Positions 1-64,000 of a stretch of 64,000 bases of DNA are shown one piece after another. Within the stretch, counting starts at the first letter, position 1. The number at the start of each line of letters is the position of its first letter. The translations under genes and the position numbers were made by a program. Under the pieces are notes generated by a model that saw only the letters and a list, made by a program, of their open reading frames with translations, made no database searches and had not been told where the DNA came from. Where the stretch lies: contig CDPCPM010000744.1 in the NCBI GenBank assembly GCA_976551045.1, forward strand, positions 12,338,001 to 12,402,000, read 5' to 3'. The stretch is from Glaucostegus cemiculus. Lineage: Eukaryota.

Positions 1-290
1 GAGGTGGTCCATAGCATTACATTAATGAGCTAGGGTTAGGGTTGTTCAGATCGGTTCAAGAACCGAATGGTTGCAGGAAAGTAGCTGTTCCTTAACCTGG
101 TGGTGCGGCACTAACCGCTGGTAGCAGCGAGAAGAGCGCATGACCGAATGGTGGGGATCCCTGATGATGGATGCTGCCTTCTTGAGGCAGCGCCTCCTGT
201 AGATGCTGTCAACGGTGGGGATTTCAGTGATGGACCAGGCTGTGTCCATTACCCTCTGCGGCCTCTTGCAGTCCTATACCTTGGAATTAC
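1..290 (-). mobile_element. Rex1/Babar-type LINE, 3' fragment
   Basis: ORF 46..249 (-) reads DSIYRRRCLKKAASIIRDPHH, typical of the Rex1/Babar ORF C-terminus; a similar segment occurs at 44508-44696. Confidence 0.7.
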
Positions 291-439
291 ATTACCAAGC
301 CATGATGCAACGAAATTCTATAAGCAGATTTGAAGCAACTGTGTATCAAGGGAAAGAATCGGTCCCCTTAAAGATAAATGTGGCCGTCTATGTGTGGAGC
401 CACAGGAGATTGGCGAAATATGATATGAATATATATCCT

Positions 440-690
440 GTTTATATTTACTGCAGGGAAGGTAATGGAGCTGGGGGATTCAGGGAAGAGAACAGCGATG
501 TCCTGAAACATCTCGATATTGCAAAGCAGGAAGTGTGGGTGGTCCTAAGGTGTATAAAGGAAGATGAATCGCAAGGTCATGACCAACTGTAGCCTGGGAT
601 GTTGTTGGCAGCAAGGGAAGAAATTTCTGGGGCCCTGGCAGAGACTTTGTTTCCACTTTAATCATTGGTGAGGTACCAGAAGTGTCTGAG
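440..690 (+). mobile_element. CR1 LINE fragment (start of RT region), degenerate
   Basis: Translation ...LKHLDIAKQEV..LRCIKEDESQGHDQL resembles CR1 'L..IKVDKSPGPD', followed by a 'tggtgaggtaccagaag' GEVPE motif. Confidence 0.6.
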
Positions 691-719
691 GAGGGGGAGG
701 GAGGGGTGGGGATGGAATC

Positions 720-1515
720 TGCCTTCATATATGACCTCGCAAAATGAACCACTTCACACTTATCTGGGCTGAACTACATCTGCCACTTCTCAGCCCAGTT
801 TTGCATCCTACCTATGTCCTGCTGTAACCTCTGACAGCCCTCCATACAATCCAGAACACCTGCAACCTTTGTGTCATCCGTAAATTTACCATACCATCCC
901 TCCACTTCCTCATCCATGTCGTTCATAAAAATCAATATAAGAAAGGTTCCCGGAACAGATCCCTGAGTTACACCACTTGTCACCTACTTCCATGCAGATT
1001 ATTATCCTTCAGCAACCACTATTTGACTTCTGTGGGCCAGCCACTGCTGAATCCACAAGCAATGTCCGCTTGGATCCCATGCATCCTTACTTTCTCAATA
1101 AGCCTTGCATGGGCTACCTTATCAAATGCCTTGCTGAAATCCATATACACTGCATCTACTGCTCTCCTTTCATCAATGTGTTTAGTCACATCCTCAAAAG
1201 AGTCAATGAGGCTCGTAAGGCAGGACCTGCCTTTGACAAAGCCATGCTGACTATTCCTAATCAGATTATACCTCTCTAGGTGTTCATAAATCCTGCCTCT
1301 CAGGATCTTCTCCATCAGCTGACCAACCACTGAAGTAAGACCCACTGGGCTATAATTTCCTGGGCTATCTCTACTCCCTTTCTTGAATAAAGGAACAACA
1401 TCCGGAAACCTCCAGCCCTCTGGAACCTCTCCCGTCTGCAATGATGATGCAAAGATCATTGTCAGAGACTCCGCAATCTCCTTCCTCGCGTCCCACAGCA
1501 GCCCGGGGTACATCT
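720..1515 (-). mobile_element. CR1 LINE RT fragment
   Basis: ORFs 1019..1513 and 774..983 give GEVPEGW, NYSPVGLTSVVG, QHGFVKGRSCLT, YMDFSKAFDKV, TQGSV, KFTDDTK, with frameshifts. Confidence 0.9.
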
Positions 1516-1519
1516 GATC

Positions 1520-2300
1520 TGGTTATGATGAGATGTTCAGTAGGGCAGATACAGTGTGTCTAACAGGACAGTCGGATTTGTGGATTTTGGCGAGCAGATT
1601 GAAGAAGGCAGTACCAGGAAAGAGCACTATCAAGTTGGAGCATGTAGAGGGGAGATTTCCTAATGTGAAGAGATCTGTAATGTCATGAGCCACAGTGGCC
1701 TAGTGTTCCTTGGTGTGGGCAGGTTATGAGGATGTGTCCAAAACCTGTCATCTAGTCTCTGCAAGGTAGAGGTCAGTCCGCTAGACCAGAACAGCAGGAC
1801 CCTTATCTGTGGGATTAATGACGAGGTTGTGATTGCAACGGAGTGAGAGGAGAGCTGCTCGTTCAAATCGGGTAAAGCCTGGAAGGTGTGGAGAAGTCAT
1901 GGTGGTTAATGTTGCAACAGCACTTAGAAAGGAAAAGGTTAATGGAGGGTGAAAGACCAGAACGGGTGTCCAGGAGGAAGAGGAGTGTTGAAGACAGGAG
2001 AAAGGGTCATCAGTGGCGGTAAAGAATCCCTGCCAAAGAAGAAGGAACAGAGGCAGAGGCAAAGGACAAAGAGGTCAACATCATGATGGTCTTGGAACCA
2101 ACTAAGGTGTTAGTTTGGAGCTACAAAGGTGAGGCTTCTGCCATGCACAGACTGCTCAGCATCAGAGAGGGGAAGGTCAGAGGGAATGGTGAAGACATGG
2201 TTGCATCTTGGGCAAGATGTGGGGTCAGAAGAGGGTAAGGGGAGGGAGGAATCAAGTGGTTGCGAAGGGTTGAGAGTGATGTTCGTGCTCGTGGTGGACC
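1520..2300 (-). mobile_element. Penelope-like element RT remnant
   Basis: ORF 1781..2062 ends in LLSLRCNHNLVINPTDKGPAVLV, matching the Penelope RT 'IKPADKG..VV' motif; flanking frames are broken. Confidence 0.7.
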
Positions 2301-2799
2301 TTATCTTATCTTAATTCTTTCACCCATATGCTTTCCTCTCCTTCTCTCTCTCTCCCTCCCTCTCCTTAACCTTTCCTGCACCATGGCTATCTCCCACACA
2401 TTCCACAGCTCTTCTCCCTCACCACCGTTTTCAGTCAGTTGACAAGCAGTTTGAGTCCCTCCACAGTCAACAGCAGCAACGTCTTCTGACTTGCTCAAAG
2501 CCAGAGTTTTAGGAAGTCCCAGAGTTTTAAGAAGAGAGCAGCGACAGACATGCAGGAAGGAATTGGCGTTTTGATTTATGGTCATTTTTATATCTTTCTG
2601 TCTTGAACTGTGCTGCTGCCTCAAAACAACAAATGTCACAACGTATGTCAGTGACAATAAATCTGATTCTGACTCTGACCTGCCAACACTGGGGTGATAG
2701 GATGGAGGACTGCATTAAAGGGCATTCATGGGTGCAAAATGCAATAAAAAGCAGGTACTCACTGGGCCATTACTACCCTGTGAAAAGCCCGACGAAGGA

Positions 2800-3100
2800 T
2801 GGTTAGGGGACTCAAGAACTCGAGGGCACATATTTGCAAGAAGGGAGAAATTTGACAGGAACCTGAGGGACAACTTTTTTCACCCAGAGGCTGGTCAGTA
2901 TATGGAATGAATTGCCAGAGGAACTGGTTGAGGCAGGAATATTAACAAAATTGAAAAGGTACTTGAACGGGTACATTGATAGGGAAGGTTCAGAGGGATA
3001 TGGGCAAAATGTGGGCAAATGGGACCAGCTTAGATGGAATCTTGGTCGGCATGAACCAGTTGAGCTGAAGGGCCCTTTTTCGTGCAGTATGACTCTGACC
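2800..3100 (+). mobile_element. CR1 LINE 3' end
   Basis: Encodes RTRGH..FDRNLRDNFF, WNELPEELVEAG, GYG, then the CR1 3' UTR 'gggaccagcttagatgg...gagctgaagggcc'. Confidence 0.85.
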
Positions 3101-3587
3101 GCAGTTGTCTTCTGAACCCCTGAACTATGGTCCTAACCACAAAGCCTGTTCAGTGACCCCTGCTGGGGATAAGGTGTGGCAGTGCCAGTTACTGGGACTG
3201 AATGATCCCACTCTCATTGTCAGTCCTGGCACTTGGGCTGGGGAGGTGCGGGCTGCAGAGTGCAAACACCAGCAACCACCGGGACGAGCATGCAAAAGAT
3301 ATGAACTTTTCCCATTGCTCCACATCTTGAATACAATATCTTGTGCAATAGCCAAGGGCTGGTCCTGGACACATAACAGGCAATCCCACAAATTGGTGTA
3401 ACTGGCGGATAAATAAGTCCATTTGTCAATCAGTAAGTCACCATGGAAAAAGGTCAGGAATTCAACCATGAACACTTCCATGAACTCTTTAGCATTATTT
3501 ATTTCGTTTTGTAACTTATACTAATTTTTATGTCTTTATGTCTTGCACTGTACTACTGCTGCAAAACAACAAACTTCACAACACATA

Positions 3588-3900
3588 GCACGGTAACATA
3601 GTGGTAACCGCAACGCTATTACTGCGCCAGTGACCCAGGTTCAAGTCAGGCCGCTGTCTGTGATGAGTTTGTACGTTCGTCCCGTGTCTGCGTGGGTTTT
3701 CTCCAGTGCTCTGGTTTCCCCCCACATTCTAAAGGCGTATGGGTTAGGAAGTTGCGGGCGTGCTCTGTTGGCACCGGAAGCGTGGCGACACTTGCGGGCT
3801 GCATCCCCCAGCCCCCAGAGCACTCTGCGCAAAAGAATGCTGTGTGTTTCGATGTACATGTGATGAATGAATTAAACAGATATAAATCTGATTCTGATTC
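3588..3900 (+). mobile_element. tRNA-derived V-SINE, following a Rex1-type LINE tail
   Basis: A-box-like tagtggtaa, B-box-like ggttcaagtc, V-domain core gtgtctgcgtgggttttctccagtgctctggtttcc, tail ending in (tctgat)n. Confidence 0.8.
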
Positions 3901-4599
3901 AAGTGCTTGTGTCCTTCAGGGTAAGGAAACCTTCCAGCCCTTGTTGGTTTGTCCTATAAAGGACCAGTGCCACACTGCCCAACACAACATCAACGCCACT
4001 GGAAGTTGAGGTAAAATCAACTGGGTTCCTACTTGCAACCGAACTGGCCCACGGAGGTGGGCATCAAATGTGGCTCTGGCAACACACTGAGAACATATCG
4101 AATACGTTCCCTGTTGTCTCATCCTGCAGATACCCATGCTTTCATTGTCTCCTTCGCCCTAAGCACATTCATGCAACATGATCAACGAGCCTCTGCTTCA
4201 CGCAGTAAGTTCCTTGAGTTCTACCAGTGACAACGAAACGTCCCCAGACTCCCATCAAATGCGGACTCAACCATTGGTGGGAGCCATGAAATACTGGTCC
4301 AAGCACATCTGTTCCTGACCCGCGTGATCGCTGCCTTCTTGCACTCTTAGCAGTCTCTGCGTGTCACGTTGAAACCTCGAGCTTGAAAAATCAGGGAACT
4401 ATAAAGGAACTGGCTGAACAATGTGGTACGTTATGTTTTATTTCTATCGGAGAAATGATCAAAGAACAGGCTGCACTTTTGTTTGATGTTTGCCAATTTC
4501 AAGTGTTCCAACAGGATTCATGAACTTCTGATGGGGCGATTTGGTGCAGGAATTCCGTGTCGTGATGGGATTATTTGAACGAAAGTAAACAGGGAGAAT

Positions 4600-5800
4600 G
4601 GAGGTTCTTGAACGCCCCTATCGTATTTGCCTCCACCACCATCCCAGGTACCGCATTGCAGGCACCCACCACCCTATGAATAAAAATTTGCCCTGCTCAT
4701 CTCCTTTAAAATCTCCCACTCACCTTAAATGCATGTCCTCCAGAATTAGACATTTCAAACGTGGGGAAAAGATAATGGCTGTGTATTCGTTTCTATGCCT
4801 CTCATAATCTCTATCATATCTCCCCTCAGCCTCCACTGCTCCGGACAACGCAACCCAAGTTTGTCCAACCTCTCCTCATAACATACGCCCTCTAATCCGG
4901 CACTCTGCACCCTCTTCAAATCTTCGACATCCTTCCTATCATGAGGCGACCAGAACTGAATGCAATACTCCAGATGCAGCCTTACTAAAGTTTTATAGAC
5001 CTGCCACAGAACTTACTGACTCTTGAGCTCAGTGCCTCAACTAATGAAGGCAAGCATGCCATACGCCTTCTTTACCAGCCTGTCAGCCTCTGCAGCCACT
5101 TTATGGGAGCTATGAACTCATATGAACCCAAAACAGCTGTTACCAATTACTTCTCCCTAGATCCTGACTAATGCACCCTTAATTTGCCTGCTCAATTTAA
5201 TACTCTCCTGCAAGGTTCATACTTATCCTTATCTATAGCTATCTTAAAACTAAAGAAATTGTGGTCACTGTTCCTTAACTGTTCTCCCTCCAAAAGGTCG
5301 GTCACAGGGCCAGGCTCATTACCCAACAGCAGGTCCAGTACAGCCCCTCCTCTCGTTGGACGATCGACACATTGATTTAAGCAACCCTCCTGAATGTATC
5401 TAACAATTTCTGCGCTGTCTAAACCTCTTACACATTGGGACAGTGGACACAGTTGTAAACTGTTCTCCGTTTGCCCAGCGTTGATCAGTGGGACTTGAAG
5501 AGATGCCATCATTGTTCATCCTATTTTTATCCTTTTTTATCCTCCCTGGGAAGCTTGCAGAGGGCAGGAAATAGAGTCAGACAGACATACAGCAGGGAAA
5601 CAGGCCGTTCGGCCCACCGTTCATGCCGACAAACATGCCCATCTCCGTCAATCCCATTTCCATGCATTTGGCCCACGTCCCTCTATTCCGTTCCTATCCA
5701 TGTAGCTTTCCAAACGTTTTTCACCTGCTGTGATTGTACCTGCTTCATCCACTTCTTCGGACACCTTGTTCTACACACGCACCACCCTCTGGCTGAAACA
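4600..5800 (-). mobile_element. Cluster of CR1 fragments (3' ORF2 4600-5120, endonuclease 5130-5430, 3' tail 5570-5800)
   Basis: ORF 5192..5512 gives QCVDRPTRGGAVLDLLLGNEPG..SDHN (AP endonuclease C-terminus); 'gaccagaactgaatgcaatactccagatg' is the reverse of LEYCIQFW. Confidence 0.8.
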
Positions 5801-5879
5801 CTTGGGAAATCTAAAAGATGAGGAATGGGAGAGAGAACCTCAGTGGGACTGCAGGAGTGGGAAAGTAACCTTCTCACCC

Positions 5880-6340
5880 ACCTCCACACACTGCCACTTC
5901 CCCCATTACCCAGATTCATGATCATTCCCACCCGGTTCCACTTGTCCATTACCCATACACTCATCCAACTGAGTTTCTTCGCCCTTGGCTGACCATTCAT
6001 TTAGCTTTCCCCATTTGCCCAACATTCCTCCCTTATCTGATTTCACTTATCACCTTCCATCCCCTGACTCTCCCGACCACTGCCCTTCTCTGGCTCCGTC
6101 TACCCAACATCCCCCACCTCACCTGGTTCCATCTCTCCCCTACCAACCCCGAGCTCACCACTCCCTATCGCCTCTCTGTGACAGCTTTCCTCCCCCGACA
6201 CTCTCAGTCCCGATGCAGGTCCCGACCAGAAACATCGACTATCTCTTTGCCTCCACAGCTGCTGTTCGACCCGTTGAATTCCTCCAGCAATTTGCATTTT
6301 TGGCACCAGATTCCAGCATTTGCAGTCTCTTGTGCCTCTG
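5880..6340 (+). mobile_element. Penelope-like element 3' terminal region with a degenerate hammerhead-like core
   Basis: Pyrimidine-rich tract, then ccgatgcaggtcccgaccagaaac and the terminal 'ccagattccagcatttgcagtctcttgtg' shared with other copies in the window. Confidence 0.6.
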
Positions 6341-8164
6341 TGGTACTGATGACCAGTGCCGGCCCGTGTTGTACAGATAAAACGCTGGCTTTTATCCGGA
6401 AGCGTGGAAGGTTGCCTGACATACCCTGTTCACAAAATGCAGGACGAATCCCAGCTGGTTAATTACCAGCAAATCAGTCTCTCAGTCATCCCCAACGTGA
6501 TGGAAGGTGTCACCAACAATGCCGTCAACTACCACTTACAACAACCAGCTCAGCTAGAAAGGAAGAATTGAAGAAAATTTTAATGATTAAAGCAGATTCA
6601 AGGGTGGGGTTGATGGTTTGGAGGGTTTAAGGACTGATGGGTCAGACATGGTCACTGGGGAGGTCAATGGTTCCCTGTTTTGTTGAGCATTATTGGCTCG
6701 ACCAGTTCAATGGGCGAGGATTAATGGTCCAATCGTTAAAGAGAGAGAGAAAGAGGCCGAAGCAGGTTCAGCAGGTGGGTCTCAATGCTTCAGATAGCTT
6801 CAACAGGCGTGGGCGAAGGGTTCAGAGGGCCAAAGACTGGGGTTTGTAGCACAGATAACATCACAAGTACGGCCATTGCGTGACAAGGTCAACACACATC
6901 AGTTAATGTTCCATACACATTGAACTGGCAGGAGTTCATGGTTCCACCAAGCTCAACATCCCCATCCCACCACCATTATTGTCAAGCTAGGGCCAAATGC
7001 GGCTCAGTGCAGATGACGGAAGTGAGAGTGAGCAGCAGCACCAGATGTGACATAAGTGAGTCTCCAAGTGTCAGGACTGGGAAACGTGAGGGTGCATGTT
7101 CAACAGCTGCATCACTGTGCAACAGTGTGAGCCCCCAATGCGATGACATCGCTGCATATCTGCCACATGCAGCTGTGGGCATTAAACAGGGAGGAGGATC
7201 ATTCCCATTCTCAACAACGACAATCATTGACATTGAAACACCAGGACAACGAACATGTCTGTGTTTTGTCAGGGCCATGCAGCTTCTCAAGGATTTGTTC
7301 CTCACATGGACCCTGCAGGTGAAGTGATTTTCACTGCCTTTGTCAACTCAAACACCACTCAGGTGTTCAAAGCCAGTTCAGTGTCGATAATTTGATTGGC
7401 ATCTCCTCCATCAACCCAAGTGTCCATTTCCTACACCATTGATCTCTACTATCTACACACTGTTCTGCAATGCCAAGACTACTCCAACATCCCTTCTCAG
7501 CTTTGCCTCCTCGACCTCTTCCCCTGAGAAAGACAAGAGGAACAATACATTGGAATAGCACCAGATGCAAGTTCTCTTCCATGGTCCCATCCTACTTTGG
7601 AAACATACACACCACGACTAACATTACTTCACCACGACTAAAGCTGGAACTCTCTCCCTAACAGTATCTTCATTAGAAGGACGGGTTCACAAAGGGCACA
7701 CAACTATCTTTTCACCAGCAATTGAGAATGGGACTAAATTCTGGGTCTTTCGCAGTGCACACACCCCAAAACAATGTCAAGAACAGCTTGGGCTAACGGA
7801 TTTGGGAGGATTAAACAAGTAGGAGTTAGTGGTGGATTGATGTCCAACTGGCAGAAACAATAAGTTATGAATATCAGTTTGCCTCCGCCATCCAAGCATT
7901 GTCTGTTTTGAATCTCTTTGACAACCACGGCATGACATGTTTATTCATCCTTGTCCAAAGTGATTCCACTATTGATTCATTGCTTGGCAAAATGTCACAA
8001 GTTACAAACGGAGGCAACTCCTGGTCAGCAGGTACTGGGTGTTCACAGTGAATAAAAACGCTGGACCCATGGCATTCAGAGCCCGAGTTTCGCGGGTCAT
8101 CTATAGGATGTCAGACCAGCGTCTCTTCACCCTCGTGGCCCTGCTCGTAGCCACCATGGTCGTT

Positions 8165-8620
8165 AAGTCTTCTTCTTGGTGCTCCCTCAGCATCGAGGAT
8201 GACTTTCTTCCACTAAGATTTTGCTGGTGCTGAGGTTGCTAAAGAGATCAATGTAGAAACGGCAAACTCTGCACTGAGGTGGCAGGAGGTGCCTGGCAGG
8301 GCAGGTGGGGAGGTAGATCGTGAAGTTATCTCAACCTTCTACCATTTCCATGTTCTCTGTGCACTTCCAAAGCATGGCCGAGTTGGTCGTTGGATCTTTT
8401 CCTCTGCCCACCTGGTCATCTCTTCCTGTGGTCATCTCTTCCTGTGGCAGAACAGAGTATTCCTTTGGGAATGTGGTCTCAGAAATGGGAATGATGTCGC
8501 CAACCCACAAGAATTAACTGAGTGTAACTGGTGCTCCAGTACTGGGTATGGTGGCCTGGAAAGGGACTCGAACATTGGTTCACTGGTCCTTCCAGTGAAT
8601 TGGAAGGAGTTCCCTGTGGC
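8165..8620 (-). mobile_element. Probable RTE-class LINE 3' fragment
   Basis: Begins 'tcttcttcttgg..ccctcagcatcgaggatgactttcttccac', which I recognise as a reverse-oriented RTE 3' end; no intact ORF. Confidence 0.4.
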
Positions 8621-8624
8621 TTGA

Positions 8625-9630
8625 GATGCCCGTGTAGGTAGTCCAGGTCCTTGTCGTTTCTCGTTTCATCACATCCTTCCGATAGGGTAGTGATCAGAAC
8701 TGCGCACACTAATCCAAGTTGGTCTAACCAACGTTCTGTATAACTGTAGCATGAGCTAACAACTTCTGTACTCAGTACCATAGCTGATAAAAGCAAGCAT
8801 TCCACCCACATTCTCCACCACCCTATCTACCTGTGTTGCCACTTTCTGCAAACCATGCCCCTGTATCCTGAAGTCTCTGTTCTACAACACTACCCAGGGC
8901 CCTGTCGTTCACTGTGTTTGACCTGCCCTGGTTTAACTTCCGCAAATACATCACTTTGCACTTATCTGAGTTAAATTCCATCCGTATTTCCTCCACCCTC
9001 TTCTCAGTTGATCCAGATCCCGTTGTGACCTTAGACAACCTTCTTCACTGTCCACCACACCACCGATTTTGGTGTCATCTGCACACATGCTAATCACGCC
9101 GCCTCCATTCTGATCTAAGTCGTTAAAATAAATGACAAACAACAGTGGACCCACCACCGATCCCTGAGGCACACCACTAGACAGAGGCCTGCAATCTGAA
9201 AACCACCCTTCTACTACGACCCTCTGACTCCTACCACCAAAACTATTTTGTATCCAATTGGCTAACGTACCCTAGATTCCACGTGTTCTAACATAGCAGA
9301 CCCAACTACCACGTGGGGCAACGTGAAAAGCCATGCTAATATCCATGTAGATGGCGTATACCGCCCTGCCCTCGTCAATCCTCGTCATCACCTTTTCAGA
9401 AAACTGTCCAATTCATGAGACACGATTTCCCACACACAAAGCCCTGCAGACATCCCCTAATCAGTCTTTTCTTTCCAAATGCAGGTAGCTGTCTCTCAGA
9501 ATCATCACCAATTACATTCCCAGCACTGATGGAAGGTGCAGTGGCCTGTGGTTCCGTTGCTTTTCTCTTCTTAAATAAAGGCACAACATTGACCACTCCA
9601 AACTTCGGCTACCTCACTCATGGCACCTTC
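8625..9630 (-). mobile_element. CR1 LINE RT fragment; its 9105-9630 portion forms the first part of the tandem unit
   Basis: ORF 8951..9172 gives [30 protein letters not shown]; ORF 9396..9596 gives NVVPLFKK. Confidence 0.85.
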
Positions 9631-11219
9631 CACAGGATGCTAAACGGGAGACTTCTGTCTCTTTCTCCCCTGTAGGTCCTGTGCCCGGTTCACTTGATCA
9701 GAAAGTGCGGCAGGGTAGAGTGCTCCACATAATCCAAGATTTCCAAGATTCAGTCAGTGTCCGGTCCTGGATCCTGGATCCCAGAATTAAATCATTATGA
9801 ATTTCATATGAACTGGCGCTTGGTGCCGAGACACTGGCTTGGAAATTCGTAGAGATATGAAGTTTATTCCATTGGTAATTTTTATCCATTGCTCTAACTG
9901 TCTGCCTTCACTGCACCTTCTCTGTACCTGAACCGGTGACACTGCATTCTGCATTCTGTTCTTGCTTTCTCCTTGGTAACACATCGATGTCTTGTTTTGA
10001 AACTATCTGTATGGACATATGGACAGCAGGTAAGACAAATTTTTTCACCACCGTACATGTAACAATAATAAATCCAGTACCGATTATTTTTTTTCAAACG
10101 GGCAGTTCATAGTTAGTTTATAATTTAGTCAAGCCTATGCTGCTACGAATAATTACAATAATGCCAATGTAATTACTTCTGGTGCCGAATTATAATTTCA
10201 CATGAATTCCTTCAGCAACATGCAGCAGCCAATAACTTCTGTCCCCATCACTTGCCCCGTTTCAGAAACATGCTTCGAGTGCTTGCTGTTGCTGATCCGC
10301 ATTAATTGAAACCTGATGCCGCAAAATACAGAGAAATCCATCTTTGCTTGCACTTCAGTCGGTTGAATTGGCTCTCCAGGCAGATCACCTCTGGGTCACC
10401 TCCTCTGCCACTGCGGCTGCTCCAGAGCTTTTGAGGGACAGAGCTGTCACCCTGTGGATGGAGCTCTTGACTGCCTTGTTCAAATTCATTCAACGTTTAT
10501 TGATGTCTGCAAAAAGTCAACCACAGCCTTTGCTGTATATCGCTTATAGCCGCAGCATCTTGTGAACCCCCCCCCCGCACCCCTCAGATTCACCGCTCCT
10601 ATCCCGACTGGATGAACTGAACCCGTGCTAATGGAGTTCCCTCCTCATTCACAATGTCCCCAACCATTTGCAATTCTTCTCACCTTTCCCTGGTGAAAAC
10701 AATTCTCCAAGGGCAGCGCCATCTACAGCGGACTGCCGGAGGACACGATGACTTGTCTTTCTGAAAAGTCCTTTATCAGTAGCTATTCAGTGAACTTCTC
10801 ATTGCGGTCTTCATGGTAATTTTGAGGCGGGGTCCCCTTTCCTCACACGGCCCACCAGCAAATTCTGCCTCGCAGGTCATAATTGAATTTTCTTGTCAAC
10901 GACAGTTATTTCTATGGAGGCATAAGGGACGGCAGATGCTGGAATTTGGAGTGACTCTTTACATGATTTATTAAAGGCAATGGTAACACAATTCCGTTTA
11001 TTTCACAGCCTCTTCTCCAGCTGGATATGCAGGTAATGTTCTTCGTTCACTGTCCCTTTCACTTTCAGCAGAGCAGAATAATGGTATGCAGATATAGTTG
11101 TTTACCTTCAGCGTTCAGGATTGGAACTCCTCCTGAGTTTCGGGGATAACTTTTAACTCCCTGCATTAAGGATGGACAGTGCAGAAGGGAGACTACCCAA
11201 ATATCATTTTTACTCAATT

Positions 11220-11474
11220 ATTTTTTTTTTTAATTTTTATTTTATAGCGTGGTAACAGGCCCTTGCGGCCCATCGTGTCCACGCCGCCCATTTTAAACCC
11301 CCAAATTAACCTACCCGTACGTCTTTAGATTTTGGGAGGAAACCGGAGCACCCGGAGGAAACCCACGCAGACACGGGAGAACGTACAATCTCCTTACAGT
11401 CAGCGACGGGAATCGATCCCCGATCACTGGCGCTGTAACAGCGTCGCGCTAACCGCTACGCTATCGTGCCGCCC
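11220..11474 (-). mobile_element. HE1-like V-SINE, full length, present only in unit 1
   Basis: Minus strand reads gggcggcacgatagcgtagcggttagcgcgacg...gggatcgattcccg (A/B boxes), V core, CR1-like tail and poly(A). Flanked by caatt at 11215-11219 and 11474-11478. Confidence 0.9.
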
Positions 11475-13392
11475 AATTCAATTCAAATAAAAATCCAGCT
11501 CCCTCCATTATTAGTTATCAATTCAGGATGTTGGCAGATTGAAGGTCTGAGCTGCTCCATGCTGAGGATGAAACTGCTTTTGTGTGGGGTGAAGAGTGGT
11601 CGACAGTGAATTGATTCCCCCTTCCACACGCCAGAGCATCAGTTGTCTCTGAATGAAACAACCAGACCGGTGATGCCTACGGGAACGCCAGGTCCACTTG
11701 GCGTCACAGAGCTGTACAGCACAGAAACAGGCTCTTCGGCTGAACCGGTCCATGCCGACCACGTTGCCAACCTGAGCAAGTCTCATTTTCCTGCGTTTGG
11801 CTGATATCCCTCGAAATCTTCCTTATCCCAAAGAATTCCACAGATTCACTGCTCTCTGAGAAAAGTGTTCCGAGTGTTCCATTCTGATCCAAGTCATTAA
11901 TATATATGACAAACAACAGTGGACCCAGCACCAAACCCCGCGCCACACCACTAGTTACAGGCCTGCAATCTGAAAACCAATCCTCCACTACCACCCCATG
12001 ACTCCTACCAGGAAAACTATTTTGTATCCAATTGGTTAACTTACCCTGGTTTCCAGGTGTTCTACTGTAACAGACCAGACTACCACGTGGTCCATGTGAA
12101 AGGCCTTGCTAATATCTATGGAGATGGCGTCTTCCGCCCTGCCCTCGTCAATCCTCGCCATCACCTCTTCAAAAACCTCTGTCCAATTCATAAGACACGA
12201 TTTCCCAAAAGCAAATGCAGCTGACTGACCCAAATCAGTCTTTCCCTTTCCAAATACAAGTAGATCCATCCTCTCAGAATCCTCTCCAATAACATTCCCA
12301 GCAATGATGGAAGGTGCAGTGGCCTGTGGTTCCCTGAACTTCCTGTTCTTATATAAAGGTACAACATTCGTCACTCTCCAGTCTTCTGGTACCTCACCCA
12401 TGGCACCTTCCACGGGACCAGAACAAGAGACTTCTGGTCTCTGGCCCCACGCGCCACGCGTAGGTCCTGTGCCCGGTTCACTTGATCAGGAAGTGCGGCA
12501 GGGTTTAGTGCTATACATAATCCAAGATTTCCAAGATTCAGTCAGTGCTCCGCCCTGGATCCTGGATGGCATAACAAAATGATTGTGAATTCCAGATGAA
12601 CTGGCACTTGTTGCCAAGATACTGTCTTGGAATTTCGGAGAGACTCTGAAGTTTATGTCATTGGCAATTCTTGTTTATTGCTCTTATTGTCTGCCTGCAC
12701 TGTACCTTCTCTGTACCTGGACTTGTAACAGTGTATTCTGTATTCTGCATTCTGTCATTGCTTTTTCCTTTGTCACACCTCGATGTCCTGATTTGAAATG
12801 ATCTGTATGGACATATCGACAGCAGGTAAAACAAATATTTTCACCTCCGTATATGTGACAATAATAAATCCAGTACCGGTTATTTTTTTTCCAATTGGCA
12901 GTTCATATTTAAGATATAATTTAGTTCAGCTCGTGCAGCTACTAATAATAACAATAATGCCAATGTAATTACTTCTGGTGCTGAATTATAATTTCACATG
13001 AATTCCTTGAGCAACATGCAGCATCCAATAACTTCTGTCTTCCTTCACTTGTCCCCGTTTCCCAAATATGATTTGAGTGGCTGCCGCTGTTGATCCGCAT
13101 GAATTAAAACGTGATGGTTCAAACTGAAAAGAAATCCCTCTTGGCCAGCACTTTATTCGGTTGAATTGGCGCTCCGGGCAGATCAGCTCTGGGTCACATA
13201 CTCTGCCCTTAGGCTGTTCCAGAGCTGGTCAGGGACACAGATCTTACTCTGTGAATGGACCTCTGACTGCTTTGTTCAATTTCACTCAAAGTTTATGGAT
13301 CACTGCACAAAGTCACCCGCAGCCTGTGCTATACACCGCTTATAGCCGCAGCATTTTGTGAAGAGGCACCCGGCCTCCACCAACTTCAACAC

Positions 13393-13637
13393 GCGGTTAG
13401 CGCGACGCTGTTATAGAGCCAGCGATCGGGGTTCGATTCCCGTCGCTGACTGTAAGGAGGTTGTACGTTCTCCCGGGTCTGCGTGGGTTTCCTCCGGGTG
13501 CTCCGGTTTCCTCCCACAATATAAAGACCTAGGGGTAGGTTAATTTGGAGGGGGGGGTTAAAATGGGCGGTGTGGACTCGTTGGGCCGAAAGGGCCTGTT
13601 ACCAAGCTGTAAATAAAATTTTAAAAAATTGTTAAAA
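13393..13637 (+). mobile_element. HE1-like V-SINE, slightly 5'-truncated, present only in unit 2
   Basis: gcggttagcgcgacgctgtta...ggggttcgattcccg B-box, V core gggtttcctccgggtgctccggtttcctcccaca, A-rich tail. Confidence 0.9.
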
Positions 13638-16600
13638 TCTCCACTGGATGAACTGAACCCGTGCTAATGGAGTTCTCTTCTCATTCACAATGAACCATTT
13701 GCAATTCTTCTCACCTTTCCCTGGTGAAAAAATAAACTCCAAAGGCAGCGCCATCTACAGCGGACTGCTGGAGAACACAAAGACTTGCCTTTCTGAAATG
13801 TCCTTTATCAGTACTTGGTCAGTGAACTTCTCACTGTGGTCGTCATGCTAATTTTGGGGAGGGGTCCCCTTTCCTGGCACTGCCCACCAGCGCATTCTGC
13901 CCCGCAGGTTGTTGGCTAGTCTTGTCAACGACAGTTATTTTTATGGAGACACAAGGGACGGCAGGCGCTGGAATCTGGAGTGACTGTTTATATGATTTAT
14001 TAAAGACAATAGTAACATAATTCTGTTTATTTCACAGCCTCTTATTCAAGTCGATATGCAGGCAATGCTCTTCGTTCACTGTCCTTTTTATTTTCAGCAG
14101 AGCAGAAATATGGTAAGCAGATTTTGTTATTTACCTTCAGGGTTCAGGATTGGACCTCCCCCTGAGTTTCTGGGATATATTTTAACTCCCTGCATGAAGA
14201 ATAGACAGTGCAGAGGGTAAACTCCCCAAATATCATTTTTACTCAATTCAATTCAGAAAGAACTCCAGTTCCCTGCACAATTAGTTATCAATTTTGGATG
14301 TTGGCAGATTGAACGTCTGAGCTGCTCCATGCTGAGGTTGAAACTGCTTTTGAGTGGGATGAAGAGTGGTCGACAGTGAATTCATACCCCCCTTCCACAC
14401 CCCACAGCATCAGCTGTCTCTGAATGAAAGAACCATACCGCTGATGCCGACGGGATCCTCAGGTCCACTTGTAGAGACAGCTCTGTACAGCGCAGAAACA
14501 GGCCCTTCGGCTCAACCCGTCCATGCCGACCACGTTGCCAACCTGATATAATCGCATTTTCCAGTGTTTCTATAATATGCCTCTAAACCCTCCTATTCCA
14601 AAGGAATTCCACAGATTCACTGCTCTCTGGGAAAAGTGTTCCAAGTGTTCCATTCTGACCAAAGTCGTTAATATATATGACAAATAACAGTGGATCCAGC
14701 ACCGGTCCCTGAGGCACACCACTAGTCACAGGCCTGCAGTCTGAAATCCACCCCCCCCCCCCACTACCAACCTCTGTCTCCTACCAGCAAAACTATTTTG
14801 CATCCAGTTGGCTAGCTTATCCTGGTTTCCAGGTTTTCTAACCTAACAGTCCCGCTTACCATGTGGGGCCACGTGATAGGCCTTGCTAATATATATCTAG
14901 ATGGCGTCTACCGCCCTGCCCTCGTCAATCCCCGTCATCACCAATTAAAAAAAAACTCAGTCCAATTCATGAGACACAATTTCCCCACACACAAACCCTG
15001 TTGTCTACCCGAATCATTCATTGTCTTTCAAAATGCAGGTAGATCCTGTCTCTCAGAAGCCTCTCCAGCAACTTTCCCAGCACTGATGGAAGGTGCAGTG
15101 GCCTGTGGTTCCCTGACCTTTCCGTTCTTAAATAAAGGCACAACATTCACCATTCTCCAGTCTTCTGCTGCCTCACCAATGGCACCTTCCAAAGGAAGCT
15201 AACCGGGAGACTTCTGGTCTCTGCCCCACCCCCTTCCCCGTGGGTCCTGTACCCGGTTCACTTGATCAGGAAGTGCTGCAGGGTTTCGTGCCATACATAA
15301 TCCAAGAATTCCAAGATTCAGTCAGTGCCTCGTCCTGGATCCTGGATCCCAGAATAAAATTATTCCGAATTTCCGAAAAACTGGCACTTGGTGCCGAGAC
15401 ACTGGCTTGGAAATTCGGAGTGTCTCTGAAGTCTATTTCATTGGTAATTCTTGTCCATTGATCCTATTTTCTGCCTGCACTGCACCTTCTCTTCACCTGG
15501 ACCCGTATCACTGCGTTCTGCATCCTGCTCCTGCTTTTTCCTTCGTAACTCTTCGATGTCCTGGTTTGAAACCTTCTGTGTGGACATATGGACAACAGGT
15601 AAAACAACTTTTTTCACCACCGTACATATGACAATAATAAATCCAGTACGGATTATTTTTTTCCAACTGGCAGTTCATATTTAATTTATAGTTTAGTCGA
15701 GACAATGCTGCTAGAACTAATAACAATAATGCCAATGAAATTACTTCTGGTGCTGAATTATATTTTCACATGTATTCCTTCAGCAACATGCAGCAGCCAA
15801 TAACTACCGTCTCCCTTCACTTGCCCCCGTTTCCCAAACATGATTTGAGTGCCTGCCGCTGCGGATCCTCATTAATTAAAACCTGATGGTGCAAAATACA
15901 AAGAAATCCCTCTTTGCCTGCACTTCAATGGGTTGAATTGGAGCTTCGGGCAGATGAGCTCTGAGTCACATCCTCTGCCCCTGCGGCTCCTTCAGAGCGA
16001 GTCAAGGACAGAGCTCTCACCCTGTGGATGGAGTTCTGACTGCCTTGTTCAGTTTCACTCAACGTTTATTGATCTCTGCACGAATCACCCACAGTCTTTG
16101 CTATACATCATTTATAGCCGCAGCATCTTGTGGACACGCCCCCACCCCGCAACCTCACCGCTCCCATCCCGACTGAATAAATTGAACCCGTAGTAATGGA
16201 GTTCCCTCCTCAATCACAATGTCCCCCACCATTTGCAATTCATCTCACATTTCCCTGGTGAAAATAATTCCAAAGTCAGCACCATCTACAGCGGACTGGT
16301 GGAGAACTCAATGACTTGTCTTTCTGAAATGTAATTTATCAGTACCTGGTCAGTGAACTTTTCATTGTGGTCTTCATGGTAGTTTTGGGGAAGGGTCCCC
16401 TTTCTTCGCACGGCCCACCAGCACATTCTGCCCCGCTGGCTTAAATTGGATTGTCTTTTCAACGACAGTTATTTCTATTGGAGACACAAGGGACGGCAAA
16501 TGCTGGAATCTGGAGTGACTCTTTACATGATTTATTGAAGACAATGGCAACACAATTCTGTTAATTTCACAGCCTCTCTTCCAACTCGAGATGCAAGTAA

Positions 16601-19600
16601 TGTTCTTCGTTCACTTTCCCTTTCACTTTCAGCAGAGCAGAATAATGGTATGCAGATTTTGTTGTTTATCTTCAGCGTTCTGGGTTCGACCTTCCCCTGA
16701 GTTTTGGGGATAACGTTTAACTCCCTGCATTAAAGATGGACAGTGCAGTGCAGAAGTAAAAATATAATTTTTACTCAATTCAAATCAAATAGGAATCCAG
16801 CTCCCTCCACAATTTGTTATCAATTCTGAATGTTGGCAGATTGAAGGTCTGAGCTGCTCCATGCTGATGATGAAACTGCTTTTGAGTGGGGTGAAGAGTG
16901 GTCGACAGTGAATTGATTCCCACACCCCACAGCATCAGTTGTCTCTGAATGAAACTACCAGACCGCTGATGCCGACGGCAACCTCAGGTCCATTTAGAGT
17001 CACAGAGCTGTACAGCACAGAAACAAGCCCTTCGGCTCAACCCGTCCATGCCGACCACGTTGCCAACCTTAGCAAGTCCCAGTTTCTTGTTTTTGTCTCA
17101 TATCCCTCTAAACCTTCCCTTTCCCAAAGATTTCCACAGATTCACTGCTCTCTGGGAAAAGTGTTCCAAGTGTTCCATTCTGAACCAAGTCGTTAATATA
17201 TATGACAAACAACAGTGGACCCAGCACCGATCCCTGAGGCACACCACTAGTCACAGGCCTGCAATCTTAAATCCACCCCTCCACTACCACTCTCTGATTT
17301 CTACCAGCAAAACTATTTTGCATCCAGTTGGCTAGCTTAGCCTGGTTTCCAGGTGTTCTAACCTAACAGACCCGCCTACCATGTTGTGCCACGTGAAAGA
17401 CCTTGCTAATATCTATGTAGATGGCTTCTACCGCCCTGCCCTCGTCAATCCTCGTCATCAAACAACTCAGTCCAATTCAATGGACACGATTTCCCACACA
17501 CAAACCTTGCTGACTGACCCAAATCAGTCATTGCCTTCCCAAATGCAGGTAGATCCTGTCTCCTAGAATCCTCTCCAAAGCAGTACCAGCATGATGGAAT
17601 GTGCAGTAGTCTGTGGTTCCCTGGCTTTTCCCTTCTTAAATATTCACCACTCTCTAAACTTCTGGTAGCTCACCCATGGCAAGCTGAACGGGAGACTTGT
17701 GGTCTCTGCCCCACCACACCACCACCCCCGCCCCCCAACCCCGTAGGTCCTGTGCCCGGTTCACTTCATCAGGAAGTGCGGCAGGGTTCAGTACTATGCA
17801 TAAGACAAGATTTGCAAGATTCAGACAGTGCCCAGACCTGGATCCTGAATCGCAGAATAAAATGATGTGAATTTCAGATAAACTGGCACTTCGTGCTGAG
17901 ACACTGGCTTGGAAATTCGGAGGGACTCTGAAGTTTATTTCATTCGTAATTCTTGTCCATTGCTCTTATTGTCTGCCTTCACTGCACCTTCTCCGTACCT
18001 GGACCCGTAGCACTGCATTCTGCATTCTATTCTTCCTTTTCTCTTTGTAACACTTCGATGTCCTGATTTGAAACGATCTGTATATGGACAGCAGGTAAAA
18101 CAAAATGTTTTCACCTCCGTACATGTGACAATAATATATCCAGTACTAATTGCTTTTTTTTCAAAATGGCAGTTCATATTTAATTTATAAGGTAGTCGAA
18201 CTAATGCTGCTACTAATAGTCACAATTATGCCAATGTAATCACTTCTGGTGCTGATATATAATTTCACACGAATTCCTTCAGCAACATGCAGCAGCTAAT
18301 AATTTCTGTCTCCCTTCACTTGCCCCCGTTTCCCAAACATGAGTTGAGTGGCTGTCGCTGCTGATCCGCATTAATTAAAACCTGATGTTGCAAAATACTA
18401 AGAAATCCCTCTTTTCCGGCACCTCATTCGGTTGAATTGGCGCTCCGGGCAGATCAGCTCTGGGTCACCTCCTCTCCCCCGGCTGCTGCTCCAGAGCGGG
18501 TCAGGGACAGAGATCTCACCCTGTGGATGGAGTTCTGACTGCCTCGTTCAATTTCATTCATCGTTTATTAATCTCTGCACAAAGTCACCCACAGCCTTTG
18601 CTAAACATCGCTTATAGCCGCAGCAGCTTGTGAACACGGACCACCACCAGCCCCCCCTCCACCAAACTTCACCTCTCGCATTCCGACTGGATGAAATGTA
18701 CCCGTGGTTATGCAGCTCCCTCCTCATTCAGAATGTCCCCAACCATTTGCAATTCATCTCACCTTTCCCTGGTGGAAAAATATCCAAAGTCAGCACCATC
18801 TACAGCGGACTGGTGGAGAACGCATCGACAGCGGACTGGTGGAGAACGCAATGACTTGTCTTTCTGAAATGTAATTTATCAGTACCTGGTCAGTGAACTT
18901 TTCATTGTGGTCTTCATGGTAATTTTGGGGAAGGGTCCCTTTCCTCGCACGGCCCACCAGCACATTCTGCCCCGCTGGCCACAATAGGCTTGTCTTGTCA
19001 ACGACAATTATTTCTATGGAGACACAAGGGACGTCAGATGCTGTAATATTGAGTGACTGTTTAGATGATCTATTAAAGACAATGGTATCAGAGTTCTGTT
19101 TATTTCACAGCCTCCCTTCCAACTGGAGATGCAGTAATGTTCTTCGATCACTGTCCTTTTCACTTACAGAAGAGCAGAATAATGGTATGCAGATTTGCTG
19201 TTTACCTTCAGCGTTCAGGATTGGATCTCCCCCTGAGTTGCAGGAATAACTTTTTAGTCCCTGCATTAAGAATGGACTGTGCAGAGGGGAAACTGCCCCA
19301 ATATCACTTTTACTCAATTTAATTCAAATATAAATCCAGCACCCTGCACAATTAGTTATCAATTTTGGATGTTGGCAGATTGAACGTCTGAGCTGCTCCA
19401 TACTGAGGATGAAACTGCTTTTGAGCGGGGTGAAGTGTGGTCGACAGTGAATTGATTCCCCCTCCAAAACCCACAGCATCAGCTGTCTCTGAAGGAAACA
19501 AACAGACCGGTGATGCCGACGGCCACCTCATGTCCACTTGGAGTCACAGAGCTGTACAGCACAGAAACAAGCCCTTCGGCTCAACCCGTCCATGCCGACC

Positions 19601-19719
19601 AAGTTGTTAACCTGAGCAAGTCCAATTTTCCTGTGTTTTACTATTATCCCTCTATCCTTCCCTATCTCAAAGAATGCCACAGATTCACTGCTCTCTGGGA
19701 AAAGTTTTAGCCTCGACAC

Positions 19720-20085
19720 CTCTTAAATGTCGTTATCAAATCGTGTCCCTGCACTCTCTTAGGCAGTTCACTCCTCTTTTTCCCTTTCCCCTAAATAAAT
19801 CTATTTTGTCTCGTTTTATTCGTCTCTGATAAGGGGAAGAGATTCTTGCATTCGTATCCCTCGATGTTTTAGATACCTCAATCATGACCCCTCTTAACCT
19901 GCTCCATGCCGGGCAACATGCTGTTGAATCTGCTCTGCACCCTCTCCAAAGCTATCACTTCTTTCTCACAGTATGGGGACCAGAACTGTATGAAGTGCTC
20001 CAGCTGAGATCTTACCAATGTTTCATAAAGTTGGAGCACCACCTCCCTGCTCTTGTATGCAATGCCTCTACTAATGAAGCCCACA
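19720..20085 (-). mobile_element. CR1 3' ORF2 fragment
   Basis: ORF 19878..20090 gives FISRGIAYKSREVVLQLYETLVRSQLEHFIQFWSPY..LERVQ. Confidence 0.85.
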
Positions 20086-20569
20086 CTCACATATCCTGTT
20101 ATCTATCCTACTCACCGTTCACAATAGCGCCATCATAACTACCCGTGCTGGTAATAATAGGTTTTTTGCACATCCTGGCTATACCATTTGGCAAACAATA
20201 CAATTCTGAACTGCTGAGGGGAAGAGTCTTCCTTCGTTTACCTCTCCAAGCAAATCACAATATTGTGCACTTCTGTCAAATCTCTTCTTGACATTTTGCA
20301 CTGAACTTCCTCAGCTTTCCAGTCCAATGTTACTGCTGAAACCCTTCCTTCATCCGTGGACTTTTCTGGGGAATCTTTTCTGCATCCTCACTGGAAGTGG
20401 TGAATAGAAATAGACACAGAAATCTTAAACAGAGTTCCCTGCAAGTTTCACCTGACCTCTCTGCTACATGGTGTCTCAATTTATTAATCCCAGGATCACA
20501 TTGGTTTTACTCATTCAATGAGACACCAAAACTGAAAATGCTTAGTCACTGTTGCTCTGATTTCTCACC

Positions 20570-20660
20570 ATTAAACTTGAGGAACAGCACCTCACTTCCC
20601 GACCGGGCAAGTGACGGTCCAAACACCCACCACTGAATTCAGCCATTTTGGATAACCGGA
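20570..20660 (+). mobile_element. Penelope GIY-YIG C-terminal remnant
   Basis: aaacttgaggaacagcacctc... translates KLEEQHL..R.G, with ..EFSHF* downstream, resembling the Penelope ORF C-terminus. Confidence 0.5.
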
Positions 20661-20744
20661 CTCCGCATTTTGCATGTGAACTGACAATAAACGTTCCGTG
20701 TTTCTTATTGGAGATTCAAAACAAGAATTCCCGACACGTATTGC

Positions 20745-21600
20745 TGAACACAAAAACTAGTGGTGTTGATGATCGTGAAGGTGATAGGTTTATGTCACAG
20801 GAAGGTATTGATCAATTGGAAAAATGGGCAGAGCAATGGCAGGTAGAATTCAATGAAATTTAATCCTGATAAATGCGAGGCAATCCACTTTGTGATAGGG
20901 ATAGGACATACACAGTGGAAGGTTAGACTTCAGGGAGAATTAAGGAACGACGGGACCTTGTGCACAGGTCTAAGGATCCCTGAAAGTGCCAGCACAGGTA
21001 GATAAGTTGTCAAAGATGGCGTATGGGATGCCAAGTTTTATTAAGTATGATATAGAGTATTAGAGCAGGAAAGTTTCGTGCAGTTATACAAAATATTGTT
21101 ACACAACAGCTGGAAGGCTAGAGTGTGATGTCCAGTCGTCACAGCATAGGAAGTGCAGAAGTGATTGATTGCACCGTAGAGTGTCCAAAGGGTATTTACC
21201 AGGATGTCTCCTGGGGTTCAATTATGAAGTGAGAGCGGATCGTCTGCATTTGTTTGCCTTGGAGTGCAAGAAGCACAGGGATATGCTTGAGGTATCCAAC
21301 AGTATAAGTGGCTGAGACGGCACAGATCGGAGGACACATTTCCCCATATCGGTGGTGTTACAAGAACAGAAGACATTAATTTATGGTAAGTGACAAGGTG
21401 CAGAGGATCTGAGGAAGAAACTTCGCACCCATTGTGTGCTTGGAATCTGGAATGTGCTGTCTGAGTGTTTGGTGGACGCAGAGACTCTCACAATATCTGG
21501 GCAACCACTGGATTCACCGAGGCAGAGGAGGCAAGTTACGTTTGTAGATTGTTGCGGTTAACATCTGAATAGGGAGCAGGACATCTTAGATCGAATGGTG
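20745..21600 (+). mobile_element. Old CR1 LINE 3' half
   Basis: TKTSGVDD..IDQLEKWAEQWQVEFN and downstream WN.L motifs, with many frameshifts. Confidence 0.8.
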
Positions 21601-22569
21601 TGGAAAAGAAACGGTTATTTAATAATCACATTAATGTTTGTTTCAAAGAAATAAAGGTGCACTTTTGACCTAACATTCCATTTTTGACTGGGCATCATAA
21701 AGTCTCAGCGCTCAGCACTAAATTATGTCACTCCAGATAGCCCGGCTTTCTGGTTTGCTTCAGATCCGAACATTAGCAGTCTCTTTTTCGGGTCAGAGAT
21801 TCAAAGCATGGATTCCTGGAACATAATAGGCTGCATTTGCAGATGGTTATGGTTGGAATCTGACTGGGGAACAGGGAATCTCAGAACCTACGATGTGCGA
21901 CAAGAAGGAGTTAAAATAATACTGAGCTTCTAAAGGGTCCCTCGGAAAATGTGACCCAAATATGATCTCACACATTTGGAGGATGGAGTGCACGAATGTG
22001 TAAGGGCACCGAGGGCAGTGGTAATGCGCTCACCCTGTGCCATCTGTGGATACACATGGAAAATGGGCCAGTACAGCAGAGGACTCGGCCCTTCGGCCCA
22101 CAGTGTCTGTGCCAACCATGATGCCAACCCAAGGGTTAAACAACTGTATTCAGTTGTGCGAAAACTCTACTTCCGAAATATTGTCTACAAACAATACTGA
22201 CGCTGATCTGTTTCTTCCCCATGACAGTGGTCTTCTTATGTCAGCTATGCTAAATGTTTTCTCAAGGAATTTATTCCCCATTTTCTTGCAAACCTTTGAT
22301 AAATTGTTAACAACAGACAGCAAATGCAGGAAATTCTCAGCAGGCCAGACAAACAGAATTAATGTTTCGGGTCGAAGACTTTGTATCAACAATCAGGTTA
22401 GGCAAGGTAAGATGTGCCAATTGGAAATCCTGTCAGTGAGAGGATATGAATTCCTCAAGGTGAAGCGAGCGCATCTCATTCCCTCTCCCTCCTTTCTTAA
22501 ACAATTCCGTTACATTTTTTACCGTTAATCTGTAAGAAGCCTTCCACAACTGTTTGTTTTAAATGTCAG

Positions 22570-22760
22570 AGGGGCAACAAAGTGGTGCGACAGGTAGTTG
22601 CGCTGCCTCACTGCTCAAGAGACCCGGGCTCAATCCCGACATCCGGCACTGTTTGTGCGTGGAGTTTGCACGTTCTCCCTGTCACCCTGTGGGTTTGCCG
22701 CGGATGCTCCGGTTTCCTCCCACATCCTAACGACATGCGGGATGATTGGTTAATCCAGGC
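22570..22760 (+). mobile_element. V-SINE (older subfamily)
   Basis: gctgcctcactgctcaagagacccgggctcaatcc (B-box-like) and V core gggtttgccgcggatgctccggtttcctcccacatcc. Confidence 0.8.
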
Positions 22761-24799
22761 ATATGTGATGTGATAAATTTTGGGAGAACAAAAGAAACTA
22801 AGCAATGCAATGTGAATCACAGGGCCTTGAGGTGCATAGTGGAACAGGGGACCTTGGGGTACATCCCCACAGACCCTTAATGGAGGAAAAGAAGGTAGAG
22901 AATGTGCTGAGGGAAACAGATTGGATACTGAATTTCATTGGTCGGGACATTGAATACAAAGTCGGGAGGTGTATTCCCACTGTATAAAACCTTGGGCAGA
23001 CCTCAGCTGCAGTCTCTACTTTACTATAAAGGTCAGTGGAGGCTGCTTGAACGGCCTCCGAATCATATCTCCACTCCCGCTTCAACGCACGTTCCCGATT
23101 GCTTCCCTTCTTCTCCTGGTCACTTGTCCCTCTCCCAGATCTAACATCACTGTAAACGTTGAAAACGAGACCATTCTCTGCGGTTCGACTGCTCGGAGCT
23201 TACTGCTCTTAAGTCAATTTAGCCTGAAGACTATCATTCCAGGCTGCGGTTATCAGGGCGAATGTCACCTCCTGCATCCGGTTTACATGGATTGGCCGGT
23301 GCATAGATATCTTCTGGCAGAGAAAATCCAGTTTACCAATAAAACGCACTCACACGTTTTGCTTATTTGAAAGCAATTCCAGTGAATATACAACTTGCGC
23401 ACGAGAACACGCTGCTCAGGGTAAAGGGGAACTCTAAATGACAAGCCCCTCTGTCCCTGTTGCTGTTCAAACCAATCAATTAGTCTGATATTTTTGGTTA
23501 CCAGGATTTGTCCTTTGGTTAATGTTGCACCTGGTGAGTTCTGGAGCATTTTCTGTTGGTATCGAGTCCCTAGTGAAGGAGATCTGAGTTCAAGCAGTTG
23601 AGCTGAGCCTGAAGTTGGCCCCTCTGGTTGGGTGAAGTTGCGTGAAATAGATTGATGTTGGATCGAATTTGTTCTTGGATGATCGATGAGCGAAGTAGTT
23701 GCATTTTTCTTGCATAATAAAGCAATATTCTTTCCACCACAAGAAGTGTCTCTGGTTTTTTTGTCTCTCGTTATGTGCACTCCACTCACGATTGAATACT
23801 ACATGTCCGTTTATCTTCACTCCTCTTATTACCTTCAGGGGTTTTCGTTCATTCGTGAACAGAATTGAAACTAAAAATCAGACTGAATTAGACCCACAGA
23901 ATCCGAGCTTCTGAAGACCTGTCGACTCAGAGTTCCATCTTGTTGTGAAACACACAACGGGAGCAATGGGCTACACTCTTGCTCAGGTCTGATCTCGGGG
24001 AATAATCCTTCAACAAACCGTATCTCTGGCCAGTTGATGCCGAGTCCCGCATCCCCCCGCTGAGTTCACGTTTCACAACAATGTATGGGCTCAGCGTCTG
24101 GCAGCAACATCTCCACCAAAATGAGAGACCTTGTTCACTCGCTGCTGCCGTGTTCACCAGACCCACGGCGGGGAAATCGCACCCGTCCTCCAAAAACAAA
24201 GGACAAAAGGAAGTCATGGGCAGCGGATGACTCAGGAAACGACTTAATACTTGTTTTATTGTAGTCTCATGTACCGAGATACAGTGGAAAGCTTTGTCTG
24301 TGTGCCAATCGGATATATCATTTCCCCCATCGGTACATCGGGGTCACAGTAAAGGAAAACAAAACCGAATGCAGAATATAGTGTTACAGTTCCAGAAAAA
24401 GTGTATTGCAGTCGGAAAATAAAGTGCAAGACACCCGGCGAGGAAGATTGAGAGTTGAAGAGTTGATGGATCACTCCAGTTCAAACTTCAATGTCCCAAA
24501 TCACCCCGACCCATCTTTTATCTGATTGGGAAATTGATGATCTGTCACGAGTCTGCATAACACGACTGCTTCCAACCATGTGAAAAAATACTAAACACCA
24601 AATTATAAAGGTATTATCATCACATCATCATTATGCAGAAGAAACATCCAGGCTCATAGCTGAGTTGTTAAACGTGCTTCTGTGTGTAGCTGTTTTATGT
24701 TGACCACCGCAGAGAGTTAATAACTACTTAATCACAACATGTTCTGAAGGACCATCTACTCTTCAAGGATAAGGACTCTTTAAGGAATAAGAATTCAAG

Positions 24800-25730
24800 G
24801 ACTGTTTGAGTGGAAAAGTTGGGATGTAATGTTGCAGTTGTACAAGACCTTGGTGAGAGAGCATTTGGAATGTTCTATCCAGTTCTGTTCACCCTGCAAT
24901 AGGAAGGATGCCATTTAGGTGGAAATACTGCAGAGGAGATTTATAAGGATTTTGCTCGGACTTGAGGGACTGAGTTGTGGAGAGAGGTTGAGCAAGTTTG
25001 GACCTGTTTCATTGGAGATTAGGAGAATGAGGGGGGATCTTATAGAGGTGTATCAAATCACGAGGGCGTAGATAAGGTAAATACACACAGTACTTTCCGC
25101 AGATTTCGGGAATCACGAACTGGAGGGCACGGGTTTAAGGTGAGAGGGGAGAGATTTAATAGGAACCTGAAGACAACGTTTAGAAACATAGAAACATTGA
25201 AAACCTACAGCACAATTCAGGTACTTCGGCCCACAAAGCTGTGCCGAACATGTTCCTACCTCAGAGACACACAACCCTCTATTTTCTCAGCTCTATGTAC
25301 CTATTCAAAAGTCTCTTAAAAGACACTACCGTATCCGCCTCCACCATCGTTGCCGGTAGCCCAATCCACACATTCAACATTGAGTAAAAATATTACCCCT
25401 GACATCTCCCCTATACCTGCTTCCCAACATCTTAAACCTATGTCCTCTTGTGACAACCATTTCAGCCCTAGAAAAAAAAGCCTCTGACTGTCTACCTGAT
25501 CAATACCTCTCATCATCTTATATACCTTCATCAGATGCCCCGCTCATCCTCCGTCGCTACAAGTAGAAAGGTCCGAGTTCCCTCAACCTGTTTTCATAAG
25601 GCATGCACCGCAATCCGGGCAGCATCCTTATAAATCTCATCTGCACCGTTTCTATGGCTACCACATCCTTTCTGTAGTGAGGTGACCAGAACGGAGCACA
25701 GTATTCGAAGAGGGGTATGACCAGGGTCCC
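24800..25730. mobile_element. Two CR1 3' fragments in opposite orientation (+ 24800-25180; - 25180-25730 with (TGTTTCTA)n tail)
   Basis: The plus copy encodes LQLYKTLVR..LE; the minus copy starts with tagaaacatagaaacattgaaa, and ORF 25316..25531 gives VYKMMRGIDQVDSQRLF. Confidence 0.8.
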
Positions 25731-25734
25731 AGTG

Positions 25735-25985
25735 AGGTCAAGGCTCCATCTTATGGTACTAGGGGACCGTTCAATAGTCTTTTCACAGTGGGATAGAAAT
25801 TGTGTTTGAACTTAGTGATACGTGCTTTCAGGCTTTTGTATCTTCTACCCGATTGGAGAACGGAGAAGAGAATGCCCAGGATGGATGGGGTATTTCATTA
25901 CGTTGGCTGCTTTGCCGATATAGCGAAAAGTGTTGACAGAGTCCATGGAGGGGAAGCTGGTTTCCATGATGTGCTGAGCTGCTCG
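25735..25985 (-). mobile_element. Rex1/Babar-type LINE 3' fragment
   Basis: 'tgctttcaggcttttgtatcttctacccgattggag' is the reverse of the LPSGRRYRSL motif. Confidence 0.6.
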
Positions 25986-26129
25986 GTGGTGTCAGTCAGA
26001 ATCCATTTTCCAGGGCTTATCCAGGAGCATTTTAAGGCTGTGTTCCTGGACATTGTCCTCAACAATGCCACCGTGGGTGGGAATTAAAGGACAGGGACAA
26101 ACTTCACTGGGTAAGATCATATCTAGTTT

Positions 26130-27525
26130 TGTCCGAAGAAATGGTAGGAACTTACCTCTAACCTACCTGTGGTGGATAAGCTGTTAGAATGAATTCTAAG
26201 GGATGGGATCTATGCGCATTTAGAGAACCATGGACTTATTAGGGACTGCCAGCTTAGCTTTGTAAATAGAAGATCTTGCCTCACAAGCCAGATAGGGTTC
26301 TTTGACGAGGTGACCAAGGATATTGATCAGGGTAATGCAGAACATGTGATCGATATTTACTAAGGCGTTTGACAAGGTTCCGCATGGTAGGCTTCTTCAG
26401 AAGGTCAGAGGCCAAGGGATCCAGGGAGGCTTGGTCGTGTGGTTTTCTGTAGAAAATTGGCTTGCCTGTAGGAAACAGAAGGTGTGGTAGAGGGAGTGCA
26501 TTCGGATTGGAGGGCTCTGACTAGTGGTGTCCCACAGTGATCGGTTCTGGGACGTCTACGTTTTGTGATTTTTATTAATGACTTGGATGATGGGATGGAA
26601 GGGTGGGTTAGCAAGTTTGTAGTTGACACAAAGATCGGTGGTGTTGAGAGTGTGGAGGGCTGTCGAAGCTTACAGAGGGATATTATAGGATGCAGAGCTG
26701 GGCTGACAAGTGGCAGATGGAGTCCAATCTGGAGAAGTGTGAGGTGGTACATTTTGGAAGGACAAATTCCAGGGCAGAGTACAAGGCAAATGGCAGGATT
26801 ATGGGCAGTGTGGAGGAGCAGAGGAATCTGGTGGTTTATTTCCACAGATCACTGAAAGTTGCCTCACAGGTGGATAGCCTAGTTAAGAAATCTTACGGGA
26901 TGTTAGCGTTCATAAGTCATCGGATCGAGTTTAAGATCCGCAAAGCAATGATGCAGCTTGGTAAAACTCTGGTTAGACCATACTTTGAGTACTGTGTCCA
27001 GTTCTGGTCGCCTCATTATAGGAAGGATGTGGAGGCGTTGGAAAGGGTGCAGTGGAGATTTACTAGGATGCTGCCTGAATTAGAGAATATGGGTTGTGAG
27101 GAGAGACTAAAGGAGCTAGGGCTTTACTCAATGGGGAGAAGGCGGAGAAGGGGAGGCATGATAGAGGTATACAAAATATTAAGCGGAATAGCTAGAGTGG
27201 ACAGCCAGCGCCTCTTTCCCAGGGCACCAACTCTCAATACAAGAGGACATGGCTTTAGGGTAAAGGGTGGGAAGTTCAAGAGAGAAGTCAGGGGGAGGTT
27301 ATTCACCCAGAGAGTGGTTGGTGCATGGAATGTGCTGCCTGGGGTAGTGGATGAGGCTGGTATGTTGGCCAGGTTCAAGCGATTGTTAGGTAGGCATATG
27401 GTGGAATTTAAGAGGGGTATGTGGGAGGAAGGCATTGGATAGCCTGAGGAGCGGTTTGAATGCCGACACAACATTGTAGGCCGAATGGCCTGTATTGTGC
27501 TGTATCGTTGCACGGTTCTATGTAA
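26130..27525 (+). mobile_element. CR1 LINE, RT through 3' end, frameshifted
   Basis: ORFs 26565..26855 and 26690..27442 give INDLD..SKFVVDTKIGG, WADKWQM, LVRPYFEYCVQFWSPH, TRGH; the 3' UTR ends gttctatgt. Confidence 0.92.
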
Positions 27526-28639
27526 GTTACAGGAGCTTGTACATTTTCTGTTAAGGAGAGGAGAACAGAAGACATATACAAGCTATCAGTCAATAGGAAC
27601 TATCGCTGTCAAGCATCTACCAAAAAGGCAGAGTCACGCCCCCATGAAGGCCTGCAAGACATACTCATTCCAATAAACCCCTCGAAATTATTTGGTGGCT
27701 CTTTGCAGCATAAGGTTCCTCAAGGATGCAGCAAAGCGCATGTTGATGGAGGCAAACTCCAGAACTTGGAGGACCAGTAGTTGGAGGTGAACGCGTGAAT
27801 ATGTTGTCTGGTGCACAGGGAGATAAGCAGAGGGGCGATGTTAATTACACGATTTTTCTGTTGGGGGCCGGCGAGGACCACATCGGCCGATTGCTCTCTT
27901 ATGTTCTCATGAGGTGTTAACCAAGGGTGCAGGGATAGTGATCCGAAAGACCTGAACTGGAAAAGCAGGACATCTTGGAGGATTCCCGGGCTGGGAGAGA
28001 CCACGTAGAGTGGGATTACAGGGCGGACACACCCCAGAAATATTATAAATATGGGTGAGGTATTTTCAAGTTAAGGCGCTATTGAACCAGGAGTGTGAGG
28101 ATTTATGGTGACTGGACAGAGGCAGCAGAGGTGGCCTCGGCTGTACAGAGAGGAGAACGGGGAAAGACTTTGGAAATGCAGACAGCCGGGAGAAACAGGA
28201 GACTGAAGGTGAGCTGGACAAGAGCAGAGACTCCCCCATTTAGATGCGCCTTAATGCGGCAGATTTTGACCAAGGACAAAAACACAAAAAGTACTGGAAA
28301 ACCTCATCGGGTCGAGCAGCGTCTGTGGAGAGAGAGTGGGGGGGAGAGAGAGGGAGAGAACAGGGGATTCTACACAGCTTGCTCTCTCTTGAGATGTTTT
28401 GAACCGTTCTCTGTCCATCGCCAGCTGGATCATTGGGACAGTGATGAGCAGGAAACGTTCATCATGTTTCCAAATAGGGTATTGGGGATGGGACAACAAG
28501 AGCGGCCATTGAGTTCCTTGAGACAGAGCCAATACTGGCCTGGTCCTGGCACCGTGATGGTGTGAATACGATGAAGAAGAAGACGACGACTGTGATCCTT
28601 GACCGCCACCCCCGCTATACCCCGCTGTTCACAGTGCCA

Positions 28640-29530
28640 CCTCCTAATATAATAGTGGTAATTGTCACGTTGGTGACGAATTATTATGCATAATTGCCCT
28701 CTGATTGCTCGGTATGTGTCACTTCTTTGTCAGCCAATAAATCATTGTTTTCCTTCACCCTTTGGCGAAGCCATGATCCTCGAAATTCTGATGTTTTCCT
28801 CCGAAAGGGAACGGACTCAAGCTCTACCAGAAACATCTGCTCTTCTATGTTCGTCCATTCTACCAATGCAGATTACTTTGAAATATTTGTTGACACTCTA
28901 TCCTGGCCAAGTCCCTTCTCATCCCACTGAAGTCCCTCCACACATTGAAACGTTGCTGTCTCTCTCCATTATTCATCTAAAAGTTATGAATCGATCATCA
29001 CTGCTCCCTCGGTGTTCTCTCATTTACACCTGACTGATGTGTCCCACAACTGTATTTAGCGATGCCTCATTCCTGAATGGTCGGAAGCAGACTGTTCAAA
29101 GACGTTCTCCTAGACATTTCAGAAAGGCCACCTTTCTACGTCCTTTCTAAAACCATTGTTACAACCAAAGTTGAGGTAATTGTAATTCCGCGATCTCACC
29201 GGTCCACGTTCTTGCACGTTCCTTTAATTTCCCAGCAGACATGCTCTTCTGTCTCCATTACACATTGTGCTGGCCGATAACGGACCTCCGACAGTGTGAG
29301 AACTCCGCTTTCTTTCTTAACACTGACCTGATGGATTCAGTGCTCGACTTCTCAGGAATATCTTATCTCTCTAGCGCTGTCAGATCTTCGTTAATTAGCA
29401 CACACTCCCTTTTCTCCCTTTCCCATTTTCTTACATTTCTTATATGCCAGGAAATTGTATTTGTTTGTGTTTAACCATGTGTTCATTTATTGTCAGTATA
29501 TTGTTATCCACACGGCTATTTATACCCGTA
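28640..29530 (-). mobile_element. Highly degenerate CR1 endonuclease region
   Basis: The reverse of 29390-29460 resembles '.PGY..FR.DR...KGGGV..LI'; no open frame. Confidence 0.45.
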
Positions 29531-32500
29531 GTTCACGAAAATCATAACATCATGTAGAACGTCGTGGATTTTCAAAGGTTATTTTCATGAGTGGACGGCA
29601 CTGGCAGTTGTTGGCGCTACATTGTCCCAGGAGCTAGAGAATATTCCATTACGCTCCTGACCTGCGTCTCGGAACAAGGTCCTGAGGTGTCAGGAGGTGA
29701 GTTACTCACCGCAGGATATCCAGCCTCCGAATTCCACTTGTAGCTCCATTTTTTACGGCTGGTCCAGATGTGTTCCTGGTGAATGGCGACCCCACGGATT
29801 GTTGGCGCTGAGAGCCACAGAGAGGATAATGCAGGCTGTTGGATCCCTCTTGTTGAAGATAGTCATGGTCGGACAATTTTGAGACATGAATGTTACTTGT
29901 CATTTATAAGACAACAGATGGACTTTGTTCAGTCCATGTTGCGTGCAGTCACTAGCTGCCTCGTTTGCTGAGATTGGGCTGGAGGAATAGGAACTGGAGT
30001 GGAAACAGCTCATTATTCATGATGGAACGTTAACGATAAGGCGGATCAGGTTTCACCAAGATATGGTCAGATTCCTGAATTCCAAGTCCTCACCAATACA
30101 CAATGGGACAACAATGACATGTCCGAGGCTTTTGGAAGAAAACAAAATAGACGTGGAAAATCACTATTCTCGACGAGAAATAGCTCCTCCTTGTTTTCTG
30201 TTGTTTCAGTCTGTCAGAGCATTGCAAGATATTTCGCAAGGAAAAGTTTAATTATATGAATCATCGTGCATTTGGATCTCTTGCGATCGGGAGCATTGTG
30301 CAATGTTGCTGCACTATTTTTGGTGTCTCATTCACGGAAACAATCATCATTTATTATTATTAAAACGTATTACTTTGGATCTTAGACATTGCTATCTACC
30401 AACAATATTGCAGCTCCGTATTATAAACGTGCCGAGTAATCCGTATTATCGTTCTTATCTTCATCGAAGGTGTTTTGTCGACCAGGAAAGAAATATTCAG
30501 GGGCTTTTGAATTAAATCCTCTGTTCAGCCGTGACTGCGATACCAAGCTTCTCATCAGCCTTTAGTTATCAATGCAAATAGGTTCCTCAATGTATTTGTT
30601 ATTTTGCACTTCCCCGAGCACATCATTCAATCCAGGATGCTTTTTGCAAGTTTGAAAGGTGTTATTGTGTTGTGTTTGCTCTCCCAACTCCCACATCTTT
30701 AATCTAAAATTATTCCACAGACCAGAACCAAAGGATTGTTTTGGAGTGGAATGATATCATGCAGCTCATTCAGTGCTGTCAGCTCCAACTTCAGGAGTAC
30801 AGCAGTTCTCTTCCATCCTCTGGTCCTCTTGTCCTCAAACGGCTCCACTCTAGTAACCCTATCCAATCCATTCATATACACCAATCAAATATTCATTTTG
30901 CAGTCCTTCTTCCAAGGGGAACAGCCACAATACAGATGTCGTCATACAATTATATAGAGTTTTAGGGAGAATACTGGGGAGTATTTTGTATCGTTTAGGT
31001 ATGCTTAGCTTTATAATGAAAACATATACTTGCCACTGAAGTAGTACAATGAAGATTCACCAGGCGACATCCTGTTATGGTTGTTTTGATGTATAAGAGT
31101 CTATTTACAGCCCTGTATACCCTGAAGTTTAGAATTAAAGGGGATTTAATTGATCCGAACCAAATTGCCACAGGCTCGATAGGCTGGATGCAGGGAGCAT
31201 GTTTCCCTTGGCTGAGAAGTCCTGGGCCACGGGGCACAGTTTTGGAAGTAGGGGCCTGCCATTTATGATTGAGATGAGGACAGGTTTCCCAATCAAGGTC
31301 AGGAAATCCACCTTGAGTCTGAAGAAAATACTGGTTAGGTCGCAATTACACTTTTCTTCCTTTTCTGGAGATCAGCTTCTCGGAGGGATGTGAAAATACG
31401 AGGGAAGATGCCGAAAATAATCCCTGGATTAGTTCCAGAGATGATAATCTTTGGTTTCAGATTAGATGGAGGAATGTGCAACATGAGCAATAGAAACAGG
31501 GCCAAGGCATGTGCGTCCACAGACCTGCACTGCCATCAAGATAAGACCAGATGATAAGCTATCTTTATTAATCATATGTACATCGAAACACACAATGCAT
31601 CTTTTGTGTAGCGTTCTGTGGGAATGTCGATGTTCTGTCTCGGCTCCATTTCCCCGCACTATCCCCCACATCCATGGATTTCTCTTTTGAGTGAACTCAT
31701 TGGTTGAGACTCCATTCCACTCGAGGACTGCATTCGTTTCTGATCGCACAATTATATGAAGGATCTGGAGGCTTTGGAGCGGGTGTAGAAGTTTAGCAAG
31801 ACGCTGCTTGATACCCTCTTTTTGTGGACAACAATTGTCTGACACTTTTGGGGCATGAATGCTTTTGCAGCTCATGACTGGATGTTGTTCAGGTCTTGCT
31901 GCGCGCAGACATTGGCTGCTTCGATTGTTGTAAAGTTCCGAATGGAGCCTAATGAATGAAGGAAGGCCATTGATGAAGATGTTTCAGCAAAGTATTCCCT
32001 GCACTACAATCTGTTTTGCTCACTTCGGAGCCTCGTTTATTCTGCTGCCATCAGATGTTGCGCCAATTCCTTTCTATTATTGCCACGCACTTCCTTCCTG
32101 GTAAATCTAATCCCTCTTTTATTATTAAAATATGCCGGTGGCAAACATTCTACCAATTTAGATTAAATTCTCCCCAACCACGCTAGCAACCGTCCCACAC
32201 AGATATTTCTAAGAAAGTGCAATCTGCCATATTCAACAGGCCACGCCTGTCCCCTCTTCCGCAGGTGTTTCCTCGGGGTTGAGAATGATTTGCTCCTCAT
32301 CCAATTCCAAAGAAGGGAAATGCGTTCCCTTTGAAAGTTGGGATGCTTGCTGCGGAATGCCTGTGATAGTCTCGGGGAAGGCTTTGGTACAATGGGAAGT
32401 ATCTCAAGGCGACTGGAGACCACACTTCGCCGCAGAGACGGCTCGAGCACTCAAACACAAACGCATATGAACTTGCCCAGAACCAGTGATTCTCCTCCTT

Positions 32501-32999
32501 CCTTCGCCATCCACGTATCTCCATTCCTTTCCCCTGTCTCTCCTTATTTCAGTTCCCTCGATTGGCTCCTCACACCTTCATAGACCACTGTTCCTACCAT
32601 CCCACTTTTGCTGGGTTCTCCTGTGCCTCTCAGCACCGCCCCTTCCCTTTTTCTCAGGGTGTGACACCGTCATTTGCCCTCTTCACTACTGTTCTGCGAT
32701 TTCTGATTGGTCTTCCTCAGTCCCTAGAAACCCTAGGCATTCGCTGGTCCTTCCCTGAATATCTTAAGAACACCCTCGAGTAAATAACATCCTCACGCCC
32801 AGTACTAGCACTTCCTTAAATTGCGAGCCCTCGGCCCTGTCATCACTGTCAATATGCAATGGCTCTGATCTTGCGGGATCTCTGTCTCCCAGCCTCTCAA
32901 CTGACTATGCGTGACCAATTGTGGCCCTAGTCCTTTCCCTGACCCTGACCAAACATCTTTCTACTGCACCGTCGGTGTAACCACCAGGTGTATTTGTCT

Positions 33000-33900
33000 C
33001 CCACAGATTGGTGGTATTGCGGATAGTGCAGAAGATTTCCAAAGGTTACAGCGGTGTATCGATCATTTGCGGATATGGGCGGAGAATAATCAGATGGCGC
33101 TTAATCCGGCCAGTGTAAAGTGCTGCAATTTGAGAGGTCAAATGGATAGGGTCAGTAGACATTTAATGGGAGGAGACTTAACAGGGTTGATGTACAGAGG
33201 AATCATTGGGTCTAAGTCCATTGTTCCCTGAAAGTGGCTGTACATGTTAGTAAATTGGTAAAGGAGGCGTGTGGCATGCTTGCCTTTATTAGTTGGGGCA
33301 CTGAGTTCAAAAATCTGCAGATTTCAAAAATTGTCGTTTGGCCGCATCTGGAGTATAACATTCAATTCTCGTCGCCCCATAATAGGAAGGATATGGAGGC
33401 TTTGGAGAGGGTGCAGAAGGATTTCACCAGGATTCTGCCTGGATCAGAGGGTACATGCTATAAGAAGAGGTTGGAGGAACCCCGGTTATTTTCTCTGGAG
33501 CAGCAAAGGCTGAGGGGAGACGTGATGGAAGTTTATAACTCATGAGAGGCGTAGATAGAGTAGACAGCGGTTATGTTTTGCAGGGTCGAAATGCCCAACA
33601 CTAGAGGGCATTTTTTGAGGGAGAGAGGGGGAACGTTCAACGGAGATGTGCGGGGCATGATTTTTACACGGAGAGTGGTGGGTGCCTGGAATGTGCTGCC
33701 AGAGAGTGGTGGAGGCAGATACGTACTGGTATTCAAGAGGTCCTTAGGCCCATGGATGTGCAGGGAATGGAGGGTGATGAACACTGGGTAGACACAATGT
33801 ATTAATTTAGTAAGACACTTTATTGCTAGTATAATTAGTTCGGTACAATACCGTGGGCCTAATGGCATGTTCTGTGCTGTACCGTTCTTTGTTCTATGTC
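33000..33900 (+). mobile_element. CR1 3' fragment at the start of duplicated block A
   Basis: ORFs 32911..33231, 33234..33545 and 33573..33791 carry CR1 motifs; the same fragment with the same 3' flank is at 52600-53605. Confidence 0.88.
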
Positions 33901-36900
33901 CCTATACCAAAGTTTATAAGTCGCCCGCCTGTCCCTGAAATCACGATCCCCTCTCTCGCCCTCCAGCATTGCCTTTAATCAGTCTGAGTAGCTGAAAACA
34001 AAGAACTACAGAGCAAAATCCGCGATGGTGCTGATTAGCGCGCATTTCCGTTTCATGAATATCTCGATCAATCACGTATAAAACGAGTTTAGGTATCCAT
34101 CCAGGCACCACTGGGTGCAACAGCAAGGATGTGACGTAGTGGTATTGCTCTTAGGAGAAGAAACTGTGTACTCCACTGCGAATATGCTTCAGCCTCTTAT
34201 TTAACGAACTCGCCATCAGATGGCTGCAGCCGCCCTGCTTGTACCACAATGGTCGCCACGTGGAATAGTACAGCACTGAAACAGGCTTTTCTGCCCACGA
34301 TGTCGGTGCCGACCGTGATACCAATCCTATCTGATCCCATCTGCCTGCACGTGGTCTCCATCCATCCATTCCCTCCCGTCTAACCGTCTCTTAAACGATG
34401 CTGTCTTATCCGCTTCCACCATCGACCCACTACTCACTGTGTAATAAAAGCCTCATAAATCTCCTTTAAATCTCCCCACTCTCCAACACTTCTTAAAGCT
34501 ACGCATTCATCTTACTATTATCGTAATTACTCATTTTCGGGAATCAGGGCATTAATGTCAACGTCAGTATGGGTTATCCATCCTATTTGGTCTTGAGAAC
34601 GTGGTCTTGATCGACCTTCTTTAACATTTGCAGTCTCCCCCGTGAATGTACTCCCATACTGCTGCAGGAGAGGGAATTTTGTATTTAGACTCAAAGGCGA
34701 GGGAACAGTGACTTATTTCTGAGGCAGGATGGTGGGCGAGTTGCAGTGAGGCTTGCAGGGGACAGCGTCCCCATGCATGTGGTAATCCTGTCCTTCTTGA
34801 TGAGAGAAGTTTGGGAGATACAGTAGGGGTGATCTGGAGGAGTAACTGAAGGGGATTTTGTCAATGGGAAACTGAACTGGCGGTGGAAGGAATGTTCTGA
34901 TTGTTTGCCAGTCACGTGGTTGCTTTCCTCAGGAAGTCGATGAGCTTCTTGACTGTGATTGGAAGTGAACAAGAAGAGAATGTTTCCTCACATTCCTGAC
35001 ATGTGCATTGTAGGTTGAGGAGGAATCCGTGGATGTCAGCAGTTCAGTCCCACCCCGCAGAACAGCCAGTCCTAGACTCACTCTTTTAAAACTGAGCGGT
35101 CTTTTAAAACTGAGATAATGAAGAATTTCTTCAGCCAGAGGGTGGTGAATCTGTGCAATTCGTTGTCACGGAGACCAAATCACTCTGTGTATTTTCGAAA
35201 GAGATTGATAGACTCTTGAATGGTAAGAGGGTTAACGGTTTCTGGACGAAGCCGGGAAAAATGAGGATGCAAAATCAGCCATGATTGAATGGGGGAGCTG
35301 GCTCCAGGGGCCGAGTATCCTAATTCTATTCCTTTTTCTTATGGTCTTATATCAATGTTTCGGTACTTGGCGATAGGGATCCCATTTGCCGTCAAGAGTG
35401 GGAATGGGCAGACTCCTACCCGTTGGAAACGATCATTACCTAGCCTGTTGTTAAATGACTGATAGTTGTCGCGTATTAGTCCATGCCTGAATGTTGTCTA
35501 AATATTGCTCCGTGGTCGGCATGCGATACTTTTTTTTGGTTAAAGATGTCTTTTCAACCGGTTGCCGAAGTGCACACATCAGGCAAGAACCGTGTGGAAG
35601 GTTATCAAGTAATCCACTTGTTCCTCCGACCCTGTGATCTACTCCTGCTGCTGAATTTGCCTCTTTCGTACATTATGGGATCTGTTGTCCCATAATGCCG
35701 CGTGCGGGACAACATACTGTTCAGCAGTCTTATTAGCCAACCCCCTGAAGATTCCTGCACTAACGACTGGCTGTTTTAGATGACCACCTACACACCGACT
35801 GTAGTTTCTGGGGAACAGATTGGAACTAGCTGCAACTTGCCGTTCAGGAAGCTCTTAGTCTTCCCTCTTCTCCGTCGAAACTCCTGTTGCCAATCACTCT
35901 CCGATACCTTTAGTTGGGGTCCAAGCATTTGGAGGAGTGTCCTTCACGTTTGATCGTCCTGGCACATGAAATGTCCTAAAGTTTCCAATTGGTGCAAGAA
36001 TCGCTAGCAATGGCTTCAGCCCCTCTCTTTGACAACAGAACCGCACCACTGTTTTAATAGAAATGCTTGGCAATGCACTTCCTGATTTAGATATTCCTTC
36101 TTTTACTTCTTAGATGCAAATTTAGGAGAAGCTACGTCAGCGGCAACATCTCGATCCATTCTGATAAAACACCTGAATCAAGGACACTGTTCAGATGATT
36201 TCGTTTCTAACCCTCCTTCTCCCCATCCCCGCGCTCAGAAGCAAGGATTTATAACTAAGATTAAAGCAGGAGGTAAAGGAAACGCTGAATTGTTCTAACT
36301 CACAGTTAGAATCAGGTTGCTTATCACTGACCTAGAGGACGTGAAATTTGTTCTTTTGCGGTCGCAGTACAGTGCAAAGAATTAAAATTATTATAAATTA
36401 CAGGAATAAATAAATAGTGCAAAAGAAAAGAAAAAAGAGATAGTGTTCATGGGTTCAGAAATCTGATAGCGGAGAAGAAGAAGCTGTTCCTGAATCTGTA
36501 ACTAGCGGAATGCCTTCTTTTTGGACGCTGAGCTTTTTTTAATATTCTTCTAGGACTGAAGTCTTCACATAGCTTCTCAAAGAAAACAACATATTTGTAC
36601 ATTTGAAGTCATTTGTGGCTCACGGCAATGATCTGTGCAGTGATTCGAAAACCTCTCTAAAGGAAAGCAAATGAGAAATTCTAGCTTCGAATGCAACGTC
36701 GCTTACACCTAAAATGTTTTGGCTTATTTTCTTTACCCGTGTTTACAGGTTTACTTCCGTGTAAGAAAGATTTTCTATCCATGTTATGCTTATTTGAATT
36801 GAACAGCATTTCGGCTTTCACGACTTAAACTTCTTCAATGCCAACTCTTTGAATTTTGCGTGTATCTCGCCTTCCTCTCAGTATTTGCCATTACTGACAG

Positions 36901-37198
36901 GTTGCCTGGGCATCTTAATCAAAACTTAGCACCCGTACTTCATTCCAAAAGTCATTGCTTCTTTTGCTTACTTCACCTTCGAAGGCAGCTTGAACAATCT
37001 GTGCTAGTTTGAAATGCTTTAACGGATCACAACAACAGCGACTCTAAATGATTAATTCACAAACGTTAACGCAATTCAAATTATGAAGCAACTTAAAAAA
37101 GAATCGGGGCAGAAGTTGCGTTGAAAACCTTGGACTGAAATCATCTCAGGAGAGCAATTTAAGTAAACGCACAAACAAAAGATGTTCCACTGTATTTC

Positions 37199-37205
37199 TA
37201 TTTAA
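37199..37205 (+). promoter_or_regulatory. Candidate TATA-like box (TATTTAA) of GPCR copy A
   Basis: tttctatttaagggac is identical in both paralogs (60165-60171 in B), about 170 bp upstream of the ATG. Confidence 0.4.
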
Positions 37206-37368
37206 GGGACTGTATTTAATATGTCTCTTGAGGAAACCTAATAGGGACGAAGGGGATTAAATCATCTACAAGTAAGTTCACAGGTAGCTTGCTGATTCCA
37301 TCGTGCCGCCGTATTTAACGACATTTGTCCTTGTAGTCATCAGGCACCGAGTCCCGCGCATAATCGTA

Positions 37369-37456
37369 ATGCAGAGAAGCGCCTTTGATCGGATATTGAA
37401 ACTTTATCGTACCAGATACTATTTTACGCATATTACTGCAGTGGTCGGAATACTCG
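37369..37456 (+). CDS. GPCR copy A, coding exon 1 (N-terminus and start of TM1)
   Basis: ATG at 37369, MQRSAFDRILKLYRTRYYFTHITAVVGIL, phase-1 donor G|GTAAGT at 37457. It joins exon 2 in frame to rebuild the TM1 'GN' motif and is conserved at 60338-60425. Confidence 0.85.
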
Positions 37457-37824
37457 GTAAGTATTACAGCTCTTTACCGTTCTCTGGTGATGGGTCTTTA
37501 AGTGTATTACATCTGTGGTTGTCGATTGTATGATGACACGTTGTCCAGTGTTTTTAAGATATGCACTGGAGATTAGTTTGAAAGAATCCATTCCATTTAT
37601 CGATATGCTCATATTTTTCATATTATAATTATAAACTGTATTTTTTTTCTGGAAGTCAATCGCTTTGTTTATGGGATCTTGGATTGTATCCTAGGAACCA
37701 CACATCCCTGTAATGAGCAGTGTAAAGTGATTTTCTTCCAACAATCACGAAGACATGTAATTGTGGTCACAGAGACAGGTGACACCTACGCTTGGAGCTG
37801 CAAGAGAGAATTGTGGATGCGGGA

Positions 37825-40800
37825 GAAGCCTGCTGGTTGTTGATGGAGGAACAGCTATTTGCCTTTGCTCCTAATTTAATTAACTCTTTAAACCCGGTTC
37901 TAAATCCTTTTCTTTTCATCCTCCGTAATACTTTTAAACGTCATTTTACTTTATTATGACTAGAAGGAGTGCCAAAGCTATGCAAATTACTAAGGAAGGT
38001 GATCCTCCTGTAACATTGAAACTATTTTCCAATTGCTTCGAAAACATGTAGATGACTCTTCCGAGCAGCTTCGACAGCTTAATTCCATGTTGGATTCTAA
38101 TTTAGACCTGGCATGATCATGACAAACGAAATAAAGTGATTGAAACGTCTCTTTCGATTTTGGATGGGAAAAATAATGTTAAAACCGTTCAGAATCTAAT
38201 GAAATATTAAAGCAGAATATTACCGACTTAGAAGACAGAAGAAACTGTTTTCGTATTTTGGGTCTTAAAGAATGCATTGAAGGTAACCAGCCTACGGAAT
38301 TCTTTGCAAACCTTTTGACTCAATTATTTCCCTCTTTTAAAATCTCTGCCTAAGGTTGATCGAGTACATAGGTAACAGTTGTAAAAACTTGCTGCGCAAG
38401 ACAGACACAGGTCAGTCATCATTTCTCTTAATGATTTTCTAATTAAGGAGCTTCTAGTTTATGATTCCCGTCGAAGAGGAATGATTGATTACCAAGATTA
38501 CAAGATCAGAATTGTTGAGAATTACTTAACCACGGTTATGAATGAACACGTTAAATTTAAAAAAGTCATGTCGGAACTTTATCATAAATGCTTTGAGCCT
38601 TCTCTCCGTTGCCTTGGTAGACTTAGAATTATTCTGAAAAATGGCTCGCAGAAGTAGTTTCGTTCGCCCGAGGAAGTTCAACGTTTTCTGGAAGCTGAGG
38701 TTTGAATGGTTAAGTAGTTTATTTTTTCACGAACATTTATTGCTTTTACTCTTGGTAACCCTCTTACTAATTCTTATATGTCTATGTAATTTGATTTTCT
38801 CATTTTTTTAATATGTTACTTTATGTATATACTTCTGAAGTCTTTTTTTACTAACAAGATTTAATAAGGATGCTTGTTATCTATAATTTTGTAACTGTGC
38901 TTTTTTAATTCATTGATTTGACAGGGTTGGAAAAACCTAACCTTGAAATTTAGAGAGCAGCGTGCTTGGGTCTAAACTGTCTGTAGTTAGCTGTCGGTTG
39001 CCTATTGGCCGGCTTTCTGTCTTTGGGTGGTGGGTGGGAGGGTGGTGAGTCTCTCTTTGGGAGTTGTTTTGGCCTCTCAGCCAAATTTGCCGCTGAATTA
39101 CCTTATCTGGAAGGTCACAGTTTGGTTTCAATCGACATCCCAGTATGGTTTGCTCGTAGTCATTTTTAAATTGCATTTAAACCATATTAAATTGGATCGA
39201 GTTATTAATTTATTTAGTTTCAGCGTGAAAGGGTTAAATCACCCTGTGAAACGTATTAATTTTATTGCCTATATTGAACAATTCAAGCTCCTATTATCTT
39301 TCTACAAGAAACTCATATATGTAACTGTGATATCTCGCGTTTTTTTAATTGGTGGAAGGGTTGCAATTTCATTCCTCTTACCAAGCTAAATCAAGTGTGT
39401 TCTCAATACTTATAGATAATACAGTTTCATTTGATCAACGTAAGGTAATAAATGACACTAATGGTCGCTTTGTTAGAGTATAAGGAAAAATAGATAATAC
39501 ATTGATGGTATTTGTCCATATTTATGCTCCAAACACTGATGACTCATGAATTTTTGAACGATCTTTTGCACAAGCTTATGAAGATTTGAATCTTTATTCT
39601 CTGGTTTAAGGAGGAGACTTCAAATGTTGGTTAGATTCAAGGTGAAATAGCTCATCTACTAAACGAGCAGCTCTAAATAAATCAACTTTATATCTTCAAT
39701 TGGTTTTAATAAACTCTGGCGTCCCTGATCTTTGGCGTTTTCTTCAACCAGAAGATGGAGAATATTCTTTTTTCTCACATGTTCACCATACACATACCAG
39801 GGTTGACTATTTTTTGTTGATAATCAAATGGTTCCATCAGTTCGATCCTGTAAATATAGACAGATAGCTATTTCAGATCGTGCTTCTGTGACTTGATCTT
39901 TAACTCTTCCTGGATTTCGTCAAGCAAACATATTTTGTCGTTTTAATCGAACTTTGTTATCTGATAAAGACTTCTTAAAATGTTTGAAGAAACAAATTAC
40001 TCTTTTCTTTAAAGCAATACGACGGAGGTAACTTACAGTTTTATTATATGGGATGCTCTTAAAGTCTTTATGAGAGGATAAATGGTTTCTTATACCGTAA
40101 GCGTTATGAAAAAAGCTAACAGAGAGAGAGAGTTGATTTCTCTAATCAGTTGAAACTACGAGACCAAAAATATACCATGGATCTAGATCCCGATTTGTAC
40201 ATGTCGTGTTGAAATTAAAACTAAATATGATCTCCTTTTAAAATATCCATTTGGAAGTCAACTTTAAAAAAAATTAAAGTCAATTCTATACTCATGGAGA
40301 CAAGCAGGTAAATTACTGACTAACCAATTAAAAAACTCTATTGCTAGACGAAAAATTAAAGAAATGTGCAAAGCTAACGGTGAGAGGACAATTGATCATT
40401 CATAAAAAATGATGCTTTTAGTGTATTTTATTCTTATTTAAAACTTCGGATTAATTTAAATTTGGGCCTGATTTATTTCAATGCATTAAATTATTTTATT
40501 TACCCTTCTCTGCTCTTGTTCTTACTAACTTTCAAAATTCCAAAACTTTGGAACTTCAACGTGGAATCAGACAGGGATGCCCTTTGAAACCTTTGCTTCT
40601 TGATCTGGCTCTAAAACATTGGCTTTTGCTTTTCCAGAATCGAGAGATATCGTTGGTATCTTTAGAAGTGTTACCCACAAGGTTTCGCTTTATGCTGATG
40701 ATTGATTTTTTTTTAAATTTGTAATGTTGAGACCTCGTTCCTCCCGTGCTTTCCCTATTTTCTTGTTTTAGCTGGTTTTCAGGATATAAATTCAATTTAC

Positions 40801-42003
40801 ACAAGAGTGAACTTTTCGTTTTGAAAAATCTGATATCATTTGATCTAAACCTTCCTTTTTAAATTGTAAGAAATCATTTTACCTATTTGGATGTAACAAT
40901 TACTAAAATACTTATTTAAAGAAAATTTGCTGACATTACTGAACTATGTGAAAAAGTTTGTATCAAACTCTATATTGTTGACTGCACGAATTAATTATAT
41001 TAAAAAGAATATTCTACCTCGATTTATATACTTACTTCCGGCGTTACCTGCAGTTAATCCTGTCCTTTTTTATTCTCTTGATTCAATTATACCTTGCTGT
41101 ATATGGAAAAACAAAAATCCTAGATTAAATAAAGCTCGCCTTCAGAAAGTTAAAAGGAATGGAAGTTTCGCCTTACCCAATTTTAGGTGCTATTACTGGG
41201 CAGTCAATATGTTTTGGTTAGATTACATTAATCATCAGGCTTGTCCAGTATTGGCTTCTTTGGAAGCTCATTCTGTTAACATATGTTTCTATTATTTCTT
41301 TGCTTGGCTATTCACTTCCTTTATCATTAAATACTCTAAATGATAATGTGGTAGTTATACATGTTTTGAGGATTTGGTTACAATCTGGAAAATATTTTGT
41401 TTTTTTCTAAATTTTCTTTGTCTAGTCCCATTTTTTCGATTCGTTTTAAACCTTCTATGACTGATGTAGTTTTTCAAGAGTGGGACAAATCGAGGATTAC
41501 TTGTTTTCAGGATCTGTTTGTCGGAGGAAATCTTTCTTCGTTTGAACAATTGTCAACTAAATACAGTTTAATAGGAAGTTGTTTTTTCTATATTTGCATA
41601 TTGGAGACTTTCTCCGACTTGAGTTTCACATATTTCCTGTGAGCCCTAACAGGAACTTACTAGATGTAATTTTTACTGTGAAGGCTCATTTATTATGGCT
41701 TAATATCTAATATTTATAACAGGTTATTAGGAATGAGTAAGCTTCCTTTAGATAAAATTAAAACTGATTGGGAACAAGTCTTGCAGATTTTAATTTCTGA
41801 GGAAACTTTCAATGAAATATTCAAATTGGTCAATAATTCAACATTATGCGCCCCTCACTCTCTTCTTCAATTTAAAGTGGTCATTGAGCTCACTTGTCCA
41901 AAGACAAGCTGTCCACTTTTTAATATATATGTATATATGCAGTAATGGAGACGCTTCTTTAAATCACATACTTTGGACATGTTCGAATCCTAAAAATACT
42001 GGA
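37825..42003 (+). mobile_element. Degenerate fish-type L1 LINE inside the GPCR A intron
   Basis: ORF1 remnant (R.LGLKE.IEG..PTEFF, about 38245-38310). ORF2 endonuclease motifs VKGLNHPVKR, YAPNTDD, GGDF, EYSFFSHVHHT, ISD; RT motifs RG.RQGCPL, SLYADD, SGYKFN; ends at HILWTC..YW. AT-rich and absent from paralog B. Confidence 0.88.
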
Positions 42004-42032
42004 TAGAGAAACGCAGATGCTGGAAATTGGGA

Positions 42033-42205
42033 GCAACAGACAATATGGTGGAGGAATTCATCGAGTCAGGCAGCACCTGGGGAAGAGAATGGACAGTCGT
42101 CGTTTCGTGTGGTGAGTCTTCATGTAGACTGCAAACTTCGACAGTCCATATCCCTCCATAGATGCTTCCTGATCCGCTGAGTTCCACCAGCATCCTGTGT
42201 GTTGC
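42033..42205. repeat. Imperfect inverted repeat (Penelope-end-derived palindrome) in the GPCR intron
   Basis: Arm 42033-42099 is the approximate reverse complement of 42139-42205; a centre-deleted paralogous copy lies at about 60817-60940. Confidence 0.75.
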
Positions 42206-42501
42206 TGGAGACCTTTCGTTTATGAAAACAATCTGCCATTCGTACAATCGTCAAGTTAACAAAAATTGGAATAAATATGGAAACGATACTAGTGTTCCAA
42301 CAAAAGCCGGGATGCATTTAATTTCCGTACAATTAGAGTTAGCTTTAGAGATGTGTCACTACCTTAATTAGTACATTGATGTTTCCTCCTCACACCCCAC
42401 CAACTCTTTGTTTTATCGTGCACTGGAATACAATAATTCGGAGTTCAACATCTGTGGCTTTTGTCAGATAAATTGAAAGTCTCGCGTTCCTTTCCCCACA
42501 G

Positions 42502-43391
42502 GTAATTTAACGGCGATCATCGTTCTGGGACGGGGAAAGTGCGGACTGTCCCGCTGCGTCACACACTATCTGGTGGCGATGGCAACAGCAGACCTATTGG
42601 TCGTCTTCTTCAACACGACGATACATTTTATTTATGGCGAAGTTTACCCCTATATGCCTCACACTCTCGCTTGCATCATTCAGAAGTCGATGGCGTTTGC
42701 ATCGTTCGATTGTTCCGTGTGGTTAACGGTGACTTTCACATTTGATCGCTTTGTAGCCATTTGCTGCCAACAATTTAAAACCAGGTACTGCAGGGTGAGA
42801 ACCGCCAGGATGGCGATAGGGACAGTGTATGTGCTAAGTTTATTAAGGAACGTTCCCTACTACTTTACATTCGAATCTTATGAAATCAACATACCTGTCG
42901 GTTGTGTTCATAAGGTGGAATTTAATTTCCTAACCGGGTGGATTGCTTTCTATTGGCTTCACAACATTTTAACCCCTCTGCTTCCATTCCTTGTTATTAT
43001 GTTACTTAACGTCCTCACGGTCAGATCTATCCTGGTGGCGAACAGGGCCCGCAGGAAGCTCCGCTCTCATGTCAGCGGCGAGAAAAAGGAGGACCCGGAG
43101 ATGGAGAGTCGAAAGAAGTCTATAATTTTACTGTTCTGTGTGTCGGGCAGTTTTATCCTACTGTGGCTAACTGAGGTGATTGTCTTCACGTACAAACAGA
43201 TAAGCAGCATGCACACGATCCCAAACTGGGACCATCCCCTGAACATAGCACTGAACGCCGGAGACATGCTCAAAATCCTAAGTTCGTGCACAAACGCGTT
43301 CATTTACCTTCTGACTCAGTCTAAGGTCAGAGAGGAACTGAGGAATGGAATCAAGTACCCCTTCACATTGATTCTTAAGTTAGTCAAATGA
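42502..43391 (+). CDS. GPCR copy A, coding exon 2; class A 7TM receptor, GPR139/GPR142-like chondrichthyan family (325 aa when spliced)
   Basis: Acceptor tttccccacAG at 42500-42501; frame GNLTAIIVLGRGKCGLSRCVTHYLVAMATADLL; TM3 Cys and FDRF (DRY variant); ECL2 Cys; TM5 Pro; TM6 SFILLW; TM7 SSCTNAFIY; stop TGA at 43389-43391. Family assignment is by motif recognition, not by search. Confidence 0.92.
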
Positions 43392-43559
43392 AAAGAAAGT
43401 GGTCGAAATAATGGTCCGATTAGCAAAAGCAGCGATGGAGAACACAAACCCATGTATCTTAACTCTCTGCAAATTACAAGCATTTGTTCTGAAAGAATGT
43501 ATTGTGACTCAAAACAGACACTACCCGCATGAAGTCAGGAGCATCACACAATGCAACAA

Positions 43560-43660
43560 ACCTCTGATGAAACAGTCTTCAACTTGAAACATTAACTGTT
43601 TCTTTCTCCACGGACGCTGCCTGACCTGAGTAATTCCAGCATATTCTGTTTTATTTTCAC
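43560..43660 (+). mobile_element. Penelope-end fragment with a hammerhead-like core, downstream of the GPCR A stop
   Basis: CTGATGA (43564-43570) ... GAAAC (43586-43590), then ..ctccacggacgctgcctgacctgagtaattccagcat; paralogous copy at 62315-62415. Confidence 0.6.
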
Positions 43661-44120
43661 AAGAACGGGTTCTTGATGCTCGGCATTGATTCTTTGCGCC
43701 GGCCCATTTCTGTGTTGTATGTCTCTATTACTCCAAGATTTCGAGAGATAATTTACTGCGTTATGATGAAAGAATATATCGGTTGTTAGGGTGATTAGAA
43801 TTGGGAGCAATGAGGTAGAATATTGGGTCGTTCACCTGAGGGTTGGATGTGGATTCATTCCTTTCCGGAAATGTTTTGGATCTTTCGATATGTTCATCTC
43901 AGAATCCCATGCATTCAAGTCTGGGGCCAATAGATTTAGAGTTAAAGTGTCGTACAGAAACTCTGTTTCTACTTCCATCTGCTGAGTGCCTCCATCATCT
44001 TCTGTGTTTTAGATTGTCCATGCTTGAGGTTTATCTTGGGCAGAAATATGATAAGGGGAATACGATACGTGGGTCAGGCAAGAAGCTGAGTTAAGGTCAA
44101 ATCAAAACTGTCATCATCTT

Positions 44121-46300
44121 CAAGGTTCAGGATTCAAGATTCAGGATTTGATGTATTGTCATTTCTCTGCGTAATTACATACACAAAAAAACGAAGTACT
44201 CTTTTTCACCAGCTCATATCAGTGCAACAAATAGAACAATGATAAATATCGAAAATAGTCTAAAAACATCCCTAAAACAAAACTAAAAACATGTCTACAC
44301 TACATATTCATGTCTGTTAAAGTGCGTTTATGTATTAATAAGTGCTCATACAGTTCGAGATTAAGTTCAATTTATCAGATAACTAACTATCAAACTGTTT
44401 CTGTATTGATAAGAGTATATACGTGTGTGTGGAGGGAGAGCTTCTCGGTGGAAGTGGAAGGAGACACAGTAAATTTATGATCCGGACTGCTTGAGAGAAA
44501 AAGCTGATCAGTATCCTACTAGATCTAGACAGATACTCCTATACGTCTTCTCCAACGGCAAGAGGGAAAACAGGTCGTGCGTAGAGCGATTAAAGTCCTT
44601 AATAATGGCCGTAGCTCTGCGAACGCTGCTTTGCTGATAGATCTCCATCAAAAAGGGGAGAGGGGCACCGATCATCCTGCGAGCTGTCTTCAGCATCCTA
44701 TTGAGCAGCTGTTTTTCGTAGACCTTTCAGTTACCAATCCAGGAGGTGAGAAAGTAGGTCAAGATGCTTTCAATGGTGGCCCTGTAAAAAGTGATGAGGT
44801 GTGGAGTAGGGAGGCCTGCCTTTCTCTGCAGGGGGTAAAGCCGCTGCTGGGCTTTTTTAACAGTGGTTGCAGTGTTAATAGTGGAGGTCAGATCCTCTGC
44901 GAGGTGAATCCCCAGAAACTTAAAGTTGCTGACCATCTCCACAGCAACACCATCAAAAGTCAGCTGTGTATGATCGTGCTTGCTAGCCCTCCTGAAATCA
45001 ATCACCATCTCCTTTGTTTTGTCCACATTGAGGGTGAGATTGTGAAATCTGCACTACGCTGTTAGCTGCTCCACCTCCATCCTATATTCAGACTCATCAT
45101 TGTCACTGACGAGACCCACCACTGTTGTGTCATCAGCGACCTTAATGATGTAGTTGGTAATGAATCTGGCAATTCTGTCATGTGTAAGCAGGCTAAACAG
45201 TAAAGGACTCAGGGCTCAGCCTTGAGGTGAGCCTGTGCTCACTGAGATGGTTCATGATGTATGACTGCCAACTCCAACTGTCTTCTGCCGCTGGGTCAGA
45301 AAATTGAGGAGCCAATTGCAAATGATAGTGTCCATCACTAACAGCCTCAGCTTTTCCACCAACTGTTGTGGACTGATCGTGTTAAATGCTGAGCTGAAAT
45401 CAATGAAGAGGATCCTGGCGTATGTACTCTTCCCTTCTAGATTTGACAGTATGAGGTGGAGCAAAGTGGAGATTGCATCCTCTGTGGATCGATTGACTCC
45501 ATATCCAAACCGTAGGGGATATACGTTTGGAGGGAGACCGGTCTTAATATGCTGCATGACCAGTCGCTCAAAACATTTCATTATTATTGGAGCAAGGGCC
45601 ATAAGGCGGGAGTAATTCAGGCAGGATGAGATCGACTTTTTTGGAACAGGAATAATCATGGAACTTTTGAAGCATGTGGACATTACTGTCTGGCTGAGTG
45701 AGATATTAAATAATTCGGCAAAGACACCCTTCAGCTGCTCTGCACAATACTTTAAACAATTTCAGGGATGTTGTCCGGCCCTGCCGCTTTACGTGGATTG
45801 ACGCTGGTGAAGGCCTTTTTCCCTCGAGCTGTACACAGCTGAAGTACCTGTTCTCTTAATGATGATGGAAGCATCTGTGCCTGAACGGTGTTATTTTGCC
45901 TCAAAACGTGCATAAAAACATTACGTTTATCTGGTAAAGAGAGTCATTGTGACATATCCGGGGGGCGCGGGGGTGGGTGCTTGTAGTCGGTGATTGTTTG
46001 AAATCCTTGCCATAGACGACGTGTGTCTTTGTTGTTTCTGAAATGGCTGTTAAGGTTCTGTCCATAAAGCCTCTTCGCCTCCCTGATCCCCCGGGACAAA
46101 GTTTTCCATCCCAATCTGTGTGCAGCAATATCCCCAGATTCAATTGCAGCATTACGGACTCTTAGCAGTGAACAGACTTCCCCAGTCAACCAAGGTTTCT
46201 GATTGGCACGCATCTTGATGGTTTTGACCACAGTCACATCATCTCTGCATTTATTGATGCAGCCAATGACGATCTATGTGTATTCCTGCAAGTCAACGAA
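44121..46300 (-). mobile_element. Rex1/Babar LINE, 5'-truncated, specific to block A
   Basis: ORFs 45252..45683 ([35 protein letters not shown]), 44727..45026 (KTKEMVIDFR) and 45944..46237 (NQKPWLT); short gattca-type tandem tail at 44121-44150; the site is empty in B near 62890. Confidence 0.9.
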
Positions 46301-47019
46301 AGAGTGGCCTCGAGGGACATTTGAGCGAGAGCTGATCCTCCATCAATTCCCAAAAATCTCTGGAGATCAATCTCAGCACAAAAAGTAATCATCCCCATCC
46401 CCTTGGTTACAGAGCAGCATCAATTGCGAGCCATCTGTCCGACCTCTTTCCTGTTAATCTCAGCAGGTAAAGGGAAACCCTTGCACCCTATACTTTATTT
46501 CCTGGTTCTGTTTTCTCCAGCCGGGGGATGCAAACTCTTAACCTTTCAACTTTTCTATATTAGGGTTAGTTTCCTTTATTTTCAATTGTTCTTCGTTATA
46601 TAGGCCATCCGTGCTCAGATATCTCCTTAACGGGTATCTCCGACCAAAGCCCGCCTCTCACTGATGAATCAATGGAGAACACCTGACCTCCAACACGGGT
46701 AATGCTTTGAAGGATACGGAGACAAGCTTACAGAAATTGTCACAGCCGTCTTTTCACTGATTTTCTGCACAATGGTGAAAAGACACATCTTCTCTTGCTC
46801 TTGTTTGCTGTACCTGATGGGAACATGTTGCTTCCCATGCAATAGTGAACGGAGATGACAGTGCGAACCATCTTATCATTACTACTGATGTATATTCGCT
46901 CGTTCCATTCTTCCTCCTGAGGTGAATAACTTCACGATTTCCCACGTATTTCTTCACCAGATTGACCACTCACTTGAACTTGCCACTTTGAAGTAACTTA
47001 TAGGCGGAAATTAAATCAG

Positions 47020-47405
47020 ATGATGCTGGAGGAAACCAGAGAAGTGGCTACAGGAATTCGGCACAGATCCCACATAGGCAGCCCCGAGGTCAGAACGGAG
47101 CCTTCGGTTCACCTGAGCAGTATAGCAACAACAATCTCCCGCCTGGAGTCCCTATCACAGATACTTTTGAATACTCCTCACGGTTCGTTCTTTGTTTTCC
47201 CAGTAATTTGCCTCATTAGCAATCTCGGATGAATTTCATTTCACAAAATCATCTAATTGGGAGGGCGGCACAGTGGCCCCTGCTTCACAGATCCAGAGAC
47301 TCGTGTTCGATTCTGACCTCGGCTCCTTTCCGTGTGTAATTTACACGTTCTCACTGTGGTCGTGTGGATTTCCCCCAGGTACCCCAGTTACCTCCAACAT
47401 TCCAA
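47020..47405. mobile_element. Divergent pair of old V-SINE fragments (- 47020-47130; + 47262-47405)
   Basis: B-box-like gtgttcgattctgacc and a V-core remnant; the same arrangement recurs at 63280-63700. Confidence 0.6.
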
Positions 47406-47729
47406 AGCTGTTTTGCTTGATATTAATGGGAGAGTCATTAATTATCTCAGAGTGGTTACATCACCATGGACACTGTTCGATCCCTCTATTCTTGATGTAA
47501 TTCAAATCCACCCTGCTCGACTTCGCCGCCCTCAATCAAAATCCTGAATATTGATGAATTTTACTTATTTGTCCCACACACATTTGAAACCAAACCCCGG
47601 CAGTATATTCCAGACACTCGTCGGAAAACTGTTCCCTAATTTGTCTCGGGGTAACCTGACTGCAGCGGAGCCGGAGACAGAGAGCTACCGTTATTTGGAG
47701 GCGCCACCGCTCAGTGTGTGTAGAAGAGA

Positions 47730-50700
47730 GAAAGTACACCACAGGAACACGATCTTCGGCACACCATGTCTGTGCCGTATCATGATGCCGAACTAAATAT
47801 ATCTCATCGACACCACTCCATCCCCTGCATTTTCATGTGCCGTCTAAATGCCTTCTTAATGTTACTATCGTACCTGCCTCCACCACAACTTCTGGCTGCA
47901 CGTTCTGAGCACCCACCACTCTCTGTGTAAAGAATTTGCCTCGGAAATCTCCTTTTGAACTTTCCCCCTCTCACCTTAAAGCTCTGTCTTGTAGTATCTG
48001 ACATTTCCACCCCGAGAAATGCCTCTCATAAATTTTTACAACTCTGTCAGTTCGTCCATTAACCTCTGAAGCTTCAGAGAAAACATTTCAAGATTCTCGA
48101 ACCTCTCCTTATGCCTATCCTCTTCAGTGCAGGCAATAGCCTGCTAAACCTTTGGCGCACACTTTCCAAAATCTCCACATCCTTCCACATGCGGTGACCA
48201 GAACTGCACACAATAATTCAAATGTGGCCTAGCCATGGTTTTATAAAGCTTAAGTTGACTCCCCAACTTCTCTGCTCAATGTCCCCACTAATAAATTCGA
48301 ATAATCCACACACATTCTTTCCAACCACGTCCGCGTGTTAGCACTTCCCTCTTACATTTGACCACACAACACTTCACGTTTGCACAGAGTAAACTCCATC
48401 TGCCATTGCTCCCTCCAAATTTCCAACAGATCTGTATCCTGCCGACACTTTTACCAATCTTCCACGCTGTCCACAACTCCGCCCGTTATAATTTCGTCTG
48501 CAAACTTACTAATCTGCCCACCTACATTTACTCCAGGTGTATATATCACAACCAACACAGGCCCAAACACAGATCACTGTGGAACACCACTAACGATTGA
48601 CTTCAAATCAAATTTACACCCCTCCACAAGTACCCTCTGGGATTTATTTGGGATTTATTCTACCAGCTCACGAGGAATGCATATGTCGTAATCTTTTGAA
48701 TGAGCTTATCACGAGGGATCTCATCGAATGTTTTACTAAATTCGTGCAGACAACATTCAATGCCCTTCATGATCTCATTCATGATCTTCGTAACCTCCTC
48801 AAAACTCAATCAAGTTTGTAAGACGGGTACTCCCCATCCGGTACAAAGCTATACTAACTATCCCTAATGGGCTCATGATTTTCCATATGTCAGTATATCC
48901 TATCCCGAAGAATCTTCACCAACACTTTACCAACCACAGGCGCAAGGCACAGTGACCTTAAACTTCTTGCTTCCTCCCTATCGATCTGACCCTTCCTAAA
49001 TAAGCAATAACAATGGTTATTCTCCAGTTTTCTGTGACCTCTATAGCTAACGGGAAAGCGAATGTCTCTTGCAAAAACTCAAACAATCTCCTCTCTTGCT
49101 TTCTCAATATCCTGCGCTAGTTGCCATTAAGTCTTGGGGACTTAAGCACCTTATTGTTCTTTAAGAGACCGAAGAACGCCTCCTTCTTCATATCCATATA
49201 CCGTTCTCTGATCTTGCGATCCTCCATCTCGTTCTTGGTGAATGACAAGTATTCGTTTAGTACCTCGCCCACTGATTCCAGGCATAAATGCCCTCCATTG
49301 TCCTTGAGTTGTCCTACACTCTCCTTATTACATCTTAATCTACATATAAAATTTCTGTACAGGTTATAAAATGCATAGGATGCTGAAAATTATAAACATA
49401 AAGATAGAGTAGGTGAGCAAATGAGCAAAGCATATTTTAGAAAGTAATTTGAAACTTCTGTGTGTATAGAGAAGAGTATGGATAAAATAGAGACACAATA
49501 AATTCTGCACATGCTGGAAATCGAAGTAATACACAAAAAGTGCTGGGCAGCATCCATGATGGGAAAACGAGAGTCGGTCCCTTGGAGGATGAAATTTGTG
49601 AATTAATAATGGGAAGTGGAGAAATAGCAGAGATTCAGAATAATTATTTTGGATCAGTCTTCACGGCAGAAGATACTGGGACCATCCGAATAATAACAGA
49701 TAATCAAGTGGCTATACCTAGACAATTGTTAAAGCAGCCTTTATCATCGGAGAAAAAGAACTAAGCAAGCTAATAAAGCAAAAGTCCGGCAGTTGCCACA
49801 TCTGATATGCCTTACAGGATGCGGATAATGAATTCATTTTTTATACTTTATCAAAATGCTGCAGATCTCCTGAGAAGTGGGGAAACGCAAATTTAACACC
49901 ACTATTAAGAAAAAAATGAGGTGGTAGGAGAGGAGATGTTGAGCGAGCGAGGGCTTTTCTCCTTGGAGTGATGGAGGATGAGAGACGACTTGATCCAGGT
50001 GAATAGGATTATGAGAGATCTCGGCAGAGTGGACAGCCAACATCATTTCCTCAGGACGGTAATGTTCAATACTAGAGATCTTCCCTTGAAGGTGTGTGGA
50101 GGAAAGTTCGAGGTTGGAGAGGTCAGAGAACGTTATTTAAACAGAGAGTGGTGGGTATATGGAATGCATTAACGGGAGGGAACGATACGACAGGATCATT
50201 TAAGAGTCTCTTAAATTGGCATATGGATAAAAAATTGAGGGTTATAGGAAGTGAAGAGAAGAGGGAGTAGATTAAATGCGGATAAGGTTTATGCAGATTG
50301 GAACAACATCGTGGGCCGAAGGGCCAGTGCTCTGATGCATTGTTCTATGTTCTATGAAACCTAAGCCTCACATCTACTATTGGAAAAATGTGGGATAACA
50401 GCATCAATTTCATAGTTGGATATTTGGAAACGGTAAGACAATCAAGCAGCATACACGCGATTTTATCAAAGGGAAATGGTCTGATAAATTGTCAGTATTC
50501 TCCGCGGATGTTAAAACAGGGGTGGGTAAAAGGGAGTCAATAGATGCAGTGCATTTCGATTTCCAGAAAACAGTCAAATTTTCATGTAAAAGGTTGCAGT
50601 GCAGGACCTGGACTGGGGCTAAAATATCAGCATGAACAGGGGATTGACCCGACCAACAGAAAACCGAGTGTAAGTCATTTTGGATTGCTGTTCAGTAAAT

Positions 50701-51670
50701 GTTTCGGGGTTACAGATTTAATTGCTGGGCTCTCAACTATTCACAATAAACATCGATCACTGGGATGAAGTGATGGAGTATACAGGGGCCAAATTTGCTG
50801 CTGATATCAAGACGGGTGGGTTAGCATGGTTTTAGATAGATTCGAAGAGCCCAGAAGGAAAATATAGACGAACGGAGACAGAATGGTTAAATGGGTAAGA
50901 ATCTGACAAATGGGAGTATAAGGTGGGAAGATGTGAGATTATCCACGTTGGAAAGGACACTGAAAAACCACCTTATTGTTTACACTTTTTTGCATTACAC
51001 GGAGATGAGAGGGCCCCAGAAAACAAGCAACTGAGATGAAAAATGGCACCGAAATAAAGAAAGTTAATCGGATATTATTTTTTTATTACAAGATCCATAG
51101 ACTACAACAGTAACGAATATTTACACAACATTGCAGGGCACCAGTGAGACATAATTTCGATTGTATAGCGGGCTGGTCTCTAAATGAAATGAAAGAAACA
51201 CTTCCGTTGAAGGCAGTGCAGTTAGTTGATTTCTCACATAAAGGGATTGCTGTACTGACAAAGCCAGCTGGGCCCGTACACACAGACCTTTATCAAAATA
51301 AAGATTATCTTTGTTAAATATATATAATTCTGAGCATGTTTGATGAGATGGATGTAGATAGCATGTTGCCTTTGTGGGATTGTCCAGAATAAGGGAGTTT
51401 AGTTTCAGAATAAAGTTTTGCCCACTGAAGATGAAGGAATTTCTTCTCGAAGGGGTTGGCGTAATATTGGAATCCTATACTCCAAAGAGTTGTGAAGCCG
51501 GAGTCAATGAATATATTTAAGGCGGATATCTACAAGGAATTAAACTGCAAGTGGGATATTGGACATGCAGAAGCGATCGGAAGGGTGTTGGAGCAAAACT
51601 GAATTTATCGCGATGTGATTGAATGGTGAAGCAGGCTGAAAGGACCGGCTCATCTATTTTTCTTCTTGGT
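47730..51670. mobile_element. Nested, degenerate CR1 fragments (- 47730-49330; + 49400-51670)
   Basis: CR1 motifs in ORFs 47804..48010, 48288..48476, 49540..49764 (VGPLEDE..AEIQNNYFGSVFT) and 49978..50172; gttctatgttctatg tail near 50345. Confidence 0.75.
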
Positions 51671-52364
51671 TTACTGAGGTACTGCTCCTTCATACCTTTA
51701 TTTATTGCTTGGTGGCCGATAATATACTCCCACAAATGACTTCTTGACATAATTGTCTCCGCTCAACTGTTCCACATCTTGAGTGTCTGAGTCAAAATAA
51801 TTCCTGACCACTGGTCTTTCCATTCAATAACAGAGGAGATTCGTTTCCTTTTCTTTCTATCCTTACGAAATTACGAATACTCCTGAATATTCAGTGGCCA
51901 CGCCCTGTAACACTTTAGCCACAGCCGGGTAATGCCTGCCACGTCAAATCCATAAGTTTCTATTTATGGCGTCAGCCCATCTCTCTTGTTACGAATACTG
52001 TCTTCAATAAGATAAGAGATTTTTAGTGTTATGTTTGCTCTGTCTCCAACTCACACACAACTTGGTTGGTGCATTCTCATGCTTACACACTCTGCCCCTT
52101 CTTCATATACTGCATGGCATATCTTCAGAGTAATCAGAGAGTACTGAATCACGGTAAGTGTTGGAATATCAGTGAGGGCTTGCGGAAAACTATAGTCCCT
52201 CAACAAGCGGCCGTGTCTTGAATTTCAATTACCGAAACCATGGTGGATTCAGAAACTGTGCTCCGAATGAAAAGCTCAAACATTCTTATCTGCCTTTAAG
52301 ATAAACCATCTAATCGATTTCCTAATAAATAAAAGCACACGTCAAAGTGTCGTTAATTATCTTA

Positions 52365-52600
52365 GATGCAGCCGATTGGATTCGATTCTGACTTCCGGTG
52401 CAGTCGGTGTGGTGTTTGTACATTTTCCTTGTGGCAGCGTGGGTTTCCTCACACATCCCAAAGACATGCAGTTTGGCGGTTTATGTGGCCAATGTAAACT
52501 GGGTGACTCTTTGAATCAGGAACGGTGTTTGGAGAGTTAGGGGGTGTGGCGGTGTGATGAGAGCGTGGGAAGAAAAGAATGGGGTTCCTGTAAATGGCTG
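52365..52600 (+). mobile_element. Old V-SINE
   Basis: ggattcgattctgacttccggtgcagtcggtgtggtgtttgtaca...gcgtgggtttcctc..acatcccaaagac. Confidence 0.65.
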
Positions 52601-54999
52601 GTGCAGAAGATTGCCAAAGTTTACAGCGAGATGGAGATCAGTTGCAGATATGGGCGGAGAAATATCAAATGGAGTTTAATCCGACCAAGTGTAAAGTGCT
52701 GCAATTTGTGAGATCAAATGTAAAGGGACAGTAGACATTTAATGGTAGGACCCTTACCAGGGTTGATGTACAGAGGGAGCTTGTGGTCTAAGTCCATAGC
52801 ACCCTGAAGGTGGCCGCACAATTTTGAGGGTGGTAAAAGGAGGCATAGGGCTGGCTTGCCTTTATTAGTCGAGGCACTGAGTTCAAGAATCTGAACGTTA
52901 TGTTGCAGCTTAAAAAGTTCTCATTGGGCCTCATCGAGAGTATTACACTCAATTCTGGTCGTCCCATTATAGGAGGGACGTGGATTGTTTGGAAAGGGTA
53001 CGGAAGATGCTTACCAGGATTCTGCCTGTATTAGAGGGCATGCGCTATGGGGCGAGGTTGGAGAGACTTGGATTATTTTCTCTGGAGCGGCAGAGTGTGA
53101 TGGGAAACTTGATAGGGGTTTATAAGATTATGAGAGGCGTAGACACAGTCGACAGAGGTTATATTTGTTCAGGGGTCAAAATGGCTAATACTACAGGATA
53201 GTAATTGAAGGTGAGAGAGGGAAAGTTCAAAGGAAATGTGCGGGATATGATTTTTATACAGAAAGTGATGGGTGCCTGGAATGTGCTGCCAGGAGTGGTG
53301 ATGGAGGCTGATACCATAGTGGTGTTCAAGAGGGACTTAGGCGCATGGATGTGCAGGGATTTTTATACAGAAAGTGATGGGTGCCTGGAATGTGCTGCCA
53401 GAAGTCGTGGTGGAGGCTGATACCATAGTGGTGTTCAAGAGGAACTTAGGCACATGAATGTGCAGGGAATGGAGGGATATGGTCATTGAATAGACTAAAG
53501 GGATTAATTTAGTTAGGCACTTTATTACTATTTTAATTATTTCGGCACAACACCATCGGCTGTACTGTACTGTTCGTGTACTGTACTGTTCTATGTTCTA
53601 TGTCCCTTTGCCAAATGTCGCCTGCTCACCCTGAACTCAGGGTCCCCTCTCTCGCCTTCTATCGTTGCCTTTTATCAGTCTCAATAGCCGAAAACAGAGA
53701 ACGCACGGCAAAACCCGTGGTGGTGATCATTAGTGGGCATTTCGTTTTATGACTATCTCGATACTCCACGTATGAAACGAGTTTCAGTATCCGTCCGGCA
53801 CCATTGGGGGCCATAGGACGGATGGGAAAAAGTGCGATTGCTCGGAGAAGAAGAAACTGGACTCCACTGCGAATCTATTCCACACTCTTTCTTAACGTTC
53901 TCGCGCTCAGTTGGTTGTACCCGCCCTGCTTGAACCATAACTACCCCCACGTCTCTCATGAAGCAGAAATAGGGGAACAGTACAGCACCTGAACAGCCTT
54001 TTCAGCCCACGATGTCTGTGCTGACCGTGATACCAATCCAAACTGATCGCACCTGCCTGCACATGGTTTCCATCCCTCCATGCCCTCCCGTCTAAACGTC
54101 TCTTAAACGCTGTGGTCTTATCTTATTCCACCATCGTCCCTGGAACCGGGTTGCGAGTACCCACCACACTCAGTGAAAAAAAAATTCGTAAGGTCGCAAC
54201 GTCAGTATGTGTTGTTCATCTGATTTAGTCTTGAGAACGTGGTGGTGTCGCTTAAACAGCCGCAGTCTTCCGGTGAAGGTAGTCACAGAGTGCTGTAGGG
54301 GAGGGAATTATTGCATTTGGACCCAAAGGTGAGGCAACGGTGATTAATTTCTAAGGCAGGATGGTGGGCGAGTTGGAGGGGATGGTGCAGGGGATCGCGT
54401 CCCCATGCATTTGGTAACTCTCTCCTTCTTGATGAGAGAGGTTTTGGAGATACGTCGGCGTGGTCTGGAGGAGTAACTGCAGTGGATTTTGTTGATGGTA
54501 CCTTGTGCACTGTCAGTGGAGGAAATGTTCTGATTGGCTGATGGGTTGTCAATCAAGTGGTTGCTGTGTTCAGGAAGGCGTTGAGCTGCTTGAGTGCTAT
54601 AGTAAGTGCAATTATCTGAACAAGAAGGGAATGTTTCCTCACGTTCCTGACTTGTGTATTTTAGGTTGTGGGGGAACCTGAGGATGTCAGTAGTTGAGTT
54701 ACTCCACACAGGATATCCAGCCTTTGACTTGCTCTTGTAAACGTGGTATTTCTTGCAGATGAGTTCGACGACAATGACCATCTCCCAGATATGTCTCAGA
54801 ATAAAGACTCGCCCCTTTAAAACTTATATGAGCAGGAATTTCTTCAGGCAGAGGGTGGTTATTCTGTGGAAATCGTTGCCACAGAGACCAACTTACTGGG
54901 AGTATTTTAGACAGAGATTGATAGGTTTTGATTGGCGAGTGGGTTAAGGATTAAAGGTAGAAGACGGGACTATGCGTTTGAAAAATCAACCATGATTCA

Positions 55000-57900
55000 C
55001 AAGATCACAAGATCACAAGATAATGGAGCAGAAGCAAGCCATTCGGCCCATCGAGTCTGCACCAAAGGGAAGGGAGGGTGGGGGAAAAAAGAGATTAAGG
55101 GAAAAAAAACCTACTATTCTAACTCCAAATCCCTGCCTTATCTCCATATCCCTTGATACCTTGACCAATTAGATATCTATCTATTTCCTTCTTGAATATC
55201 CCCAATGATCTGGCTTCCACTGCTTTCTGTGGTAAGGAGTTCCACAGGTTCACCACCCTCTGGCTAAAGAAATTCCTCCTTATCTCTGTTTTGAACCTGC
55301 TTCTTCTAATTCTAAGTTTGTGTCCTCTCGTCCTGGATTCCCCCACCAAGGGAAACAGCTTGACCACATTCACTTGGTCCATTCCTTTCAACATCTTGTA
55401 CGTTTCTATTAGGTCCCCTCTCATTCTTCTGCACACCAACGAGTACAGTCCAAGTGACGACAGTCGCTCATCATATGTAAACTTTCTCATCCCAGGAATC
55501 ATCCTAGTAAATCTCCTCTGAACCCTCTCCAACATCAGCACATCCATCCTAAGGTATGGGGCCCAAAACTGCACACAGTACTCCAAGTGAGGCCTCACCA
55601 GTGCCCCGTATAGCCTCATCAACACTTCCTTGCTTTTATATACTATACCCCTGGAAATAAATGCCAACATAGCATTCGCTTTCCTTACTGCCGATCCAAC
55701 CTGGCGGTTAACCTTTAGGTTATCCTGTACGAGCACCCCTAAGTCCCTTTGTACTTCTGTGCTTCCAATTTTATCTCCTTCTAGATAATAGTCTGCCCTT
55801 CCATTTCTACTTCCGAAGAGTACAACTGCACATTTTTCCACGTTGAACCTCATCTGCCGTTTCTTCGCCCATTCTCCTAGAATATCCAAGTCTCTCTGTA
55901 ACTTTCCTGTCTCCTCAATACTCTCCACTCCCCCCCCCCCAATCTTAGTGTCATCTGCAAACTTGGCCACAAACCCATTAACTCTTTCGTCTAAATCATT
56001 AATATACAAGGTAAAAAGAAGGGGCCCCAACACCGACCCCTGCGGAACAACACTAGTAACCGGCAGCCAACCAGAACACGATCCTTTTATTCCCACCCTC
56101 TGTTTCCTGCCATCCAGCCAACTCTCCACCCATTCTGTTATCCTGCCAGTTATTCTGTGATCTCTCATCTTACTAATTAGTCTTTTGTGCGGCACCTTGT
56201 CGAATGCCTTCTGAAAGTCTAAATGCACTACATCTACGGCCTCTCCCTTGTCCACCCTGCATGAGATTTCTTCACAAAACTCCAATAAATTGGTCAGGCA
56301 GGATCTTCCCTTCACGAACCCATGTTGACTAGGACCTATCTTGCCTTGCACCTCCATGTATCCCATCACCTCATCCTTGAGGATCGATTCTACTATCTTC
56401 CCCACCACAGATGTAAGACTGATAGGTCTGTAATTTCCTTTGTGCTGTCTCCCACCTTTCTTATACAATGGAACTACATTCGCGACCCTCCAGTCCTCCG
56501 GCACCTCTCCAGCGTCTATCGATTCCTGAAAAATTATCACTAATGCCTCCACTATTTCTAGAGCTACTTCCTTCAGTACACGGGGATGTATCTCATCTGG
56601 TCCCGGAGACTTATCAGTCTTTAACCCATTTAGCTTCCCCAACACTTTCTCTCTCGTAACCTTAACTGTCCTTAATTCCGTCCCTCGAGACCCTTGACTA
56701 ACCGGTATATTGTTAATATCTTCTACCGTGAAGACCGACGCAAAATACTGATTTAGCACCTCCGCCATCTCTTTATCATCCATAATAATCTCTCCCGCCT
56801 CATTTTCTATCGGTCCTATATCAACCCGCGTCTCTCTTTTGCTTCTTATATATTTAAAAAAAACTCTTAGTATCCTTTTGAATGTTTTCTGCCAATTTCA
56901 TTTCATAATTTCTCTTTTCTTTTCTAATAACCTTCTTAGTTTCTTTCTGTAGGTTCTTAAAAGTTTCCCAGTCTTCTGTTTTTCCGCTTTTTCTTGCTAC
57001 CTTATATGCCCTCCCTTTGGCTCTTATTTTAGCTTTCACCTCTCTCGTTATCCACATTTGTGCCCTTTTTCCATTTAAAACCTTTTTTTTTAATGTGTCT
57101 GTCCTGCATTTTCTTTATTACTTGCTTAAATTCCACCCATTTATGTTCTGCCGTCCCTCCAGCGAGCTTATATTTCCAATCAATCTGGGCCAACTCTTCT
57201 CTCATCCTTCTGTAATTCCCCTTGTTCCACTGAAATGTCGACACTCCAGTCATCAGCTTCTCCTTTTCAAATTTCATTCTGAACTTAATCATATTATGGT
57301 CACTAGTTCCTAATGGTTCCTTTACCCTTAGTTCTCTAATCACCTCCGGTTCATTACACAACACCCAATCCAAAACAGCCGATCCCCTGGTGGGCTCATC
57401 AACAAGTTGTTCCAAAAAGCCATCCCGTAAACATTCAACAAACTCGCTCTCCTGAGAACTGCTGCCTTGCTGGGTTTCCCAGTCCACCTTCATGTTAAAG
57501 TCACCCATAATTATTTTAATATTGTCACTCTGACATGCCTTTTCTATCTCTAACCGCAGCTTATGGTCTACCTCCTGATTGCTATTAGGGGGCCTATATA
57601 CAACAGCTACAACCGTCCTCTTACTGTTGCTATTCCTTAGCTTCACCCATAAGGTTTCCACTTCATCTGACCTAATGTCCTTCCTTTCTATTGATTTTAT
57701 CTCATTACTAACCATCATGGCCACACCACCCCCTCTACCTTCCTGCCTATCCTTCCTATACACTGTGTACCCCTGGACATTGAGCTCCCAGTCACATCCA
57801 TCATGCAGCCACGACTCAGTGATTGCCACAATGTCATACTTATTAATCTGCAGCTGTGCTACTAGGTCATCTGCCTTGTTCCTGATGCTACGTGCATTTA

Positions 57901-58210
57901 AGTATAATACCTTTTGCTCATTAACCACTGTTGATTTTGTTGCGCTTCCTTTTTTGAGCAACTTATCCTTAATTTTCATTTCCACGCCCTTCTTTCTATC
58001 CTGACTGCTCACTATCATGGACTTCTTTTTATCTGCCTCCACCTCTAGTCTAACATCCTGTGACCTAACATCCTCATTTACTGTACTATTGTCATTCAGC
58101 ATGTTACCTTGATTAATCACCTGCCTGTCCGTCTTGCCATCCTGATCACGCACTAACTTCGACCTATTTTTATTTAACTCTTGCCTTCCTCTATCTACTT
58201 TTACCCTAAT
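55000..58210 (-). mobile_element. Young CR1 LINE with near-complete ORF2 (endonuclease + RT), 5'-truncated
   Basis: ORFs 57029..58216 (YLNARSIRNK, AITESWL, GDFN, SDHN), 56854..57057 and 55119..56783 ([28 protein letters not shown]); (ATCTTGTG)3 tail at 54997-55021; attca repeat at 54995-54999 and 58211-58215; empty site in A near 35285. Confidence 0.97.
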
Positions 58211-60337
58211 ATTCAATGGCGGAGCAGACTCGATGGGCTGAATGGCCTAATTCTACTCCTGTATCTTATGGTTTTATGTCAATGCTTTGGTACTCGGCGA
58301 TAGTGATGTAATTTGCTGTGAAGTGTGGTAATGGTCATACTCCCACTCGTTGGAAATGGTCATTACCTGGCACGAGTGTGAACTGTTAGTTGTCGCTTAT
58401 TAACCCATCCCTAAATGTTGTCTAGATATTGCTGCATGATCGACATGCGATACGTTTTCCTTGTTGACGATGTCTTTTCAACAGGGTTCCGAAGTGGCAA
58501 CACATCAGGCAAGAACGGTTCAGACGGTTATCAAGTAATTCACTTGTTCCTCCCATCCTGCGACCTGCTTCTGATTTTACTTCTTTCTCCAACCTTTGTT
58601 TTCCCATAATGCCGCATGCGGGAAAACACTCTATTCATCAGTCTCATAAGACCACCCACTGAAGATTCGTGCACGAAGTTCTCGCTGATTTTGGTTACCA
58701 CCTTCACATCGTCCGTTATTCCTGAGGGAACAGAGTGGAACGACCTGAAACTTGCCATTCAGGACGCTCCCGGTCTTCTCTCCGCTCGGCCGAAACTCCT
58801 GTTGCCACTCACTCTCCGATACCTTGAGTTGGGAGTCCAAGCAGTTGGAGGCGCGTCCTGAACGCTTGCGCACCCGGAGACACGAAGTGTTCTAAAGATT
58901 GCAATTGGTGCAAGCATCGCAAGCAATGACATCAGCCTCCCTCCATAACAAAAGAAACACTTCCCCGCTCTTCTTTTTTCCAGAAATGCTTACCAATATA
59001 TTTCCTTATTGAACTATTCCATATTTTTCTTCTGAGGGGCTTACAAATTTAAGAGAATTTAAGTCAGCGAACAACATCTCCATCCATTCTGTCTAAACAT
59101 ATGAGTCAAGGATACTCTGTGCTAACGCGCCGCACTTTATTCATTATTTCTGGCTCAATATCAGATGGTTTAGTTTCGAATCCTTCTTCTCCCCACCCCA
59201 CGCCCAGAAGCAAGGATTTATAACTATGATTGAAGCAGAAAGTCAAACGAAACACTTGAATTGTTCGAACTCAGAGTGAGAATCAATTGCTTATCACCGA
59301 CCCAGAGGACGTGAAATCTGGTGATTAGCGGTAGCAGTACAGTGCAAAGATATAAAATCACTATAAATGACAAAAATATCTAAATGGTGCAAATTAAATG
59401 AATAATAACGTCGTGTTCATGGGTAGACGGACCGTTAGGAAATCAGCAGGAAAAGATGCTGTTCCTGAATCTGTACCTGGGGTATTTCCTACTTATTGGA
59501 CGCTGAGCGCTCTAATATTTTTACAGGACTGAAGTCTTCACGTAGTTTCTCAAAGAAAACAACATGTTCGGACACTTGAAATCACTGCTGTCTTAATGTA
59601 ATGATCTCTGTGGTGATTCGAAAGACTCTGCAAATGAAAGAGAATGATTCGAAGAAGAGCTTACACCCCAAATGTTTTGCTTATTTGCTTTTCCCGTGTT
59701 TAATAGTTTATTTCAGTGTAAGTAATGTTTTCTATGTGTGTTACATTTATTTAAATTCTGCAGCATTTCGGCTTTCTTGACTTAATCTTAATTTATGCCA
59801 ACTGTTTGAATTTTACGTGTATCTCGCCTTCCTCTCATTATTTGTCATTACTGACAAGTTGCCTGTGCATCTGAATCAGAACATGGTACCAGTTTTTCAC
59901 TGCAAAAGTCATTGTTTACTTTTGCTTACTTCGGCTTCGAAGGCAGCTAATACAATCTGTGCCAATCTTTGCCAATTTGAAATGCTTTAAAGGAGCACAC
60001 CAACTGCGACAGCTAAATGGTTAATTCATAAACGTCAATGCAATACAAATGATAAAGTAATTTAAAAACGAATTGAGGCAGAAATGGCGTTGAAAACCTT
60101 AGGAGTGAAATAATCTCAGGAGAGCAAAGTAAAAGCACAAACAAAAGATGTTCCGTCATATTTCTATTTAAGGGACCGGATTTAATATGTCTTTTGAGGA
60201 AACCTAATGGACACGAAGGAGATCGCATCATCTATAAGTAAGTTCCACCAGGTGGCTTTGATCATTCCATAGTGACGACGTATTTAATGACATTTGACCT
60301 TGCAGTCATCAGACATCGAGCCGCGCGGATAATCACA

Positions 60338-62126
60338 ATGAAGAGAAGTGCCTTTGATCGGATAGTGAAACTTTTTCGTACCATACACTATTTTACGTAT
60401 TTTACTGCAGTTGTCGGAATACTCGGTAAGTATTACAGCGGTTTGCCATTCACAGGTGATCGGTCTTTAAATTTCTTGGAGCTGAGGTTCTCAATTACAC
60501 GGTAATACATTCTCCAGGTTATATTTTTTTAAGATACGCGCGGTTGATTAAGTTTGACAGAATCCATTCCATTGTTAAATTTGCGCATATTTTTCATATT
60601 ATAGTTATGAACTATCATTTCATTTTCTCTGGAAAACAATACGGTTTTTTTCCAAGGGATCCGTGGTTAAATCCCAGGAAACACACATGCCTGTAATGAG
60701 CTGTGTAAAATGATTTTCTTCGCAGAACCACAACAAACTATAATTGCGGTCACAGAGCCAGGTGACACCTATACCTGGAGCTGCAAGAGAGAAATGCTGA
60801 TGTTGGGAACCTAAAGGAACACAAAAGATGTGAAATGAATTCAGCGCTTAAGGCTGCAACTGTGGAGGGAAATGGACAGTCCATTTCCTTCCATAGATGC
60901 TGCCTGATCTGCTGAGTTCCTCCAGCGTGTTGTGTGTTGCTGTATCTGGGGCTGGTTCGTTTATGGAAAAAAATCCATTCCTACAATCGTTAGGTTAACG
61001 AAAATTGGAATAAATATGGAAACGATAATCGTATTCTAACACCGGGATGTATTTAATTATGGTAAGTTTAGTGTTGATATTAGGGGTCTGTCACTGACTT
61101 CATGAGTGCTTGGATGATCCCTCCTCAGACCCCCACCAATTCTTTGTAATAGTGCGCTGGATTACGACAATTTGGAGTTCATCAACTGTAGCTTCTGTCA
61201 GATAAAGTAAAACTTCTCGTGTTCATTTCCCCACAGGTAATTTCACGGCGATAATCGTTCTGGGACGGGGAGAGTACGGACTGTCAAGCTGCGTCACCCA
61301 CTAACTGGTGGCGATGGCGACAGCGGACCTATTGGTCGTCTTCTTCAACACGACAATACATTTAATTTATAGCGCAATTTACACCTATTTGCCTCACACG
61401 CTCGCTTACATCATCCAGAAGTCGATGGCATTTGCATCGTTCGACTGTTCCGTGTGGTTAACTGTGGCTTTCGCATTTGATCGCTTTGTAACCATTTGCT
61501 GCCAACAATTTAAAACCAGATACTGCACGGTTAGAACGGCCAGGATGGCGATAGGGACAGTATACGTGCTGAGTTTATTAAGGAACGTTCCCTACTACTA
61601 TACATACGAGTCTTATGAAATAAGCTATCCTGCCGGATGTCTTCAAAAGGTGGAATTTAATTTCCTATCTGGGTGGGTTGCGTTTTATTGGCTTCACAAT
61701 ATTTTAACCCCTTTGCTTCCGTTTCTTGTTATTTTGTTGCTTAACGTCCTGACCGTCAGATCTATCCTGGTGGCGAGCAGAGCCCGCGGGAAGCTCCGCT
61801 CACACGTCAGTGGCGAGAAAAAGGAGGACCCGGAAATGGAGAGTAGAAGGAAGTCTATCGTTTTACAGTTCTGTGTGTCGGGCAGTTTTATCCTCCTGTG
61901 GCTGACCGAGGTGATTGTCTTCGCGTACTCACAGATAAGTAGCACGCACTATGTCCCAAACTTGGGTCATCCTCTGAACATAGCACTGAACGCCGGAGAG
62001 ATGCTCAAAATCCTCAGTTCGTGCACAAACACGTTTATTTACCTTCTGACTCAGTCTAAGTTCCGAGAGCAACTGAGGAATGGAATCAAGTATCCCTTCA
62101 TGTTGATTCTTAAGTTCGTTCAATAA
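60338..62126 (+). pseudogene. GPCR copy B (exons 60338-60425 and 61237-62126), probable pseudogene
   Basis: Same exon structure and splice sites as copy A, but in-frame TAA at 61302-61304 (TAT in A, codon 52), TM3 Cys to Tyr (61407-61409) and TM6 Leu to Gln (61866-61868). Confidence 0.85.
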
Positions 62127-63279
62127 AAAAAATGTGGTCGAAAGAATGGTGCGATTTGGAAAGGTAGCGACAGAGAACAAGAGCCCATCGATGTTAACTC
62201 TCTGCAAATAAGAAATATTTGTTCTGAAAGAATGTATTAGGATTCACAACAGACTCTGACCACATGAAGTCAGCGTTCACACACTCGTCGTGGATCAGCA
62301 CACAATGCAGCAAACCTCTGGTGAAACTGTCTTCAACGAGAAACATTAACAGTTTCTCTCTCCACGGATGCTGCCTGACCTGCTGAGTAATTCCACCTTT
62401 TTCTGTTTTTTTTTTCCAACAAGAATGAGCTCTTGATTGTCAGCAATGATTCGGTGGCCCGAAAGGCCTGTTTATCTGCTGTATGTCTCTATTACTCCAA
62501 GATTCTGAGGGATAATTTCCAGCGTTAATGAGAAAATATATCTGCTGTTGGGGATATTAGAATTGGAAGAAAAGAGTGGAGATATTGGGTCGTTCACTTC
62601 AATTCTGGATGGGGGTGGGGGGAGGGGTCATTCCGTTCCCGGAAATGTTTTGGATCTTTGGATTTCTCCACCGCAGAGTGCCGTGGATAACAAGGCATTG
62701 TTTTGAAGCCTGAGGCCAATAGATTCAGAATTAAAGTGTCAGGTAGAAACTCTGTTTCCATCTGCTGAGATTAGATTTACAATTCTTGTAGATTATTTTG
62801 GTTAGAAATAGGATTAGACACTCTTGATTTCCGGTGATACGTGGATCAGGTAGGAAGATGATTTCAGGTTAACTCAGAACCGTCATCATCTTACTGAAGG
62901 TCAGAGTGGTCTCAAAGTACATTTTAGCGAGAGCTGATCCTTCCTCAATTCCCAAAAATCTCTGCCTATCAATCTCAGCACAGAAATTGATCATCCCCAA
63001 CCTCTGGGTTACATGCTGCATCAAAGTCTGACCATCCCTCCGACACATTCCTGTTAATCTCAGACTTGGAGCTCTGGTTCTGTCTTCTCCATACCGAGGA
63101 TGCAAACTCTCTGCCAGTCTTTCAACCCTTCTGAGTTAAGGTTAGTTTCAAACAGTTCGCTTCTCAATTGTTCTTCTTTAGATAGGCTATCCGTGCTAAG
63201 GTATCTCCTTAATGGGCAGATCTCACTTGAACTTGCCATTCAGAAGTAACTTACTGGTGGCAATTAAGCAGAGGATGCA

Positions 63280-63700
63280 GGAGGAAACCAGATAACCCAG
63301 GTGAAATAGTCGTGGACACAGGGAGAACGCGCAGCTCCCACATGGCAGCACCCGAGGTTAGAACGGGAGCCCTCAGGTCACCTGAGCAGTAGGGCAGCGG
63401 CAATCTCCCGCCCGGTTTCACTTTCACTGATACTTGCGAATGTTCCTCACGGCTTGCTTTTTGTTTCCGAGTAGTCTTGCCCCAGTAGCAATCTCGGATG
63501 AATTTCATTCCACCAAATCATCGAATTGGTATGGCGGCATAGTGGCGCAGGTATTTTGGCTTCTGCTCCACAGCTTCAGTGACTCATGTTCGATCCTGGT
63601 GTCGGCCGCTATCCGTGTGGCGTTTACACGTTCTCCCTGTGATTGCATGGATTTCCCACCGGCACTCCAGTTTCCTCCAAAGCCCCAAAGACGTGCTGAT
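63280..63700. mobile_element. Divergent pair of old V-SINEs (paralog of 47020-47405)
   Basis: Minus copy gaggaaacc..gacacagggagaacg; plus copy ggcggcatagtggcgcag..gttcgatcctgg..gttctccctgtgattgcatggatttccc. Confidence 0.7.
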
Positions 63701-64000
63701 TGGCAGCAATGGGAGCGTCATTAATTATCACAAATAATTGTACCATGGAGACTATTCGGCTCCTCCATTCCTGAGATAATGCCAATCTACCCTGCTATAT
63801 TCCGCTGCCCTCAATCACAATCGTGCAAATTTATGACTTTCACATCCTTATCCTCCACCCGTCTGAAGCTAAACCCGGCAGTATATTCCAGCCACTCGCC
63901 GGAAAACTATTCCCTGTTTTTTCCAGGGAATAATCGGACGGCAGTGGAGGCAGAGAAAGAGAGTGGCCGTTATTTGTAGGTGCCACCGTTCAGAATGTAT

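Follow-up and report, generated by a model that had tools for sequence, protein, structure and literature searches.

What are the two tandem receptor genes in this stretch of ray DNA, and what does their divergence mean? The window, that is the whole 64,000-nt stretch of the Glaucostegus cemiculus genome analysed here, harbors two copies of a receptor gene, A and B, which the initial annotation had read as GPR139/142-like paralogs differing mostly in their extracellular loops and possibly belonging to a diversifying amino-acid or chemosensory receptor family. The gene pair is real and, as a pair, ordinary; it is as a family that it becomes striking.

Organization of the gene pair

The features of both copies are as follows (window positions).

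33026..48013, + strand: duplication unit around copy A, with piecewise alignment of 75-84% to 52601-63993
37144..37153, + strand: putative O/E (EBF)-like palindrome preceding copy A, 55 nt 5' of the TATA-like box
37171..37180, - strand: putative forkhead-like site upstream of copy A
37199..37205, + strand: putative TATA-like box of copy A
37272..37336, + strand: short candidate intron in the 5'-UTR of copy A (GTAAGT ... pyrimidine tract and AG)
37369..37456, + strand: coding exon 1 of copy A, 88 nt, N-terminus and outer TM1, with a phase-1 GTAAGT donor
37457..42501, + strand: intron of copy A, 5,045 nt
42502..43391, + strand: coding exon 2 of copy A, from N1.50 to the stop, an intact 7TM rhodopsin-family receptor
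52601..63993, + strand: duplication unit around copy B, extending to the window end
55119..58246, - strand: LINE insertion in the copy B unit only, with endonuclease and reverse-transcriptase frames
60114..60305, + strand: predicted promoter-like region of copy B, with O/E-like (60114), forkhead-like (60137) and TATA-like (60165) sites
60238-60305, + strand: candidate 5'-UTR intron of copy B
60338..60425, + strand: coding exon 1 of copy B
61237..62126, + strand: coding exon 2 of copy B, a pseudogene with a stop at 61302-61304 and C3.25 replaced by Tyr at 61407-61409

Spliced by these coordinates, copy A yields a stop-free protein of 325 aa from two exons. Copy B is collinear with it, of equal length and with zero indels, and is a pseudogene, having acquired a TAA at codon 52 and lost the disulfide Cys, which bears out the pseudogenisation suspected for the pair. 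Both reside in duplicated units of ~15-19 kb with 75-84% alignment identity, within which positions ~37811-42139 of the copy A intron are unmatched in copy B. A search of the window for a third gene copy found none. The O/E-like palindrome of copy A is conserved in the C744 paralogs, and its candidate 5'-UTR intron is present in copy B as well as in these paralogs; identity between the two promoter regions (0.85) is only in slight excess of that of the flanks (0.81-0.83).

Over the 325 codons, the copies show 52 amino acid differences. Our recount agrees with the 40 differences initially reported, located in codons 53-325 (273 positions), and the "272-aa exon-2 ORF" is real as the stretch following the copy B stop, exon 2 itself being longer. 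The three extracellular-facing segments singled out at the time do contain 23 of these 40 differences in 59 of the 273 positions, with the segments having been delimited post hoc with the data in view. When regions were instead defined by GPCR topology, ECL1-3, covering 51 of the 273 positions, held 18 of the 40 differences (p=1.2e-4), and the whole outer half, covering 123, held 24 (p=0.04); codons changed only synonymously were free of this loop enrichment, with 6 of 43 located in loops (Fisher p=0.002). To call the TM cores and inner loops "nearly identical" was slightly overstated, as 17 of the 40 differences fall outside the three segments. Furthermore, since copy B is dead and some differences represent its decay at positions that the family conserves (C87Y, counted among the 23, C43Y, T109A, A115T, and L240Q), the A/B pair by itself provides little evidence for selection.

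Receptor class and relation to GPR139

Copy A is a class A (rhodopsin-like) GPCR. It possesses N1.50, D2.50, the DR motif, W6.48, Y7.53, and the C3.25-ECL2 disulfide, and the AlphaFold model of its exon 2 (pLDDT 87) displays seven long helices plus helix 8. Both copies are 7tm_1 receptors (E 8e-23 for copy A); this was the only profile above the cut-off for copy A, with no OR, V1R, or class C profile reaching it, and 7tm_4 gave no match. ORs and TAARs were likewise absent from the PDB matches by sequence, the best of which was GPR139 (7VUG, E 8.6e-14). The fold search also ranks GPR139 first, barely ahead of peptide and chemokine receptors, and does not discriminate between them. Atlas look-alikes brought nothing beyond the same automatic names.

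Could the copies nevertheless be true GPR139/GPR142 paralogs serving as aromatic amino-acid sensors? Apart from the best PDB match, and marginally the fold, the family has in common with these L-Trp/L-Phe-activated class A orphans the 7tm_1 fold, a TM7 NxxxY without proline, and a phase-1 intron before N1.50, which also occurs in a single-copy relative; moreover, databases assign the family this very name. However, in a maximum-likelihood tree of 56 sequences (rooted with 10 invertebrate-like unnamed receptors, containing 26 of our 66 non-redundant members but not GPR142, and with long branches flagged), all 37 shark and ray family sequences group together as a single clade (100/97), whose sister is a salamander gene (100/99). 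Next come two further single-copy vertebrate genes, and GPR139 (L061) falls outside (100/95); the family did not fall in with any other well-studied receptor group either. Within the clade, copy A clusters with stingray and skate proteins (100/100), in keeping with a batoid host. The one true GPR139 of the ray genome, a single gene as opposed to thousands, shares ~24% identity with the family. In a strict sense, the paralogy initially assumed is thus unsupported, the family being a separate clade that leaves GPR139 outside.

The ligand pocket argues in the same direction. Agonists of GPR139 occupy a pocket formed by E3x32, F3x33, a W in ECL2, H5x43, W6x48, R6x51, and N7x38 (PMC8807744, available part of the text). 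Copy A keeps only F3x33, H5x43, and W6x48 of these contacts, a retention in favour of kinship with GPR139, and exhibits A, E, and D where GPR139 has E3x32, R6x51, and N7x38. These three positions vary freely across the family, in which W6x48 is the only fixed agonist-pocket residue. As the polar pocket residues of GPR139 are not kept, the term "amino-acid receptor" is unsupported, the aromatic amino-acid sensing first proposed finds no footing in this family, and we consider true GPR139/GPR142 paralogs highly improbable. The pocket of the window's subfamily is acidic (E6x51, D/E7x38, and mostly E in ECL2), so that its predicted ligand is cationic, such as an amine or a basic peptide, rather than Trp or Phe.

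As judged from the tree, the family descends from a gene of which amphibians, sturgeon, and reedfish carry a single copy. This sister gene, machine-named "probable GPR139" (e.g. XP_069092602.1), was found as one match per species in 20 amphibians and, also single-copy, in sturgeon and reedfish. No closer ortholog of it was detected among 119 scored candidates in the ray genome (best 32-38%), which makes the family its likely co-ortholog. The amphibian gene, itself uncharacterised, differs from the family in that its pocket is fixed and in part basic (R2x61, K6x51, K6x55, R7x35). Electroreception was considered as the ancestral role and dropped, because frogs keep the sister gene yet have no ampullary organs.

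Family size and turnover

The strict motif FDRF[VI]AICC has 3,327 exact matches in the genome (control 0) and a looser family motif 5,081 (control 16), which puts the family at approximately 5,000 loci. All 110 motif loci checked for membership belonged to the family; they comprised the first 30 strict-motif loci, 4 loose-only loci, and 76 loci hand-picked among 336 rare-codon matches, of which the first 100 were considered and many obvious repeats skipped. Exon 2 was intact in 22 of the 30, 43 of the 76, and 1 of the 4 (65/106 excluding loose-only loci), and complete two-exon ORFs with an ATG were present at 41 of the 76, such motif-based samples being biased towards intact copies. Some 40-45% of loci are broken. 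In a protein search of the genome, in which 133 of 19,414 first-look candidates were scored, the matches scored place at least 22 copies at 75% or more in the window's cluster over 1.8 Mb, 16 of them distinct and 8 intact.

Part of the count may reflect haplotype redundancy, as 17 of the 76 sampled loci have a twin of at least 99% identity; a 563-kb near-identical duplicate also lies on the window's contig. Whole-assembly diploidy was rejected as the source of the count, given that RAG2, GPR139, and another single-copy GPCR relative (the C233 gene) occur once each in the genome, and triplets demonstrate that some near-identical copies are real duplications. If twins are randomly spread, their rate implies ~1.1 twins per locus and ~2,400 distinct loci; after collapsing near-identical twins we arrive at an estimate of ~1,000-3,000 intact receptors.

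Public databases contain 1,774 related proteins at E<=1e-10 among 2,855 candidates, and 119 of the 120 related proteins listed are from sharks or rays, nearly all auto-named GPR139. The family's sequences are therefore already public, under a misleading automatic name. These proteins reveal large expansions across many shark and ray genera, and the tree contains subfamilies common to both groups. Among classical receptors, the ray genome yielded a single OR match, and 44 for class C (NCD3G). Paralogs thus number not one or two but thousands genome-wide, and both the birth-and-death pattern (a large, tandem-clustered family with many broken loci) and the large uncharacterised chondrichthyan receptor family suspected from the pair are supported, at a size far above the original guess.

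Inner conservation and ligand-side variability

Broken loci, the many 99% twins, and the 563-kb duplicate are also what a largely neutral amplification would leave behind, in which segmental duplication and assembly redundancy inflate a family of minor endogenous role and outer variability is relaxed constraint. Over the 66 non-redundant members, the entropy is 2.2 bits in the outer half versus 1.05 in the inner half (2.06 versus 0.92 for the TM parts alone) and exceeds 3 bits at the pocket positions 3x32, 6x51, 6x58, and 7x38. W6x48, DR, and the inner loops, on the other hand, are nearly fixed, and dozens of residues are near-invariant despite a mean identity of 50%. For the 8 paralogs of the window's subfamily (81% identity), the outer/inner ratio amounts to 1.91 and the pocket entropy to 0.89, compared to 0.50 and 0.06 bits in a control of 20 single-copy amphibian orthologs (79% identity); outer variability therefore goes beyond that of the single-copy control.

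Selection was assessed with a home-written codon model in six hand-picked subfamilies of intact frames, each with 7-13 sequences. The comparison of M8 with M8a was significant in three of them (p 5e-9, 2e-17, and 2e-13), all 37 selected sites face outward, including 3x29, 3x32, 3x33, 6x51, and 7x38, and null simulations were positive in 0 of 6 cases. Positive selection was not significant in two further subfamilies, nor in the window's own (p=0.2), where omega was 0.59 on the outer and 0.30 on the inner side. Gene conversion could inflate these tests; a PHI-like recombination test in three subfamilies was negative, with just 7-20 informative sites and little power. Inner omega was 0.17-0.41 in all six subfamilies, and outer exceeded inner omega in 6 of 6. 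By these measures the inner face is under purifying selection and the outer side diversifying, and the ligand-side divergence first noted between the two copies holds for the family.

The three subfamilies lacking significant omega>1 would suit neutral amplification as well. However, the purifying selection largely refutes it, and the near-invariant residues, the exclusively outward position of the omega>1 sites, and the extensive expansion of the family in numerous genera of sharks and rays likewise make it a very unlikely explanation.

Candidate promoter motifs

De novo motif discovery in the upstream regions of the family, 28 of them non-redundant and used here, ranked a TGTC(C/T)CagtGGAGA-like motif first, with a log-likelihood of 112 versus 67-83 in three control windows. 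Using what we take to be the EBF consensus and requiring a 6-of-8 match, a predicted O/E-like site lies <=40 nt before the TATA in 14 of the 24 promoters with a TATA match (background 6.9% of 840 windows), at a spacing of mostly 20-27 nt, about 21 nt. Copy A fails this TATA-anchored test, its O/E-like site being 55 nt away, and unanchored O/E counts are marginal. Forkhead-like sites are modestly enriched (22/28 versus a shuffle maximum of 17), and a homeodomain motif was not above shuffles (22/28 versus mean 17.3, maximum 22). The promoters are related by descent, which inflates the p-value of the O/E motif. EBF, moreover, is not nose-specific and acts in many sensory neurons, and EBF and forkhead factors drive B-cell genes as well; the promoter motif is thus a hint only. 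In the mouse, Ebf and Lhx2 sites are overrepresented in OR promoters (PMC5608512, available part).

Possible functions of the family

The family resembles OR, TAAR, V1R, and V2R repertoires in its tandem clusters, birth-and-death evolution, variable pocket, and constant inner face, as well as in a short N-terminus and a putative O/E-like promoter site. It differs by the absence of sequence membership in any of them, by two coding exons, and by its origin in the GPR139/FMRFamide/MIP receptor group. We therefore lean, with some caution, towards copies A and B belonging to a set of chemosensory receptors that would operate in sensory neurons, most probably those of the nose. A bolder and more tentative proposal is that sharks and rays may smell with a fifth, so far unrecognised vertebrate olfactory family, which would derive from a neuropeptide-receptor-like gene and replace the missing ORs. 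Under the chemosensory reading, expression of each gene in a sparse subset of neurons would be driven by the O/E (EBF)-type site next to the TATA box, the receptors would differ from one another in the water-borne ligand that occupies their 7TM pocket, and all members would signal via one shared G protein (Go or Gq, to PLC and TRPC2). In the available part of PMC10116579, catshark olfactory neurons are all Go+/TRPC2+ and V2R-expressing cells are sparse. The same source explains the shark nose by V2Rs, an account that counts against the olfactory reading.

Alternatively, the family may represent an innate-immune or leukocyte repertoire comparable to FPR, MRGPR, or chemoattractant receptors, which would recognise peptides of microbes or parasites and owe its diversification to an arms race. 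Mammalian MRGPR and FPR are lineage-specific class A expansions that have diversified on the ligand side and serve in sensory neurons and immune cells; they parallel the ray family in this respect, and differ by their unrelated lineage and by tens of genes versus thousands. Positive selection on loops and pocket and the heavy turnover of loci would be expected of immune receptors, and the EBF-like and forkhead-like promoter sites fit lymphocytes too. Furthermore, the catshark or1/or4 are spleen-specific (PMC11979771, available part), which shows that the class of a receptor does not dictate its tissue. What speaks against an immune role is that deep pocket positions vary and not surface loops alone, and the subfamilies are old, being common to sharks and rays. 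In addition, germline GPCR families numbering thousands are known from olfaction only, and we regard the immune alternative as the main rival, yet a considerably less probable one. Olfactory receptors reach a vertebrate maximum of 2,514 and average 43.8 (range 20-62) in cartilaginous fishes (PMC10869828, available part).

A chemosensory repertoire outside the nose, for instance in skin, gill, or gut by way of solitary chemosensory cells, in taste buds, or in MRGPR-like somatosensory neurons, would draw on the same sequence evidence as the olfactory reading, and EBF activity across sensory neurons would suit it equally. Such systems, however, typically employ tens of receptors, and no tissue-specific feature came to light, which renders this placement rather unlikely. 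In its favour, cartilaginous fishes have just 2-5 taste receptors (PMC10869828, available part). Our cautious preference stays with the chemosensory repertoire, probably of the nose.

Significance

No description of this expansion was found in the literature covered, with subscription journals and other family names outside that coverage; in their available parts, the main text of the catshark genome paper does not mention GPR139, nor does a GPR139 review mention sharks. A whale shark study refers to a "relative paucity" of GPCRs in cartilaginous fishes (PMC8455134, available part), a claim that 1,000-3,000 intact receptors would overturn regardless of the tissue. If the family proved immune, it would constitute a germline GPCR repertoire without precedent. 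The single-copy amphibian sister gene, in turn, offers a tractable route to the ancestral ligand. Large noses have so far stood against ~44 credited receptors, and this paradox of shark smell becomes testable via existing RNA-seq. Were the fifth olfactory family true, it would comprise >1,000 intact genes, and the ray would possess one of the largest vertebrate chemoreceptor repertoires.

Gene structure and genomic setting of the receptor family

The first coding exon measures 88 nt in the window's subfamily (copies A and B and their close paralogs), versus the 67-70 nt usual in the receptor family, and the same subfamily shares a candidate short intron in the 5'-UTR. Another subfamily (loci L090, L099, L156-L159 and L166) carries N-terminal extensions encoded by a first coding exon of ~130-250 nt, unlike the usual N-terminus of 22 residues. 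The features concerned, together with a young-looking LINE, are:

37272-37336 (copy A) and 60238-60305 (copy B): putative short intron within the 5'-UTR
55119-58246, minus strand: LINE with an endonuclease frame (405 aa) and a reverse-transcriptase frame (592 aa)

This LINE entered the unit of copy B later than the duplication. Elsewhere in the window, ~four units of 2.5 kb with 82-89% mutual identity, LINE-like fragments included, form a tandem array (9104-19705) that Tandem Repeats Finder overlooked because of its period.

On a larger scale, the window's region of contig C744 (12.26-12.40 Mb) occurs a second time ~563 kb downstream (12.82-12.96 Mb) at 99.5-99.9% identity, taking in six receptor loci; the pair represents either a recent segmental duplication or assembly redundancy. 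Among class C receptors, 27 of the genome's 44 NCD3G matches lie in one cluster (G000:C243, 4.8-6.0 Mb), probably the V2R array.

The genome also has two further related receptors. L087 (G000:C233:9989800-9999790) is a conserved, single-copy, unnamed GPCR, matching a coelacanth protein at 61%; in the tree it grouped with teleost and other proteins, likewise auto-named GPR139, and is distinct from both GPR139 and the shark and ray family. L088 (G000:C46:20060370-20070360), a further GPR139-related receptor on a long branch, is apparently single, and no first exon was found within 9 kb. Naming is also inconsistent inside the family, as the database proteins P0173, P0056 and P0001 are called vasopressin V2 receptor-like, GPR15-like and GPR142, so that the family's size is partly concealed.
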